This document shows positions 1 through 64,000 of a DNA stretch of 64,000 bases, in pieces. Each line of letters starts with the position of its first letter. Within the stretch, counting starts at the first letter, position 1. This DNA is from an uncultured virus (IMG/VR IMGVR_UViG_2838114448_000008). Lineage: Duplodnaviria > Heunggongvirae > Uroviricota > Caudoviricetes. The stretch lies in IMG/VR virus record IMGVR_UViG_2838114448_000008. One strand, written 5' to 3'. The position numbers and the translations under genes were made by a program. Below the pieces are notes generated by a model. It saw only the letters and a program-made list of their open reading frames with translations. It searched no databases and was not told the origin of the DNA.

Positions 1-321
1 ATGGGAGGTTTGTTCTCGCCGCCCTCGATCCCGACGCCGCCGCCCCCTCCCCCACCACCGCCTCCGCCGCCACCGCCCCCGCCGGAGCCCGAACCCGAGC
101 CGGTCCCGGACCCGCCGCCCCCTCCACCGCCACCAGAGCCGGACCCCACCGACACGGAGGATCCCCCCACCGCCGCCGGCGAAGCCGACCGCCAGCGCCG
201 CGAGCGGGAGGCCCGATCCGCGCGCGGCTGGCGCTCCACGGTCAACACGTCCTACCGGGGCGTGCTGGCCCCGGCGTCCTTTACCGGCGGCTCCGGTCTG
301 AAGACCCTGTTGGGAGACTGA
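1..321 (+). CDS. Pro-rich small protein of the resident podovirus-like cluster
   Basis: MGGLFS..P-rich N-terminus and C-terminal ...TSYRGVL...KTLLGD, the pattern of small virion proteins encoded just before T7/BPP-1-type portals; 4 nt gap to the portal. Confidence 0.6.
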   Translation: MGGLFSPPSIPTPPPPPPPPPPPPPPPPEPEPEPVPDPPPPPPPPEPDPTDTEDPPTAAGEADRQRREREARSARGWRSTVNTSYRGVLAPASFTGGSGLKTLLGD

Positions 322-325
322 CAGC

Positions 326-2029
326 ATGTCCCATCCCGCCCCCGCCGGCCTCCCGGCCGGTCCTCCCTCCGGACCCGACACCGCGCCGGACGACGCCCCG
401 GTAACGGAACTGCTGCGCCGCTACCGCCGCGCCCGGACCCGCCGCCGATCCTGGGAGGGCGCGTGGCACGACTGCTACGATTACGCGCTGCCCAGCCGGG
501 AGTCCGCCCTGGGCGGGTCCACCCCCGGCGCGGCGCGCGGGGACCGGCTGTTCGACGGCACCGCCCCGGACGCCGTGGACCAGCTCGCCGCCAGCATGCT
601 GGCGCAACTCACGCCGCCGTGGTCGCGCTGGTTCGACCTCACGGCGGGCGCCGACCTGACGGAGGACGAGCGCGCCCGCATGGCACCGACGCTGGAGCAC
701 GCCGCCGAGGTGCTGCGGGGGCAGTTCGCCGCCTCCAACTTCGCGGTCGAGATCCATCAGGCGTATCTGGACCTCGTGACGCTGGGCACCGCCTGCCTTG
801 CGTTCGAGGAAGCCCCACCCGGCGAGCCCAGCGCCTTCCGGTTCGCGGCCGTGTCCATGGGCGACGTGGCCCTGGACGAGGGGCCGACCGGCCGCCTGGA
901 CACCGTATTCCGCCGCATCCGGCTGCCCCTGACGGCGGTGCGGGCGCGGTGGCCGGGTGCCGTTCTGCCCCCGGAGCTGGAAAACCGGGCGGCGCGGGAA
1001 CCGGACCTCGACGTGGCCGTGCTGGAATGCGTCGTGCCGGACGCGCGCGGCTATGGCTACACCGCGCTGCTGGCCGGCGCCGGGGACGCCTTGGGGACGT
1101 TGGCCGATGTGGGGGTCGACATCGGGGACGCGATCGCGGCGCCGCCCGTCGTGTTGGCCACGGGCCATTTCGCCGTCTCCCCGTTCCTGTGTTTCCGCTG
1201 GCTGAAGGCCCCGGGGGAAGTCTATGGCCGCTCCCCAGTCATGAAGGCGCTGCCGGACATCAAGACGGCCAACAAGGTGGTGGAACTGGTGTTGAAAAAC
1301 GCCTCCATCGCCGTCACCGGCATCTGGCAGGCCGACGACGACGGCGTGCTGAACCCGGCGACGGTGCGGCTGGTGCCCGGCACCATCATCCCAAAAGCCG
1401 TGGGCTCGGCCGGATTGACGCCGCTGCGGGCGGCCGGGGACTTCGACGTCTCGCAGCTGGTGCTGGACGGCCTGCGCGCCCGCATCCGGCATGCCTTGCT
1501 GGCGGACAAGCTCGGCCAGCCCGACAGCCCCGGCATGACCGCGACGGAGGTCGTGCACCGCGCCGCGGACATGGCCCGGGTGCTCGGCGCCTCCTATGGG
1601 CGGCTGCAATCGGAGCTGCTGGCCCCCCTGATCCGGCGCGGGCTCGCGATCCTGCGGCGGCGGGGCGAGATCCCGCCGATCCGCCTCGACGGGCGGCTGG
1701 TGGACCTGACCCACGCCTCCCCGCTGGCGCAACAGCAGCGCATGGCCGACGCCCAGACCACCCTGACGTGGATCAACGCCGTGCAGGGGCTGGGTGAGGG
1801 CGGAGCCGGGGTCGTCGACACCGAGGGCGCCGCGCGCTGGCTGGCGCGGACGCTGGGGGTGCCGGACGCCGCCGTGCGCCCGGCCGCGCCCGACCCGCCG
1901 GCCTCAACCCCACCGGCTGCGCCACCGCCGACACCGTCCGCTGCTCCGCCGGATTGGACGGCGTTGGCGCAGCGGCTGGGCGCCGCGCTGGCGTCCCCGA
2001 CGGGAGGGCCGCCGAATGTCGCCCGCTGA
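326..2029 (+). CDS. Head-tail connector (portal), T7 gp8/Bbp21-like, resident element
   Basis: 567 aa with motifs LFDGTAPDAVDQLA, LTPPWSRWF, GEVYGRSP and MTATEV typical of podovirus head-tail connectors. Confidence 0.9.
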   Translation: MSHPAPAGLPAGPPSGPDTAPDDAPVTELLRRYRRARTRRRSWEGAWHDCYDYALPSRESALGGSTPGAARGDRLFDGTAPDAVDQLAASMLAQLTPPWSRWFDLTAGADLTEDERARMAPTLEHAAEVLRGQFAASNFAVEIHQAYLDLVTLGTACLAFEEAPPGEPSAFRFAAVSMGDVALDEGPTGRLDTVFRRIRLPLTAVRARWPGAVLPPELENRAAREPDLDVAVLECVVPDARGYGYTALLAGAGDALGTLADVGVDIGDAIAAPPVVLATGHFAVSPFLCFRWLKAPGEVYGRSPVMKALPDIKTANKVVELVLKNASIAVTGIWQADDDGVLNPATVRLVPGTIIPKAVGSAGLTPLRAAGDFDVSQLVLDGLRARIRHALLADKLGQPDSPGMTATEVVHRAADMARVLGASYGRLQSELLAPLIRRGLAILRRRGEIPPIRLDGRLVDLTHASPLAQQQRMADAQTTLTWINAVQGLGEGGAGVVDTEGAARWLARTLGVPDAAVRPAAPDPPASTPPAAPPPTPSAAPPDWTALAQRLGAALASPTGGPPNVAR

Positions 2030-2318
2030 CTCGTCCGCCGCTCAGACGTGGCCCTGGACAGAGACCACTCCGACCCCGGCGCCGACCTCGGAGGATCTTG
2101 CCGCCGAGGACCGCGCCGCCCTGGCCCGCGCCTGCGCGCGGCTGTTCGCGCACGACGACGGTCGCCGCCTGCGCGCGCATCTGCACGCCCTGACCCTCGC
2201 CCGTCACCTGGGACCGGACGCCTCCGACGCCGCCCTACGCCACCTGGAGGGCCAGCGCGCCCTGGTCGCGCACCTCGACCGGCTGATCGACGAAGGGCGC
2301 GGCAGCCCGGCCCTGTAA
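2016..2318 (+). CDS. Bbp19-like small phage protein
   Basis: ATG 2016 overlaps the portal end; ARLF..DGRRL..HL...LRHLEGQRALV pattern; located between portal and scaffold. Confidence 0.6.
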   Translation: MSPADSSAAQTWPWTETTPTPAPTSEDLAAEDRAALARACARLFAHDDGRRLRAHLHALTLARHLGPDASDAALRHLEGQRALVAHLDRLIDEGRGSPAL

Positions 2319-2347
2319 CCGACCCCAGATCTTCAAGGAGTCACATC

Positions 2348-3106
2348 ATGACCTTTCCGCTTCCGCCCGGCCCGGCCGGCGCGGCCCGCTCCCGCGCGCC
2401 CAATGCCCCGCATATGCCGGCGTCTCTGGCGCCCTTCCTGGATCCGCAGACCGGCCAAATCGACGTGGCCGCGCTGCTCGACGCCTACGAAGCGTTGGCG
2501 CGGAACGCCGAGACCCTGGTGCCCGTCCCGGGCCGCGACACCGACGACCAGACGCGCCTGCGCTTCCGCCGCGCCATCGGCGTGCCGGATACGCCGGACG
2601 GCTACACGATCACGGTGAACCACCCGCGCCTCGCCGTGTGCCCCGAGGTCAACCGGCGCCTGCACGATGCGGCCTTCACGCCGGCCCAGGCCCAGCTTGT
2701 CTACGATCTCGCCGTCGAGCGCGTCATGCCGGTGATCGAGGCCATGGGCCAGGACCAGCGCGCCGAAACTGACCTGGCCACCCTGGTGGAGCACTTCGGC
2801 GGCGAGGACCGCTGGGCGGAGATCAGCCGTCAGCTTTCGGCTTGGGGCAAGGCCCACCTGCCGCGCGACGTCTATATGGCCCTGGCCTCGACGCGGGAGG
2901 GCGTGCTCGCGCTGTCCCGCATGATGGCGGAGGGCGAACCGGGCCTCGTGCCCAGCGCGGGCGCCGGCGGGGCCGGCGGCGGCGGCACGGACGAAACCGA
3001 CCTGAAGGCCCTGATGCGCGATCCCCGCTACTGGAAGCACCGCGACCCGACCGTGGTGCGCCGGGTCGCCGAAGGCTTCCGCCGCCTGTACCCGGGCGGC
3101 GCCTGA
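2348..3106 (+). CDS. Capsid assembly scaffolding protein, resident element
   Basis: AAGGAG RBS before ATG 2348; C-terminal LMRDPRYW...V.EGFRRLY pattern; directly upstream of the capsid gene. Confidence 0.75.
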   Translation: MTFPLPPGPAGAARSRAPNAPHMPASLAPFLDPQTGQIDVAALLDAYEALARNAETLVPVPGRDTDDQTRLRFRRAIGVPDTPDGYTITVNHPRLAVCPEVNRRLHDAAFTPAQAQLVYDLAVERVMPVIEAMGQDQRAETDLATLVEHFGGEDRWAEISRQLSAWGKAHLPRDVYMALASTREGVLALSRMMAEGEPGLVPSAGAGGAGGGGTDETDLKALMRDPRYWKHRDPTVVRRVAEGFRRLYPGGA

Positions 3107-3157
3107 GCCGCCCCCCGCACGCCCGTTTCCTCCCCCTCCGGACAAGGACACCCGCCG

Positions 3158-3907
3158 ATGTCGATCACCATCGACCAGTCGTTCATCAAGCATTTCCAGG
3201 CCGACGTGCACCTTGCCTTCCAGCAGATGGGTTCCAAACTGCGCAACACCGTGCGCGTGAAGGACAATGTGCAGGGCGCCACGACCGTGTTTCAGAAGGT
3301 CGGCAAGGGCACGGCGTCCACCAAGGCCCGCCACGGCATGGTGCCGGTCATGAACCTGGACCACACCCCGGTGGAATGCGACCTCCAGGACTTCTACGCC
3401 GGCGATTGGGTGGATCGCCTGGACGAGTTGAAGACCAACATCGACGAGCGCCAGGTGTTGGTGAACGCCGGTGCCTATGCGCTCGGCCGCAAGACCGACG
3501 AACTGATCCTGGCCCAGCTCGACACCTCCACCAATCACGCCCAGGACGGCACCACAGGCCTGACCCTGCGCAAGATCATGGAGGCGTTCGAGATGCTGGG
3601 CACCGCCGATGTGCCCGACGACGGTGAACGCTACGCCGTGGTCGGCTGGAAGCAGTGGTCGGAGCTGATGCAGATCGAAGAGTTCTCCAACGCCGACTAC
3701 GTGGGCGCGGAGGACCTGCCGTGGCGCGGCACCCAGGCCAAGACGTGGCTGGGGACTCTGTGGATGCCCCATTCTGGGCTGTCCCTCGACGGCGGCGTGC
3801 GGCGCTGCTTCTGGTACCACAAGACCGCCATCGGCCACGCCATCGGCGCCGAGGTGCAGTCGGACATCACGTGGCACGGCGACCGGGCCGCACACTTCGT
3901 GAACAAC
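3158..3907 (+). pseudogene. Major capsid protein of the resident element, 5' part (codons 1-250), interrupted by the prophage; frame runs on to a stop at 4333
   Basis: MSITIDQSFIKHFQADVH...AYALGRKTD...DITWHGDRAAHFVNN is capsid-like; composition changes abruptly after attL; missing 3' end found at 57290-57358. Confidence 0.88.
3893..3907 (+). repeat. attL core CACTTCGTGAACAAC
   Basis: Exact 15-bp direct repeat with 57275-57289; about 110 bp from the integrase stop. Confidence 0.93.
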
Positions 3908-4015
3908 GAACGGGCACCCCGCAAACGTTCTGGAAAACCGCGACCACGGAAAGGGATGTCAGGCACGTTATGGCCAGCCAAAAACAGTTTTTGGCCCAAC
4001 CTCATCGAAAAATCC

Positions 4016-5041
4016 CTATCCAACATCTTGGGTGCTCGAAAAATCCAAGGCACTAGCCGCGCTGTCCAGATAATCCGGAGCGTGCTTGCCGTAGGTACGC
4101 TCTACCATGACCTCGGACATGCCGAGCATGCGCGCGACTTCTCGTGTCGGCGTGCCCGCCATGACCATCCACGTCGCCGCCGTGTGGCGGAAAACATGGG
4201 GCGTGATGCGAGCGACTCCCGCACGCACGCACGCGGCTTCCAGGCCGCGCCGGACGTCGTGAACCCGCGACCCGCCAAACTCAACCACCCACTGCGTTGT
4301 CGCGACGGCACGCGCCGCTTTCAGTTCACGTAGTAGGCTGTCGTGTATGGGAACGACGCCCCGACGCTTCCGCTCATTCCCTGGTCCGAAATCAATCCGT
4401 CTGCGCTCGAAATCAACGCCGTCCCACGTCAAGCCAAGGATAGCCTCGCGGCGATGCCCGGTCATGGCGGCGATAACGATAAACAGCCGGATGTGCGGCG
4501 CAATGGCGCCATCAACGAGGCGCCGAACCTCGTCCTTGGTGAGCCACCGCTCGCGCGGCGGGGATCGCCGAACAGGCATTTCAAACGTGAGTTTGGCGGA
4601 CGGGGGCACCATCTTCTGCTTGATGGCCCAGTTCACGGACGCCCGCAGGAACAGCATATCGTTGTAGGCGGTGCTATGGCTCTTCCCAGCGGCCAGCCTC
4701 TGTTTTGCGAAGCGCGCGACAGCCTTTTGCGTGATGTGTTCCGGCTTCAGGTTCCCGAACTCACGCGCCAGCATACCGCATGTCGCCTTGATTGACCCAT
4801 ACGACGCCCGTTCCCGCCGGCTGTCGGAGTATGCGGCCAAGATCTGGCCCATCGTGGCAACGTCGGGCTGTGCCTCGGCCCCAGCCTTGAATTGATCTAG
4901 GAACCGGTCCGCTTCTGAGCGGTCCTTCGTGCCACTTGAAACCCGTCGCGTGCGACCGTCCTCGGTCCATGTGACGTAGTAGGTGCCGCGCTGATTTCGG
5001 ATGAGCCTGTATTTTGGCTCCGTGAGGCGGGGGCGGCCCAT
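4016..5041 (-). CDS. int: Tyrosine recombinase (phage integrase)
   Basis: TGHRREAI (catalytic R), PHVFRHTAATWM (HxxR), ERTYGKH (catalytic Y); adjacent to attL. Confidence 0.95.
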   Translation of the reverse strand: MGRPRLTEPKYRLIRNQRGTYYVTWTEDGRTRRVSSGTKDRSEADRFLDQFKAGAEAQPDVATMGQILAAYSDSRRERASYGSIKATCGMLAREFGNLKPEHITQKAVARFAKQRLAAGKSHSTAYNDMLFLRASVNWAIKQKMVPPSAKLTFEMPVRRSPPRERWLTKDEVRRLVDGAIAPHIRLFIVIAAMTGHRREAILGLTWDGVDFERRRIDFGPGNERKRRGVVPIHDSLLRELKAARAVATTQWVVEFGGSRVHDVRRGLEAACVRAGVARITPHVFRHTAATWMVMAGTPTREVARMLGMSEVMVERTYGKHAPDYLDSAASALDFSSTQDVG

Positions 5042-5202
5042 TGTTCATAAAGCTCCTCAAACGTCGCCCGATCGATCCGATATGCCTTCAGGGGTGTACT
5101 TAGCACAGGGATCTCACCTCTGCGGATCATGTCGCGCACGGTCTTCGGATGGACCTTCAGGCGTTCCGCGACCTCTTTGACGTCCATGCACGGGGGCGTC
5201 AT
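4897..5202 (-). CDS. xis: Excisionase-like HTH protein
   Basis: MDVKEVAERLKVHPKTVRDMIRRGEIP...AYRIDR HTH_17-type motif; immediately upstream of and overlapping int. Confidence 0.8.
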   Translation of the reverse strand: MTPPCMDVKEVAERLKVHPKTVRDMIRRGEIPVLSTPLKAYRIDRATFEELYEQWAAPASRSQNTGSSEISAAPTTSHGPRTVARDGFQVARRTAQKRTGS

Positions 5203-6155
5203 GACGGCCCACCGCTGTGCTCGAGGTCGTCCAGCAGCCGGCCGGCGGTGTGCTTGCCGACGCGGACCATGGGGCGCCCATTAACGATGTGGTCGGGTTG
5301 GAAGCAGTGGACAGACCCGTCGTGCGCCACGATGAAAGCTGGCGTCCGCTGCATGCGCCCCCGGCTGGTGTCGTAAGGCTCCCCATGCAGCGGCGGACGC
5401 CACTCCCCCCACTGCTTGAAGAAAAACGGCACACCCGCCGCCGCGCACTGATCGCGCAGCGAGCGCGGCCAATCCGGATGCATCGGCCGGGCATACGGGC
5501 CGGATTCCCCGCCGCAGATGACCCAATCAAGGTTCCCGAGCCACGGCGTCAGGCCCACCGGCCCCAACAAGGGCTCGACGGACAGGCCCCGCCGCGCGGC
5601 TGGCGTGTCGAGCAGGATCGGGATCCGCAGGTCCGCCATCTCGTGGTTCTCGACGCTGACCAGCAGGGTGACGTTGGGCAGCGGCCAATCCCTGGTGTCC
5701 GGCCAGGAGGGATCGTCCTGCGTCATGCCGATGTGCCAGAGAGGGGGCATGTGAACGCCGTTGCCCGCGTCACGACCGCGCGTCAGATAGTCCCGCGCGA
5801 CCTTGGGCCGCTTGGTGACGACGATCCAATCCAGGTGCGGGGTGAGCGCCATCACGGCGAACACCTCGTCGCGCCATTCTGTCGGCACCTCCGTGTCGAA
5901 CACGTCGGCCAGCGACGCACAGAACACGCGGTACCGTCGACCGTCCCGCGCAGCCCTGCGATCCCAGGCGAACGGCTGGCGCCATGTGGACTCGGCGGCC
6001 CGTCGGCGCGGCTGGCCGTGCCCCCAGGGCACACTCAGGCGGCGCCCGACGCCCTCGGCATAGCAGTGATCACAAGCCGGCGAGACCTTGGTGCAGCCGA
6101 TCCACGGGTTCCAGGTGTGATCGGTCCACTCGATCTTGCTGTACTCGCCCATCAC
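5199..6155 (-). CDS. Phage Gp37/Gp68 (DUF5131) family protein
   Basis: SKIEWTDHTWNPWIGCTKVSPACDHCYAE, WVICGGESG, PFFFKQWG. Confidence 0.9.
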   Translation of the reverse strand: MMGEYSKIEWTDHTWNPWIGCTKVSPACDHCYAEGVGRRLSVPWGHGQPRRRAAESTWRQPFAWDRRAARDGRRYRVFCASLADVFDTEVPTEWRDEVFAVMALTPHLDWIVVTKRPKVARDYLTRGRDAGNGVHMPPLWHIGMTQDDPSWPDTRDWPLPNVTLLVSVENHEMADLRIPILLDTPAARRGLSVEPLLGPVGLTPWLGNLDWVICGGESGPYARPMHPDWPRSLRDQCAAAGVPFFFKQWGEWRPPLHGEPYDTSRGRMQRTPAFIVAHDGSVHCFQPDHIVNGRPMVRVGKHTAGRLLDDLEHSGGPS

Positions 6156-7174
6156 GCGGCCCTCCGCCGGTCTTGTTCGGCGTCCAACGCCTGCATGAGC
6201 GCGTCATAGGCGACCGGATCCGCCTGATCGAGGTCCGCCAAGTTGTCGGCGTTGTCGGACCGGAGCCGATCGAGGGCGTCCGCATTGGGGGCAGCAGCTG
6301 CCGCCGCTTTGAACCGGTCTGCCCAGTGCTCCAACCCTTTCGTGACCCCGATGGTCAGCGACGGACGCGCCCAGAAATCGGCCGGGTCGGCGGCGGAGCG
6401 GGGCTGCTGGGAGGGCTGGGTCTGCTGAGGGGCGGCCCCACCATTTGCCCAGCCGGCCAGCCGCTGGCCAAGCCCCTCGTCGATCTGCACTCCGGGTTCG
6501 ATCAGGCGCTTCAGCTGGTCCGGCATCTTCTCCGCTTCGGCGCCAAGATGAGGGACGCCCCGGGCCCCGGGTGGCAGAACCAGCATGGTCGTCATTTCAT
6601 ACTCGAACCCGGTCGGCGCGATGGGCTGCCAGCCAATCGACACCGGCTCGTTCTTGCCCCGGTCATTCTTCTGCATCTTCATTTTCTCCTTCGCCCGGAA
6701 GCAGAAAATGACGTGTGCCCGCACTTGAAGCACATTGTTGACGAACCGGCTTTGTTCCTTCTTTGGTTCGATCCAGGCGGAGAACTTGCAGGCTTCCCGC
6801 TTCTGGTAGTTTTGCCCAGCCATGCGATCGAGCGCGGCTTCGTGCATCTCCAGGAGCCCACCGACACCCTCATGCAGGTGTGAGCAACTGTCGATGATGA
6901 CACAGCCGGCGCCGGCCTCGACGGCGGCCTTGATGCCCTCGATGTACCGGGCCGGCGTGAACGGCGGCTCAAGCTGGGCGTATTGGTACCGGAACATGTC
7001 AGCGTAGTGCAGGCCGCGACCGTTCTCGGTGTCGAGAAACATGATCGGTTTTTCGCCAGCAATCCCCTGGGCGAGCCGTAGAGCAGAAAAGGTCTTGCCG
7101 GAGCCGGACGGCCCGGCGAGGCCGATCAAGAGCGGGGTCTGCTCTCGGACAGCGGGGCGGAAGTGGAATGTCAT
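6152..7174 (-). CDS. AAA ATPase, Sak4-like single-strand annealing recombinase
   Basis: Walker A GPSGSGKT, FLDTE, IIDS; adjacent to an exonuclease. Confidence 0.75.
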   Translation of the reverse strand: MTFHFRPAVREQTPLLIGLAGPSGSGKTFSALRLAQGIAGEKPIMFLDTENGRGLHYADMFRYQYAQLEPPFTPARYIEGIKAAVEAGAGCVIIDSCSHLHEGVGGLLEMHEAALDRMAGQNYQKREACKFSAWIEPKKEQSRFVNNVLQVRAHVIFCFRAKEKMKMQKNDRGKNEPVSIGWQPIAPTGFEYEMTTMLVLPPGARGVPHLGAEAEKMPDQLKRLIEPGVQIDEGLGQRLAGWANGGAAPQQTQPSQQPRSAADPADFWARPSLTIGVTKGLEHWADRFKAAAAAAPNADALDRLRSDNADNLADLDQADPVAYDALMQALDAEQDRRRAA

Positions 7175-8175
7175 CGGGCCTCACTCCATGGGGTGGCGGC
7201 TTTCGCGTCACCGGCCTGGAAGCGATAGGCGACATCGAACTGGTCGCGAGTGGCCTCTGCGGGGTCGTCGCTCTCGTCGTATTGCTTGGCGACATAGCCG
7301 GGTGCCTCGACATGGCAGACGAGGCGCGGATAGCCCGGCCACCAGCCCCGCTTGAGGCACTGTTCCCATGCCTGGATCGCGCGCTCGGCGTCCTGGTCCG
7401 CGATGGCCTGCGCCTTCGGGTCCAGGGATACGACGGACACCGCGTGGGGCGGATCGCGCTCGACCACAATCCAGCGGAAGAGCACGGTGTCGGTGCCCAG
7501 CAGCGCGCGGGCGCCGCGCCGATACAGTCCCTCCTGGACCTGCATCCTGTCGCGCCACAGTGAGCGCGAGAACTCGGCAGGGGCCGCGGTCGTCTGGGTT
7601 TTGATGTCGTAGATGATCGGCATCCGGCCGGGCACGACCAGCCTGTCGGCGCGCATTCGACACCAAATCGGGGCATCGTCGGATCCGTCGCGCCAAAATC
7701 CGGACACCTCGCTCTGGCCCGTCACCGGGTCCAAGAAATTCGCGGCCTCGCTCTCGGCGATCTGACGGCGCACCCATTTGGCCATGGCCTGGGCCTGGTC
7801 CCACTCGGCGGCCAGTATCGGTGTCTTCCCAGCATCGCGCGCCGCGTCGCGGGCCTCTCTCGCGGCTTTCGTCGTGTAGCCGGACGCGTCGATCACCTCG
7901 ACGTCGCTGCCCTCGCCCAGAATGAGCGCATGGACGACAGACCCAAGGTCCATGTTCCGGCTAGCGCGCTTCTCATCGGCGCCCCCAAGGCGCGGGTGGC
8001 CCCGCCACGCATGCCAGGGGCTTTTCCGCAGCAGCTCCTTCGCGGTGCCGCTGGAAAGAGACGGCGCATCGCACGGGTCGTCGTGGTACCGGTCCTCATC
8101 GAACCGATAAAACCCGGGCTCGCGGATCGGGCCGCCAGGGTCGGGACGGATGGTGAAGGTGTCAGCGGTCATCAC
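7171..8175 (-). CDS. PD-(D/E)XK exonuclease, RecE/ExoVIII (DUF3799)-like
   Basis: YH..P.LSSG, LGSVVH, CRMRADRL, YDIKT, WPGYP. Confidence 0.85.
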   Translation of the reverse strand: MMTADTFTIRPDPGGPIREPGFYRFDEDRYHDDPCDAPSLSSGTAKELLRKSPWHAWRGHPRLGGADEKRASRNMDLGSVVHALILGEGSDVEVIDASGYTTKAAREARDAARDAGKTPILAAEWDQAQAMAKWVRRQIAESEAANFLDPVTGQSEVSGFWRDGSDDAPIWCRMRADRLVVPGRMPIIYDIKTQTTAAPAEFSRSLWRDRMQVQEGLYRRGARALLGTDTVLFRWIVVERDPPHAVSVVSLDPKAQAIADQDAERAIQAWEQCLKRGWWPGYPRLVCHVEAPGYVAKQYDESDDPAEATRDQFDVAYRFQAGDAKAATPWSEAR

Positions 8176-8375
8176 AAGGGCCTCCGTTCAAACCGATCTG
8201 TCCGCCCGACATGCCAGCCGCCGCAGCACCGGCACCGGTAGGCGACCATGGGCAGCCGGGCCTTCTGAGCCGCACGCCATGCCGGCGCACCGCTCTCGTA
8301 CCGAGGCTTGCCCGCGCACGCGGCCAACCCGTAGACGGGATCCCTGGCCCGGGCCCGCTTCGCCCTCGCGCTCAT
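8172..8375 (-). CDS. Small Zn-ribbon phage protein
   Basis: AYRCRCCGGWHVG motif; start/stop overlaps within the early-left operon. Confidence 0.6.
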   Translation of the reverse strand: MSARAKRARARDPVYGLAACAGKPRYESGAPAWRAAQKARLPMVAYRCRCCGGWHVGRTDRFERRPL

Positions 8376-8617
8376 GCCGCACCGTCCGGGCCGGGAGACC
8401 GGCCGTAGCTGGAGAGGACGAGCCCGGCGGCATCCCGCACCCGGGCAAGCAGGCGACCGCGCATCGGGTGCGTCTGCGGCAGCCCGTTCGCGCATTCGCG
8501 GGCGGCCTTGGCGACCTCGTGCAGCGTCTCTCTATCGCCGAGGCTCATGGCCGCGTTGAGTTCGCACAGCCGCCGCAGAGGCAGGCGGGTGTGGTGGACG
8601 ACGTGGGCCTCGATCAT
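8372..8617 (-). CDS. Hypothetical phage protein
   Basis: ATGA-coupled to both neighbours. Confidence 0.5.
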   Translation of the reverse strand: MIEAHVVHHTRLPLRRLCELNAAMSLGDRETLHEVAKAARECANGLPQTHPMRGRLLARVRDAAGLVLSSYGRSPGPDGAA

Positions 8618-8925
8618 GCCGCCGCCTCCCGCCGCGCATCGGCGGCGTCCTCGATGCCGCCCGCATGGTCGCGCAGCAGTTCGGCCTGCAACGCCTCTTC
8701 GTCGGCCTCGATGCGGTTGGCGAACCACGCTTCGACGGCGTGCGGCAATCGCTTGCCGTCGCACTCGATCTCGATCCGCGAAACCTCGCAGGAGTCCGGC
8801 TCCGGCGGGTCGGTGCAGTCGCCCCGAAACCCGCGGCGGAACGTGTAGTAGACGTTTGCCGCAAGCTCGACACAGGCCGCGCCTTCGATGGTTATGAACT
8901 CCTGGTAGACGTGCATATCAGGCAC
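8614..8925 (-). CDS. Hypothetical acidic phage protein
   Basis: Coupled ORF in the early-left operon; GGAGG RBS. Confidence 0.5.
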   Translation of the reverse strand: MPDMHVYQEFITIEGAACVELAANVYYTFRRGFRGDCTDPPEPDSCEVSRIEIECDGKRLPHAVEAWFANRIEADEEALQAELLRDHAGGIEDAADARREAAA

Positions 8926-9166
8926 CTCCGTTCGGCCGGCGCAGGTCGAGCGCGCCGGCCTCGATGAGGGTGGCGAGGGAAATCAGGGCATCGGCCGCGC
9001 GTTCGCGATCCAGGGCGTCACCATGGACGCGCAGGTTTTCCGCACGCGCGCGGAGGACGCCCGGGCGCAGGCAGTCGGTGCAGGGGCGAGTGGCGCGCTG
9101 TTCCAGTTCGGCCCGAACCGCGTCAAAAGCCCCGGCGTCGTGGAGGATGGCGAGGACAGCGGTCAT
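8918..9166 (-). CDS. Hypothetical phage protein
   Basis: Coupled ORF in the early-left operon. Confidence 0.45.
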   Translation of the reverse strand: MTAVLAILHDAGAFDAVRAELEQRATRPCTDCLRPGVLRARAENLRVHGDALDRERAADALISLATLIEAGALDLRRPNGGA

Positions 9167-9169
9167 GGC

Positions 9170-9376
9170 TCATCCCTCCAGCACGGCGTAGCCGAGGATC
9201 GCCCAGAGGATCAGGACGACGAACAGACCGGCGAGGACGAGGCCTTCGCGAAGCGCCGTCCAGACGGCCATGGCGTCCTCCCGAACGTACCGGGTGGCGC
9301 ACGGGCCATCGGCCACGACAAGCTGGCCGGCGCGGTTGCGGCGGATCGTCAGGGCGTTGGGTAACGGAGTTGCCAT
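9170..9376 (-). CDS. Small membrane protein
   Basis: C-terminal hydrophobic helix GLVLAGLFVVLILWAILGYAVL; GGAGG RBS. Confidence 0.45.
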   Translation of the reverse strand: MATPLPNALTIRRNRAGQLVVADGPCATRYVREDAMAVWTALREGLVLAGLFVVLILWAILGYAVLEG

Positions 9377-9390
9377 CGCCGCGCCCTCCC

Positions 9391-9879
9391 CTACGCCGCC
9401 GCCAGCGGTTCGGCCGGCGTGGCCGCCGTGGTGCTCAGGGTGGCGTCGATCACGGCGCGAATGGCGCGCTGCTGGTGCTCCCGCAGCCGCCCCCAATCCG
9501 CCAGCAGGGCCATGGCCTCGGTCGAGATCGGCGAGGCGTTGGCCTCGACCGGCTGAGGGAGACCCGCCCGACCGACCTCGGTATCGCGGGCGGACAGGGC
9601 GTCCTCGCCCATGGCCTCGAAGAAGAACCCGATCGGGACGTTCAAGACGCGCGCGACGTCAAACAGCCGGCTGGCACTGATGCGGTTGGTCCCGCGCTCG
9701 TACTTCTGGACCTGCTGGAAGCTGACGCCGAGGGCGCGGGACATGGTGTCCTGGCTCATGCCCAGCATGGCGCGGCGCAGGCGGACGCGCTCCCCGACGT
9801 GCTTGTCAATCGGGTCCGGTCCATCGACGGACGCAATGCGGCGGACTGGGGTGGTGGTGTCGGTGGGGGTCGGGTTCAT
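9391..9879 (-). CDS. XRE-family regulator, PraR/PhrR-like
   Basis: PDPIDKHVGERVRLRRAMLGMSQ...LGVSFQQVQKYERGTNRISASRL; first gene downstream of PL. Confidence 0.85.
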   Translation of the reverse strand: MNPTPTDTTTPVRRIASVDGPDPIDKHVGERVRLRRAMLGMSQDTMSRALGVSFQQVQKYERGTNRISASRLFDVARVLNVPIGFFFEAMGEDALSARDTEVGRAGLPQPVEANASPISTEAMALLADWGRLREHQQRAIRAVIDATLSTTAATPAEPLAAA

Positions 9880-9939
9880 TGGGGCTCTCCCATCAAGGGC
9901 GCCGGGGCCGCAACGTGCCGTGGCGCGGGTGATGGAGTG

Positions 9940-9993
9940 AGCTTCTGCGCATTTATGCGCACCGTCAAGCGCAAAAATGCGCACGCATGCGCA
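9940..9993 (-). promoter_or_regulatory. PL/OL: leftward promoter TTGACG-N17-GAAGCT with TGCGCA-N4-TGCGCA operators (9946-9961, 9968-9983, 9978-9993)
   Basis: Reverse complement shares TGCGCTTGACGGTGCGCA with PR at 11519-11536. Confidence 0.75.
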
Positions 9994-10035
9994 CGGACGA
10001 AGCATGCGCACGGACGAAGCATGCGCACGGACGAA
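9985..10035. repeat. Perfect tandem repeat 3 x GCATGCGCACGGACGAA (17 bp)
   Basis: Read directly: units at 9985, 10002, 10019. Confidence 0.95.
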
Positions 10036-10072
10036 GGAGAAACTAGCGCCCCGGGGCAGACCGAGGCCTTCG

Positions 10073-10101
10073 TTGACGGCGGTAAGGATGATCCTTACCT
10101 T
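10073..10101 (+). promoter_or_regulatory. TA promoter TTGACG-N17-TACCTT overlapped by the palindrome GGTAAGGAT-G-ATCCTTACC (10081-10099)
   Basis: Perfect 9-bp inverted repeat between -35 and -10, upstream of the antitoxin. Confidence 0.75.
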
Positions 10102-10125
10102 TGGGCGGACAGAAGGAGCTTTGCG

Positions 10126-10341
10126 ATGATCACCAGCAAGCTGACCAGCAAGGCGCAGACGACCATTCCCCAGCCCGTGCGGGAGGCGTTGCGCCTGCGC
10201 CCGGGTGACGAGGTCGTCTATGAGATTGAAGCGACGGGGCGCGTCGTAATCCAGCGCGCGCAACCACGCGACGACGATCCGTTTGCGACCTTCACCGAAT
10301 GGAATGGTGATGAAGACCGGAGGGCCTATGCCGGCCTTTGA
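10126..10341 (+). CDS. AbrB/MazE (PrlF-like) antitoxin
   Basis: SKLTSKAQTTIPQPVREALRLRPGDEVVYEI; AAGGAG RBS. Confidence 0.88.
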   Translation: MITSKLTSKAQTTIPQPVREALRLRPGDEVVYEIEATGRVVIQRAQPRDDDPFATFTEWNGDEDRRAYAGL

Positions 10342-10669
10342 ACCCTGGGACGTTGTGAAGGTGCCCTATCCGTACACCAATCGGCCCGCCACGGAACATC
10401 GCCCGGCCCTGGTGGTGGCGCGTATCGCTGAGGGACCGGGGTTGTTGTGGGTTCTGATGATCACCAGCGCCGCAAATCGCGCCTGGCCGTGTGACGTGCC
10501 CATCAGCGATCTGGGGGCAGCCGGGTTGCCGGTGCCATCGGTGGTGCGCACCGCCAAAATCGCGACCATCGACACCGCACTGGCGACACGACTTGGCGCG
10601 CTGCCCCTCGCGGATCGTCAAACTGTCGGGGATATGCTCACGGGACGGCTGCCCGTCACGGACAGGTGA
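10328..10669 (+). CDS. PemK/MazF-family toxin
   Basis: DVVKVPYPYT...RPALVV...MITS...GLPVPSVVRTAKIAT; overlaps the antitoxin stop. Confidence 0.88.
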   Translation: MPAFEPWDVVKVPYPYTNRPATEHRPALVVARIAEGPGLLWVLMITSAANRAWPCDVPISDLGAAGLPVPSVVRTAKIATIDTALATRLGALPLADRQTVGDMLTGRLPVTDR

Positions 10670-10750
10670 GAAGACCGCTGCGAATGGCCTCCTCCAACAG
10701 ATCTTCGCGCGTAAACGAGACAGCACCGGGCATGAATTCGGCCGGCAGCC

Positions 10751-11473
10751 CTATTGCGGCCTATGCCGCCATCGATACTCGCCCACAACGATCCCGATAA
10801 CTTCGATATCGCCATTTCCGGCTTGGGGCTGCTCGTGGTCCCAGCCTTCACATCGGATAGGGGCCTGATGGGCGGGGTTTGAGCTCCGGGGGACCAGCCA
10901 GAATGCACCGTCAGGTGCCCGCTGCAGCTCCTTCACTGTGTATTCGCACTCTGCGCTATCTCGACTGCGGCGTTGAACAATTACGTGCTCGCCATGGCGG
11001 ATATCGTCCCAAAACTCCATACGCCCCACACAGATTAGAACCGTGCCGGGCGGATAAACCAAATCCATAGAATCGCCGACAACCCGTAAGCCAAAATATT
11101 GAACGTCGGGTCCGCCGGGATGCGATATAGAGACAAACTCACGCTCTTCTAACGGAATTTCAAACTCCATCTTCCAAACCCCCGCCTGTACTTCGCCGAT
11201 CACAGGTATCTCGAGCGAAGGCATCAGAAGCGGGGTCGCATTTCTTTCGCGGGACATGTCATCAAAATCCGAGTACGACAGCCCCGAAAGTCGCTCCAAC
11301 GCAGCAATTACAGGCGCGCTTAAGCAGTTGCTGGCGGTGGGTTTGATGAAGCGGTTAAGCGTGGACGGCGCACGCCCGATCCTTCGGGCCATGTTGGTGG
11401 TATCCAACCCCGTCGCCTCTTGGGCGGCCTTTACAAAAGCAATCTGTCTTCGACGAATTTTCCCGGTTTCCAT
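10751..11473 (-). CDS. cI: CI-like repressor (HTH plus S24 autopeptidase)
   Basis: N-terminal HTH, GEVQAG cleavage site, VVGDSM serine, YTVKEL lysine; divergent from cro. Confidence 0.88.
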   Translation of the reverse strand: METGKIRRRQIAFVKAAQEATGLDTTNMARRIGRAPSTLNRFIKPTASNCLSAPVIAALERLSGLSYSDFDDMSRERNATPLLMPSLEIPVIGEVQAGVWKMEFEIPLEEREFVSISHPGGPDVQYFGLRVVGDSMDLVYPPGTVLICVGRMEFWDDIRHGEHVIVQRRSRDSAECEYTVKELQRAPDGAFWLVPRSSNPAHQAPIRCEGWDHEQPQAGNGDIEVIGIVVGEYRWRHRPQ

Positions 11474-11483
11474 GTAGCCATGA

Positions 11484-11552
11484 TGCGCGGTTTTGCGCAT
11501 TTCGTCCGTAGGCAATAATGCGCTTGACGGTGCGCAAAGATGCGCATACCGT
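11484..11552 (+). promoter_or_regulatory. OR/PR: three operators (11484-11499, 11509-11524, 11531-11546) and PR TTGACG-N17-TACCGT
   Basis: TGCGCA-AAGA-TGCGCA fills the 17-bp spacer; two degenerate copies lie toward cI. Confidence 0.8.
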
Positions 11553-11561
11553 GATCGGGCC

Positions 11562-11798
11562 ATGAGACATTCTGTCGTCGAAACCATCGTCGCCATAGAG
11601 CAGCGCCTCCGGGCAGCGGGAGTGCCGGTGGGAGAGTTTTGCCGTCAAGTCGGTGTCGATAGAGCCACTTGGCAGCGATGGAAGGCCGAGCAAACGAGTC
11701 CGCGTGTCGCGACCTGGAACGGTGTTCTGGACGCTGCGGACCGGATCGAACGGCCGCAAGAGGGTTGCGACCCCACCCCCAACGACGAGGCCGCGTGA
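11562..11798 (+). CDS. cro: Cro-like HTH protein
   Basis: VGEFCRQVGVDRATWQRWK HTH; small gene divergent from cI, just after PR. Confidence 0.8.
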   Translation: MRHSVVETIVAIEQRLRAAGVPVGEFCRQVGVDRATWQRWKAEQTSPRVATWNGVLDAADRIERPQEGCDPTPNDEAA

Positions 11799-11932
11799 TG
11801 CCCGACCTTCTCGCCGCCCTCCTCCCCACCGTCGCCTGGATCGCAAAGCTTCTCCTGATCTGGCTCGTGGCCGGGTTGCTGGTCGGCCACGTCATCGGCC
11901 GCGTCATCCGGTTCGGGTCGGGCCGGGGCTGA
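11798..11932 (+). CDS. Small hydrophobic peptide
   Basis: TGATG-coupled to cro; 44 aa with one TM segment. Confidence 0.35.
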   Translation: MPDLLAALLPTVAWIAKLLLIWLVAGLLVGHVIGRVIRFGSGRG

Positions 11933-11988
11933 CGTCGCCACCGTCGCACGGACGCCACCAGCCAGATACGTCAATTGGAACGCCGAAA

Positions 11989-12570
11989 ATGACCAAACGC
12001 AGAGCCCCCCTCAGCATCGAGGCGGCCGTTCAGACGATCTACGAAGCCATCGGCGTGGCCCATGCGGCTGAAGTGCTGGGCATGACGGAGCGGCGCGCTT
12101 GGGACTTCACGCTGTCCCAGGACGACGGAGGGCGCCCCATCCATGCCCGGGCCGCCCTGGCTCTGGACGTCGAGTATGTGGCCCTGACCGGAAAACCAGC
12201 CCCGATCTTGGCCGCGTGGACCGCACGGGTGGAGCGCGTGAGCCGTGACCGGCCGTGTGCCTGCGATCCGGGCGAGCGCGTCATCGTCCTGACGGCGGTC
12301 TTGGGGCAAGCGGCCGCGATGGTCGCGGAGGCTCAGGACCCCAACGGGCCGGGTGGGGCCGCCGTCGTCGCCTCCGAACTGCGGACGCTGAAAGAGGCGT
12401 TCGTGCGGATCCGGGCCGAACTGGATCAGGCCATCGACCAGATCGACGTGGCGCTGCTTGGCAACCGGATCGACGACGCCGCGTGGCGGGCGGTCGGCGG
12501 CGGGCGGCCGGCGGAACGCCCCGTGAGCCACGCCACCCGAACCACGAACCCGGTCAGCACCGAACGCTGA
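11989..12570 (+). CDS. CII-like phage regulatory protein
   Basis: Position after cro; HTH-like VAHAAEVLGMTERRAW followed by a helical C-terminus. Confidence 0.55.
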   Translation: MTKRRAPLSIEAAVQTIYEAIGVAHAAEVLGMTERRAWDFTLSQDDGGRPIHARAALALDVEYVALTGKPAPILAAWTARVERVSRDRPCACDPGERVIVLTAVLGQAAAMVAEAQDPNGPGGAAVVASELRTLKEAFVRIRAELDQAIDQIDVALLGNRIDDAAWRAVGGGRPAERPVSHATRTTNPVSTER

Positions 12571-12684
12571 CCGCCGAGACGCGCCTGGGGTTCCCGTCCG
12601 CCCCTCTCGCTCCAGGCGCCGCGCAGCCCGGCTGCCCCGTGTCCCGGCCGGGCTGCGCATCCCCCGCACGATAGGAGACCCGCC

Positions 12685-13644
12685 GTGCCCCAACACCGCA
12701 TCACCGGAATCAAGCTCAAGGATGGCCTGCCGCGAATTTCGTGGGTCAACGACACCGCTCCGTCCGGCCCGGAGACCGTCACGCTCAAGGGCGAGATGGA
12801 ATGCCTGCCGAGCCTTCAGGACGCCTGGGATGCCCTGGGCGACGTGATCGGCCGCCTCACCGGGATCGAGGACCCGGTTGTGCCCACGGGCTGCAAGCCT
12901 TCGATCGACCCCGACACGGATCTACTGAGCGTGAAGCTCAACGGGGCCATCGGCTGCGACTACGCCAACAGCCCGACCAACATCAGCGTTCCGTCGATCA
13001 AGCAGTGCAAGGACGACGCGGCGGGAACGCATATGCCCGACTGGGTGTACGAGCCGGTGTGCACCCTGATGGCCGAGGCCGAGCGCTACATCAACGGCGA
13101 GTGCGCCCAGGGCAGTTTGCCCCTCGGCGATGGCGCCCAGGATGGCGAAGCGGTCGGCACGATCGAGAGCGAGCCCGCCCCCTTGTTCGGGGATGGCGAC
13201 GGCGAGGACCCGGAGGATGGCGACGGGGAGCCGGAACCCCGGACCGCCGAAGGTGAGGATTCCGAGGCTCCGGCCGAAACCGACCCGGTGGAACACCACG
13301 AGCACGAAGGCGAATGCCGCGTCGATCCCGAGGATCCGTCGCTCGAGAACGGTGGGCGCGCCTTCAACGCCGGGATGGACGCCGGGCGCAGCGGCGAGGC
13401 CGATGAAGTTCCTCCTGAGCAATTCCGCACCGGAGCGGTCTACGACCTGTGGCTCAAGGGCTACGAGGCCGGTCAGGCCGAGCGCGCGGACGTCGAAGGC
13501 CCGTCGGACGACGACGCCCCAACCGAGGCCGAGGATACCGACCCCGACGATACCGATGACGACATGGTCGAGGTGCCGGCGGCAGCGGCCTCGCGCGCTC
13601 CCAAAGGTCGCGGTCGCGGCGCCCACCTGCACGCGGTGGGGTGA
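12685..13644 (+). CDS. Hypothetical protein with long acidic C-terminus
   Basis: AGGAG RBS, GTG start, 319 aa. Confidence 0.6.
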   Translation: MPQHRITGIKLKDGLPRISWVNDTAPSGPETVTLKGEMECLPSLQDAWDALGDVIGRLTGIEDPVVPTGCKPSIDPDTDLLSVKLNGAIGCDYANSPTNISVPSIKQCKDDAAGTHMPDWVYEPVCTLMAEAERYINGECAQGSLPLGDGAQDGEAVGTIESEPAPLFGDGDGEDPEDGDGEPEPRTAEGEDSEAPAETDPVEHHEHEGECRVDPEDPSLENGGRAFNAGMDAGRSGEADEVPPEQFRTGAVYDLWLKGYEAGQAERADVEGPSDDDAPTEAEDTDPDDTDDDMVEVPAAAASRAPKGRGRGAHLHAVG

Positions 13645-13919
13645 GCACCATGACCGCGCTCGACACCCTCGCCCTTCGCCCGGCCCAGGTGGATTGCCTG
13701 CGGGCCTGCTCGCGTGCCGGCAGCCTGCGCCGCCTGTCCACGGGTGATTGGGCCGGCAACCGTCGTGAGCGCGCGTTCTCCGGCCTGACGGTTGGCGACC
13801 TGCGCGACCTCGGCCTGCTGGAGCGGCATCCGCCCCAGGACGGCTATCCGGCCACCTATCGCCTGACCCGGAAAGGGCATGAGGCGTTGGCCGCGCTGGC
13901 GGCCCAGGCGGAGGGGTGA
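13641..13919 (+). CDS. Winged-helix-like small protein
   Basis: LRDLGLLE...YRLTRKGHEAL. Confidence 0.5.
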   Translation: MSTMTALDTLALRPAQVDCLRACSRAGSLRRLSTGDWAGNRRERAFSGLTVGDLRDLGLLERHPPQDGYPATYRLTRKGHEALAALAAQAEG

Positions 13920-13922
13920 ACT

Positions 13923-14585
13923 GTGACTCAGAACACATCCCACGCCGTCATGGCGCAGCGCGCCGAGGCGCACGACAGCCTGGATTTCTTCCCGACGCCG
14001 CCCTGGGCGACGCGGGCGCTGTGTGAGTTTCTTGGTCCGCGCCCCAATGGCACGGTCTGGGAGCCCGCATGCGGCGCCGGGCATATGGCCCGCCCCCTCG
14101 CCGAGTATTGGGGCCGCGTCGTCGCGACCGACGTGGCGGCGGATCAGATCGGATACGGCCAGCGCCTCGACTTCCTCCTGGAGCCCCGCCCGGCCGAGAT
14201 GCCCACCGGGAAGCTGGACGCCATCATCACGAACCCGCCGTTTCGGTTGGCCGCTGCGTTCGTGCGGCATGCGCTTCCGCAAGCTGCTGTCGTCGCCATG
14301 CTGGTTCGCACGGCGTTCCTGGAAGGCGGCGAGCGGTGGCGCGACCTGTTTGACCCGTACCCACCCGCGACGATCGCCCAATTTGCCGAGCGCGTGCCGA
14401 TGCACAAGGGCCGCTGCCTGCGCGCGGCGTCCACGGCCACGGCCTACTGCTGGATCGTGTGGCGCCATGACCCTCATCGGATCGGTGGCACGGACTTCCG
14501 TTGGATCCCGCCCGGCACCCGCAAGCGCCTGGAACGGCCCGGCGACTATGACGACGACGCGCGCGTCGAGGCGGGTGCGGCATGA
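13923..14585 (+). CDS. Amino (N6A/N4C) DNA methyltransferase
   Basis: DFFPTPPW, WEPACGAG (SAM binding), IITNPPF (motif IV). Confidence 0.85.
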   Translation: MTQNTSHAVMAQRAEAHDSLDFFPTPPWATRALCEFLGPRPNGTVWEPACGAGHMARPLAEYWGRVVATDVAADQIGYGQRLDFLLEPRPAEMPTGKLDAIITNPPFRLAAAFVRHALPQAAVVAMLVRTAFLEGGERWRDLFDPYPPATIAQFAERVPMHKGRCLRAASTATAYCWIVWRHDPHRIGGTDFRWIPPGTRKRLERPGDYDDDARVEAGAA

Positions 14586-15166
14586 CGGTCCTCCTCGCCC
14601 TCGACATCGCCACGCACTGCGGGTTTGCGCGCGGCTCCATTGCCGGGCACCGCGCGACCACGCCCATTGAGGCGGCGTCGGGCGTACGCGCGGCCCAGCC
14701 CGAGGGCGGCACGCGGGCGTTTCGGGGGCCGCTGGGCGAGGCGATGGCCCGGTTTGCGGACTGGCTGTGGCGCACCACCGAGGGCGTGGACCTGCTGGCC
14801 TATGAGTGCCCGATCCTGCCCCGGACCACGACCATCGACACCATCCGGCGGCTCGACGGCCTGGCCGGGATCGCGGCCATGGTGGCGCACAAGCGCGGGC
14901 TCCCGGAGCCCCTGACGCCGCAGCCCGCAGAGATCAAACGGCATTGGGCCGGGTCAGGCCGGGCTGAAAAGACAGACATGGTCAAAGCCTGTCGGGATCG
15001 CGGCTGGACCTGCGTGGACGACAACCACGCCGATGCGCTGGCGCTGTGGGATTTCACGGTGGCGCAGATCGCCGCGGGGCTGTGGCGGCCGAAGTCGATT
15101 TTTCGGCCGGCGACCGTCGGGGCAAAAATCGACGCGCCGCGCGTGCGGCGGAAGGGGGCGGCGTGA
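14582..15166 (+). CDS. RuvC-like Holliday junction resolvase
   Basis: LLALDIATHCG, AYE, G.GRAEK.DM, DDNHADALA. Confidence 0.75.
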   Translation: MTVLLALDIATHCGFARGSIAGHRATTPIEAASGVRAAQPEGGTRAFRGPLGEAMARFADWLWRTTEGVDLLAYECPILPRTTTIDTIRRLDGLAGIAAMVAHKRGLPEPLTPQPAEIKRHWAGSGRAEKTDMVKACRDRGWTCVDDNHADALALWDFTVAQIAAGLWRPKSIFRPATVGAKIDAPRVRRKGAA

Positions 15167-16998
15167 CGCACCTGTTCCCACCGCCGCCCCAGCCGACCGA
15201 AATCATGGTGGATAGCTTCGCCGGGGGCGGCGGGGCCTCGACCGGCATCGAGATGGCGTTGGGCCGCTCGCCCGACGTGGCGATCAACCACGATCCGGTC
15301 GCCATCGCCATGCACACGGCGAATCATCCCGACACCCGGCATTTCTGCCAATCGATTTACACCGTCAGCCCCGCCGAGGCGACGCGGGGCCGGCCGGTCG
15401 GCCTGCTGTGGGCCAGCCCCGACTGCCGCCACTTCTCGAAAGCCAAGGGCGGCAAGCCGGTGTCGTCCGGCGTGCGGGACCTTGCGTGGGTGGTGGTGGA
15501 ATGGGCGCGACGGGCGCGCCCGCGCGTCATCATCCTGGAGAACGTAGAAGAGTTCCAGACCTGGGGGCCCATCGACCGCGCCGGCAAGCCGTGTCCCGAG
15601 CGAAAAGGCCAGACCTTCACCCTCTGGGTGGCGCAGTTGCGGCGCCTGGGCTATCGGGTCGAATGGCGCGAGTTGCGGGCCTGCGATTACGGCGCGCCGA
15701 CCAGCCGCAAGCGGCTGTTCGTCATCGCCCGCCGGGACGGCCAGCCCATCGTCTGGCCGGAGCCGACGCATGGCGCCCCGGACAGCCCGGAGGTGCGGGC
15801 TGGTGCCCGCAAGCCCTGGCGCACGGCGGCGGAGATCATTGATTGGTCGCTGCCGGTGCACTCCATCTTCCTGTCCCCGGAGGAGGCCCGCGCCGTCGGC
15901 GTGAAGCGCCCCCTGGCCGAGGCCACCTTGCGCCGCGTCGCGCGGGGGATCGTGCGCTACGTGCTCGATCATCCCCGGCCCTTCGTCATCCCGGTCACGC
16001 ATGGCGGGGACGCCCGGTGTTGGGATTCGCGGGAACCGTTGCGCACCATCACGACCGCCAAGCGCGGCGAGATGATGGTGGTGGCGCCGTCGCTGGTCCG
16101 GACCGACATGCAATCCGGCGCCAAACGAAACGGGGTCCACGATCCGGGCTCCCCGCTCCGCACCATCACAACGGGCGGGGGGATGGCGATGGTCGCGCCG
16201 ACCCTCGTGCAAACCGGCTATGGGGAGCGACCCGGGCAGGCGCCGCGCGTGCCTGGGCTCGACAAGCCGCTGGGAACGGCGGTGGCGAGTGGTGCCAAGC
16301 ACGCCCTCGTGTCCGCCTTCCTGGCGCGGCACTACGGCGACCAGGGGCAGCGCCCGGGCACCCCGCTCGACGAGCCCACCAGCACCGTGACGGCGGTCGA
16401 TCACAATTCGCTGGTGACGGCGCATATCCAACGGCAGTTCGGCCAGTCGGTGGGCAGCGCAACCGACGCGCCCTTGGGCACCGTCACCGGCGGAGGCGGC
16501 GGCAAGGCGGCGGTGTGCGCCGCCCACCTGACCCAGTTCCGGGGCAGCAACCAAGGCAACGGCGGCGACATCACCGCGCCGGCCCCGACCGTCACCGGCC
16601 AGGGCACCCATGTCGGCCTGATCGCGCCGTTCCTGACCCGCTACTACGGCGAGGGCGGGCAATGGGCCGCCGTGGACGATCCGCTGTGCACGGTCACGAC
16701 CAAGGACCGCATGTCACTGGTCACGGTGCACCTGGACGGCGTGCCCTACGTCGTCACGGACATTGCGCTGCGGATGCTGAGCCCGCGCGAACTGTTCCGC
16801 GCCCAGGGGTTTCCGGACGACTACCGGATCGACATCGAGATCGACGGCCGGCCGGTCAGCAAGGCACAGCAGGTGCGCTGCGCGGGTAACAGCGTGTGCC
16901 CGCCGCTCGCCGCCGCGCTGGTGACCGCCAACGTGCCCGAGATGGCCGCCGCCCCGCTGCCGGATGCGTGTTCGACTGAGGAGGTGGCCGCGTCATGA
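15163..16998 (+). CDS. C5 cytosine DNA methyltransferase with repeated PL.T.T segments
   Basis: DSFAGGGG, WASPDC, LENV, R.RLF, AGNSV motifs. Confidence 0.92.
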   Translation: MTHLFPPPPQPTEIMVDSFAGGGGASTGIEMALGRSPDVAINHDPVAIAMHTANHPDTRHFCQSIYTVSPAEATRGRPVGLLWASPDCRHFSKAKGGKPVSSGVRDLAWVVVEWARRARPRVIILENVEEFQTWGPIDRAGKPCPERKGQTFTLWVAQLRRLGYRVEWRELRACDYGAPTSRKRLFVIARRDGQPIVWPEPTHGAPDSPEVRAGARKPWRTAAEIIDWSLPVHSIFLSPEEARAVGVKRPLAEATLRRVARGIVRYVLDHPRPFVIPVTHGGDARCWDSREPLRTITTAKRGEMMVVAPSLVRTDMQSGAKRNGVHDPGSPLRTITTGGGMAMVAPTLVQTGYGERPGQAPRVPGLDKPLGTAVASGAKHALVSAFLARHYGDQGQRPGTPLDEPTSTVTAVDHNSLVTAHIQRQFGQSVGSATDAPLGTVTGGGGGKAAVCAAHLTQFRGSNQGNGGDITAPAPTVTGQGTHVGLIAPFLTRYYGEGGQWAAVDDPLCTVTTKDRMSLVTVHLDGVPYVVTDIALRMLSPRELFRAQGFPDDYRIDIEIDGRPVSKAQQVRCAGNSVCPPLAAALVTANVPEMAAAPLPDACSTEEVAAS

Positions 16999-18452
16999 CC
17001 ACCCTCCGCCCCTACCAAAACACAAGCGTCGCGGCGATTCTGGCCTATCTCCAGCGCGGGGAATCGCCCCTCTACGCCCTGCCCACGGGCGGCGGCAAGA
17101 CGGTGGTCGCCGGGTCGGTGCTCCAGACCGTCGCGGCGCCGGACCATGGCTGGCGCGTTCTCTGGCTGGCGCATCGGCGGGAACTGATCCGGCAGGCGAG
17201 CAAGGCCCTGCGCGTCGCCGGCATCGACCACGGCATCATCGCGCCCGACCACCGGTTTGACGGCACCGACCGCGTGGCTATCGCCAGCGTGGACACCCTG
17301 CCCCGCCGGGTTGACGCCTTGGCGCCCTGGCTTGACGGTGTCCGGCTGGTGGTGGCGGACGAGTGCCATCACGCCGTCAGCCCGAAGTGGCAGCGGGCCA
17401 TGGCCGCCTGCCCGTCCGCTCAGCGCCTCGGCCTGACCGCGACACCGTACCGCCTCGATGGCCAGGGGCTCGGACACATCTTCTCCGCCGCCGTGCGCGG
17501 CCCGAGCATTCGCGCTCTGATCGACGACGGTTATCTGGTCGAGCCCAACGTCTACATGCCCCGGACGGACCTGGATCTGGGCGGGCTCAAGCGGCGGTTT
17601 GGCGATTGGAAGACCGGTGATCTGGTGAACCGGGTCGACCGGCCGGACATCACCCGGGTGGCGTTGCGCTGGTATTCGGCGCGATTGGCTGGAACGCCAA
17701 CCGTCGTTTTCTGTGCCAGCATTGAGCACGCGACGCACGTTGCCGAGGCATTCGGGGCCGCCGGGTGGCGCGCGGCTGTCGTACATGGTGGCACGCCGGA
17801 GGCGGAGCGAGACGCGATCTTCGCCAACTTGGCAACCGGCCGGCTCCAAATCGTCTGCAACGTCGAGATCATCACCGAGGGTGTGGACGTGCCGCGCATC
17901 GGCGGGGTGATCCTGCTGCGGCCCACTCAATCGACGGCCCTGTATCTCCAGATGATCGGCCGGGCCCTGCGCCTGTTGGAGGGCAAGGCATTTACCCCGA
18001 TCATCGACATCGCCCGGTGCAGCGCCATCCACGGCCTACCGGATGAGGACCGCCCGTGGCGCCTCGACACGGGGCTTGCCAACGGACGGCTCCAGCAGCT
18101 CGTCGAGGCCACGCGGGTGTGTCCGAAGTGCGCCCGCGTCCACCGGCGGGTTGATCCGGCCTGTCCGGGCTGTGGATACCGCGTGCCCCAGGTGCCCAAG
18201 CCGGTCGCGACCGCGACCCGTGACGGCGACCGCCCGAGCGGCTTCCCTGGGCTGACCGTGCAGCAGGTCCGCGACATGCCGTATGGCCGTCTCCTGACCC
18301 TGGGCACGGACAAGGCGGCCCTCATCCGCATCGCCAGCATCCGAGGCTACAAGCTCGGCTGGGTGAGCCGCATCCTCGATGAGCGGCGACGCACCTCCGC
18401 CCCCGTTCAACGCGCGACGGGCGCCCGCAGATGGCGGAGGGCAACGGGATGA
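16995..18452 (+). CDS. SF2 DEAD/DEAH helicase with C-terminal Zn finger
   Basis: PTGGGKT, DECHH, TATP, QMIGRALR, CPKC...CPGC. Confidence 0.92.
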   Translation: MTTLRPYQNTSVAAILAYLQRGESPLYALPTGGGKTVVAGSVLQTVAAPDHGWRVLWLAHRRELIRQASKALRVAGIDHGIIAPDHRFDGTDRVAIASVDTLPRRVDALAPWLDGVRLVVADECHHAVSPKWQRAMAACPSAQRLGLTATPYRLDGQGLGHIFSAAVRGPSIRALIDDGYLVEPNVYMPRTDLDLGGLKRRFGDWKTGDLVNRVDRPDITRVALRWYSARLAGTPTVVFCASIEHATHVAEAFGAAGWRAAVVHGGTPEAERDAIFANLATGRLQIVCNVEIITEGVDVPRIGGVILLRPTQSTALYLQMIGRALRLLEGKAFTPIIDIARCSAIHGLPDEDRPWRLDTGLANGRLQQLVEATRVCPKCARVHRRVDPACPGCGYRVPQVPKPVATATRDGDRPSGFPGLTVQQVRDMPYGRLLTLGTDKAALIRIASIRGYKLGWVSRILDERRRTSAPVQRATGARRWRRATG

Positions 18453-18724
18453 GCGACCGGCCGCGCGACTACCTGATCCGCCCCCGCGACGCCCGCGCCG
18501 CGACCTCACGCTGCGCCGACATTCTGCACGCAGTGGCACACGAACGCGGCTGTTCCGTTGCAGCTATAAAGGGGCTGAGACGGACGTCGGCGCTGATCGC
18601 CGCGCGCCGGGAGGTGGTTCGACGCTCGACCCTGGCGGACGTCTCGGCCGCCCGCATTGGCCGGGTGCTCGACCGCGACCACACCACCATCCTGTATCAC
18701 CAGAGCGTGTTGGGGCTGCGATGA
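18449..18724 (+). CDS. DnaA C-terminal-like HTH protein
   Basis: AARR...S...IGRVLDRDHTTILY. Confidence 0.75.
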   Translation: MSDRPRDYLIRPRDARAATSRCADILHAVAHERGCSVAAIKGLRRTSALIAARREVVRRSTLADVSAARIGRVLDRDHTTILYHQSVLGLR

Positions 18725-19836
18725 GCGCGGGCCGCCCTTGGTACAAACGATACCCGGCCGATTTCATTGCGGCGACGATGCACCTGAAGCTGGAGGAGAA
18801 AGGCGCCTACAGCATCGTGCTCGATCTGCTGTACGACCGAGGGCAGCCGATCCCCGACGACTCCCCGTACATCGCCCGCGTGTGCGGATGCTCCACGCGC
18901 CGATGGAACCAGATCCGCCAGACGCTCCTCGGCGACGGCAAACTCTACGTGACAGACGATGGTGGCCACCTGAGCAACACCCGCTTTGACCGTGAGGGGC
19001 CGGAGAACCTGGAGGACGGTGAACGCCGCCGGGCGAACGGATCGAAAGGAGGGAAAAAGCGGGCGAAAAATCGGGCTAAGTCGAGCGATATCAACGATAT
19101 AGCTCCGGATGGGCTTGAAACACCCGACAAGGCCCCGGAATCGCCTGCCGAAACGCGTTCTCCGTTTTTTCCGGAGAAAAATCCGAGAGAAGTTCAAGAT
19201 AAACCGGCTGAAAAATCGGAGAAATCCAGCGATATCAATGCTCTGGGTTCGGATCAGCTTCAACCAAGCCAGAGTCCAGAGGCTAGAGTAAGGGAATCAA
19301 TCAACATCACCCGGAGTTCTCCCTCCCGCGCGTGCGCACAACGCGAGGGGCCGGGTGACGATGACGATCCTAAGCCCAGCGATGACCCCATCGAGCGACC
19401 GAAGGGACGGCCCGTCGCTCAGACCGACTGGCCCCCACAGCCCAGCCCGGAGACCCGTGCGGCCCTGGCACTGATCGAAGCGGCCAAGGCCGGGCTGCGC
19501 GCTGGCGGCGTCGGTGTGAACCCTGCGCCTGCCATGGGCGACCTGGAGACCGCCAAGCGCTGGCAAGCATCCGGAGCGGACGCAGAAACCGTGCGATGCG
19601 TCGCCGAGGCGGTCAGCGCGTGGCTGCACGGCAAGGGTCGCGGACCACCCGCGTCCCTGGCGTACCTCGACAACCGCCTGTCCGAGGCGTTGGCGAGCCC
19701 CGAGCCGCTGTTGATTCCCGCCGAGCCAAGAGGACCCCGCCATGACGCCCGCCATTGCACACCCCGCCCCGCCAGCGCCCACAATGCCTTCGTTGCCGGC
19801 TTTGCCCGCTTCGCTGTCGGCGATCCTGACGGCTGA
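18721..19836 (+). CDS. Replication initiator, YdaU/DUF1376 family
   Basis: PWYKRYPADFIAAT..L.LEEKGAY..LDLLY; central low-complexity, repeat-bearing region. Confidence 0.8.
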   Translation: MSAGRPWYKRYPADFIAATMHLKLEEKGAYSIVLDLLYDRGQPIPDDSPYIARVCGCSTRRWNQIRQTLLGDGKLYVTDDGGHLSNTRFDREGPENLEDGERRRANGSKGGKKRAKNRAKSSDINDIAPDGLETPDKAPESPAETRSPFFPEKNPREVQDKPAEKSEKSSDINALGSDQLQPSQSPEARVRESINITRSSPSRACAQREGPGDDDDPKPSDDPIERPKGRPVAQTDWPPQPSPETRAALALIEAAKAGLRAGGVGVNPAPAMGDLETAKRWQASGADAETVRCVAEAVSAWLHGKGRGPPASLAYLDNRLSEALASPEPLLIPAEPRGPRHDARHCTPRPASAHNAFVAGFARFAVGDPDG

Positions 19837-20251
19837 GACCGAATGGCGCTTCCCACCCGGGGGAGACCCCTACGAGGTCCAACGACGCCCGTGGTCGCCT
19901 CCCGCCAGCGTCACCGCGGAGCAACTGAACGCGGCACGGGCGGCGCTGTGCGAGATCGAACCCATGCTGAGGCCGGCCCGCCGCCAGGACGTCAGCGCCC
20001 GTGTCATGACCGCCCTGGCGCATTTCTACGTCGCGGCCATGCCGGAGGGGATTCACCAGCAGATCGCCGCCGATTGGGCCGATGCCCTCGGCGAGTTTCC
20101 CATGTGGGCAATCGCTGAGGCGTTCCGGAAGCACCTGCGCACCGAGGATCGGAAGCCGACCATCGCAGCCATTCGCTCGCGCTGCCAGGACCTGACGGCC
20201 AACATGCGGCGGCGGCGAGATCGCCTCCAGCGGCTTTCGGAGGCCGCATGA
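19742..20251 (+). CDS. Putative helicase loader/replication accessory protein
   Basis: DWADALGEFP.WAI..A...PTIAAIR pattern following the initiator. Confidence 0.55.
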   Translation: MTPAIAHPAPPAPTMPSLPALPASLSAILTAETEWRFPPGGDPYEVQRRPWSPPASVTAEQLNAARAALCEIEPMLRPARRQDVSARVMTALAHFYVAAMPEGIHQQIAADWADALGEFPMWAIAEAFRKHLRTEDRKPTIAAIRSRCQDLTANMRRRRDRLQRLSEAA

Positions 20252-20880
20252 CGACCGAACCCGAGCCTCCCCTCGCAGATCGTCCGACCGACCGGCCGAC
20301 CGATCCGGTCTACCTGCTGGTCGTCGCCCTGGTTCTGGCCCATGCGCCGTGGCCGTCCGCCCGGGTCGTCGCCGGCATGCTGGGTCTGTCCGAGCAGACC
20401 GTGCGTCGGCGGGTGGCGGCCCTGACCGAGGCCGGACACCTGCGCAGCCGTCCCGGCCGGAGTTGGCGGGTCCGGCGCATCATCGAGGCCCCGGGCATCG
20501 GCTGCACGGCGGCGGACCAAAGCCAGCACATCGAGGTCCTCCGTGTCCTGGCCGCGCACCCCGAGGGCCTGTCCGTCCCGGCCCTGGCCCATGCGATGCT
20601 CGTGCCCCGCTCCCGGGCCCGCCACCTGATCCGGAAAGCCTGGACCTTGGGCCGGGTCGAGCGGGCCACGGGCTCGTCCGACGGCGGCCTGACGCGCTAC
20701 TGCCTTTCGGCGGATATGGCCCCGCCCGACCGTGTGCCTGGACAGGCACCGGAAGCGCGGACGCGCGTGGTGAGCCTGTTGGCGGCCCTGAGCGCCGAGG
20801 AGCCGGACGCGGACCCGGACCCGGAGGACGTCGAGGCCGGCGCCTGGATGCAGGCGGAGATCGAACGGCGCGCGGGGTGA
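20248..20880 (+). CDS. Tandem-HTH protein, candidate late-gene activator
   Basis: PSARVVAGMLGLSEQTVRRRVAALTEAGHL plus a second HTH; last early gene before terminase. Confidence 0.55.
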   Translation: MTTEPEPPLADRPTDRPTDPVYLLVVALVLAHAPWPSARVVAGMLGLSEQTVRRRVAALTEAGHLRSRPGRSWRVRRIIEAPGIGCTAADQSQHIEVLRVLAAHPEGLSVPALAHAMLVPRSRARHLIRKAWTLGRVERATGSSDGGLTRYCLSADMAPPDRVPGQAPEARTRVVSLLAALSAEEPDADPDPEDVEAGAWMQAEIERRAG

Positions 20881-20965
20881 TCGCCGCCAGAAGCGAAGAG
20901 CAGGTCACTCCGATGTGACCCACAAGTGACCCGTGGTGTCCTGACCGGCGCAGCACCCAACGCTC

Positions 20966-20983
20966 TGAGCGTGACGGGACATC
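20966..20983 (+). promoter_or_regulatory. Late motif copy 1 TGAGCGTGACGGGACATC
   Basis: Recurs at 26922, 27464, 39050 and 52057; upstream of terS. Confidence 0.7.
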
Positions 20984-21019
20984 GCGCACCGTAGGCCCAT
21001 CAACCAGCCCAGGAGGTGT

Positions 21020-21565
21020 GTGGTGGCGTCCGCCGATCTGAATGACCGTCAGCGCGCGTTTTGCGAGGAATACCTCGTCGATCTGAACGCGACGCAGGCC
21101 GCCATTCGGGCGGGATACGCTGAGGATTCCGCGGCCCAGCAGGGATGGGCGCTCCTCAGAAACCCGAAGGTTTTCAAGGAAATCAACAGGTTGAAAGCCG
21201 AACGGCGCCAGCGGCTTGAGGCCGATCAGGACGCCATCATCCAGGAGTTGACCTGTCTGGCGATGTACGACGCGGGCGAGATCGCCGGAGCCGAGGTCAG
21301 CAAGCCCGGTGATATCGGCAAACTGCCCGAGCACATTCGCCGCGCCATCGTCGGCTGGAAATGGGATCGGCACGGCAACCTCGTGCTCGATCTGGCCAGC
21401 AAGACGGCCGCGCTCGACCTGCTGGGCAAGCACCTGGCGATGTGGATCGAGCGGGTCGAGCACGGCGGAACGGTGGAGATCACCGACACCGAGCGGGCCA
21501 AGCGCATTGCCCAGATGCTGGTCGCGGCCCAGAACCGCAAGGACGGGGGCGGCCATGCCGGGTGA
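21020..21565 (+). CDS. terS: Terminase small subunit
   Basis: LNDRQRAFCEEYLVDLNATQAAIRAGY...ALDLLGKHL. Confidence 0.93.
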   Translation: MVASADLNDRQRAFCEEYLVDLNATQAAIRAGYAEDSAAQQGWALLRNPKVFKEINRLKAERRQRLEADQDAIIQELTCLAMYDAGEIAGAEVSKPGDIGKLPEHIRRAIVGWKWDRHGNLVLDLASKTAALDLLGKHLAMWIERVEHGGTVEITDTERAKRIAQMLVAAQNRKDGGGHAG

Positions 21566-23111
21566 TGCCGCCGTTCCCGACATGGCGCCCCCCGATATGG
21601 CAAACGTGGAGCGGTTGCTCCCGTACCTGACCGACGCCGAGCGCGCCGAACTGGACACGCTCCTGACGGCGGGCGTGCCGATCTGGATGCCCCTGCCCGG
21701 CCCGCAGACGGACGCCTACCACAGCGAGGCCGACGTCCTGGGCTACGGGGGTGCTGCCGGTGGCGGCAAGTCGGACCTCGCCATCGGGCTGGCACTCACC
21801 CAGCACCACCGCGCCGCCATCTTCCGCCGTGAGTCCACGCAGTTGACCGGCGTGGTGGATCGCCTGACCGAAATCCTGGGAGCGCGGACCGGCTACAACG
21901 GCTCGGAGAAGATCTGGCGCCTGCCCGACCGCCGTCAGATCGAATTCGGCTCCTGCCCCAACCTGGGGGACGAGGAACGCTACCAGGGCCGGCCGAAGGA
22001 CCTGCTGGTGATCGACGAGGCCACGCACTTCCTGTTGCTCCAGGTGCGGTACCTGATGGGCTGGGTGCGAACCACGCGCAAGGGCCAGCGGTGCCGCACC
22101 GTGTTGACGTTCAACCCGCCGACCTCGGCCGAGGGACAGTGGGTGATCGAGTTCTTCGCCCCCTGGCTGGACGACACCCACCCCAATCCGGCCAAGCCGG
22201 GCGAACTGCGCTGGTTCGCCACCCTCGACGGTAAGGACGAGGAGGTCCAGAGCGGCGAGCCGTTCGAGCACAACGGGGAGACGATCGTGCCGCAGTCGCG
22301 GACGTTCATCCCCTCCCGCATCGGCGACAACCCGTTCCTGGTCAAGACCGGCTACATGGCGACGCTTCAGGCCATGCCCGAGCCCCTGCGCAGCCAGATG
22401 CTGCACGGCGACTTCAAGGCCGGCATGGAGGACGACCCCTGGCAGGTGATTCCCACCGCCTGGGTGATCGCCGCCCAGGACCGCTGGCAGGCCCGCCCGG
22501 TGGCCAAGGGCGACATGACCGCCATGGGCGTCGACCCCGCGCGCGGCGGCCGCGACGAGTTCGTGGCCGCCTGCCGCCATGGCGCCTGGATCGACGAGTT
22601 GAAGACCTGCCCCGGCACCGAGACCCCGGACGGCGCCTATGGCAGCGCCTTCGTGGTGCAGCACCGCCGCGACGATGCGCCGGTTCACATCGACGTGATC
22701 GGTTGGGGCAGCAGCACCACGGATTTCCTGGCCACCAACGGCGTTCATGTGGTGCCCGTGAACGGCGCCGCCGGCAGCACCGGCTTGACCCGCCAAGGCG
22801 ACCTCCCGTTCGTCAACCTGCGGGCGGAGGTGTGGTGGCGCGCCCGCGAGGCCCTGGACCCGGCTGGCGCGGACCCGATCGCCCTGCCGCCGGATGCGCG
22901 CCTGCGGGCCGACCTGTGCGCCCCGAAGTGGACCCTGCGCAACGGCGGCATCCTGGTCGAGGCCAAGGAGGAGATTCAGGCCCGCATCGGTCGCTCGCCC
23001 GACCGCGGCGATGCCGTGGTCTACAGCCTGATCGACACGCCCAAGCGCGCTATCGCCAACATGCTGGCGCGCCGGGCCGCCCGCGCTGGCCGTGACTGGA
23101 GGACGTTGTGA
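21555..23111 (+). CDS. terL: Terminase large subunit
   Basis: GGAAGGGKS, LLVIDEA, TFNPP, MGVDPARGGRD, SPDRGDA. Confidence 0.95.
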   Translation: MPGDAAVPDMAPPDMANVERLLPYLTDAERAELDTLLTAGVPIWMPLPGPQTDAYHSEADVLGYGGAAGGGKSDLAIGLALTQHHRAAIFRRESTQLTGVVDRLTEILGARTGYNGSEKIWRLPDRRQIEFGSCPNLGDEERYQGRPKDLLVIDEATHFLLLQVRYLMGWVRTTRKGQRCRTVLTFNPPTSAEGQWVIEFFAPWLDDTHPNPAKPGELRWFATLDGKDEEVQSGEPFEHNGETIVPQSRTFIPSRIGDNPFLVKTGYMATLQAMPEPLRSQMLHGDFKAGMEDDPWQVIPTAWVIAAQDRWQARPVAKGDMTAMGVDPARGGRDEFVAACRHGAWIDELKTCPGTETPDGAYGSAFVVQHRRDDAPVHIDVIGWGSSTTDFLATNGVHVVPVNGAAGSTGLTRQGDLPFVNLRAEVWWRAREALDPAGADPIALPPDARLRADLCAPKWTLRNGGILVEAKEEIQARIGRSPDRGDAVVYSLIDTPKRAIANMLARRAARAGRDWRTL

Positions 23112-25300
23112 TGCCCCGCGCTTCTTCGTCACAAGCCCCTCGGCCAGACGGCGGGTTCATCTCGCCGCAGGCCCCGCGCCGAGCGCCGACCCAGGACCCG
23201 GCGGTGGTCGCCGCCAACCTGGAGCGATTCCGTCTCGCCCACGCCGGGCACCAGAAATGGGCGGAGAAGGCGGCCGAGTGCGTGCGGTTCTACGAGGACG
23301 AGCAGTGGACGCCGGAGCAGCGCGCCGAGTTGGAGGCCCAGGGACGCAGCGTCCTGGTGCTCAACCGGATCAAGCCGGTGATCCGGACCGTGCAGGGCTT
23401 CATGCGGCGGAACCGGTACGAGACCGTGTTCAAGCCGGGCAACGACGGCAGCGGCACCAAGGAGGCCGCCGAAGCGCTGTCCATGGTCTCCAAGCAGATC
23501 GACGAGCGCAATGGCTCGAAATGGGTCGATGCCCAGGTGTTCCAAGACGGGGTGCAGACCGGGCGCGGGTTCTGGGACGTGCGGCTGGATTTCGAGAGGA
23601 ACGCCCTGGGCGAGGTGCGGATCCGGGAACTGGACCCCTTCTCCACCTACATCGACCCGGAGGCCAGCACTTATGAGCCCGATGGCTGGAACTTTGCGAC
23701 CGTCACCCGCTGGATGAGCCTGCGCGAGATCGAAGTGCTGTTCGGACGCGCGCTGGCTGACGACCTGCAAGCCGACGAGCAGAGCGGCATGCCCAGCCGG
23801 GGCGACTACGGCGTGGAGCCGGCCGACGAGATCACACCGGATCGCTCGTTCGGCCTCGATGAGTTCCTGGCCGATCCCTACGACACCACCCAGCCGATCC
23901 TGGGCACCACCAGTGATTTGGGGGGGGGCCGCCTCGGCGGCGCCTTCAACCCGGTGGAGCACGTCAACCGCGCCCGCCGCCTGCTGCGCGTGCTGGAAAC
24001 GCAGCATTGGGAGCTGCGCGAGGTCTGGCGGGCCACCGACTACACCACCGGCCAGCGCATGACGCTGCCGCCGTCCTGGGATGATGCCAAGATCTCCCGC
24101 CTGATCGCCTGGAACGAGGTGCGGGGCAATCAGGTGGGCATCGAGCGCGCCGTGATCCGGGCCGTGCGGTGGACCGTCACCTGCTGCGACCGGGTGCTGT
24201 TCGACGACTGGTCGCCCTACCAGACCATGACCATCGTGCCGTTCTTCCCGTACTTCCGCCGCGGCAAAACGCAGGGCCTGATCGAGAGCCTGATCGACCC
24301 GCAGGTCGAGTTCAACAAGTCCCGCATGAACCGCCTCGACATCATGACCCGCACGGCCAACGGCGGTTGGGACATCGAGAAGGGGCAACTCGACGACGAG
24401 GCCATGCGCACCCTGGAAGAGCAGGGCTCATCGCCGGGTGTCATCATCGAGCGCAAGGCCGGCACGCCGCCCCTCGCCCGCATTCGTCCGGACATGCCCT
24501 CGCCCGCCTGGAAGGTCTTCGAGCAGGACGCCGCCACCGACATCAAGGAAATCAGCGGCATCAATGACTCGGCCATGGGGCACATCGACCGCGTCCAGTC
24601 GGGCCGGGCAATCGAGGCCCGCCAGCGCCAGGCGTTGAACGCGGTCGAGCCGGATTTCGACAACCTCGCCCGCTCCCGCGAGATCAAGGCCCGCGTCATC
24701 CTGGGCATGGTGCAGCGGTACTACACCGAGGAGCGCATCATCCGGGTGCGGGGCGAGATGGACCGCGAGCAGACGGTGACGATCAACCAGCGGGATCCGG
24801 CCGGCAATATCATCAACAACATCGCCGTCGGCGCCTACGACGTGGTGATCGACGAGACGCCCGTGTCGTCCAGCTACATGCAAGCGCAGTTCGAAGAGGC
24901 CATGGAACTGCGCGAGAAGGGCGTGCCGATCCCCGACGACATCCTTATCAAGTCCAGCAGCATCGCCGGCAAGGACGCCGTCATCGAGCGGATCGAGGAG
25001 GCCCAGGCCGCGCAGCAGGCCGCCGCCCAGGCCCAGCATTTCGCCGCCACCGCGCAGATGGGGCTGCCGCCCGGCACCCCCCTGCCGCCGATCACCGCCG
25101 GCGCACCGTTCGCCGTCACCGCGCCCAGCCCCCCGATGGGCAACGGTCAACCGGGCGCGCCCCGTCCGGGGCAGGCCGCAGCCCCCCAGGGCGCACCGCC
25201 CATGCCCGGCCCCTCCCCTGCACCCGGCGCGCCCATGGCACCGCCGTTCCCCCAGAGAGCGCACACCCAGAGACCCGGGCCCCGGAGACCCATGCCATGA
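23108..25300 (+). CDS. Portal protein, P22 gp1-like
   Basis: FY..EQW...LNRIKP, DPQ..FNK, SGRAIEARQ; follows terL. Confidence 0.88.
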   Translation: MMPRASSSQAPRPDGGFISPQAPRRAPTQDPAVVAANLERFRLAHAGHQKWAEKAAECVRFYEDEQWTPEQRAELEAQGRSVLVLNRIKPVIRTVQGFMRRNRYETVFKPGNDGSGTKEAAEALSMVSKQIDERNGSKWVDAQVFQDGVQTGRGFWDVRLDFERNALGEVRIRELDPFSTYIDPEASTYEPDGWNFATVTRWMSLREIEVLFGRALADDLQADEQSGMPSRGDYGVEPADEITPDRSFGLDEFLADPYDTTQPILGTTSDLGGGRLGGAFNPVEHVNRARRLLRVLETQHWELREVWRATDYTTGQRMTLPPSWDDAKISRLIAWNEVRGNQVGIERAVIRAVRWTVTCCDRVLFDDWSPYQTMTIVPFFPYFRRGKTQGLIESLIDPQVEFNKSRMNRLDIMTRTANGGWDIEKGQLDDEAMRTLEEQGSSPGVIIERKAGTPPLARIRPDMPSPAWKVFEQDAATDIKEISGINDSAMGHIDRVQSGRAIEARQRQALNAVEPDFDNLARSREIKARVILGMVQRYYTEERIIRVRGEMDREQTVTINQRDPAGNIINNIAVGAYDVVIDETPVSSSYMQAQFEEAMELREKGVPIPDDILIKSSSIAGKDAVIERIEEAQAAQQAAAQAQHFAATAQMGLPPGTPLPPITAGAPFAVTAPSPPMGNGQPGAPRPGQAAAPQGAPPMPGPSPAPGAPMAPPFPQRAHTQRPGPRRPMP

Positions 25301-25593
25301 CCACGACCCCGATGCTGACCGCCGCCACCGCGCCGGGAACCCATGACTGGATCCGGTTCGACCGCCCCATGCAGGAGGGCATTGTCACCATCGCCATCAC
25401 CGGGACCGCCACGGTGCAGATTGAGGGGTCGGATGACGACGGTGCGACGGCGTTCGCCATGGGCGACGCCATCAGCGCCGAGGCCGGGCTCCACACCACC
25501 CGGCTGGTGCGCCTGCTGGACGCGGTGCGGGCCCGCGTGGTCGACATCGCGCCCGGCGGCTCGGTCACCACGCGCCTGACCCTGGGGGCCTGA
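25297..25593 (+). CDS. Small beta-rich virion protein
   Basis: ATGA-coupled to the portal; ATVQIEGSDD pattern. Confidence 0.55.
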   Translation: MTTTPMLTAATAPGTHDWIRFDRPMQEGIVTIAITGTATVQIEGSDDDGATAFAMGDAISAEAGLHTTRLVRLLDAVRARVVDIAPGGSVTTRLTLGA

Positions 25594-25596
25594 CGG

Positions 25597-26535
25597 ATGA
25601 CGTCGGCAGGATGGTGGCGCGGCACCCATAACGTGATGCGCGGTCCAGTGATGGGCACCGGGCAGAACCCGGTGGACAACAGTCCGGGCGACGGAATCGC
25701 ACCGTTGCCCATCATCCCTCTGGTCACGGCCGGGGTGGTCCAGCCGGCCGCGACGTTCTCGCGCGCCTCCGCCGCGACCTGGTGGGATGGATCGGCGTTC
25801 CGGGCGGTCGATCCCAACGTCCCGCGCGTCGAAGGTGGCGCGCTGGTCATCGAACGCGCCGCGACCAACACCGCGTACCAGTCCACGGACATAGGGGCGC
25901 TTTCGTCAAGCTCCGGCACCATCACCCGACGGGAGCCCTTCGGCGTCGGATCCTGGGCCACGCTGACCGCCAACGCGGACGGGTCGGCCCTGCTGATCGG
26001 CGCCGCCGACGGCATGACGGTCGGGGAGACCTACACAATCTCGTGTTATGCCCGCGCGAGGACACGCGACCAGATCTTTTTGCAGGGCCGGGAACATCGG
26101 TATCCGAAAACGATATTCGACCTCGCAGCGGGCGCAATCCTCTCTGAAGCGTCCGAGTACACCAGCACCATCACTCTCCTTGGCACCGCCGTCTTTCGCT
26201 GTTCCATCCGGTTTGTTGCGGACACTGCGGGATCCTACATCGTCGCGCTCGGGTTCACGGCGCAGACCGGGGACTCGGTCGATTTTTACGGGCGGCAGCT
26301 TGAGCGCGGGCCCGGTCCCACGTCCCTGATCGCCACCGGCAACGGCGCCGCAACGCGCGCCGCCGACGTCCTAAGCCACGCGCCCGCCACGGCCGGCACC
26401 GTGCGCCTGATCGGCACCGACGCCGAAGGCACCGCGCACCCAGCCCAAGAACCGCTGATGGAGCCTGTCACCGCCGCGGTCCCCTGGGCCGCGCCGGCCG
26501 GCCGATGGTCGGACATCTGGGTGGAGGTGGCCTGA
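25597..26535 (+). CDS. Head spike/fibre-domain protein
   Basis: TFSRAS...PR...LVIERAATN...QLE.G..PTSLI.T....TRAAD; paralog of 62276-63163. Confidence 0.7.
   Translation: MTSAGWWRGTHNVMRGPVMGTGQNPVDNSPGDGIAPLPIIPLVTAGVVQPAATFSRASAATWWDGSAFRAVDPNVPRVEGGALVIERAATNTAYQSTDIGALSSSSGTITRREPFGVGSWATLTANADGSALLIGAADGMTVGETYTISCYARARTRDQIFLQGREHRYPKTIFDLAAGAILSEASEYTSTITLLGTAVFRCSIRFVADTAGSYIVALGFTAQTGDSVDFYGRQLERGPGPTSLIATGNGAATRAADVLSHAPATAGTVRLIGTDAEGTAHPAQEPLMEPVTAAVPWAAPAGRWSDIWVEVA
25719..26522 (+). repeat. ~804-bp ungapped homology with 62344-63147
   Basis: Both copies start TCTGGTCACGGCCGGGGTG and remain colinear to TGGGT. Confidence 0.92.
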
Positions 26536-26900
26536 TGGAGATCCTGTATCTGTGGGCGCCGGATGAGGCCGCGTTGATCGCCGCCGCGCGGGATGCCGTG
26601 CCCGACCTGCTGGACGGCGACACCTGGGTGGTGCGTCGCCCCGACACGCAGTCCGGATATCCGCGCACAGCCGATGGTGCGGTGATGCTGGATGTGGCCG
26701 GCATCCAGCCGTGGGAGACGGAGCCAGAGTACGAAGCGAACGGCGGTGTCGTTGCGGAGGGCGTTCCGGTGGGTGGGTACCACGCCAATCTCACCTATCA
26801 CGCGGTCGGCGCGGCCCGCGCCCAGGCGCTTCGCACGGCCCTGGAGGCACGCGGCGGAGAGGCGCGCCACCCGGACACACCCGTGCGGGTGTTTGCCTAG
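26535..26900 (+). CDS. Spike/fibre-associated small protein
   Basis: TGATG-coupled; GYHANL...PDTPVRVFA ending. Confidence 0.55.
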   Translation: MEILYLWAPDEAALIAAARDAVPDLLDGDTWVVRRPDTQSGYPRTADGAVMLDVAGIQPWETEPEYEANGGVVAEGVPVGGYHANLTYHAVGAARAQALRTALEARGGEARHPDTPVRVFA

Positions 26901-26921
26901 CCCCCTTTGAGCGCCCCCCTT

Positions 26922-26939
26922 TGAGCGTAACGGGACATC
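26922..26939 (+). promoter_or_regulatory. Late motif copy 2 TGAGCGTAACGGGACATC
   Basis: Intergenic; preceded by duplicated CCCCCTTTGAGCG. Confidence 0.7.
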
Positions 26940-26981
26940 CCTGACGGTCCAGGCAGTTGCCACCGCGCCTGGACCCCGCCC

Positions 26982-27500
26982 ATGCCCGCCCTCCACGCCC
27001 GCCAGAGCCGCCGCACCGGCCCGCCCACAAAGCTGCCGCCGCTGTACCGCGCCGGGGAGCCGCATTGGGTGGTGGCCCCCTGCGAGGGGGGCGTCGTTCG
27101 CGTCGTGGCGCAGGCGGGGGACATGCGGATCACCGACCGCCACGCCTTCATCGCGTTCGACCTGTGCCGCGCGCTCAACCGGCATGTCGACCTGGACGGC
27201 ACCTGGGTGGTGCGCTGGATCGAGCCCACGGATCCCGGTTTGAACCCGGACGGAACATTCCGGTTCGCGGAGCCGACCATCCTGGAAGCCTGCTACCTCG
27301 ACCGGGATGACGACTGCCAATTCATCCAGACAAATGATGACGCCCTCAACGTCCTGATGATCGCGACAACGGAGTTCTTCCTCCATCAGGCCGAGGACGC
27401 GATGGCCCAGTGGCGGGACATCGAAAAGGCCGCCGAGATCGCGCCGCACCAGAAAAAGCGCAGTGAGCGCGACGGGACATCGGAAACCCTCTTCTTCTGA
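26982..27500 (+). CDS. Hypothetical phage protein
   Basis: 172-aa ORF between two motif copies. Confidence 0.55.
   Translation: MPALHARQSRRTGPPTKLPPLYRAGEPHWVVAPCEGGVVRVVAQAGDMRITDRHAFIAFDLCRALNRHVDLDGTWVVRWIEPTDPGLNPDGTFRFAEPTILEACYLDRDDDCQFIQTNDDALNVLMIATTEFFLHQAEDAMAQWRDIEKAAEIAPHQKKRSERDGTSETLFF
27464..27481 (+). promoter_or_regulatory. Late motif copy 3 TGAGCGCGACGGGACATC
   Basis: About 110 bp upstream of the scaffold/capsid genes. Confidence 0.7.
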
Positions 27501-27589
27501 CGGACGCGCCGCCGAGACAGGCGCCCGGGCCGCCGCCGGAACCACGGGCGCCGCCGCAGGCCACCGCGATAGTTGGGCAGGAACCAGCC

Positions 27590-28708
27590 ATGACGACCCA
27601 GACCGCATCCGCCCCCACCCCCAACACCGGGGACGACCGTTCCGAAGTCGAACTTGCCGACGCGGACGACCTCGACGCTCTGCTTGCCGCCGCCGACGCC
27701 ATCGAGGATGGCGACGACGATGGTGAGGACGGCGTCCAGGACGTCACCGTATCGGACCAAGATGGCCCGGGCGCCAAGGAGCCGGGTGCGGATCCGAAGC
27801 CAACCCCCGGAGCGCCGCCGCACGACAGCGCGCAGGCGGATGGCAATGGACAGGAACAGGGGCAGGACCGGGCCGATTTCGTGCCGCGCGCGCGCCTCAA
27901 CGAAGAGGCACGCAAGCGGCGCGAGTTGGAAGCGCGCATCCAGGAGCTGGAGCAGGGCAAACAGGGAGGGAACCAGCAGAACGCGCCCGAAGCCCCGCCG
28001 TTCGACCCCGACACGGCCCACAAGGCGCTGCACCAAGACGTTCGGAAGGTCAAGCAGCAGGTCGCGGAACTGTTCGACAAGGGCGACATCGGCCTGGCCG
28101 AGCTTCGCCGCCGCGAAGCTGCGATTGACGACCGGGCCGAGGAACTGGCGGCCGAGATCGACGCCAAGGCGCGCGACCGCGTCCGGGCGGAACCGGCGGA
28201 GGCCGGGGACGAGGATTTGTCCCTGTCGCTGGCCACCCGACGCCTGGAGCAGGCGCACCCGTGGGCGCGCCAACTGAGCCAGGCGGACGCCGAGTTCCTG
28301 ACCCAGGCCGCTGTGTACGACCTCCGTCAGGCGGGGCGCGCGATCCCGACCCGGCGCGACGGCACCCTGACCTCCGAGGGAACGCTGATGTTGCGCGCGG
28401 CCGTGGTGCAGGCGGGCTACCGGTACGGGGTGGCCCAGCGGATGGGGTATCAGCCCCAGCCGCGTCCGACCCAGCCGGGCTCCCAGCAGCCATCTCAGCC
28501 GCAGCCGCGCCCCGGCCCATCGCCAAACCAGCGCCGGACCAAGGCGGACCTCGCGGCCGCCATGCCCCCTGACCTGTCCCAGGCCGGCACCACCGGCCCC
28601 GTCTCCGATCTGGATCGTCTTACGGCAAGCGCACACGAAATGTCCGAGGCCGACCTCGCCAGCGAGGACCCCGGACTCCTGGACCGGATGATCGCCTCGT
28701 TCGAGTGA
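27590..28708 (+). CDS. Scaffolding protein
   Basis: Acidic N-terminus, VPRARLNEE..KRRE coiled coil; directly before the capsid gene. Confidence 0.75.
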   Translation: MTTQTASAPTPNTGDDRSEVELADADDLDALLAAADAIEDGDDDGEDGVQDVTVSDQDGPGAKEPGADPKPTPGAPPHDSAQADGNGQEQGQDRADFVPRARLNEEARKRRELEARIQELEQGKQGGNQQNAPEAPPFDPDTAHKALHQDVRKVKQQVAELFDKGDIGLAELRRREAAIDDRAEELAAEIDAKARDRVRAEPAEAGDEDLSLSLATRRLEQAHPWARQLSQADAEFLTQAAVYDLRQAGRAIPTRRDGTLTSEGTLMLRAAVVQAGYRYGVAQRMGYQPQPRPTQPGSQQPSQPQPRPGPSPNQRRTKADLAAAMPPDLSQAGTTGPVSDLDRLTASAHEMSEADLASEDPGLLDRMIASFE

Positions 28709-28747
28709 CGGGGTGATCGGGTTCAGGGCAATCAGGAGCCCAAGGCC

Positions 28748-29848
28748 ATGGCCTTCACCGACTTCGGGTCCTTCAACGCCCTTCAGAAGAAGATTTTCTC
28801 GGCCAAGGTTCTCCAGATGGGCCGGGACGGCACCATCCTGTTCAACCCCAAGCAGGGACTGGCGAGCAAGTCGACGAATTCCTGCATCCAGCTCATCACC
28901 GAACTGACCAAGACGGAGCGCGGCGACAAGGTCATCATGCCATTGGTCAACGATCTGGTGTCGGACGGTGTTGCCGGCGACAACGATCAGGATGGGCATG
29001 AGGAAAGCCTGATCGCTCAGGACCTCGAAATCACCATCGACATGCTGAGCCACGCCGTCCGCAACAAGGGTGTGATGAGTGAGCAGCGTACCGTGATCCG
29101 GTTCCGCTCGACCGCCCGGGAAAAGTTGGGCAACTGGCGTGCCCAGAAGCGCGAGGAGATCGGCTTCCTCGTCCTGGCCGGTCGCTCCTTCACCTACAAG
29201 CTGGACATGACCGCGCGCCCCTCGTCCAGTCAGCTTCCCGCCCTGGCGTTCGCAAACGACGTCACGGCGCCCAGCGCGAACCGCGTGGTGTTCCCCGGAT
29301 CGGTTACCACCACGGCCGGCCTGAGTGCTGCGAACAAGATGTCCTGGAACGTTTTGCTCCAGGCGAAGACCAAGGCCAAGCGCGCCAACATCAAGCCGAT
29401 CTACCACGAGGGCCGCGAAACCTACGTGACGATGATCTCGCCGGAGCAGGGGCGCGACCTGAAGCAGGACCCCGATTACATCGCCATCACCAAGGACGCC
29501 GGCTCGCGCGGGGCCAAGAACCCGCTGTTCTCCGGTGCCATCGCGATGGTCGATGGCTTGGTGATCTACGAGCACAACAAGGTCCCCACCAACCGCGCCG
29601 ACACCACGGGATGGGGCGCCGGCAACGACGTCATGGGCGCGCAGGCCCTCCTGCTGGGCGCGCAGGCGATGGGCGTGGCCGAAGTCGGAAGCTCCGAGTG
29701 GGCCGAGGACAAGCAGAAGGACTACGGGCGCAAGCCGGGCATCGCCTACTCGTCGATCATGGGCTTCAAGAAGCCGGTGTTCGAAGACCCGCAGACCCTG
29801 ACTGAGGAGGATTTCTCGGTGCTCTCCATCTTCACGGCGGCGGCGTAA
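28748..29848 (+). CDS. Major capsid protein, N4-gp56/DUF4043-like
   Basis: ELTKTERGDKV...L...GVAGD...GHEESL, DL..DP, NPLFSG, LLGAQA; AGGAG RBS. Confidence 0.88.
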   Translation: MAFTDFGSFNALQKKIFSAKVLQMGRDGTILFNPKQGLASKSTNSCIQLITELTKTERGDKVIMPLVNDLVSDGVAGDNDQDGHEESLIAQDLEITIDMLSHAVRNKGVMSEQRTVIRFRSTAREKLGNWRAQKREEIGFLVLAGRSFTYKLDMTARPSSSQLPALAFANDVTAPSANRVVFPGSVTTTAGLSAANKMSWNVLLQAKTKAKRANIKPIYHEGRETYVTMISPEQGRDLKQDPDYIAITKDAGSRGAKNPLFSGAIAMVDGLVIYEHNKVPTNRADTTGWGAGNDVMGAQALLLGAQAMGVAEVGSSEWAEDKQKDYGRKPGIAYSSIMGFKKPVFEDPQTLTEEDFSVLSIFTAAA

Positions 29849-29862
29849 GGCCCCGCGCTCGG

Positions 29863-29892
29863 GCCGGCCGGGGCGGACCACCCCCGGCCGGC
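29863..29892 (+). terminator. GC hairpin after the capsid gene
   Basis: GCCGGCCGGGG/CCCCGGCCGGC 11-bp stem; weak U-tail. Confidence 0.5.
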
Positions 29893-29923
29893 TTCCTGCA
29901 TTCCATCCGAAGGAGACCCGGCC

Positions 29924-30319
29924 ATGGCTGCCGTGACGACCTACCGCGAGTACAAGACCGACCTGCCCCATGTCGTGGGTGGGGTGTCCACCGTCTTCTG
30001 GGAAAAGCTCCTGGCCGCCAACGCGGCCGATTCCGGGGACACCATCGAGTGTTTCGACCTGCCGGGCGGCGCCCGCATCACCGATTGCTCCATGAGCGTC
30101 GGGGGCACCCTGGGCGCCGGCTGCACCGCGGCCCTCAAGGTGGGGGCGACCGCCCTGACCAGCGCGACCACGGCGGGCGGAGCCGATACCGAGCGCATGA
30201 GCGTGCACCCGCCGGCCGCATCCACGTCGTCCCAGACCGTGCAGATCGCCATCGGCGGCGCCGATATCGCGGCCAGTGCCGCCGCGAAGGTGATGGTGCA
30301 GTACGTGATGGATCGGTAA
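29924..30319 (+). CDS. Capsid decoration/cement protein
   Basis: GDTIE.FDLP.GARI pattern; follows the capsid gene. Confidence 0.6.
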   Translation: MAAVTTYREYKTDLPHVVGGVSTVFWEKLLAANAADSGDTIECFDLPGGARITDCSMSVGGTLGAGCTAALKVGATALTSATTAGGADTERMSVHPPAASTSSQTVQIAIGGADIAASAAAKVMVQYVMDR

Positions 30320-30333
30320 GGAGGGCCGCCCAG

Positions 30334-30876
30334 ATGTTGCCCCCCTCCACCACTCTGTGGCTGGTCTTCGACAAGCACGCCGACCGCCCGCGCCCGCACA
30401 CCGCCGTGGTCGGGGACGCCCGCGAGACCATCACGTTCCAGGATCCGGCGACCCCGGTTCCGCTGGAGGAGGCGTGGGCGCGCGTCTTCCTCGGCAACCC
30501 GTCGTTTCAGGTCATCTCGCCCGAGGGCATCGAATACGATGGCTCTACGGCCGGTGTCCCCCTGCCCCAGGAGACCGTACAGCGCCTGTTCGCGGCGTTC
30601 ACCGCGCCGACGCCCCTCGACGGTGTGGTCGCCCTGCCCCCGCCGCTCACCCTGCCCCCGGGCTATCTGATCGCCCGGGTGACCGACCTGGATCGCTGGG
30701 GCTTGATCCGGCACGCCAATATCCTGGCCGGAGAGGATCGGTTCGGGCGCGACGCCGTCAAGGCGGACCTCGAAGCCTACGTCACCCAGGCCCTTCAGGA
30801 CGATCCCGTCGTGGTCGGGGACGTCCTCGCCGGTCTGGACGCCGAACGCGAGCCGGACCATGGCCGCGATTCTTGA
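30334..30876 (+). CDS. Hypothetical virion-region protein
   Basis: AGGAG RBS before ATG 30334. Confidence 0.55.
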   Translation: MLPPSTTLWLVFDKHADRPRPHTAVVGDARETITFQDPATPVPLEEAWARVFLGNPSFQVISPEGIEYDGSTAGVPLPQETVQRLFAAFTAPTPLDGVVALPPPLTLPPGYLIARVTDLDRWGLIRHANILAGEDRFGRDAVKADLEAYVTQALQDDPVVVGDVLAGLDAEREPDHGRDS

Positions 30877-31558
30877 CGCCGGCGCGATCGCCACCCAGGC
30901 GCTGCGCGCCATCGGGCATCTCGCCCCCATCGACAGCGCGGCCGATGCGGCGGAGCACCAGATTGCCCTGACCTGGCTCGATATCGTGCTGGCGGAGCTG
31001 GCCGAGACCGAGCGCCTGTGGCCGTTGGTTCCGACCGCGCAGGCCGTGCCCCTGGTGGCCGGGCAGGACTCCTACCGGCTGGCCATGCATGTTGTGCCCC
31101 AGTTCGCCGTGGTCACGCGGCTGGGCCTGCGGGACGCTGCCGGGCGCGAAACCCCCGTCGCCCTGGTCCGCCGGGCCGATTGGGACGCCATCGACGACAA
31201 AACGGCCGTCGGCATGCCCGAAGCCGCCCACTTGCTCGACGACGAAGCGCAGACCCTCCGCCTCTGGCCCACCCCGGCCGACGCCAACCGGACACTGGTG
31301 GTCACCGGCCAGCGGCATAGCGCGGACATCACGACACGCCGTGGCGGGTCGGTGCCGCACGGGCTGTCGCCCGGCTGGAACCGCTTTCTCATCAAGGCGG
31401 TCGCCGCCGAGATCGCGGGCGGTCCCGTGCTGACCCTCCCGGTCGGTGAGCGCGACCGCCTGCGCGCGGAAGCGATGGACGCAAAGGCGCGCCTATTGGC
31501 CCACCGAGGGCGCGAGCAGGTGGACCGGCCGCGCCGGGTCCGCCCCTGGGGCCAGTAA
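30860..31558 (+). CDS. Head-tail adaptor, P22 gp4-like
   Basis: I...ALR.IG...AL..L; G.P...LRLWPTP; position in the virion operon. Confidence 0.7.
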   Translation: MAAILDAGAIATQALRAIGHLAPIDSAADAAEHQIALTWLDIVLAELAETERLWPLVPTAQAVPLVAGQDSYRLAMHVVPQFAVVTRLGLRDAAGRETPVALVRRADWDAIDDKTAVGMPEAAHLLDDEAQTLRLWPTPADANRTLVVTGQRHSADITTRRGGSVPHGLSPGWNRFLIKAVAAEIAGGPVLTLPVGERDRLRAEAMDAKARLLAHRGREQVDRPRRVRPWGQ

Positions 31559-31573
31559 CGGGGAGTCGGATCC

Positions 31574-32482
31574 ATGGCCACGAACCGCATCACCATCCCG
31601 GATTTCCAATTGGCCAACCCCGCCCACGCCAATGCGGTCGTGACCTTCTATGCCGTGGATGGCGCCGGCGCCCGCGCGGACACCCTGGTGACACTGTACG
31701 ACGGATCGACCGGCACCGGCACCCTCGCCAATCCGCACACCCTGGACAGCAGCGGAAAGTTCCGGGTGCCGGTCTACATCGAGGCGCCGACCATCGCCCG
31801 TATCGGGTCCACATCCCTTGGCAGCTACGAAACGGGAATCATCGGCACGACCGGCGTTCAGAGCGCCAACGCAGCGGCGGTCAGCGCGGCGGCCGCGAGC
31901 GCGAGCGCCAATGCCGCCGCGAACAGTGAAAGAGGGGCTGTAAACAGTGCCGCCACGGCATCCGGGCATGCGACCGCCGCCGGCCGAAGCGCCAGCGCGG
32001 CCTCGACGTATGCCGCGGCCGCGTCCAACAGCGCCCGCGCGGCGGCCGCGAGTGCAGCCAGTATTACCCTGCCCGATGCGCCGGTGGATGGGCAGGTGCC
32101 GCAATGGGACGATGCAACCGGGGCCTATGTCGGCCTCCCGGTTGGAAACGGGCCCCACGCCCTTGGACAGCGCGACGCAACCGGCGTGCTGCCGCGGGCA
32201 ACCCTGGCCGTCCTTGCCCTTGATGCCGACGCCGAGGCCGCCGCCGGCATGCGCTACATCTGCGACACGCGCGGTGGGACGTTCACACTGACCCTGCCCG
32301 CCGCCCCAGCGGATGGCGACGTCCTTGAAGTGCTGGACGCCCATGACAGCTTCGCCACCCACCCCCTGATCCTTGCCCGCAACGGCCACACGATCGTCGG
32401 CACGGCGGAGGATTTGGTCTGCGATCTGGCCCGTGCCGCCTTCGCCCTGGTCCACGCCGGGGGCGACTGGAGACTTGTCTGA
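31574..32482 (+). CDS. Tail fibre N-terminal/anchor protein
   Basis: LANPHTLDSSGKF anchor, Ala/Ser-rich stalk, FTLTLPAAPADGD C-terminal domain. Confidence 0.65.
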   Translation: MATNRITIPDFQLANPAHANAVVTFYAVDGAGARADTLVTLYDGSTGTGTLANPHTLDSSGKFRVPVYIEAPTIARIGSTSLGSYETGIIGTTGVQSANAAAVSAAAASASANAAANSERGAVNSAATASGHATAAGRSASAASTYAAAASNSARAAAASAASITLPDAPVDGQVPQWDDATGAYVGLPVGNGPHALGQRDATGVLPRATLAVLALDADAEAAAGMRYICDTRGGTFTLTLPAAPADGDVLEVLDAHDSFATHPLILARNGHTIVGTAEDLVCDLARAAFALVHAGGDWRLV

Positions 32483-33720
32483 TGTCGAACCTCTCCCTCA
32501 TCACCCGTCCGAAAACCCTGCGGTCAGCGTGGTTCACCAAGCCCGGAACCCATACCTTCACCCTGCCCATGATTGCCGATGACTGGATCGAGGTGTTCGT
32601 GTTCGGCGCCGGCGGTGGCGGCGGCAAAGGTGCCAGCAGTTGTGTTGGCACCGGGGGCGGCGGCGGCGAATGCGCGTCCGCCCTGATCAACCTCGGCGCC
32701 GGCAACACGACCCCCACACTCACGATCGGCACCCGGGGGAGTGGGTCGATGAGCACAGACACACCCGGGACGGCGGGCGGGACGTCCAGCTATGGCACCC
32801 TCGTGACCGCCATCGGTGGCGCCGGCGGAAAAGCCGGAACAGCCGGCAACACCATGGGCGGCGCGGGCGGCACCGGCGGGGCGACGGCGACCGACGCCAC
32901 CGTCAAAGCCCTGGGACGGTGGCGTGGTGGCGCCGGCGGGTCCGTTCCGACGTCTCGCCACCAAAACAACGGATGCGGGGGCGGGGGCGGATCCGGCTCT
33001 CCGTTCGGCGACGGGGGCAATGGCGGGGCCGGTGGCGCGCGCCATTCGTCCTACTCTGCTGGCGGTGGCGGCGGAGGTGGTTGGGGCGGCGATGGTGGCA
33101 ACGGCGGCGATGGCGGCAGTTCGTCGAGCCAATACGGAAGCGGCGGCGGAGGCGGCGGCATCCGTCATAAGGGGGGCAACGGCACGATGGGCCAGTATGC
33201 GTCCGGCGGCTCCGGAGGAGGAACGCTGGGGCAGGGTCCCGATGGAGACACCTACATGAATATCTCCTTCGGCGGCGCGGGCTTAACCATCGCCATGGCG
33301 GTCGCCGGACCGACAAACCTACCGCCCCCCGCCCAGATCCTGCCCACCGCAAAGGAATGGCACCACATCCGGGATGTCATCGGGGGCGGTGGGGCTGGGG
33401 CCATAACGCGGTCTTCACGGCATAGCTTCGATGGCCAGCCCGGTGCGGCCGGCGGCGGCGGCGGCGGCGCGGGCGGCGGCGGCGCCTATGATGCGGGGGG
33501 TGGTGGCTTCGGCGGCGGCGGCGGCGGTTTGTCCGGGGGGTCCAGCGGCCGCATAGCCGGCGCCGGTGGGTTCGGGGGCGGCGGCGGGGGCGGCGCGGGC
33601 TACAACAACAGTGGCGGGCATGGCGGCAGCAGCGGCGGCGGCGGCGGTGCGGGCTACAACAGCTCGTACGCATCCGGTGACGGCGGCGATGGTGCCATCC
33701 TCATCTACTACTACGCCTAG
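32482..33720 (+). CDS. Glycine-rich tail fibre protein
   Basis: FTKPGTHTFT...GAGGGGG...GDGGDGAILIYY. Confidence 0.75.
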   Translation: MSNLSLITRPKTLRSAWFTKPGTHTFTLPMIADDWIEVFVFGAGGGGGKGASSCVGTGGGGGECASALINLGAGNTTPTLTIGTRGSGSMSTDTPGTAGGTSSYGTLVTAIGGAGGKAGTAGNTMGGAGGTGGATATDATVKALGRWRGGAGGSVPTSRHQNNGCGGGGGSGSPFGDGGNGGAGGARHSSYSAGGGGGGGWGGDGGNGGDGGSSSSQYGSGGGGGGIRHKGGNGTMGQYASGGSGGGTLGQGPDGDTYMNISFGGAGLTIAMAVAGPTNLPPPAQILPTAKEWHHIRDVIGGGGAGAITRSSRHSFDGQPGAAGGGGGGAGGGGAYDAGGGGFGGGGGGLSGGSSGRIAGAGGFGGGGGGGAGYNNSGGHGGSSGGGGGAGYNSSYASGDGGDGAILIYYYA

Positions 33721-33729
33721 GAGGCCGGC

Positions 33730-34293
33730 GTGCCCAAGGCCTGGATCGAAGACGGCCGCGTGCGCGATGTCGCGCCCGGCGATCCCAATACTTTCTATCA
33801 CCCCAGCGTGGCGGTGCATTACGACACCGAGGTACCGGAAGGCACCCGGAGCGGCGCCACCTACGTCGACGGCATGTGGGCGAACCCGGCCCCACCCGAA
33901 CAGATGCCGCAGCCCCTACCCTCCCTTGCCGACCGCAAGGCGGCCCTGCGCGAGGCCGTACGAACGGAGCGCACACGCCGCCTCGACAAAGGGATCCTGA
34001 TCGAGGGCGTAGGCCCCCTGCGGACGGGCGACGGCGATCGGGCGATGCTCCAGGGGGCGGTTTCCCTCCTTGCGGCCGATGAGACCCTCCAAAGCCTGGA
34101 CTGGGAGGTTCAGCCGCACACCTGGGCAACGATCGACCGGCATACGCTAGCCGCGATGGGCCGAACGGTCGCGCTGCATGTGGAGTCCTGCTTCTCCCGA
34201 TCGCGCGCACTCGTCGAGTCCATCGAGGCGGCGGTCGATCACACGGCACTTGATGCGATCAACATCGGCGACGACGCGAACTGGCCTTCCTGA
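33730..34293 (+). CDS. Tail fibre chaperone, DUF4376-like
   Basis: ER.RR...GI....M...VALHVESCF....L...I. Confidence 0.7.
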   Translation: MPKAWIEDGRVRDVAPGDPNTFYHPSVAVHYDTEVPEGTRSGATYVDGMWANPAPPEQMPQPLPSLADRKAALREAVRTERTRRLDKGILIEGVGPLRTGDGDRAMLQGAVSLLAADETLQSLDWEVQPHTWATIDRHTLAAMGRTVALHVESCFSRSRALVESIEAAVDHTALDAINIGDDANWPS

Positions 34294-34307
34294 GGGAGCA
34301 ACACAGC

Positions 34308-36182
34308 ATGCCCGCCCAACGCATTTTCCAGTTCGACACATGGCAGCCCGGGTACGCGGGTTCGACGGTCTATGTGCGCGACGGCAGCGGCGCGCTGGCC
34401 GCCGTGTTCACCGACGAGGCCCTGACGCAGCCGGCCCCGAACCCGCAAATTCTGATCCAGACCACGGACACGGCCGGCGTCTCCTATGGCAAGTTCGCCG
34501 AGCCGATCTACACGGCGGCCGACTACGCCCTCGATATCGACACCACGCAGCAGACCGGGGTGCAGCGCCTGCCGCTGACCACATTGGCCGGTCAGGACGC
34601 ATCCCAGGCCGAGGTGACGGCGACCAACGGCACGGTGGCGCGTCCCCTGGCCGCGCGTGCGGCGGACGTCATCCGCGCCCTGGACCATGGTGCCCTGGAC
34701 GACACCAGCACCGCAGCGAACACGGCCACCCTTCAGGCTGCCATCGGCATCGCCGCCGCCGCTGGGGCGGGCGCCGTTCTCGTGCCCGCCGGCACTTACC
34801 AGATCAACGCGATCACCATTCCGCAGGGCGTCATCCTGACCGGCGCCGGCCGGGGCGCCACCATCCTGGTCAGCCAGATCGCGGACGATGTGGTCACGAT
34901 CGCCGGGGACGATGCCGGGCTGGCCGACCTGACCCTGGACGGCGTCAACGTGGTGGCCGGCGGAATCGGTATCGCCTCCCAGGCTGTCACCGGCCTGATC
35001 CTCCGCCACGTCCAGATCGCGCGCTTCGCCACCGCCATGCGGCACCAGGGCGGGTTCGATCACCGCTACACCGACGTAAGCGTCTACGCCTGCGCCGAGG
35101 GGCCCCGGTTTCTGGGCGACGCCGCCGAGGACGTCGGCAACACCTTCACGGGCTTGCACTGGGTGGGCGGAAAGGTCAGCGCGACCACGACCGGCGCGGC
35201 CGTCGCCTTCGAGGCCGATGACCGGCCGGTGGACCACAACGCCCTCGTCCACGTCGAGATCCTGGACAACATCGGCACAGCGGGCATCACGCTGGTGGGG
35301 GCGCAGTTCACCACGCTGGAACGCTGCGCCTGGGAGGGCAACGTCAACATCCTCTCGGTGGAGGATTGCACCAACGTGGACCTGCCGGACCGGGAGGTGA
35401 TCTCGCTGCGGGTCCTGGGCGGGAGTATGGCCGACGGCACCATCGCGCTCGACGGGCTGTGCCAGGACATCGTGTTCGAAAGCGTCGAGATCGTCGGCGC
35501 CGATTTCGTCATGACCACGCCGGTCCACAACATCCTGCTGAAGAACTGCACCGAGTACGGCGCCAGGGCCAGCGGCTCCGAGCCGCGCAAGCTGACCCGG
35601 TTCCGCGACATCCACCGGGGGGGCGTCATCGGGTTGACCACGGACGGCGACCCCGTCGTGGCCTGGGCGCTCACCCTGAACCCAGGTGAGGTGGCCATGA
35701 TCGAGGTGCGGGCGACGGGCCGCGCGCTCAACAACGCGACGGAATACGCGGTCTACCACACGGAGCAGGCGGCCCGCCGGCCGGGGGCCACCCTGCCCTA
35801 CGACAACCGAACCACGGCCTTCTCGATCGGCAGCACGGTCCAGGGCGCCGACAGCGGCGCCACGGCCCTGATCGTGGCGGACGACAGCGACGACACCACG
35901 GGCACCCTGACGCTGTATGACATCATCGGGACCTTTGAGGACAACGAGATCATCACCGAGACCGGCGAGACCACCGGCTCGGCGCAGGTCAACGGCGCCC
36001 TCGGTTTCAATGCCGTGGCCCTGGCCGGCTCCACGGTGTCGCACGTCTCCGAAACCGGCGGCACGGCTTCGACATGGGGCGGCCTGTCCTTCGCCGCCTC
36101 CGGCCCCGAGATCCAGGTGAAGGTCGACGGCGACGCGAACGACGCGGTCGAGTGGCGCGTGGACTGCCGGGTCACGATCTGA
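34308..36182 (+). CDS. Tailspike with pectate-lyase-like beta-helix
   Basis: D.GA..D....NTATLQAAI...VLVPAGTY...LTGAGRGATIL. Confidence 0.8.
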   Translation: MPAQRIFQFDTWQPGYAGSTVYVRDGSGALAAVFTDEALTQPAPNPQILIQTTDTAGVSYGKFAEPIYTAADYALDIDTTQQTGVQRLPLTTLAGQDASQAEVTATNGTVARPLAARAADVIRALDHGALDDTSTAANTATLQAAIGIAAAAGAGAVLVPAGTYQINAITIPQGVILTGAGRGATILVSQIADDVVTIAGDDAGLADLTLDGVNVVAGGIGIASQAVTGLILRHVQIARFATAMRHQGGFDHRYTDVSVYACAEGPRFLGDAAEDVGNTFTGLHWVGGKVSATTTGAAVAFEADDRPVDHNALVHVEILDNIGTAGITLVGAQFTTLERCAWEGNVNILSVEDCTNVDLPDREVISLRVLGGSMADGTIALDGLCQDIVFESVEIVGADFVMTTPVHNILLKNCTEYGARASGSEPRKLTRFRDIHRGGVIGLTTDGDPVVAWALTLNPGEVAMIEVRATGRALNNATEYAVYHTEQAARRPGATLPYDNRTTAFSIGSTVQGADSGATALIVADDSDDTTGTLTLYDIIGTFEDNEIITETGETTGSAQVNGALGFNAVALAGSTVSHVSETGGTASTWGGLSFAASGPEIQVKVDGDANDAVEWRVDCRVTI

Positions 36183-36200
36183 CGCAGGAGACGACGGCCC

Positions 36201-37607
36201 ATGGCCTGGGAAACCATCCCCCTCGACGCCCCGGTGCTCCAGAACGTCGCCGAAACCGCCCTGACGCACGGCCGGGCCAACGCGGCCCTGGAAAACGCCT
36301 TCGTCAACGAGATCGGGGCCGTGTGCCGGATGCCGGGCCTCGTCCCGTTCGCGCAATTGGGCGGCGGCGGCCGGGTCACCCTCACCGACTGGCGCGGCGA
36401 CCTGATCGCCATCACCTCGGCGGGTCAGATGTGGCGGGTTTCCGCAACCGGCGCCAGCACGGACCTGACTGGCGTGCCGGTCTCGGGCGGCGGGCGGCCG
36501 ATCGTGGCAAAGACCGAGGACGAGCTGGTGGTCGCAGCCGGCGGCCCCATCGTGCGGCTGGCTGGCACCCGGACGGAACGGCTGGCGCGGAGCGCGCCGG
36601 ATTCCACGCACGTCTGTTTCGTGGCCGGCTATCTGGTGGCCATCGAACCCCGCTCCGGCCGGTTCTACCACTCCGCCGTCGGCGACTACGATTCCTGGGA
36701 CCCGCTCGACGTCTTCAGCGCTGAGGGGAAGCCCGACGACCTCAACGCCGCGATCGTGACCCCCTACTCCGAGCTGCTGTTGTGCGGCCCGCAGTCGGTG
36801 GAGCAGTTCGACCCGGTCACGTCCGGCACCCAGCCGTTCTATCGCCGCTGGCAGATCGGCGACGGCGTGCTGGCGCCCTACACCCTGGTCGCGGCCAACA
36901 ACGGCGTCTATGGCGTCAACCAACGCTACGAGTTTGCCCGGTTCGCCGGCCAGTACAGCGAAGACGCCGGCCCAGCGGTGGGCCGCACCCTGGAGCGCGT
37001 GGACGACTGGACCGGCGCCTGGTCCGCTGAACTGCTCATCGAAGGTCAGAAGTTCATCCTGCTGCAAGCCCCGCAGGCCACCACCTCGCACGACACGACG
37101 GGCGTAACCCTGCTGTTCGATGTGCGCCAGCAACGCTGGTCGGCGCTCTACGGCTGGGACGCGGCGGTCGGTGCACCGGGCCGCTGGCCGGGCTGGTCGC
37201 TTCTGCGCCTGTGGGGCCGCTGGTTCGTGGGGGGTGACGGGGGCCGCATCTACGAGATGACCCCGACGGCGTACGATCACGCCGGGCAGGTGCAGCCGGT
37301 GCTGCTGCGCACCGGGCACTGGTCGATGAAGGGCCACCGGACCCGCGTCAACCGGAGCCGGATGCGTCTGCGGCGGGGCGTCGTCGGCTCCACTGCCGCC
37401 GAGCCCGTGCTCTCCATCCGCTGCAACCGCGATAACCGGGGCTGGTCCTCCTGGCGCCGCGTCGGGTTGGGCGTGGCCGGGGACCGCACGCTGGTGGTCA
37501 ACACGGGAGCCTGGGGCGCGGCGGATTCCTGGCAATGGGAGATCGCGGCCACGGATACAGCACCCCTGGAGCTGCACGAGTTCCAGGTGGACCAAGACAA
37601 GGTGTGA
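36201..37607 (+). CDS. Tail hub/packaged DNA stabilization protein, P22 gp10-like
   Basis: FSAEGKPDDL, L.G..SVE.F, TLLFDV..Q.W, WEIAATD. Confidence 0.8.
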   Translation: MAWETIPLDAPVLQNVAETALTHGRANAALENAFVNEIGAVCRMPGLVPFAQLGGGGRVTLTDWRGDLIAITSAGQMWRVSATGASTDLTGVPVSGGGRPIVAKTEDELVVAAGGPIVRLAGTRTERLARSAPDSTHVCFVAGYLVAIEPRSGRFYHSAVGDYDSWDPLDVFSAEGKPDDLNAAIVTPYSELLLCGPQSVEQFDPVTSGTQPFYRRWQIGDGVLAPYTLVAANNGVYGVNQRYEFARFAGQYSEDAGPAVGRTLERVDDWTGAWSAELLIEGQKFILLQAPQATTSHDTTGVTLLFDVRQQRWSALYGWDAAVGAPGRWPGWSLLRLWGRWFVGGDGGRIYEMTPTAYDHAGQVQPVLLRTGHWSMKGHRTRVNRSRMRLRRGVVGSTAAEPVLSIRCNRDNRGWSSWRRVGLGVAGDRTLVVNTGAWGAADSWQWEIAATDTAPLELHEFQVDQDKV

Positions 37608-37611
37608 GCCG

Positions 37612-37905
37612 ATGGCCGTCCAGCCCCCCACCGTTCCGCAGCCACCCCGCCTGACCGGCAACGCGCAGGCCGACAACAGCGCCCTCGCGGATTACATGTG
37701 GTCGCTCTACAAGGCGCTCGTGCTGCACCAGGGCGGCCCGATCCAGCGCATTTCCGCGCTGTCATCCGTGGAGACGCCCGACGTCGCGACCGGTATCGCG
37801 GTGTCCGCACCCCCGACGCAGAGCGACGTCGAGGCCCTGGTCGAGGCCGTGCAGGCGCTGAACGCCACCGTCACGGCGCTGGTGCGGGCCGCGCGGGGGG
37901 AGTGA
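37612..37905 (+). CDS. Small tail-associated protein
   Basis: SAPPTQSDVEAL coiled-coil ending; follows the hub gene. Confidence 0.5.
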   Translation: MAVQPPTVPQPPRLTGNAQADNSALADYMWSLYKALVLHQGGPIQRISALSSVETPDVATGIAVSAPPTQSDVEALVEAVQALNATVTALVRAARGE

Positions 37906-37933
37906 GGGGCGGCGCCCCTGTCTGAACCTGCTC

Positions 37934-38326
37934 TTAAGGATCAAGGCAACCGCCGCGCCGAGAGCACTCCATCTCATAGGAAGGACCGCCAATAGGGTCC
38001 GGCCCTACCCACATCAAAACATAGGCAAAAGCTAGTGCTGCAAATAATCCATAATAATACAAACGCGCGACCATCAGACTAATATGAGCAAACAATAGCG
38101 CTGTGCCTGACGCTCCCGAAGATTCACAATCTTCATAGCATTCTTTTAGAGCGAAAAATGCCAAACCTCCGACATACAAAGTGTATGCTATGGAAGCGAA
38201 GATGGACCAAGGCACTGACATTGTGTAAAAGAAAACTATGGGCGGGCCTATGAATGCCAATATAAAGCGCGCTGTACTTTTATTCAGCACCTTCGACGCC
38301 CCCGTCATGGACGCGACCCCCCTCAC
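37934..38326 (-). CDS. AT-rich multi-pass membrane protein (moron)
   Basis: 3-4 hydrophobic segments; antisense to the structural operon; visibly lower GC. Confidence 0.6.
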   Translation of the reverse strand: MRGVASMTGASKVLNKSTARFILAFIGPPIVFFYTMSVPWSIFASIAYTLYVGGLAFFALKECYEDCESSGASGTALLFAHISLMVARLYYYGLFAALAFAYVLMWVGPDPIGGPSYEMECSRRGGCLDP

Positions 38327-38964
38327 GGATTGATGAACGGGAAGTCCTCGCGCGCAATGCGCCGCGCCAGGGCGAGGGTGGTAGCATCATCCTCCCGATA
38401 CTGCGTGCGGCACACCATCACATGGGACGTCGTATTCCGGGCGGTATCGGCATCCGCCAGAGCGCACCCGTACATGTGACCGTCATCGCCAACATACCGG
38501 ACGGCGCGGGCCTCGACGGGACCGGTCATCACCATCCCAGGAACCGCGCCGGACACCACCCGCGTTTCATCGGCATCGGACCCAAGGATGGCCCGATTCG
38601 TTGAGATGCGAGCATCCATCCGGGTCACGGACACGAACACACGAGCGGCCCCTGTCTGCCCGGTTGGTCCGGCACTAAGTTTTTGCTGAATGCGTTCAAG
38701 CGATGGTGCCAGCTTTGCGATCACGTAGAACTGCGATCCTGAAACGCCATCATCGTTCACAACACGTCGGCACTTCGGATTGACGCCCCGCCAAGCCGTA
38801 ATCTCATTCCACAGTGCCGATCCCCTGACGACAACACCTTCGCAATTGGCCCCCGCCGGCTGATCGACCACGGAAACGTCGCGCACCGTCGCGTCACGGC
38901 CGCCTCCCGTCGTCGTCTGACACGCCGCCAGCATCAGCCCCACACCCACCATCAACCACCGCAT
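38323..38964 (-). CDS. Lipoprotein (moron), candidate superinfection exclusion factor
   Basis: MRWLMVGVGLMLAAC lipobox; AAGGAGG RBS. Confidence 0.7.
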   Translation of the reverse strand: MRWLMVGVGLMLAACQTTTGGGRDATVRDVSVVDQPAGANCEGVVVRGSALWNEITAWRGVNPKCRRVVNDDGVSGSQFYVIAKLAPSLERIQQKLSAGPTGQTGAARVFVSVTRMDARISTNRAILGSDADETRVVSGAVPGMVMTGPVEARAVRYVGDDGHMYGCALADADTARNTTSHVMVCRTQYREDDATTLALARRIAREDFPFINP

Positions 38965-39049
38965 CGCACCCCTCCTTCAATCCGCGCCTATGTTGCCTCC
39001 CGACACGCAAGAAGGGCAAGGGTGCGAGTCGTGGCGCCAGAGCCCTGCA

Positions 39050-39067
39050 TGAGCGCGACGGGACATC
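39050..39067 (+). promoter_or_regulatory. Late motif copy 4 TGAGCGCGACGGGACATC
   Basis: Immediately after the antisense morons, upstream of the ejection genes. Confidence 0.7.
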
Positions 39068-39090
39068 GGCCAGGATGACCGCCAACCACG

Positions 39091-41058
39091 ATGGAGGCGG
39101 TGCGCATGCCGGGGCTGAGTTCAATCCGCAGCGTTGCGAATGCGATGGACCGCGCCGGCCCGCCCGGTACGGATCTGGTCCACCTGAACACCGAAGAGAT
39201 GGCGGCGCTGGTGCGCGCCGGCTTTCCCGCCCGCCGCGCGGCCGATGGCACCCTGGCGTTCCCGGATGCGCCGGCCGACGCCGTGGCCCGCGCGGGCGTG
39301 CGCGGTGACACCGAGGTGGCCCACGCCGGCAAACAGGCACGGCGCGCCCTGAAAGCCGCCGGTGGCGAGGGCAGTCGCAACCCGACCACGGGCAAGCGGC
39401 AGTACGCCAAAGGCGGCAACAGCGGGAGCGATTCATCAGGCAGCGACAGCGACAGGGGTGGGAACGACGGCCAATCCGGCAAGGATCGAGGCTCCGGCCG
39501 CACGGGGTCCAGCGACAACAGCCGGGATAGCATTGGCTCCGATGCAGCGACCGGAGGCAAGGGTGGACGGGGCGAGCGAGGCACCGGAGGCGGTTCGTCC
39601 AACGGCCGAACCCTGACCAGCCGCATGGCGGACGTCGGTGTCGACGCCACGGCAGGCGGGCGCTACGGCATCGACGACATCAGCCGCGACATCATGTCCC
39701 AGGCCATGGACTATGACGACATCGGCAATACGGTCATGGAGGACGTCGGGAACGCCGCTCTAAGCCTGACGACAGGCGTTCGCGAAATGGCCCCCTCGCT
39801 CGAGCGCGCGCAAGCGAACCTTGAGACCGGACAGACCGGCGCTCACTGGGGGGTCGACCCTGTCGCAGCGGCAGTTGGTATCGGTTCCTTCGCATTGGGA
39901 GGTCCTCCGGGGCTCGGTGCGCTGACCGAGTTGGCGTTCGGGGACATGGTGCCGGACGTTGACCTTGGCCCGGATGTGTTCGGCGGCCAGGGCACACCAA
40001 ACGCGACGACCGACGCAACCGCACCGATGGCATCGACCGGAACCCCATCCTACGCCGACAGCCGGGATGGCCAGGACGCCCCGGTCGCACCGGACGAGGG
40101 TGGTGCCGAGGACGAGGACCCAGCCGAAAAGACGGTCGAGGAGCGCGCCTACTTCCTCCCCTCCTACGTCCGCCCAGACAGCATGCAGGAGAGCGACGCC
40201 ATGGCCTGGAACACGGGTGGTCCGCCCGGACGCGGCCTGTCCAGCATTGTGTCCGCGCAGGGGCGGTACGGCGACACCGAGACCGCCCACCTGAGCCCCG
40301 CCGCCCAGGACGCCCTGCGCTGGCTGGGTGGATCGGGCTCGCGCAATCCCACCACGGGGAAGCGCGAGTTTTTCGACGCCGACTACTACCTATCGCAGAA
40401 CCCGGACGTGGCCGAATCTGGAATGAACCCGCTCACCCATTACCAGACATACGGATACGCCGAAGGCCGCGCCGGGCAGGCCACGCCCTCGGGCTTCAAC
40501 GCCAAGCGCTACCTGGAGGGCAACCCGGACGTGGCGGAGGCCGGCGTGGACGCCTATTCGCACTGGGTTGATCACGGCCGAGGCGAAGGGCGCCCGATCC
40601 ACGCCCCGACCGGCGATGGCCCCGGAACGATGACCGGGCCGCAGTTCGAAAAGGACTATCTGGCCGCCAACCCGGACGTCGCCGAGGCGGTCAAGGCTGG
40701 TCAGTTCAAGTCCGGCGCCGAACATCACCTATTGCACGGCCTGGACGAAAACCGCCCTACGTCGGTGCCCACCAAACCCGAGGATCCCGCCCCCGAGGAT
40801 CCCGCACCGGATTTCGAGACCATCCTGAACAATGCCATCTCTGGCATCCAGGACTACTACACCTCCTATATCGACGATCTCCTCGGCTCTGGCGCTAACG
40901 GTGGCGGGAACGGCAACAGCAGCGGTAGCGGCAACGGCAGTGGCGATGATGGCGGCGGGTCGTCCGGGACCGGGGGTGACCTGTCGAGCGGGCCGCTATT
41001 CCAGACGCCACGATACCGGACCGGCCGCTATCGCGGCACGTCCGCGCTGGGCTTCTAG
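39091..41058 (+). CDS. Putative internal virion/ejection protein with repeats
   Basis: Two GDTE.AH...GG.GSRNPTTGKR units and three YL..NPDVA...H...G..E.R units. Confidence 0.65.
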   Translation: MEAVRMPGLSSIRSVANAMDRAGPPGTDLVHLNTEEMAALVRAGFPARRAADGTLAFPDAPADAVARAGVRGDTEVAHAGKQARRALKAAGGEGSRNPTTGKRQYAKGGNSGSDSSGSDSDRGGNDGQSGKDRGSGRTGSSDNSRDSIGSDAATGGKGGRGERGTGGGSSNGRTLTSRMADVGVDATAGGRYGIDDISRDIMSQAMDYDDIGNTVMEDVGNAALSLTTGVREMAPSLERAQANLETGQTGAHWGVDPVAAAVGIGSFALGGPPGLGALTELAFGDMVPDVDLGPDVFGGQGTPNATTDATAPMASTGTPSYADSRDGQDAPVAPDEGGAEDEDPAEKTVEERAYFLPSYVRPDSMQESDAMAWNTGGPPGRGLSSIVSAQGRYGDTETAHLSPAAQDALRWLGGSGSRNPTTGKREFFDADYYLSQNPDVAESGMNPLTHYQTYGYAEGRAGQATPSGFNAKRYLEGNPDVAEAGVDAYSHWVDHGRGEGRPIHAPTGDGPGTMTGPQFEKDYLAANPDVAEAVKAGQFKSGAEHHLLHGLDENRPTSVPTKPEDPAPEDPAPDFETILNNAISGIQDYYTSYIDDLLGSGANGGGNGNSSGSGNGSGDDGGGSSGTGGDLSSGPLFQTPRYRTGRYRGTSALGF

Positions 41059-41069
41059 GGGGGAGTCCG

Positions 41070-42248
41070 ATGGGCCTTTTCACCGACTTGGCCACGGCCG
41101 TGATCCCCAGCCTCATCAGCGGCGGCGTGGCGCTGTATGGCTCGTCGAAGGCGCGCGACGCGAACCGTCAGGCCGCCAACGACTACGCCGTGGGCGCCCA
41201 GGAAGGCGCCGATATCCTGTCCGCCGGGCAGGTGGAGGCCCTGGACTACCTCCTTGGGGCCAACGATCAGGTCCGGGGGATCTTTGAGCAGGCGCTGGCG
41301 GCGGGGCAAACCCAACTGGAAGCCGCTGCCACGGCCTATGGCGCGGCCACCCAGGGCGGATTGGCATCCTACAGCGACCTGCTTCAGGCGGGCCTGACGG
41401 ACTATGGCGCGCTCACCGGCCAGACCCTGGGTGCGACGGTGGACACCCTCGGCCAGGGGTCCCGTGCGGCCATGGGAACCGTGGACGCCGGTCGAGATGC
41501 GGTGGCCGCCGAATATGCGCCCTACCAGGAGGCCGGGCGCGACGCCTTGGCCCAGCTTCGCGCCGTCGCGCTGTCCGACCCGGGCGCTTTGACCCCGTCC
41601 CAGCAACGCCTTGTCGAGGACACCCGGGCCGACATGCGGGCGCGCCTCGCGGCCTCCGGCCTACGCGGGGCCGGCCGGGCCGGGGTCGCCACCTTCAACG
41701 ATGGCGACGCCGCCCTCGCCGCGCGCCTCCACGACCAGAACCAGGATCGCATCGACCGCGCCACCGAAACGCTCGGCCGCTACGGCTATGGGGCGACGGG
41801 ATCGGTCGCGGACGCCACGCAGACCGCCGCCCTGACCAACGCCAACACGCTGCTGCGCACGGCCGGCCAACAGGCGGACGCCATCACCGCGGCGGGCCAG
41901 CGGATGGCGAACGCACGGCTGGACACATCGCGCGACGTCGCAGGCGCCACCCTGGATACCGCGCGCGACGTCGCCAGCAACACCCAGCGCCTCAGCCTCG
42001 CCGGCAGCCAGATGGGGCAAGACTACTTCCGCCAGCTTGCCGATCTGGCGACCTCCGACGCCAGCCTGCGGGCCGACGCGACCACCAGCATCGCCGAGGC
42101 GCAGGCCGGGGCGAAGTCGAACGCCAGCTACATGGGCGCCCAGGCGAACATCGCCAACTCGGATTCGAGCAACCGGCTGTACGGGACGCTCGCGGCCATC
42201 AGCAGCGACGCGATCAAGAAAGCGTTGGAAGCCTACGGGAAGGATTGA
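41070..42248 (+). CDS. Ejection (DNA transfer) protein
   Basis: Ala/Gly-rich, APYQEAG..AL, AASGLRG.G; P22 gp7-like position. Confidence 0.65.
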   Translation: MGLFTDLATAVIPSLISGGVALYGSSKARDANRQAANDYAVGAQEGADILSAGQVEALDYLLGANDQVRGIFEQALAAGQTQLEAAATAYGAATQGGLASYSDLLQAGLTDYGALTGQTLGATVDTLGQGSRAAMGTVDAGRDAVAAEYAPYQEAGRDALAQLRAVALSDPGALTPSQQRLVEDTRADMRARLAASGLRGAGRAGVATFNDGDAALAARLHDQNQDRIDRATETLGRYGYGATGSVADATQTAALTNANTLLRTAGQQADAITAAGQRMANARLDTSRDVAGATLDTARDVASNTQRLSLAGSQMGQDYFRQLADLATSDASLRADATTSIAEAQAGAKSNASYMGAQANIANSDSSNRLYGTLAAISSDAIKKALEAYGKD

Positions 42249-43354
42249 CCATGGCTCTCCCCCCTCCGACCCGCATTCCCCGCCCGGGCCCTTCATCTGC
42301 CGCCATCCTGCCGCGCCCCGGCGGCCTCCGGTTCATCCGGGGCAATCCGATGATGGAGGGTTTCCAGGCGCAAGAGCAGCGCAACGCCCAGGCCGACGAA
42401 CGCGCCCGGATCGACGACCAGCGGCGCCGGCAAACCCAGTTGGCGGGCCTTCAGGCCGATGCCGCCAGCGCCCGCGCGGCCGGCCAGGATCCCTTCTGGC
42501 GCGAGAACCATCAGGCCAAACTGGCGGCCGCCGGCTTCGGTGGCGAAGCCCTGGCCAGCATGGACCAACACCAGGACCGCGAGGAACAGGCTTACAAGCA
42601 GGTCTTCGAGTTGGCGGCGCAGGGCAATGCGGCGGGCGCGAAAGCCCTCGCTCAGCGGGCTGGACTGGAATGGTCCCCTGACCTGGACAAGGCCGTTTCC
42701 GACCGCCGCGCCGCGACGATCTTCAAGGAGATCGCCGACTTCGGGGCATCGCACGCGACCCAATGGGCGCAGGCCTATGGAGCCGCCCGCGTCGGCGGCG
42801 CCTCCCCCTGGGACGCGGCCGCTCAGGCCGGGCCGGTTCCCCCGAAACCAACCACCCGCGCTCCATCCGCCCTGCGCAATGTCGAGATGCTGGACGCCGA
42901 GGGCCAGCCGGTCCTGGGCACGTTTGATCCCAACACCGGCCAGTACACGCCGTCTGACCAGCGCGCCCCGACCCGGCCGTCCGCCGCACGCGACCCCTCG
43001 TTGGTGCTGTCTGACGCCCAGCGGGCTGCCCGAGCGCGCGCCGAATCGATGGCGACCGAAGCTGATCCCAATCGGATGACGGGCGCGCGCGAAGAGGTGT
43101 TTAACGCACAGGAGTACCAGCGGATCTACCCGCAAATCCTGGCCGAAGAAATGCGCCTCCGAGGCCTTGATCCGAGCATGACCCAACACGCCCCGGCTGC
43201 GCCGCCGCCCCACACGCCATCCGCGACCCGCCCCCCTGCGGGTCAGACACCCCAGAATCGCGAGCAGGCCGCCTTGGCTATCCGGGCACGCCTGCAGGCC
43301 GGTGAGATCACCCGAGAGCAGGCCATGCAGCAGCTTCGGGAGATGGGCTACTGA
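42245..43354 (+). CDS. Ejection protein
   Basis: Gln/Ala-rich, coupled to both neighbours, ends MGY before the giant gene. Confidence 0.55.
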   Translation: MTMALPPPTRIPRPGPSSAAILPRPGGLRFIRGNPMMEGFQAQEQRNAQADERARIDDQRRRQTQLAGLQADAASARAAGQDPFWRENHQAKLAAAGFGGEALASMDQHQDREEQAYKQVFELAAQGNAAGAKALAQRAGLEWSPDLDKAVSDRRAATIFKEIADFGASHATQWAQAYGAARVGGASPWDAAAQAGPVPPKPTTRAPSALRNVEMLDAEGQPVLGTFDPNTGQYTPSDQRAPTRPSAARDPSLVLSDAQRAARARAESMATEADPNRMTGAREEVFNAQEYQRIYPQILAEEMRLRGLDPSMTQHAPAAPPPHTPSATRPPAGQTPQNREQAALAIRARLQAGEITREQAMQQLREMGY

Positions 43355-46300
43355 TGGCCAGCGACACCGACCTGAGCGCGTTCTTGGACGGCCAGACCGA
43401 CCACCTTCCGCCTCCCGAAGGGGCCCCGTCCCTTGACGCCTTCCTGGACGGCGAAACCGCCCACCTGCCGCCGCCAGGTGGAGCGGCCTCGCTCGATGCG
43501 TTCCTGGACGCCGGCGCGCCCGACACCCCATTGCCTCCCGCGCCGCCGGAAACGTGGCTCGGCTGGGGGCGGGAGGGGCTGGAGACCGGTTTCAGCCAGG
43601 CGGTCCGCTCGTTCGGCATTGCGGCCGGCCGCGAGAGCACTCCGGATACCATCGCCGAGGCCTACCGCAACCGTGGCCCGGTCCCGGAGGGGCTCGCCGA
43701 TATCGAGGCGCGAATCGCGCCGGCGGGCGACCGCTTGTCCGAAGCGGCCCAGAGGTATCGCGAGGGGTGGCGTGAGCCGTTCTCGGCCGTCCGGCCTGGG
43801 GAACGAGAAGACCCGCCGGACGCCGATCCTCCCGGCACGTGGGTTTCCCGCCAACTGGACCTGTTGCGCGCGGCCGGCGGCTTTGTCGGGGCCATCGGCG
43901 AGGCCGCCGTGGAAGACCCGAAGGCCACATCCTACGTCATCGGGCAAGGCTTAGGTACGTCGGCGCCTGGGGTCGGAGCCGGATTGGCAGGGGCCTTCGC
44001 GGGCTCGTTGGCTGGCCCGGCCGGGTCCGCCATCGGTGGCCTCGGCGCCATGGGGGCCACCAACACCGCCATGGAAATGGGCCTATGGGTGGAAGGGGCC
44101 GTGCTGGAGCGGGCCCAGGACCTCGGCCTTGACCCGGAGGATCCCGCGTCCATTCGGCAGGCGATGCAGGACGAAACCTTCGTCCAGAACGCCCGCGCCG
44201 AGGGCCTGCGCAAGGGCTTCACCACGGCCGCGGTCGACACCGCGATTTCCGTTGTGACAGGCGGCGTGTCCCGACTCGTCCAGCCGGCGTCTCACCTGGG
44301 GCGGGCCGTCAAGGGTGGCGGCATGTTCGCCATCGAAACCGTCGGCGAGGGCGTATCCGAGGAAGCGGGCGGGTACGCCGCAACGGGCGAGGTGGACCTG
44401 ACCAACGCCGGCATGGAGATGCTCGGCGGTGCGGGCGCCGGAGCGATCCATGCCGGCGGGATCGGCTTGGTCGAGCGTATGACACGGCCGCCCCCACCTC
44501 CCCCCGGGGGGGACGAAGAGGGTTCGGACACCGATACACGGGCGGGCGCGGGCGAACCCCCAGCACCGCCGCCTCCTCTTCCGCCCGGCCCGAAACCGGA
44601 ACCGGGCGCCCGTGTGACCGCGACGATTGCCGGCGAAGAGTCCCCGATCCTGGGCACCGTGGAATCCGTCGACGATCAGGGCGGCGCCATGGTCCGCATG
44701 GCCGACACCGGGGACCTGGAACCCTTCGACGTCCGCGATCTGCGCCCGCTGTCCGAGGCCGATGAAATCCGCACGGTCCTGGGCGAGAACACCCTTCCGC
44801 CCGGCTCGGAAACGTCGACCCCGCCCTCGCCGGCCCCGGACGAGCTTGACCGCGTGCTCAACAGCGATCAGCCGGTCGACACGATCATCGCCGACGCCGA
44901 CGGCCTCCCAACTGGCCGCCAGCGGGTGACCCTGCCCTCCGGCGAGACCTTCGAGGCGGACGTGCAGCCCCTGCCCGACGGGCAGATTCGCGCGGAAACT
45001 TCGGATGGCGACGTGCTGGTGTTCGGTGCGGAGGATGGCGCGCGGTTCGAGCCGGTCGACGCCAGCCCGGAGACGCCGTCCCGTCCCGAACATCCGGACA
45101 CCACGGTCCCCGCCGCGCTTCAGCCGGACGTCGATGCGCTGATAAACCAAGGGTGGGATCCGTTGGACGCCCGGGACGAGGTCATGGAGCGCGCGGCCCT
45201 GCGCGATGACACCCCCCTGCCACTGGACGACATCGGCGCGATCGAAGCCGATGACCGCGCGCCCTCCATGCCGACCCCACCCGCCGCCCCGGCATTTGAG
45301 GGCATGCAGCAGGGCCGGCGGCTGACCGATGCGGAGATTGGGCTTGAATCCGCTGCCGCCGCAGAGCCGGAAACAGCGCGCGATCGCCTCGACGCCGCCA
45401 TAGAGGACGAACGGGCGGCGGAGGCCGATCTCTTCGCCAGTATGAACGACCAGACGATTGCGGCATGGACGGCCGCCAGCGAGCGCCGCGCCGCTGCGCA
45501 AGCGGCTCTTGACCCAACACCGAATCCCGTCGCGCCGGACGCTGGCATGTCTTCGCGCATTCCGGCCATGCCGGGCGGGGGGCTTCGGCGCGAAGCTGTG
45601 GGCATGGGGGAGATGCTGAATTGGGACCGGCCGCTTGATGGAGCGACCGTCTCAGAACGACCGGGGGCGTTTGAACCGCAAGGGTCATCTGTGTCGCAGG
45701 CGCCCCCAAGTGCGGACCATGCCGCATGGTGGGACAGCCTTTCGCCTGATGACCGGCGCCGTGTCGTGGGTGGATCAGGTTGGAAAACTCGCGCCGGACA
45801 TCTTTCGCAACTGGGGCGCAAAATTGCCAGCCGGTTGTGGGACGAACATCCCGACACCGTAAAGGCCACCCTCGCGCGGGCGATGCCGCCCAGCGGGCGC
45901 GGGATCACACTGTTTGGTCGGAATACGGCGTCACCCGACACGCCTCCGTCGCCCCCTGTTCAACCGCCGGCCCAGCGGTCACCCCGCCCCTCCCGTCGAC
46001 GCGCCCCCAAGGCCCCCCCGCTCATAGACCGCTTGGAAAACTACTTCCGGCCGGGGCGGATCGTTCGCGGCTATGCCGGCCAGGATCGCGTGGAGCGCTT
46101 CGATCGCCAGCCCGATGGCAGGTGGAGCGTCACGGTTCATCACGTGGACAACGATGGCAACCGAGCCGGCCGCAGTCGCACGCACATGACGCCACCGGAT
46201 GATCGTGCGCTTCAGGCTTGGGAGCGGGACAACCCATTGGTGGCGGCAACCGACGAGCCACCCACGGGTGGCGGCGCGATCGAGACCCCGCCCGAATGGG

Positions 46301-49300
46301 ATGCGCCGGATAAGGCGCCCCGGCCCTCGCAGACTGAACAGCCGGCCCCGGACAAAGCGAGCGCCCCAGTCCCATCACGCATTGAGGACTTCGGCGAGAA
46401 ACTGGAGGGAGCACGGAAAGATTACGCGACCAAGCTGCGCGACGCCCAGGCCGTGGACTTGATCGCAGAGCCGCTCTCCAAAGCCTGGCCCGAGCCCGAC
46501 TACCAGAAGCTTCTGGATGCCGGCACGGATCGAACCATCGTTGCTTTCCTGCGCGCAGCCAGGGATGCCGTCCCTCCAAAGCCGCGCAAGTCGTGGAAGT
46601 TGAAGGAGTGGGTTCGTCAGGTCGAAACGCTTCGCAATGCGGCCAATACGATGATGGACGGCGACGGTCAGAAGATCGACCAGCTCATGACTGAACTGCG
46701 CCGTCGCAGGCCGTTGCAAAGCATTTTCAACGCCGTCGAACTGTACGAGGCTGTCGGACACCAGAAGTCCCTCAAGGGCGTGCGCATTTCTCGCGGCCAG
46801 TACAGCCTGTATGGCGGCAAGGAGTACAACCCGCCCATGGTCATGTGGACCATTGAGCGGGAGGCGAAGGCGACCGCGTTCGGAAACTGGCCGCACAAAC
46901 TGGCATCTGGTGAAACCCGCGAAGATGCCATCGACAACTTCAAGGCCAACTACGCCACCGTCGAAACGCAGCCAGAAGCCAAGAAACAGATCACGTTCGA
47001 CATCTACACCCGCGATGTGGCTGGGCGGGCCGCGGCAAAGAACGCCCGTTGGACGATCGGCAAGAAGATCGGTCGTGACCGCATAGACCTGAAGACCTTC
47101 GACACCATCCAGGAAGCGCGCGCCTATCTGACCGAGAATCAAACGGAACTGGAGCGGTTGCTTGCCGAGGCTCGTGATATTCCGAACGAGCGGCGCTCCA
47201 CCAACAGCCCCCGCGTGGGTGTGGATCACCGCGACGGCGCGGATGTTACGCCGGAGCAGTTCACCGAGGCGTTTGGGTTTCGTGGCGTCCAGTTCGGCAA
47301 TTGGGTGGAAGGGGACCGCCGCCAGCAAGATCTGAACGAAGCCTATGACGCCCTGATGGACCTCGCCGGTGTTCTGAACGTGCCGCCGCGCGCACTGTCC
47401 CTGAACGGGGAACTGGGGCTGGCTTTCGGAGCACGGGGGCGGGGCGGCAAGCAGCCTGCCAAGGCCCACTACGAGCCCGACACGATCGTCATCAACCTGA
47501 CGAAAAAGGCAGGCGCCGGCTCGCTGGCCCATGAGTGGTGGCATGCGCTGGACAACTACTTCTCCCGTCGTCGCGGGCAGTCCGGATACCTGACCAACGC
47601 CCCCTACGAGCGGCCGTCATACGATGCCGAGCGGAATAAGGTTCCGGACCCGACGCGGCCTGAGATGATCGACGCGTTTGCGAGCGTGATGCGCGCGATC
47701 AAGCAAACCTCTCTGTCCCAACGGTCCAGACACCTGGATAAGCGCCGGACCAAGGCCTATTGGGCGACCGACATCGAAATGTCGGCTCGGGCCTTCGAGA
47801 GCTACGTCATCAACAAGCTGGGCGACCAGGGGGCCGCCAACGACTATCTCGCCAACGTCGTCAGTGAGGATGCCTGGACGCTTGAGGGTGGCTATCCCTA
47901 CCCGACGGCCGGGGAAATCCCGGCAATCCGTGCAGCGTTCGACCACCTGTTCGACGTCATCGAGACCCGCGAGACGGCCGATGGCAATGTCGCTCTATTC
48001 AGCACGCGACACCCCACGTCGCCCCGCGCCGCGTCCCTGGCCTACACCGAGGCCGTTACGGCGGATGCGGTTCGCCTGCGCCGGCGCCTGAAAGCCAAGC
48101 TGCGTGAGATGGGGCTGGGCGACGTGGATGTGGTCATCGCCAACGATATCGGCGGCGGCACACGCAACGGCTTCTACTGGCGCGGCTTGATCGCGGTCGC
48201 CCTGGACCAGGGGCCCGACGCGGCCGAGGCCACGCTGGACCACGAAGCCATCCACGCCCTGCGCCGGCTCGGTCTCCTCAAGGGCGCCGACTGGCGGGCC
48301 TTGGAGCAGGCCGCCCGCGCGGAAGGCTGGATTACCAAGCACCGCGTGGCGAAACGCTACCCGGACCTCTCGGCCGAGCAGCAGCTTGAAGAGGCCATCG
48401 CCGACGAGTTCCGGACGCGCCGCGCCGGCAAACCCCACCGTCACGCCCTGGTCCGCCGAGCGTTGAACGTCATCGCCCGCATCCTCGACCGGATCCGCGA
48501 GGTGTTCACAGAGCGCGGCATGACGGCCGAAGACGTGTTCCGGCGCATTGAGACCGGGCGGGTGCGACAGGATAGGCGTGAGCGTCAAACCGGACCACGA
48601 GCGCGGCCGGATGAAAGCCGGACTGGCCCCTTCGGACCGGTATTCACCGGCTACCACCATGACGCACAGGGCGCCATTAAGCGGCTTCTGGAGGAAAAGA
48701 CGGGCGAAGCCGTGGCGGCCCTGTATCACCCCGAAATAGGCGACATCGATCTCGTCTGGGGACTAGAGGGCACCGGAGCCAGCAATGGATATGGCCTCGC
48801 CAAGCTGGCGCGCTGGCATCCCGAGGTCTTGGACGACCTACAAAGCATTCTGAGCGATATGCGGGTTGAGCAACGCGGCGGAAACAGGGTCCGATTGGCG
48901 TCCGAACGATACCGTGCCGTGGTTCGCCTGCAATGGGATAACCAAGCGAAAAATTGGCTGCTCACGGCCTTCGAAAAGAGAAGAAGCGGCATCGGCACGA
49001 CGACAGGCACTGCCGAACTTTCTGGTGGGGATGACACAGCTCGCTCCACCGCCGCTTCATCTCATAATGTAGACCAAAGCACGCCGGGGTTCCAGAGCCC
49101 TGACGAATCCCGCCGCCTCCCCGCCGACACGCCGACCCCGGATCAAGCCATCCGACAGGGCGAAGCCGGCCTTCGCGACCAGCGCACCACCCAGGGCCAG
49201 GGCGAGACCTTGGCCCACCAGCTCGGGCGTATCCGGTCCTACATCCTGCATCCGCGCATGATCGCCAGCCGGCACGCGGGCTTCGTGCCCGTCTACAACG

Positions 49301-52059
49301 CCGTCATCGACCGGCGCCGGCTGCGCGACAACATCACCATCACCCTGACCGAGAAGCGCCGCCCCTATGTGAACTTGAACGAGGCCAGCAAGCGCAAGGT
49401 CAACGCGGTGCTCGAGATCGGCCGCCTCCACCAGTCCAACTACACGGACACCCAGCTGAGAGAGGGCGTCACGACGGCTCTCGAAGGCACATCCGCCGCC
49501 ACGAAGGGCACCGTCTACCGCCTGACCGATAAGGAGATCGCGGGCTACCGCGCCTACCGCGAGACCATGGATACGGCGCTGGACCTGTTCCGCGACCAGA
49601 TGATCGAGGAATGGGCCGACCGTCTGGGTGTGCCGAAGGCCGAGGTGGCGACCCTCAAGCAGATCGCCGAAAAGATCGCCGTCATGGAGGACGGGCCACA
49701 GCGGGACCAGTGGCGGCAGTTCTACGACACCATCTTCCAGATCGAGAACCAGAAGCGAATCGGGTACGTGCCGTTCAGTCGCTGGGGCACCATCGCCGTC
49801 AAGGTCACGTCCGAGACCGAGACGGAGCCTGTTCCCGGTGCCGAACCGGACCCGCAGACCGGAGAGGTCCCGACCCGGCCGAAACTGGTGCGCTGGGAGA
49901 AGATCGAGATCGACGGCATGGGCCAAGCCGCGCAGCGGGCTATCGAGGCCGCCTTGCAGCGCGGTGACGGCGGCCGGATCGCGCAGATCCCGGCCGTGCG
50001 CAAACGGCTCGCAGCGCTGCGCCGGCAGTACCCGGAGGGCGCGTTCAAGATCAACCCGCCGCGCGAATTGGCCGGCCCCCTCAACACCGAGGACGTCACC
50101 ATCGCCGGCATCGACGCCCTCGCCAACAACGCCGGCATCGCCCAGAACAAGGCCTACGGGGAAGTCCGGGACGCACTTGAGGATGCGATCCAGGCCCGCG
50201 GCTTCCGACGGCACTTCTTCCAGGCCCGCAACGTGCCCGGATACAGCGGCGACCTGGACCGGGCTGGCGCGGACTATGTCGTCGGGATCGCGCGCTACCT
50301 GTCCGACCGGCACTACCGCCAGCCGATCGAGACGGCGCTCGGCAAGATCGACCCGCGCCAGAAGCGCCTGAAGGACTATGCCGACCGCTACGTGGACTAC
50401 GTCGATCAGCCGCAGGAGGAGTGGCAGACGCTCCGCGCCTTCGCGTTCTACTACCTGCTGACCGGCTTCGGATCGGCCTTCGTCAACCTTACCCAGGTGC
50501 CAATCATCACCGCACCGTATGCCGCCATGTTCGAAAGCAACCCCGGCCGCCTCGCCTGGCAGTTCGCGCGGGCCGCCGGCGAGGCCATGGCGATGGTCAC
50601 GGTCAAGAACGGCTGGGAGGCCTTCGATCCAAGCAAGGCGCCAAAGGACGTGCGCGACGACCTCACTGCCGCGTGGCACGACGGCCAGATGTGGCCGCAG
50701 ACGTCATTCGAGGAAATGGCCCTCGCCCATCGCCGTACCCTGTTCCAGAACCTCGGGCACACGGCCGCATCCGATGCCGGCCGGATCGGCGGCAAGGCCC
50801 TGGGCGGCGCCTTGGAAACGCTGACCCTGATGTTCTCGTTCGCGGAGCGGTTCAACCGGATCGTGACGTTCATCGTTGGCCACCGGCTGGGGCAGAAGCC
50901 GGGGACGAAACGGCGGCTGGCCGAGATTTACGCCAAGAACCCGCTCGCCCGCTCCAACGTGGTGCTGGATCCAAGCCCGCGCGCGGTCGGGACGTGGCTC
51001 ATCGAAGAGACCCACTACCGCATGGGCAAGGAGAACCGCGCGGCCATCGGACGCGGACCGGGAGCCCCGATCACACAGTTCAAGGGCTTCATGATGCAGA
51101 CCCTGGAACTGTACGCCCGCATGGCGACCCGTCATGGCCCGGCCGGCCGGCGGGCGTTCGCTGGCATGATGGTCATGCTGCTGATGTCGGGGGGCGCGTT
51201 CGGCCTGCCTGGCGCGGACGACCTGAAGGATATGATCGAGGCCCTATGGCGTCAGTATTTCGGGGTCGACCGCGACTTCGAGACCGAGTTCCGCGAAGCG
51301 CTGATCGAACTGACCGACAGCCGCACCGTCGCCGAGGTGCTGGCGCGCGGCGCATCGCGGGCCACCCCGGTTGACCTGGGCCGTCGCATCGGCTTGGGCG
51401 ACCTGATCCCGACCGCTCAGCGCGACATGGATTGGTCTGATCTGGCCGGGCCGGCCGTCTCGACGGTCACGCAACGGGCCCGCCAGTTGGCCGTCGCCTC
51501 TAGCCGCGATGACTGGTCCGAGGCGATGGCGCTGGCCCTGCCCGCCCTCGTTCCGGCCTTCCTGCAATATCCCCTCCAGGGCCTCGTGACCTATCCGACC
51601 GTCGGCGTCGTCTCGTCCTACGACGGCATGACGCTGATCCGGCCGGAGGACATCCAGACCGACGATCAGATGTGGAAGGCCCTCGGCTTCACCTCGACCC
51701 GCCTCTCGCGCGAATGGGAGGCCCGGGAGGCCATCCGCCGGCGCGGCTCCGCCGTCGATGTGCTGCGCTCACGCACATACATGAAACTCGCCCTGGCTCT
51801 GGCGGAGCAGATGCAGGCCGAGGAAGCCGGCGACACGGCTCGCGCGGATGCCGCTGACCGACGCTACCGGGACGTGCTGGCCGCCAACGCCCTGCACAAC
51901 GAGGCCGTCCGCGCCGCTGGACGCGAGTGGGAAGAGGTGCATGTGCGAAAAGCCACCCTCATTCGCAAGGTCCACGAGCTGATCGAGGGCAAACGCCCCC
52001 AACTGCCCCAACGCCTCCAGGGCACCCAGGAGCGGACCGAAGCGGTGTTCGGCCACTGA
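43354..52059 (+). CDS. 2901-aa large polyvalent/internal virion protein
   Basis: GVQFGNW/AHEWWHALD/EMSARAFE (LPD1-like), HEAIH zincin motif, GDIDLVWG..GYGLAK..WLLTAFE (PBECR-like), YVPFSRWG (PLxRFG-like). Confidence 0.8.
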   Translation: MASDTDLSAFLDGQTDHLPPPEGAPSLDAFLDGETAHLPPPGGAASLDAFLDAGAPDTPLPPAPPETWLGWGREGLETGFSQAVRSFGIAAGRESTPDTIAEAYRNRGPVPEGLADIEARIAPAGDRLSEAAQRYREGWREPFSAVRPGEREDPPDADPPGTWVSRQLDLLRAAGGFVGAIGEAAVEDPKATSYVIGQGLGTSAPGVGAGLAGAFAGSLAGPAGSAIGGLGAMGATNTAMEMGLWVEGAVLERAQDLGLDPEDPASIRQAMQDETFVQNARAEGLRKGFTTAAVDTAISVVTGGVSRLVQPASHLGRAVKGGGMFAIETVGEGVSEEAGGYAATGEVDLTNAGMEMLGGAGAGAIHAGGIGLVERMTRPPPPPPGGDEEGSDTDTRAGAGEPPAPPPPLPPGPKPEPGARVTATIAGEESPILGTVESVDDQGGAMVRMADTGDLEPFDVRDLRPLSEADEIRTVLGENTLPPGSETSTPPSPAPDELDRVLNSDQPVDTIIADADGLPTGRQRVTLPSGETFEADVQPLPDGQIRAETSDGDVLVFGAEDGARFEPVDASPETPSRPEHPDTTVPAALQPDVDALINQGWDPLDARDEVMERAALRDDTPLPLDDIGAIEADDRAPSMPTPPAAPAFEGMQQGRRLTDAEIGLESAAAAEPETARDRLDAAIEDERAAEADLFASMNDQTIAAWTAASERRAAAQAALDPTPNPVAPDAGMSSRIPAMPGGGLRREAVGMGEMLNWDRPLDGATVSERPGAFEPQGSSVSQAPPSADHAAWWDSLSPDDRRRVVGGSGWKTRAGHLSQLGRKIASRLWDEHPDTVKATLARAMPPSGRGITLFGRNTASPDTPPSPPVQPPAQRSPRPSRRRAPKAPPLIDRLENYFRPGRIVRGYAGQDRVERFDRQPDGRWSVTVHHVDNDGNRAGRSRTHMTPPDDRALQAWERDNPLVAATDEPPTGGGAIETPPEWDAPDKAPRPSQTEQPAPDKASAPVPSRIEDFGEKLEGARKDYATKLRDAQAVDLIAEPLSKAWPEPDYQKLLDAGTDRTIVAFLRAARDAVPPKPRKSWKLKEWVRQVETLRNAANTMMDGDGQKIDQLMTELRRRRPLQSIFNAVELYEAVGHQKSLKGVRISRGQYSLYGGKEYNPPMVMWTIEREAKATAFGNWPHKLASGETREDAIDNFKANYATVETQPEAKKQITFDIYTRDVAGRAAAKNARWTIGKKIGRDRIDLKTFDTIQEARAYLTENQTELERLLAEARDIPNERRSTNSPRVGVDHRDGADVTPEQFTEAFGFRGVQFGNWVEGDRRQQDLNEAYDALMDLAGVLNVPPRALSLNGELGLAFGARGRGGKQPAKAHYEPDTIVINLTKKAGAGSLAHEWWHALDNYFSRRRGQSGYLTNAPYERPSYDAERNKVPDPTRPEMIDAFASVMRAIKQTSLSQRSRHLDKRRTKAYWATDIEMSARAFESYVINKLGDQGAANDYLANVVSEDAWTLEGGYPYPTAGEIPAIRAAFDHLFDVIETRETADGNVALFSTRHPTSPRAASLAYTEAVTADAVRLRRRLKAKLREMGLGDVDVVIANDIGGGTRNGFYWRGLIAVALDQGPDAAEATLDHEAIHALRRLGLLKGADWRALEQAARAEGWITKHRVAKRYPDLSAEQQLEEAIADEFRTRRAGKPHRHALVRRALNVIARILDRIREVFTERGMTAEDVFRRIETGRVRQDRRERQTGPRARPDESRTGPFGPVFTGYHHDAQGAIKRLLEEKTGEAVAALYHPEIGDIDLVWGLEGTGASNGYGLAKLARWHPEVLDDLQSILSDMRVEQRGGNRVRLASERYRAVVRLQWDNQAKNWLLTAFEKRRSGIGTTTGTAELSGGDDTARSTAASSHNVDQSTPGFQSPDESRRLPADTPTPDQAIRQGEAGLRDQRTTQGQGETLAHQLGRIRSYILHPRMIASRHAGFVPVYNAVIDRRRLRDNITITLTEKRRPYVNLNEASKRKVNAVLEIGRLHQSNYTDTQLREGVTTALEGTSAATKGTVYRLTDKEIAGYRAYRETMDTALDLFRDQMIEEWADRLGVPKAEVATLKQIAEKIAVMEDGPQRDQWRQFYDTIFQIENQKRIGYVPFSRWGTIAVKVTSETETEPVPGAEPDPQTGEVPTRPKLVRWEKIEIDGMGQAAQRAIEAALQRGDGGRIAQIPAVRKRLAALRRQYPEGAFKINPPRELAGPLNTEDVTIAGIDALANNAGIAQNKAYGEVRDALEDAIQARGFRRHFFQARNVPGYSGDLDRAGADYVVGIARYLSDRHYRQPIETALGKIDPRQKRLKDYADRYVDYVDQPQEEWQTLRAFAFYYLLTGFGSAFVNLTQVPIITAPYAAMFESNPGRLAWQFARAAGEAMAMVTVKNGWEAFDPSKAPKDVRDDLTAAWHDGQMWPQTSFEEMALAHRRTLFQNLGHTAASDAGRIGGKALGGALETLTLMFSFAERFNRIVTFIVGHRLGQKPGTKRRLAEIYAKNPLARSNVVLDPSPRAVGTWLIEETHYRMGKENRAAIGRGPGAPITQFKGFMMQTLELYARMATRHGPAGRRAFAGMMVMLLMSGGAFGLPGADDLKDMIEALWRQYFGVDRDFETEFREALIELTDSRTVAEVLARGASRATPVDLGRRIGLGDLIPTAQRDMDWSDLAGPAVSTVTQRARQLAVASSRDDWSEAMALALPALVPAFLQYPLQGLVTYPTVGVVSSYDGMTLIRPEDIQTDDQMWKALGFTSTRLSREWEAREAIRRRGSAVDVLRSRTYMKLALALAEQMQAEEAGDTARADAADRRYRDVLAANALHNEAVRAAGREWEEVHVRKATLIRKVHELIEGKRPQLPQRLQGTQERTEAVFGH

Positions 52060-52074
52060 GCGCGGCGGGACAAG
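52057..52074 (+). promoter_or_regulatory. Late motif copy 5 (degenerate) TGAGCGCGGCGGGACAAG
   Basis: 15/18 match; uses the stop codon of the giant gene; upstream of the lysis cassette. Confidence 0.55.
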
Positions 52075-52117
52075 CCGTAGGGTGACCGAAGACCACCCCA
52101 CGGAACCCGGCGCGCCC

Positions 52118-52447
52118 ATGACCACTCCGATCACCTTCGAAGTCCTGGGGACCATCCTGACCATCATCGCGACCACGGTAGGGGTGGCGATCTGGATCGT
52201 GACCGAGATCGCGAAGAGCCGGCGAGACTCCCAGGACGGGCGGCGGGAGCTGTATGCCCGGATCGACCAAAACATGCATGAGATCGCGGAAACCTATATG
52301 CGCCGCGACCTGCATGACGCCGAGATGCGAGCCGTCCAGCACTCCTTGCAGGAAACGAACACCATCCTGTCGAACATCACCAACCGCGTTTGCCCATTCG
52401 AGGCGCGCCCGGACCCAGGGGACCGTCCTTCGCAGGAGACACGATGA
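52118..52447 (+). CDS. Holin-like single-TM protein (alternative GTG start at 52082)
   Basis: VLGTILTIIATTVGVAIWIV TM plus coiled coil; precedes the endolysin. Confidence 0.6.
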   Translation: MTTPITFEVLGTILTIIATTVGVAIWIVTEIAKSRRDSQDGRRELYARIDQNMHEIAETYMRRDLHDAEMRAVQHSLQETNTILSNITNRVCPFEARPDPGDRPSQETR

Positions 52448-53097
52448 TGGTCGAGACCCCGAGCCTTTATTCCCACTACCGCGATGTGCCGGCCGGCTCC
52501 TGGCGCTGGCCGCATTTCAGCCCGGCCGAAATCGCCTGTCGGGGAACCGGGGAAATCCTGGTCCATCCGCAGGCGCTCGACGCGCTGGAAGCCCTGCGCG
52601 CTGCCCTGGGCGGCAAGCCTCTGATCGTCAACAGCGCGTACCGGTCCGCGACGCACAACAAGGCGGTTGGTGGCGCCACGCACTCCAAACACCGCGAGGG
52701 CACCGCCTTCGACATCGCGTGCGGCAACGTCCACCCGACCGTGCTGCGCGATGCCGCCATGGCCTGCGGCTTTCAGGCCGCCGCCTACTACCCCAAGCAG
52801 GGATTCGTGCATGTGGACCTGGGACCGCCCCGCTCCTGGGGCCCGGCGTTCCCGGCCCGACCGCTTGTGGATGGCGAGGACGACGAACGGTTCGCGGTCG
52901 AGAAGACCAAGCCCGCGCCCGGCAAAGTCTCGACCGCCGTTGGTCTGGGCACGTCCGTTGCCGGCGGAGGGGCCGCCATCCTGGAGCAGTTCGATGGCGA
53001 CCTCGCCAAGCTCGCCGTCGTGGCCTTGGTCCTGCTGGTCGGCGGCGCTCTCCTTGCGGCGTGGCGTCTGGGTTGGTTGACGGAGCGTGCGCGGTGA
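52444..53097 (+). CDS. Endolysin, peptidase M15 family, with C-terminal hydrophobic segments
   Basis: WPHFSPAEIAC, SAYRS..HN..VGGA..SKH..G.AFD, FVHVD. Confidence 0.88.
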   Translation: MMVETPSLYSHYRDVPAGSWRWPHFSPAEIACRGTGEILVHPQALDALEALRAALGGKPLIVNSAYRSATHNKAVGGATHSKHREGTAFDIACGNVHPTVLRDAAMACGFQAAAYYPKQGFVHVDLGPPRSWGPAFPARPLVDGEDDERFAVEKTKPAPGKVSTAVGLGTSVAGGGAAILEQFDGDLAKLAVVALVLLVGGALLAAWRLGWLTERAR

Positions 53098-53495
53098 TCG
53101 GCGCTATCGGGCTCGTCGCCCGTTTCGGCCCGGCCTTTGCCGTCGTCGGCGTGCTTCTGGCGGCGGCCGCAGGGGGATCGTGGATCACGTCGACCGTAGA
53201 CGAACGCGACCAACTGGAACTGGAGACAGCGGAGCAGCGCGAAACCATAGCGGCCTACGACGCCGCGCTGAAAAAGGCCGAGGCGGATCGGCGGGCCGTC
53301 GAAGCGGCGCTAGGCCGCGCTGCTGAGCAAACCGCGCGTCTCGTCTCCGACCGCGCCACCATCCTGGAGGACCTAAGCCATGCGACCGCTCCGGACTGTC
53401 CTGTGCCTGATGCTGTGCGCCGCGCCGTTGATCGCCTGTACTCCGGCGAGGGAAGTGGCTGGGCCGCCGACCGAGGCCCGCAAGCCGATCCCTGA
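53094..53495 (+). CDS. i-spanin (Rz-like)
   Basis: N-terminal TM, coiled coil, C.VPDAV. Confidence 0.7.
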   Translation: MIGAIGLVARFGPAFAVVGVLLAAAAGGSWITSTVDERDQLELETAEQRETIAAYDAALKKAEADRRAVEAALGRAAEQTARLVSDRATILEDLSHATAPDCPVPDAVRRAVDRLYSGEGSGWAADRGPQADP

Positions 53496-53694
53496 CGCGC
53501 TGATGGACTGCCCGGAGGGATCCGAGAGGCCGGATCGGATCGACATAGTGTCCCTGTCGATCACCCTGGCCGAGGAACGAACCGCCGGGGAAATCTGTCG
53601 CGCCAGGATGCGGGAAATCAGGGATCTGGTGACCCCAGCACCTCGGCGCGGCGGGCCCGCCCTGCCTCTGTCAGGCTCCACCGACCCTCGATAG
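53380..53694 (+). CDS. o-spanin lipoprotein (Rz1-like)
   Basis: Overlaps the i-spanin in another frame; LIAC lipobox; IPDALMDCP. Confidence 0.7.
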   Translation: MRPLRTVLCLMLCAAPLIACTPAREVAGPPTEARKPIPDALMDCPEGSERPDRIDIVSLSITLAEERTAGEICRARMREIRDLVTPAPRRGGPALPLSGSTDPR

Positions 53695-53824
53695 GGGGAG
53701 CCACCAGCCCAGCCCGCAAGGCCCTGACAGACAGCCATATCGGCACATCAAAGTCCAGGTGCCCGTCTTGATCGGCCCCCATAAGCCACAGGGTCACGGC
53801 GTGGTCTTCGGTCAAGCGTGTCAT
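53618..53824 (-). CDS. Small winged-helix-like protein
   Basis: ALRAGLV...WSLTEAGRAR. Confidence 0.4.
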   Translation of the reverse strand: MTRLTEDHAVTLWLMGADQDGHLDFDVPIWLSVRALRAGLVAPPIEGRWSLTEAGRARRAEVLGSPDP

Positions 53825-54311
53825 GATAGGCGGCCCGATGCTCTTCCCAGCGAATTCACTTTGTCACGCCCCCGCCCGCATTTCAACTCCCGCCGCGCGG
53901 GGCTCTCTCTTAGGTCGAGACCGGAAAAGGTCCGGCCGACGCGCACACTGACGCGCACCGTGACCGTAGATGGCGTCGCCGTCAGCCTCGATCATACGGT
54001 GGATGGCGCGGCGGTCGGGGTCTACATCACGCCACCGGATCAGACCGAGCCGGAGGTCCGCATCCTGTGTCACCGGCTTTCGGTGGCGCTGTGCCGGCTG
54101 ATCCAGGACCGGCCAGCGGACCTTTGACCTGCGCCCCGTCTAGGTACGCGGCGGGCCGCGATCAAGCGCGCCACGACGTCTTCTCTATAAGCGATCCAAG
54201 CCGCCAGCAACCGCTTCCGTTTCGCCCCGCCAACGTCGCCGATAGCCCGAAACAGCGATTAAACTGATAGCCATAGGTCGCAAATCGCACCTACCCACCC
54301 TTCTCCACATA

Positions 54312-54417
54312 TGGTATAATTGTTCGCGATATCGTGGCGACGGCTAATATTCTCAATCCCCATATCCGCGCGACGAGAGCAATCGAACCCAAATCGGTTG
54401 ATCTAAAGTCAACCGAT
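54312..54417 (+). promoter_or_regulatory. Moron promoter region: extended -10 TGGTATAAT (54312-54320) and inverted repeat ATCGGTTGA-N7-TCAACCGAT (54393-54417)
   Basis: Read directly upstream of the PRTase gene. Confidence 0.55.
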
Positions 54418-54461
54418 CCAAAATAAAAAAATCACGTCAGCAAAAAAGTGGGAAGTTTAAT

Positions 54462-55133
54462 ATGTCGATACCAAGCTGGACCCCTTTTGGTACAATGATG
54501 TATTTTCCTCGTCTGGATGCAAGCGGACACACGCTTCCTGTTTACACCATAGGGTGGCGCTTCACTGATGATGCCGATGAGTGGTCAAGGCGTTTCATTG
54601 GCTTTAAAAATGGCGAACGCGAACATTTGCGCGGCGCCGCCCGGGCCTTAAGGTACTGCATGCAGGACTTTGTGTATAAGAAAAAATTAAAAAAAGAAAG
54701 CACTGGATTATTAACCGCCATATATTCTTCAAAGACAAGGTCAGAAGAAAATTCTTCCTTATATATACTTGGAAAGTGGCTGTCGGCTCAGTTGGATGTA
54801 AAATTTCTTTCACATCACCTTACAAAAGAGGTGCACAGATCCCTTCATAGCTTGGGGTCAAGGTACGATCGAGATTCGGAGGTTTTTCAAAAATATAGAT
54901 GCACGAAAATTACTGGAGTAACTGATGTTATTATTTTAGATGATCTTGTTACTAGGGGCGCTACATTTAAAGATATAAGTCGATCGATCGAAAAAAGTAC
55001 GCCCGGAGTCTCAGTATACGGAATTGCTCTTGCCAAAAATGAGAGGGTTTCGTATGCTAAACAATGCGGAGCCTCCATAAGTAATGGTCATATACCGGAA
55101 AATATGAATAGGTTATGGATTGGAAGTAAATAA
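54462..55133 (+). CDS. Phosphoribosyltransferase-fold (ComF-like) protein, ShosT-like toxin candidate
   Basis: PRPP loop VIILDDLVTRGATF; AT-rich. Confidence 0.8.
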   Translation: MSIPSWTPFGTMMYFPRLDASGHTLPVYTIGWRFTDDADEWSRRFIGFKNGEREHLRGAARALRYCMQDFVYKKKLKKESTGLLTAIYSSKTRSEENSSLYILGKWLSAQLDVKFLSHHLTKEVHRSLHSLGSRYDRDSEVFQKYRCTKITGVTDVIILDDLVTRGATFKDISRSIEKSTPGVSVYGIALAKNERVSYAKQCGASISNGHIPENMNRLWIGSK

Positions 55134-56054
55134 ATGAGCTCCATTGTATCAAATGAAACCTACCGCATACTGAAACTTTCAGTGACACCGGGAGTTGGCG
55201 CAGCTTGTTTGCGTAAGATATCCTTATTTGCTCAGAAAAATGGAATCGAATCACTTTACAATGATAGAGATGTATACAAGTTTCTGCCCTCAAGAATAGA
55301 AGCGTATAACGCAGAGAGCTCAAGTACATCTGCGGACAAAATTCTTGTGTCCTGTGATGAAAACAATGTTCGTTTGATATCGTTTCTAGACCCCCTATAC
55401 CCTGCCGCATTAAAAAGTGTCCCCGACTTTCCAGTTCTCCTTTATATAAAGGGCGACGCAGCAGCCCTCTCGAAGGTTGGCTGCGCTGTCGTCGGAACGA
55501 GGCACGCAAGTAAGCTTGGGCTTAGCTGGGCTCGGCAAATTGCCTCACTACTTGTTAAGAACGGATTTTGCGTCGTTAGTGGTCTCGCGCTCGGAATTGA
55601 TACGGCAGCTCACGAAGGCGCTTTACAGGCTGGCGGGGCTACGGTGGCGGTCATGGCCCATGGTCTTGATAAGGTGACGCCAGCAAGAAATAAGAACCTA
55701 TCGACCCAAATAATTGAAAATGGTGGAGCCCTGGTTTCTGAACATGCTCCTGGAGTTCCGCCCCGAAAACAAGAGTATGTTCGTAGAAACAGGATACAAA
55801 GCGGCCTTTCTATATGCTCTTTAGTGGTAGAGAGCAGCGAAAGCGGCGGATCAATATATCAGGGCAAGTTTACATTGCAACAGAATAGGAAGTTATTTTG
55901 TATTATGCCCCCTGAAAATACACGCGGGGTATCCGACTTTCAGGCAGCGGGCGCGAGGAGGTTGATTAGAGAAGCGGGAGCCAAGCCGATTGGCTCGAGC
56001 GAGGAGTTGCTTTCGGCAATTAATTCCGCAGAGATAACCAACTCAATGAACTAA
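55134..56054 (+). CDS. DprA/Smf-family protein, ShosA-like
   Basis: AVVGTR, VSGLALGIDTAAH, RRNRIQSGLS; abuts the PRTase stop. Confidence 0.9.
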   Translation: MSSIVSNETYRILKLSVTPGVGAACLRKISLFAQKNGIESLYNDRDVYKFLPSRIEAYNAESSSTSADKILVSCDENNVRLISFLDPLYPAALKSVPDFPVLLYIKGDAAALSKVGCAVVGTRHASKLGLSWARQIASLLVKNGFCVVSGLALGIDTAAHEGALQAGGATVAVMAHGLDKVTPARNKNLSTQIIENGGALVSEHAPGVPPRKQEYVRRNRIQSGLSICSLVVESSESGGSIYQGKFTLQQNRKLFCIMPPENTRGVSDFQAAGARRLIREAGAKPIGSSEELLSAINSAEITNSMN

Positions 56055-56132
56055 AGCTCTTAGCGTCGTGGATGGCGTCCCAGAGCTCAGTGACGGTGCG
56101 GACGCCGCAGATGGAACCGCGTAAGCATTTGC

Positions 56133-56510
56133 CTACTTCGCAGCCACTCCCAATAGGAAATCGAGAAACCCCCGCCGCGCATCAGGCCGCAAGGCCCTGT
56201 ACGCCTCCAGGACTTCGCGCTCCTCGGGATCATCCGACGCCGCGGAGTTGCCACCTGCTAGCGGATCATGCTGTCCGAAGAAGGTAGAGACGGGAACGCC
56301 GAGAACACGGGCCGCTGAAGCCATGGCGCTGACGGTGATGATCACGCTGCCATTCTCCAGCCGGTGGACCTGAGCCGGCTGCATCCCCATGCGCTCCGCC
56401 ATGTCAGCCACCGACAGGCCCGCGCGTTCCCGCGCCTCTCGGATGGACTGGCCTATGTCGCGCTCCAAGGCAACGTTCCGCTGCCCACGGCGCCGCACGC
56501 TTTCATTCAT
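56133..56510 (-). CDS. XRE-family HTH regulator
   Basis: IGQSIREARERAGLS...MAERMG....VHRLENG. Confidence 0.8.
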   Translation of the reverse strand: MNESVRRRGQRNVALERDIGQSIREARERAGLSVADMAERMGMQPAQVHRLENGSVIITVSAMASAARVLGVPVSTFFGQHDPLAGGNSAASDDPEEREVLEAYRALRPDARRGFLDFLLGVAAK

Positions 56511-56585
56511 TGAAAGCCCCCCCTACTGTCACCCATTGATAGCATAGGGGCTGGTGGCGCTATAGCCTTTCTTTAGTTGTGTATC

Positions 56586-56607
56586 TCCCCTAACGAAAGT
56601 TAGGGGA
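56586..56607. promoter_or_regulatory. Perfect palindrome TCCCCTAAC-GAAA-GTTAGGGGA
   Basis: 9-bp stem upstream of the XRE gene; operator or RNA hairpin. Confidence 0.5.
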
Positions 56608-56719
56608 TCTCGCGGGACTCAAAACTTCAGCGATGGCTCGCCGCGACGGGCGGCTCGCGCCAAAACCACGACGGTCCGAAAAACGGGATTCTTAGCACTC
56701 GTCGGATCCTCGAACTGAC

Positions 56720-57148
56720 TCACCTTGAAACGCAGTACCCTGGCAGAGGCATTCGCTGCGCCTCGGGCTGCTCATCTTCAGCGTATCGGCCGCCGCTGAA
56801 ACGCGGGCAATCGCGCCCGAGGCCGGCGCGGACAAGGGCCGCCGCAATATCATGGTGATCGATCGAGCACACCCCGATCATTCGGTCGTATGACCTTTCG
56901 CCCGTCAGCGTGCAGGTGACGATCCGGCCGCCAACCAAGGTGCGCATGAACCGCGCTGCCTCAGGGCCGCCAGGGTCGGCCAGCTCCGGAGCATGCAAGC
57001 CCTGGAGTCGGATCGGCTGACCGGAAACCACAATCGTGTCGCCGTCGCGGACGTGCGTGACCTGACCGGTCAGTGTGTCGGTGGCGTAGGCGGAGGTCAT
57101 CATGATGATGGTCATAATGGTGGCTAGCTGGGCGGAGATACAATGCAT
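56720..57148 (-). CDS. Thermonuclease (SNase-like) with signal peptide
   Basis: VRDGDTI...IRLQGLHAPE...SYDRMIG; hydrophobic leader ending SAYA. Confidence 0.85.
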   Translation of the reverse strand: MHCISAQLATIMTIIMMTSAYATDTLTGQVTHVRDGDTIVVSGQPIRLQGLHAPELADPGGPEAARFMRTLVGGRIVTCTLTGERSYDRMIGVCSIDHHDIAAALVRAGLGRDCPRFSGGRYAEDEQPEAQRMPLPGYCVSR

Positions 57149-57248
57149 CGGCGGGACCTCATACTCGAAACAAATTGTGGTGGCCTCAATCCGGCCACCA
57201 CCTTCTTTCGGCATACTTCTTCGCTAATCGCAGCGAAAAACGGCACAA

Positions 57249-57261
57249 TAACCGATTGATT
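57249..57261 (-). promoter_or_regulatory. IHF-binding site in the attR arm (AATCAATCGGTTA)
   Basis: Matches WATCAANNNNTTR, 13 bp inside the att core. Confidence 0.6.
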
Positions 57262-57274
57262 TTAGGAACGAACC

Positions 57275-57289
57275 CACTTCGTGAACAAC
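57275..57289 (+). repeat. attR core CACTTCGTGAACAAC
   Basis: Exact repeat of 3893-3907. Confidence 0.93.
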
Positions 57290-57358
57290 ATGATGAGCCA
57301 GGGCGCGGTGCTGATCGACGGGGCCGGCGTGGCCTCCCTGCCCTGCCACGAAGACTGA
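57290..57358 (+). pseudogene. Separated 3' end of the resident major capsid gene (MMSQGAVLIDGAGVASLPCHED*)
   Basis: In frame with the HFVNN core; followed by a terminator. Confidence 0.88.
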
Positions 57359-57386
57359 TCCCCCTCTCGCCGATCCCCCAGTCGTG

Positions 57387-57427
57387 CGCCCGCGTGTCGT
57401 CCGGTCCCGAACCGCGCGGGCGTTTTT
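57387..57427 (+). terminator. Putative terminator after the resident capsid gene
   Basis: CGCCCGCG/CGCGGGCG stem (long loop) followed by TTTTT. Confidence 0.5.
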
Positions 57428-57448
57428 GCCTCCGAAGGAGACCCCGCC

Positions 57449-57691
57449 ATGGCCTTTGCCCCTCAGGATCTGTCGGTGCTCTGTTACGCCAACGGCTTCA
57501 CGCTCTGGCACTACACCACCGACGACACCGCCGCCGCCGTCACCGGCGCCCGGTATTTCGATCCGGCCGCGCCCTATGTACGCGTCGGCGATGTGATGAT
57601 CTGCAACACCGATACGGATGGGACGCCCGGCGCGGCGCTCTACCGCGTGGCGGGCAACGCCGACGGCGCGGTCAGCGTGGCGGCGGTGTAG
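57449..57691 (+). CDS. Small protein of the resident cluster (capsid-associated candidate)
   Basis: AAGGAG RBS; LSVLCYANGFTLWHY...YF...VGD; follows the capsid gene. Confidence 0.7.
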   Translation: MAFAPQDLSVLCYANGFTLWHYTTDDTAAAVTGARYFDPAAPYVRVGDVMICNTDTDGTPGAALYRVAGNADGAVSVAAV

Positions 57692-57720
57692 GCCCCCCGA
57701 CCCATTCCGCGCCGCACCAC

Positions 57721-57748
57721 ACCCCGCCCCTCACCGGGCGGGGTTTCT
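57721..57748 (+). terminator. Rho-independent terminator-like hairpin
   Basis: ACCCCGCCC/GGGCGGGGT stem followed by TTCT. Confidence 0.55.
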
Positions 57749-57796
57749 GTGTGCGCGTCTCAATCCACGCGCCCGCGCCAGAGGAGGACCCCCGCC

Positions 57797-58366
57797 ATGC
57801 CCCTGTCCGCCGTCGCCCTGTGTTCCCGCGCGCTCATCGCGATCGGCGCCGGCCCGCTCACCAGCCTGGACGACGGCACCGCCGAGGCCCAGGTGGCCGG
57901 CGCCCTGTACCCTGGTGTGCGCGACGCCCTGCTGTCGGCGCACCCCTGGACCTTCGCCACCGCGCAGACCGCCCTGGCGCGGCTGTCGGAGGTGCCGGCG
58001 GCCGACTTCGCCCATGCCTACCGGCTGCCCGGGAACCACCTGCGCACCCTGTCGGCCGGCGCGGGTGGAAGCGGGAGGGGGCTGGTCTACCGTCAGGCCG
58101 AGGCGCGGCTGTGGACCGACGCCCCCGCCGTGACCCTGACCTACATCTTCCGCCCGGACGAAAGCGCCTTTCCCGCGCCCTTCGTCGAGGCCCTGGCGGC
58201 GCGGCTGGCCGCCGCGTTCTGCCTGCCGCTGACCGAAAGCACCAGCCGGGCGCAGCTTCTCCATCAGCTGGCGGAGGATGCGGTGCGCGCCGCCCGCCTG
58301 ATCGACAGCCAGCAGGACACCCCGCCCGCGCTCGCCCACTTCCCGCTGGTGGAGGTGCGCGGATGA
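57797..58366 (+). CDS. Tail tubular protein A (adaptor), T7 gp11-like
   Basis: LCSRALIAIGA..L.SL, LLSAHPWTFA, FVEALAARLAA. Confidence 0.85.
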   Translation: MPLSAVALCSRALIAIGAGPLTSLDDGTAEAQVAGALYPGVRDALLSAHPWTFATAQTALARLSEVPAADFAHAYRLPGNHLRTLSAGAGGSGRGLVYRQAEARLWTDAPAVTLTYIFRPDESAFPAPFVEALAARLAAAFCLPLTESTSRAQLLHQLAEDAVRAARLIDSQQDTPPALAHFPLVEVRG

Positions 58367-60267
58367 CCCGGGTCAACGTCACCCAGACCAACTTCACCGC
58401 CGGCGAGCTGTCGCCCGATCTGTATGGCCGCTCGGACCTGCGCGCCTACGTCAACGGCGCGGCCCGGCTGCGCAACGTGTTCCTGCGCCCGACCGGCGGC
58501 GTGGCGCGCCGCGACGGGCTGCGCCACCTCGCCACCCTGCCGGGGCGCGCCCGGCTGATCGCGTTCACGTTCAACAGCGAGCAAACCTACCTGCTGGTGT
58601 TCACCGACGGCCGCATGGATGTCTACCTCGACGGCGTGAAGGCCTTCCACACCGCGACCCCCTGGGACGCCTGGCACCTGCCCGGGCTGTCGTGGACCCA
58701 GATGGCCGATACGCTTCTGGTCGTCCATCCGGAGACCGCGCCCCGGCGCATCACCCGGGCCTCGCACACAAGCTGGACCATCCGCACCTGGACCTATCCC
58801 AACGAGGGCCAACGCTATTTCGAGCCCTATTACCGCTTCGCCAACCCGCTCATCAGCCTGACCCCCTCGGACGTCGTGGGCGCCATCACGTTGACCGCGT
58901 CCTCGCCCGTGTTCGCCCCGGCCCATGTGGGCACCCGCCTGCTCCTGCGGGGCAAGCCGGTCTCCATCACCGGCTATACGGCGGCCGACGCGGTCACGGC
59001 GACCCTGCACGAGGAGATCGAGAACGCCTATGCCACCCGCGACTGGGTAGAACAGGCGCTGTCGCCCGTGCACGGCTATGCCCGCAGCGTCACGTTCCAC
59101 CAGAACCGGCTGGTGATCGGCGGCTCGCGCGACGTGCCGCATCATCTGTGGATGTCGAAGGTGGGCGACCTGTTCAACTTCGACACCGGCGAGGGGCTGG
59201 ACGACGAGGCCATCTCCTTCGATCTGCTGTCGGACCAGCTCAACGCCATCCGCGCCGTGTTCTCGGCCGGGGACCTGGAGGTGTTCACGTCCGGCGCGGA
59301 ATGGACCATCAGCGGCAGCCCCCTGACCCCGGGCGCGCTGACCGCCCGCCGCCAAACCCGGATCGGTACCCTGGGGCCGCACACCGTGCCGCCGCGCCGC
59401 GTGGACGGAGCCACCCTGTTCGTGGGCGCGACCGGGCGCGACCTGCGGGAGTACCTATTCACCGACCTGGAGAACGCCTATCAGGCCGCCGACCTCGCCC
59501 TGCTGGCCCGGCACCTGATCCACGATCCGGTGGACATGGACTACGACCCGGTGCGGCGGCTGCTGCATCTGGTGCGGTCCGATGGCCGGCTGGCCACGAT
59601 GACGAACTACCGCGCGGAAAAGGTCACCGCCTGGACCCTGCAGGAGACGGACGGCGCCATTCAGGCCGTCGCGGAGGTGGGCGGCGCGGTCTATGTCGCC
59701 GTGGAGCGCGCCAACGGGGTGAGCCTGGAGCGGTTCGACCCGGCCCTGGCCCTGGACGCCGCCCTGCCCGGACAGGCGACGACACCGCGCACCACCTGGA
59801 GCGGCCTCGGTAATCTGGAGGGCCGCACCGTGCGCGTGCTGGCCGATGGCAACGATGTCGGTTCGGCCGTGGTCGCGGGCGGGGCGATCACCCTGGAGGG
59901 CCCCGCCCGCGATGTCGTCGTCGGCCTGCCCTTCACGCACGAGATCGCCCCGCTTCCCCCGTCAGTGTCCGGCGGGCGCGGCGGCGGCCCGGGCACGTTG
60001 GTCCGCCTGATCCGGGCCACGCTGCGGCTTCAGGACACCGCCGCGCTGTGGCTGGACACCGGCGCCGGCCCCTCGATCCAGCCGTTCCGCGCCTTCGGCG
60101 GCGGGCCCGTCCTCGACCAGCCACCCCGGCCCCTGTCCGGGGACCTGTCCGTCCGCGCGCTCGGCTGGCAACGCGACCCGATGGTGCCCCTGTGGCGGGT
60201 GATCCAGGACGCCCCCCTGCCCTGCACCGTTCTCAGCGCCACCCTTGAAGTAAAGGTCACCGACTGA
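58363..60267 (+). CDS. Tail tubular protein B (nozzle), T7 gp12-like
   Basis: NFTAGELSP...R.DL..Y, GGV.RR.G, FHQNRL, AYQAADL, PLPCTVL. Confidence 0.88.
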   Translation: MTRVNVTQTNFTAGELSPDLYGRSDLRAYVNGAARLRNVFLRPTGGVARRDGLRHLATLPGRARLIAFTFNSEQTYLLVFTDGRMDVYLDGVKAFHTATPWDAWHLPGLSWTQMADTLLVVHPETAPRRITRASHTSWTIRTWTYPNEGQRYFEPYYRFANPLISLTPSDVVGAITLTASSPVFAPAHVGTRLLLRGKPVSITGYTAADAVTATLHEEIENAYATRDWVEQALSPVHGYARSVTFHQNRLVIGGSRDVPHHLWMSKVGDLFNFDTGEGLDDEAISFDLLSDQLNAIRAVFSAGDLEVFTSGAEWTISGSPLTPGALTARRQTRIGTLGPHTVPPRRVDGATLFVGATGRDLREYLFTDLENAYQAADLALLARHLIHDPVDMDYDPVRRLLHLVRSDGRLATMTNYRAEKVTAWTLQETDGAIQAVAEVGGAVYVAVERANGVSLERFDPALALDAALPGQATTPRTTWSGLGNLEGRTVRVLADGNDVGSAVVAGGAITLEGPARDVVVGLPFTHEIAPLPPSVSGGRGGGPGTLVRLIRATLRLQDTAALWLDTGAGPSIQPFRAFGGGPVLDQPPRPLSGDLSVRALGWQRDPMVPLWRVIQDAPLPCTVLSATLEVKVTD

Positions 60268-60998
60268 TGGCTCAGTTCGCCACCGCCTTTGTGCCCTTCG
60301 CGCTTCAGGCCGCCACCAGCGCCTGGCAGCAGTACGAATACTACGACCGGTATCAGCGCCAGCAGCAGGCGCAGGCGGCCGCCGATCAGGCCGGCGCCCA
60401 GGCTGCGCGGCAGCAGGCCGAGGCGCAGGCCACCCGAACCGCCGACAGCGCCACCCAAGCCAACCGCGCCGCCTGGCAGGAGCACGACGCCTGGGCCGCC
60501 CAGCGCGACCGCGACAGCGCCGCCGCCGTCACCGCGCTGAACCGGGATTTTGCCCGCACGGAGTTGGAGCGCGCCGATGCCCTGCGCCGGCAGGCGGCGA
60601 CCGAACGCGCCCGTTTCGCCGGCATGGGGTTGGATGCGGCGGCCGGCTCCGCCCGCGCGGTGCTGTCCGGCCTAACGCAGGAGGCCGCGACCCAGACCCG
60701 GCGCGACGCCGACACGCTCACCCAGCGGACGGGCGACCTGAACCGGGACGCCCGCGCCGACATCGCCGCCGGCTGGGACGCGACGGCGCGGGAGACCGCC
60801 GACCGCGCACACGCGGCCAACCTCGACATCTGGCAGCGTCAGGTAGACCTCGACAGCGCCCTGTATGCGCGCGGGGTGCGTCAGGACGCGTTCGCCCAGC
60901 GCGATCTGCTCGACCTGTCGGTCAGCCACCAGCGCGCCGCACTCGGCCTTGTCGACGCCGGCATCGGTGCAGTCGGGGCCTACGCGCGGCGCCGCTAA
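60267..60998 (+). CDS. Internal virion protein-like
   Basis: Ala/Gln coiled coil with RARFAGMG....GSA.AVL; TGATG-coupled. Confidence 0.6.
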   Translation: MAQFATAFVPFALQAATSAWQQYEYYDRYQRQQQAQAAADQAGAQAARQQAEAQATRTADSATQANRAAWQEHDAWAAQRDRDSAAAVTALNRDFARTELERADALRRQAATERARFAGMGLDAAAGSARAVLSGLTQEAATQTRRDADTLTQRTGDLNRDARADIAAGWDATARETADRAHAANLDIWQRQVDLDSALYARGVRQDAFAQRDLLDLSVSHQRAALGLVDAGIGAVGAYARRR

Positions 60999-61046
60999 GC
61001 CGCCGTCACCACCCCCCCCCAGAGGTTCCCCGGAGGAGTCCCAACC

Positions 61047-62276
61047 ATGACCGCGCCGATCCAGATCGGGGACACGCGCCCCCGCGTCCAGTACGTGGGG
61101 GACGGCGCCCAGACCGCGTTTGCCTATCCATTTGCGGTGGACGACGCCGACGCCCTCCACGTCTATGTGAACGAGATCCGCATCACCACCGGCTTTGCCG
61201 TGGACGGGATCGGCGCGGTGGAAGGCGGCACCGTCACCTTTGCCGTCCCGCCCGCCGCCGGGAGTCGCGTCACGCTGCTGCGCCAGCTCGGGCTCGGCCG
61301 GGTCACCGTGTTCCAGCCCGGCGGGCCGTTGCGGGCCGAGGCCTTGAACGACGCGCTGGACCACCTGACGGCGGTGGACCAGCAGCTTGATGACGCCATC
61401 CGCCGCACGGTCCGGTTGGCGCCGGGCGCCGCCGAGACCGCCGACCTGACCCTGCCGGAGCCGCAGGCCGGGGCCGTGTTGGGCTGGGACGCCACCGCCA
61501 CCGGGCTGGTGAACGCGGTGCCCGGTGGGGTCTCGGCCTTGCCAGCCGACCTGGAGGGGCTGCTGCGCCGACACACCGCGCGCGCCGAGGCCTGGGCGGA
61601 AGACGCCGCCGTGTCGGCGTGGCGGGCCGGCCTGCGCGACGCTGGCAGCGCGGGTGGGATCCAACCGGACGCACCGCTGGTCGCGGCCAGCCTGACCACG
61701 ACGGGAAACATCACGGTCGGGGGCGCGCTGACGGTGGAGGGGGCCACGCTGTCGGCCTGGGGCCGCACGCTGCTGACCGCCGAGAATGCGGCGGCGGGGC
61801 GCACGGCGCTCGGGCTCGGCCCGGTCGCGACCGCCGACCGCACCGCCTTCGCCACCGCCCTGCAGGGTACAACCGCCGACACCGCCCTTCAGCCAGGGGA
61901 TGACGCGACCCTGGGCCTGCTGGACTACACCGCCGGCCGGCCCCGGGCGCACACCGCGACGGTCCGCGCCGCGCACACCGTGACCCTGACCGAGGGCGAG
62001 ATTCAGACCCTCACCCTGACCACCGACACCGTCCTGACGCTGCCGGACCCGCCGGCCGGACGCGGGGCGTCGATGCTCCTCGTCCTGATCCAGGACGGCA
62101 CGGGGGGACGCACGCCCGCGCTCCGGACGGCGGACGGCGCTCCGCTGCGCTGGCTCGGCAGGAGCGCCCCGTCCTGGCAGACCGCCGCCGGCGCGTTCGA
62201 CGTCGTGGCCGTCACGCACGCGGGCGCCGTGTCGTTCGCGGCCCATATCGGGGCCCATATCGGGGAAAACGCCTGA
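61047..62276 (+). CDS. Tail fibre protein with T7 gp17-like N-terminal anchor
   Basis: YVGDGAQTAFAYPF...VTFAVPPAAG..VTLLR...LNDALDHLT; C-terminal LIQDGTGGRT domain. Confidence 0.8.
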   Translation: MTAPIQIGDTRPRVQYVGDGAQTAFAYPFAVDDADALHVYVNEIRITTGFAVDGIGAVEGGTVTFAVPPAAGSRVTLLRQLGLGRVTVFQPGGPLRAEALNDALDHLTAVDQQLDDAIRRTVRLAPGAAETADLTLPEPQAGAVLGWDATATGLVNAVPGGVSALPADLEGLLRRHTARAEAWAEDAAVSAWRAGLRDAGSAGGIQPDAPLVAASLTTTGNITVGGALTVEGATLSAWGRTLLTAENAAAGRTALGLGPVATADRTAFATALQGTTADTALQPGDDATLGLLDYTAGRPRAHTATVRAAHTVTLTEGEIQTLTLTTDTVLTLPDPPAGRGASMLLVLIQDGTGGRTPALRTADGAPLRWLGRSAPSWQTAAGAFDVVAVTHAGAVSFAAHIGAHIGENA

Positions 62277-63163
62277 TGCCCGGCAACGCCATCCCGCGCA
62301 CCATCCCCGTGTTCATCCGACCCGCCAGCGGGGATCGGCTCGATCTGGTCACGGCCGGGGTGATCCAGCCGGCCGCCACGTTCTCGCGGGCCTCCGCGGC
62401 GATCCTGTGGGACGGCACCGCGTTCCGGGCGGTCGATCCCGACGTCCCGCGCGTCGAAGGTGGCGCGCTGGTCATCGAGCGCGCCGCAACCAACAGCGCG
62501 TACCACGCGACGGACATAGGGGCGCTCTCGTCCAGCTCCGCGATCATCACCCCACGCGACGCCTTCGGGGTCGGGGCCTGGGCCACGCTGACCGCCAACG
62601 CCGACGGGTCGGCCCTGCTGATCGGCAGCGCCGACGGCATGACGGTCGGGGAGACCTACACGTTCTCCTGCTACGTCCGCGCGGGGACACGCGACCACAT
62701 CTTTTTGCAGGGTCGGCAAAGCGGGTATCCGAAAACGATCTTCGACCTCGCGGCGGGCGCAATCAGCGCCGAAGCGTCCGAGTACACCAGTGCCATCACA
62801 CCGCTTGGCAACGCCGTCTTTCGCTGTTCCATCCGGTTTGTTTCGGACACCGCGGGATCCTACATCGTCGCGCTTGGCTTCACGGCACAGACCGGGGACT
62901 CGGTCGACGTTTACGGCCGGCAGCTTGAGCGCGGGCCCGGCCCCACGTCCCTGATCGCGACCAGCCGCGGGTCCGCGACGCGCGCCGCCGACGTCCTGAG
63001 CCACAGGCCCACAACGGCCGGCACCGTGCACCTGATCGGCACCGCCGCCGACGGCACCGCGTACCCGGCGGACACCCCCGGCACCGCCCCGGTCACCGCC
63101 GGCATCCCCTGGACCGCCCCACCCGGCCGCTGGTCCGACGTGTGGGTCACGCCCGCCGCCTGA
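62276..63163 (+). CDS. Head spike/fibre-domain protein of the resident element
   Basis: Paralog of 25597-26535 with a different N-terminus. Confidence 0.7.
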   Translation: MPGNAIPRTIPVFIRPASGDRLDLVTAGVIQPAATFSRASAAILWDGTAFRAVDPDVPRVEGGALVIERAATNSAYHATDIGALSSSSAIITPRDAFGVGAWATLTANADGSALLIGSADGMTVGETYTFSCYVRAGTRDHIFLQGRQSGYPKTIFDLAAGAISAEASEYTSAITPLGNAVFRCSIRFVSDTAGSYIVALGFTAQTGDSVDVYGRQLERGPGPTSLIATSRGSATRAADVLSHRPTTAGTVHLIGTAADGTAYPADTPGTAPVTAGIPWTAPPGRWSDVWVTPAA

Positions 63164-63215
63164 CCCGCCTCCCCCCTCCATCCATTCCGTCCTGCTAGTT
63201 GCCATGGAGACCGGC

Positions 63216-64000
63216 ATGACCGCCCTCTATCCTACGGTCCATCTGCTCGCCCGCCCCGACGTCACGCCGTCCGGCCTGACGATCGCCCGAACGTCCCCGG
63301 CGACGCGGATGACCGCGTTCGGCCGGGTGGAGCGCGTTCCGGCGGACACCCTGCGCCACGATTATGATCCGCACACCGGCGCCTATCGGGGTTGGCTGAT
63401 CGAGGCGGCGCGCCGCAACGCGCTCCTGTATTCCGAAAGCCTTACCCACGGTCTGTGGATCGCCCGCGCCGCCAGCGTCCGTGTCGCGGATGTCCCGGCC
63501 CCGGACGGCCTCAGCGCGGCCTTTACGCTGACCGAGACGGCCGGCACCGCCATCCACACTCTGTACCAGGAGGACCGGTCGTTCACCGCCGGGCAGACCT
63601 ATGCGCTGTCGGTGTTCGCGCGCGCCAACGGACGGGAACGGCTTCAACTCGTGCTGCCCTCGACCGCGTTCGGCGCGGTCCAATCCGCCGTGTTCGACCT
63701 AACGACCGGCACCATCGGCTTTGTCGAGGGCGCCGCGATCCCCACGCTGGAGGCCCTGGCCGACGGCTGGTACCGCTGCGCCATCACCGCAACCGCCGCC
63801 ACCACGGTGACTATCGCGCCGGTGCATCTGCGACTGCGCGATCCCGGCGGCAGTTCCACCTACGCCGGGGACGGCACCCGCGGCGTCCTGCTGTGGGGCG
63901 TCCAGCTTGAGGCCGGGTCGGGCGCCACCAGCTACATTGCCACCACATCGGCCCCCGCCGCCCGCGATGCGGATCGGATGAGCCTGCCCCTCGCCGGCCG
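63216..64000 (+). CDS. Second spike/fibre-domain protein, truncated by the window end
   Basis: Own translation: MTALYPT...LRHDYDPHTG..RGWLIEAARRNALL.SE...GWYRC...WGVQLEAG..ATSYI.T; no stop seen before the end. Confidence 0.65.
   Translation, partial: MTALYPTVHLLARPDVTPSGLTIARTSPATRMTAFGRVERVPADTLRHDYDPHTGAYRGWLIEAARRNALLYSESLTHGLWIARAASVRVADVPAPDGLSAAFTLTETAGTAIHTLYQEDRSFTAGQTYALSVFARANGRERLQLVLPSTAFGAVQSAVFDLTTGTIGFVEGAAIPTLEALADGWYRCAITATAATTVTIAPVHLRLRDPGGSSTYAGDGTRGVLLWGVQLEAGSGATSYIATTSAPAARDADRMSLPLAG

Follow-up and report, generated by a model that had tools for sequence, protein, structure and literature searches.

A temperate prophage in the capsid gene of an inherited, candidate GTA-like particle cluster

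The skin element is a prophage-type element within the sigK open reading frame (ORF), whose excision without lysis restores the frame and for which a benefit of the restored gene has been shown. Active lysogeny of the Listeria comK prophage is likewise documented by non-lytic excision and a demonstrated benefit of the restored gene (PMC7397523). Mobile elements nested in phage late genes are already known as satellites in helper prophages: the helper-embedded PICIs (HE-PICIs) are 10–20-kb satellites, dependent on a lambdoid helper prophage, which a tyrosine integrase places at a 10-bp identity block in the capsid gene of that prophage, where capsid expression is blocked until the element excises and the nested partners exchange genes (Tommasini, Mageeney & Williams 2023, PMC10111431). 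In Listeria, a prophage and the monocin element are coupled by regulatory cross-talk in trans (PMC6872733). Finally, Azospirillum is reported to form particles that contain ~10 kb of host DNA, with no gene cluster firmly identified as their source (PMC3899980).

The locus analyzed here is a 64,000-nucleotide stretch of DNA (the window) of genome G000; genes, cores and the terminator lie on its plus strand unless the minus strand is given. With good confidence, it is read as a 53,382-bp temperate phage in the capsid gene of an inherited, candidate GTA-like cluster, where the site is probably incidental and lysogeny would disable the capsid. Like an HE-PICI, the prophage was brought into a phage capsid gene by a tyrosine integrase acting at a brief stretch of identity (15 bp in this case), would keep that capsid from being expressed until it excises, and exchanges genes with its nested partner. 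At the same time, the guest is a self-sufficient 53.4-kb phage of unrelated lineage that encodes terminase, portal, head and tail proteins itself; the host element is not a prophage but a lineage-inherited cluster without integrase, repressor or replication genes and flanked by host genes, the target still being a late-type gene; and the integrase groups with tRNA-site integrases. As with the comK prophage and skin, a prophage lies inside an ORF whose frame precise excision would restore, whereas the gene interrupted at this locus is itself phage-derived. The present case also resembles the Listeria prophage/monocin pair in that one cell houses an active prophage together with a particle element domesticated from a phage, and the two would interact, although the coupling here is a physical insertion in cis. 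Like GTAs, the outer cluster compactly combines head, tail, terminase and lysis functions, lacks genes for replication or integration and is maintained in the lineage under purifying selection; unlike known GTAs, its portal, scaffold, capsid and tail tube belong to T7/HTVC010P-type families, as judged from gene content. Here, a self-sufficient temperate phage has as its regular attachment site the capsid gene of an order-wide inherited cluster.

The capsid ORF starting at 3158 reads up to WHGDRAAHFVNN and then runs through 141 unrelated codons to a stop at 4333. The 15-bp core, CACTTCGTGAACAAC, was found as two exact copies in the window (shuffled sequences expect 0.00), namely attL at 3893..3907, covering capsid codons H246–N250, and attR at 57275..57289; the core-to-core distance is 53,382 bp, and no further copy occurs across the 4.6-Mb, 57-contig assembly. 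On the attR side, the capsid frame reads HFVNN-MMSQGAVLIDGAGVASLPCHED followed by a stop, and this orphaned 3′ end (codons 251–272 and the stop, 57290..57358) is in frame with the core and can be aligned to the C-terminal ends of uninterrupted homologs. The 5′ part (codons 1–250, 3158..3907; PF19821) matches Pfam profile positions 1–271 of 293 (E 9e-76), so it falls short of the end of the profile only, and shares 95% identity with the capsid of G005. In silico excision joined 250 and 22 codons into an in-frame 272-aa capsid, as in intact homologs. The site is empty in relatives (attB): the gene is uninterrupted in all six same-genus genomes, whose capsids all read HFVNN-MMSQG and are 272 aa long in five cases and 273 aa in one. 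The break after HFVNN, the exact recurrence of the 15-mer and the in-frame tail, claimed in an earlier note on this DNA, were thus borne out by the sequence; the continuation into MMSQG, which the note proposed to check against intact homologs, was found in 6/6; and the terminator placed by it after the capsid stop corresponds to a terminator-like hairpin with U5 (57388..57427, −26 kcal/mol, z −2.0). Positions 251–253, 255, 258–260 and 263 were invariant in 30/30 of the 22-aa capsid tails, and in a profile alignment (E 4.2e-32) the tail fell on the C-terminal part of 9eg4_A, a capsid of solved structure, reaching residue 284 of the 289 in the chain. The model predicted for the intact capsid from 30 aligned rows was too poor to use (mean pLDDT 33.2), and the sequence match to 9eg4_A was used in its place.

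The inner element is a full SOS-type temperate podovirus, with lysogeny, replication, packaging, virion and lysis gene sets all present. Its attP left arm (3908..4015), which X2 and X4 reads connect with the right end of the phage, is characterized by TCGAAAAATCC occurring twice (4005–4015 and 4036–4046) and by an inverted repeat at 3977–3995. The tyrosine integrase gene (4016..5041, minus strand; PF00589, E 1.4e-17; phrog_1, E 1.4e-55) lies 109 nt from the attL core, and an excisionase-like HTH protein is encoded at 4897..5202 (minus strand; PF12728 [HTH_17], E 4.8e-12; phrog_66, excisionase and transcriptional regulator), with a CI/LexA-type repressor carrying an S24 peptidase domain at 10751..11596 (minus strand; PF00717, E 4.7e-12; phrog_4, transcriptional repressor). 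Small terminase, large terminase and portal genes (21020..25300; phrog_51, phrog_979 and phrog_156) precede a tail-module gene common to the outer cluster (25597..26535; phrog_5939, tail protein) and the major head protein gene (28748..29848; phrog_334, E 4e-74), whose family is unrelated to that of the split capsid and whose product is 38.9% identical to an Acidovorax phage AP1 protein. A giant virion-type protein of 2,901 aa (43354..52059; phrog_616, E 6.7e-123) is followed by a ShosTA-like defence pair (54462..56054; PADLOC ShosT E 1e-9, ShosA E 1.8e-71) in a low-GC insert (0.48 vs ~0.68 elsewhere), and the last prophage gene encodes an SNase-like nuclease (56720..57214, minus strand; PF00565, E 1.4e-5). 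An IHF consensus, WATCAANNNNTTR, lies in the phage right arm (57249..57261, minus strand) and has two matches in the window vs 0.2 expected. The integrase at attL, the IHF consensus by attR and an attP without a replacement C-terminus had all been asserted before, and each was recovered here, only the 141 unrelated codons being found beyond the attL core; the junctions and the full gene set likewise agree with the claim that a whole prophage sits within a capsid gene belonging to a second element of phage origin.

The outer element, which is not a prophage, comprises ~16 kb of HTVC010P/T7-type genes for head, tail, terminase and lysis. In G000 it begins at window base 1 and reaches as far as an endolysin gene ~5.6 kb beyond the window end, with host genes on either side; the G005 cluster is flanked by host genes as well. 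Its first ORF (1..321) encodes a 106-aa proline-rich protein without Pfam or PHROG match, starts at window base 1 and is preceded by a ribosome-binding-site-like AAGGAAGGAG; for a frame overlapping this ORF, a weak homolog was found ahead of the portal gene in G005. The portal, a T7-type head-tail connector (326..2029; PF12236, E 1.3e-132; phrog_332), is 81% identical to its G005 homolog and is followed by the scaffold protein (2048..3106; PF05396, T7 capsid assembly protein, E 4.7e-13). Beyond attR come a conserved 80-aa protein (57449..57691; phrog_18004; in 6/6 relatives compared), a tail tubular protein A type (57749..58366; phrog_394, E 5.4e-45), a large tail protein in tail tubular B position (58369..60267; phrog_376, E 3.2e-139), a 243-aa protein without family match (60267..60998; homologs in 3/6 relatives compared) and a tail fibre with a T7 gp17-type N-terminus (61047..62276; phrog_1640, E 9.5e-20, residues 10–123). 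The following tail-module gene (62276..63163) is a near-copy of the inner one at 25597–26535, with a weak (30%) match in the p407 homolog of G005, and the second tail-module gene (63204..64000; phrog_5939, E 1.6e-47) extends past the window end, after which a T7-type large terminase and the endolysin are encoded. The cluster contains no integrase, repressor, replication or lysogeny genes, and no T7-type phage RNA polymerase or replication genes adjoin it; a genome-wide PF00940 search for a T7-type RNA polymerase gave no match, the control genomes also giving none. A CtrA box (TTAA-N7-TTAA) was not found at the cluster start, and two one-mismatch sites elsewhere in the window are at chance level.

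This arrangement suggests that a 53,382-bp podovirus-type temperate phage was integrated by its tyrosine integrase at the core in codons 246–250 of 272. The lysogen would be unable to make the cluster capsid because its conserved last 22 residues are swapped for 141 unrelated ones in a 391-aa fusion, and because the tail, terminase and lysis genes are pushed 53 kb from the head genes; a separation of head from tail genes had also been put forward in the earlier note. Precise excision would rebuild the capsid gene. As judged from this gene arrangement, carriage of the phage most likely switches the particle machine off.

The choice of this site can be considered in the light of related integrases, the closest of which are at most 51% identical. 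Whether integrase homologs elsewhere use the capsid gene had been proposed as a check, and the answer was negative: none of the 67 loci examined held a capsid fragment, and the relatives were mostly found beside tRNA genes, which adjoin 11 of 17 loci scanned, another scan of 23 loci giving 11 tRNA genes. The site was most likely picked as a single-copy sequence conserved across hosts, like tRNA genes for related integrases, and a selected regulatory role is unnecessary to account for it. A member of a tRNA-type integrase clade would have gained a protein-coding target without repairing that target. Rather unlikely, in our view, is a more far-reaching possibility, in which a tRNA-type integrase moved onto the capsid gene of a domesticated podovirus-like system, possibly a new kind of GTA, that an alphaproteobacterial order has conserved, so that lysogeny turns the system off and departure turns it on, with tail (receptor-recognition) modules being traded between the two elements in a cis-acting contest or coupling.

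It is unlikely, in our opinion, that the integrase shifted from a tRNA site to the capsid gene since disabling the particle system helps the prophage; such a benefit may come from the avoidance of host lysis by the cluster endolysin or from the removal of a same-receptor competitor. A departure from the tRNA sites of most related integrases, a capsid gene left unrepaired by attP, a tail module common to phage and cluster and the ShosTA defence pair also borne by the prophage would all suit this targeted antagonism. However, any conserved single-copy sequence would serve well as attB, which means that this target may have been hit incidentally. As for the tail module, the products of 25597–26535 and 62276–63163 show 81% amino-acid identity over 270 residues, and 25719–26522 and 62344–63147 show 86.5% DNA identity over 805 bp (86% as a rounded value); nevertheless, the module has eight matches in the G000 genome and has been swapped among several elements, and hence it forms no specific link between this phage and this cluster.

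The prophage is active at this site. In isolate run X2, a chromosome-side contig (depth 281.1) ended at 3922, and a phage-side contig (depth 683.4) started at 3893 after 15 letters identical to 57260–57274, which is the attP junction, phage DNA thus reaching 2.4 times chromosome depth; runs X1 and X2 may come from the source strain itself and would then give no evidence independent of the assembly. Metagenome run X4 yielded a 177-nt contig made up of 117 nt of the phage right end, the core and 3908–3952, again attP, while a 138-nt contig over 3815–3952 differed by GCA to AGC at 3890–3892, giving the "ASHFVNN" allele of G007 and therefore representing attL in another host allele. Since the X4 metagenome has both attP and attL on a different capsid allele, the capsid site is the regular attB of the phage, and the attP junction present in reads means that the phage leaves or circularizes; its DNA circularizes or replicates. 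Of the two junctions that the earlier note proposed to look for in reads, attP was recovered (X2 and X4), and the rejoined capsid, attB, was seen in none of the run contigs. Contigs lose rare variants, so the missing attB is weak evidence only; the X2 attL contig stood at chromosome depth, so gene-restoring excision was at most rare in the X2 culture. A metagenome junction search with the core plus seven phage bases, one letter being degenerate, gave 0 matches. The 15-mer was found at 99 IMG/VR loci, comprising 13 capsid genes, the two ends of the same prophage and unrelated chance matches for the remainder, and no free relative with attP was among them.

These data bear on the idea of a regulated switch (active lysogeny), where non-killing excision on a signal would restore the capsid, particles would be made and the phage would maybe re-integrate. 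The geometry suits it, with an in-frame 272-aa product on excision, as do the excisionase-like gene and SOS-type repressor of the prophage, the detection of the attP form and the remaining cluster genes, which show no damage and compare well with their G005 counterparts. We nevertheless consider such a switch decidedly unlikely: apart from the attB form being absent from the contigs, the 2.4-fold phage depth in X2 resembles ordinary lytic replication in few cells, the phage keeps a full lytic gene set, and no other occupied site was found among the 150 capsid matches listed or among the 93 genomes with the site motif (G163 left out), G000 being alone in this respect. The regulated switch and the targeted attack were both suggested in the earlier note, and neither found support in any of the data.

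The outer cluster is widespread in the host order. Its capsid was found in 224 of 401 genomes, mostly as one copy; all of the 150 matches listed, G000 excepted, extend to at least residue 269, and among the capsid-carrying genomes of the order that could be checked, only G000 is occupied at the capsid site. Gene order is kept across families (6/6 relatives compared), a tree built from 60 capsids requires 14 changes of family label (minimum 11; shuffled mean 45.6), and capsid dN/dS is 0.075–0.14 within the genus. The absence of integrase and replication genes together with inheritance along the host lineage fits a candidate GTA-like particle system. The "GTA-like" label of the earlier note is accordingly reasonable on genes, host flanks, the 224/401 spread and dN/dS; no published description of this cluster was found in the literature searched. 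It is very improbable that the outer element is a decaying T7-like prophage remnant, in which the insertion would be inconsequential. The lack of replication or lysogeny genes, the broken cluster copies in G023, G230, G353 and G374 and the different chromosomal places of the cluster in G000 and G005 would agree with decay, and because of the last of these, the cluster need not have passed strictly vertically at a single locus; on the other hand, retention in more than half of the genomes, the nearly full length of the listed capsids, the low dN/dS, the mirroring of host families by the capsid tree and the conserved gene order all argue against it.

A misjoining of both junctions at a short repeat, raised earlier as a possible refutation, has a negligible chance of being the explanation, although the assembly is a 57-contig draft, given that attL is crossed by an X1 contig of 5,286 nt, the core is present just twice in the genome, an independent IMG/VR record of 53,397 bp delimits this prophage and both begins and ends with the core, and the metagenome has attL with another capsid allele.

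With a temperate phage at a probably incidental site in an inherited cluster, the locus also draws attention to a candidate GTA-like family of podovirus type, so far undescribed, among Rhodospirillales-type bacteria. If the cluster makes gene-transfer or killing particles, the lysogen would be without particles and curing would restore them, which would provide a natural on/off test pair. That the Azospirillum particles mentioned above come from this kind of cluster is only a guess.

Two further observations concern individual capsid genes. The capsid pseudogene of G374 stops at the same codon, with host genes following it, which is suggestive only. As possible signs of decay in the orphaned tail, G000 carries R268P plus the unusual residues A265, H270 and D272; changes unique to G000 comprised 0 synonymous and 3 non-synonymous in the tail and 16 and 6, respectively, in the 5′ part. 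Counts of a similarly small size were obtained for intact relatives.

The splitting of the capsid gene described in the earlier note is real and well supported. The 15-bp core, CACTTCGTGAACAAC, occurs as two exact copies in the window, at 3893–3907 (attL) and 57275–57289 (attR), against a shuffle expectation of 0.00, and no further copy was found across the 4.6-Mb, 57-contig assembly of G000, the genome in which the window occupies G000:C8:67851-131850. The capsid ORF starting at 3158 carries capsid sequence up to ...WHGDRAAHFVNN, followed by 141 unrelated codons that overlap the integrase gene on the opposite strand and make a 391-aa fusion ORF, and the attR copy of the core is read in the same frame as HFVNN-MMSQGAVLIDGAGVASLPCHED-stop. 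The coordinates of the core and the reading frames on both sides had been given correctly, as had the arithmetic of 53,382 bp between the repeats and a rejoined capsid of 272 aa. Residues 1–250 cover profile positions 1–271 of 293 of Pfam PF19821; thus, only the end of the capsid is missing. All six capsid homologs from the same genus are uninterrupted, with lengths of 272 aa (n = 5) or 273 aa (n = 1), and all continue HFVNN-MMSQG, just as the rejoined 272-aa product does.

A complete temperate phage makes up the inner element. An integrase gene (4016–5041, minus strand, PF00589) lies next to attL, together with an HTH_17 excisionase-like gene (4897–5202); a CI/LexA-type repressor with an S24 peptidase (10751–11596), an XRE-type regulator, recombination genes, methyltransferases, a helicase and a primosomal protein are also encoded. 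The packaging and virion genes comprise the small and large terminase, portal, major head protein, tail proteins and a 2,901-aa giant protein, and lysis genes are present, with an SNase-like nuclease as the right-end gene. The head protein shares 38.9% identity with its counterpart in Acidovorax phage AP1 and 37.7% with those of Pseudomonas phages KPP25 and phiR18. In IMG/VR, this prophage is a 53,397-bp record that begins and ends with the core and encodes an identical integrase. The arms of attP have a typical appearance, with an IHF consensus 14 bp to the left of the right-end core and paired TCGAAAAATCC repeats plus an inverted repeat on the integrase side. The right end also carries an insert of low GC (0.48; 54462–56054), which encodes a ShosTA-like defence pair (ShosT, PRTase, E 1e-9; ShosA, DprA-like, E 1.8e-71). 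Over the prophage genes by the integrase (5216–6000), the isolate runs show second contigs with 7–12 differences per ~140 nt, and a paralogous copy of these genes therefore exists elsewhere in the genome.

Contigs from four public sequencing runs (X1–X4) were aligned to window positions 2000–6000; X1, an isolate run, and X2 possibly represent the source strain. A single 5,286-nt contig of X1 crosses attL at an even depth of 402. In X2, the chromosome-side contig (depth 281.1) ends at 3922, and the phage-side contig (depth 683.4) starts at 3893 and is preceded by the 15 letters TTTTAGGAACGAACC, which equal window 57260–57274; since right-end letters thus precede the core and the phage left end, this is the attP junction, with phage DNA at 2.4 times the chromosome depth. 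In the 2024 metagenome X4, attP appears again on a 177-nt contig, in which 117 nt from the right end of the phage are followed by the core and 3908–3952; its 30 printed loose-end letters match 57245–57274 exactly. Another X4 contig of 138 nt runs unbroken over 3815–3952 with GCA changed to AGC at 3890–3892, which gives the ‘ASHFVNN’ capsid allele also found in G007, a genome of the same genus; a near-identical phage therefore sits at the same codon of the capsid gene of a different host, and its free form is also present in this metagenome. The integrase region (3993–5206) is present in X3 with few differences. The inner phage is active, and the capsid site is its regular site.

Integrase matches at E ≤ 1e-30 occurred in 47 of the 401 genomes of the order, with 48% identity for the best other match; the best values were 48–50% in a species-representative genome collection and at most 51% in JGI metagenomes, and IMG/VR gave one other match (42%). 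Capsid similarity was seen beside none of these integrases, at 29, 15 and 23 loci. A tRNA gene adjoins many of them (at 11 of 17 loci in one set, with 11 tRNA genes across the 23 loci of another): for three of the four full-length relatives that are closest it is tRNA-Thr(GGT), and for others it is tRNA-Gly, Val, Pro, Ala or Arg. By this neighborhood, the integrase is assigned to a clade of tRNA-site enzymes. Many integrases target the 3′ end of a gene and supply a replacement. As had been stated earlier, attP supplies no replacement tail here, carrying only the 15-bp core and no new 3′ end. A second integrase of the same genome (C12:109938-110945) is 33% identical to that of the prophage and contains an in-frame TAG.

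The outer element begins with a small proline-rich protein (1–321), followed by a T7-type portal (PF12236), a T7-type scaffold (PF05396) and the split capsid; after the capsid come an 80-aa protein, a tail tubular A type protein (phrog_394), a 632-aa tail protein (phrog_376), a 243-aa protein, a fibre with a gp17-type N-terminus and two tail-module proteins (phrog_5939). Past the window end, a 117-aa protein, a T7-type large terminase (phrog_38), small ORFs, a conserved 103-aa protein and an amidase endolysin complete the cluster, whose size without the prophage is ~16.2 kb. It is flanked by host genes on both sides (transketolase, TRAP transporter, SDR and a secreted trypsin/cadherin protein; PLP enzyme, IF-2B family protein, histidine kinase and PriA). 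The same-genus genome G005 has an identical gene order between other host genes (metK, pth, L25 and COQ9 on one side, polysaccharide genes on the other), so the chromosomal place of the cluster differs between the two genomes. Among true phages, pelagiphage EXVC031P (capsid 48.5%) and other podoviruses of the HTVC010P type come closest.

The cluster capsid was found in 26 of 61 relatives, including six of the seven other genomes of the genus, and in 224 of the 401 genomes of the order, usually as a single copy and at 70–95% identity; source names on close homologs include Caenispirillum, Telmatospirillum, Shumkonia, Varunaivibrio and Azospirillum. Isolate-derived copies in IMG/VR form units of ~12–19 kb, and the gene order is common to all six relatives compared, from four families. 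In a tree of 59 fetched capsids plus that of the window, the host-family label changes 14 times (minimum 11; shuffled mean 45.6; none of 200 shuffles was as low), and 7 of 12 families are each set apart from all others by a single branch. The dN/dS of the 250 5′ capsid codons is 0.075–0.14 against members of the genus. No integrase, repressor or replication genes were found in the outer element, which is a compact particle cluster and not a prophage. The cluster, kept by the host lineage, looks like a domesticated element and is a candidate GTA-like system, though a narrow-host prophage family would track its hosts too. In the complete genome G055 (C1, ~2,554,600), the 7.6 kb examined upstream of the capsid showed no portal or scaffold homolog, in contrast to the other five relatives compared, and the cluster may be split there.

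The 22 capsid residues removed by the insertion are strongly conserved: all 30 tails of 22 aa agree at positions 251–253, 255, 258–260 and 263, 54 of the 56 capsids caught by a pattern (from 80 loci) contain HFVNN, and the tail aligns to the C-terminal part of the solved homolog 9eg4_A (profile E 4.2e-32, reaching chain residue 284 of 289). The predicted capsid structure was an unusable model (pLDDT 33). Because this conserved tail is missing, and 53 kb and a bidirectional hairpin (57177–57201) separate the head genes from the tail, terminase and lysis genes, the lysogen would very probably be unable to make the particles of the cluster. Precise excision of the prophage would restore the in-frame capsid gene; the remaining cluster genes are intact by comparison with G005, and the orphaned capsid tail gave no clear sign of decay, the counts being too small for a firm answer. 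A capsid homolog in IMGVR_UViG_3300035034_004495 has lost its stop codon and has a 94-residue tail replacing the usual 22, which shows that extension at the C-terminus occurs naturally in this family.

Among the 150 capsid matches listed, only that of G000 is cut short, at residue 252 of 272. A DNA motif for GDRAxHF[V/I]NN was found in 93 of 401 genomes, being directly followed by ATGATG in 72; the other 21 are G000, 19 with full-length capsids among the matches listed, and G163, which is not among them. In G374, from another family, only a capsid pseudogene with stop codons is left (C37:10453–11087; residues 1–51 and 80–251), ending at the att-core codon (...NLINN) between the host genes for ubiA and methylmalonyl-CoA mutase; it could conceivably be a scar left by some past event at the capsid site.

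An active phage has integrated here by an ordinary site-specific mechanism, and the target is unusual, being unrepaired and inside a conserved domesticated capsid gene. Literature searches found no paper that describes the outer cluster or a prophage within the capsid gene of a GTA-type element; the first podovirus-like GTA-like elements were reported in 2026 in Faecalibacterium (PMC12946183). In helper-embedded PICIs, the guest is a satellite and the host element is a prophage; here, neither is the case, and two defining features of such systems are therefore lacking. The earlier note had further proposed that the insertion could be a phage-controlled switch for, or a targeted attack on, a GTA-like system, and both are possible and testable readings. 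The geometry of interruption and excision, as seen in the sequence, matches that of active lysogeny (comK, hlb), for which non-lytic excision and a benefit of the restored gene are also documented. Of the junctions expected in reads, attP was recovered in X2 and X4, but attB was not listed among the contigs of X1–X4. The X2 attL contig stands at chromosome depth, so rejoined capsid genes are at most rare in that run, although this is weak evidence because contigs drop rare variants.

The two elements share DNA similarity at one place only, in their tail genes (805 bp at 86.5% identity). The products of the inner gene at 25597–26535 and the outer gene at 62276–63163 are 81% identical over 270 residues and belong to the tail protein family phrog_5939. 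The G005 cluster has no close copy of the outer gene, and G000 holds eight matches to the module, on contigs C8, C13, C15, C47 and C52; elsewhere, it was detected in 2 of 60 genomes searched, at ≤ 48% identity. This looks like a strain-specific tail/receptor module traded among co-resident elements, the particle cluster included.
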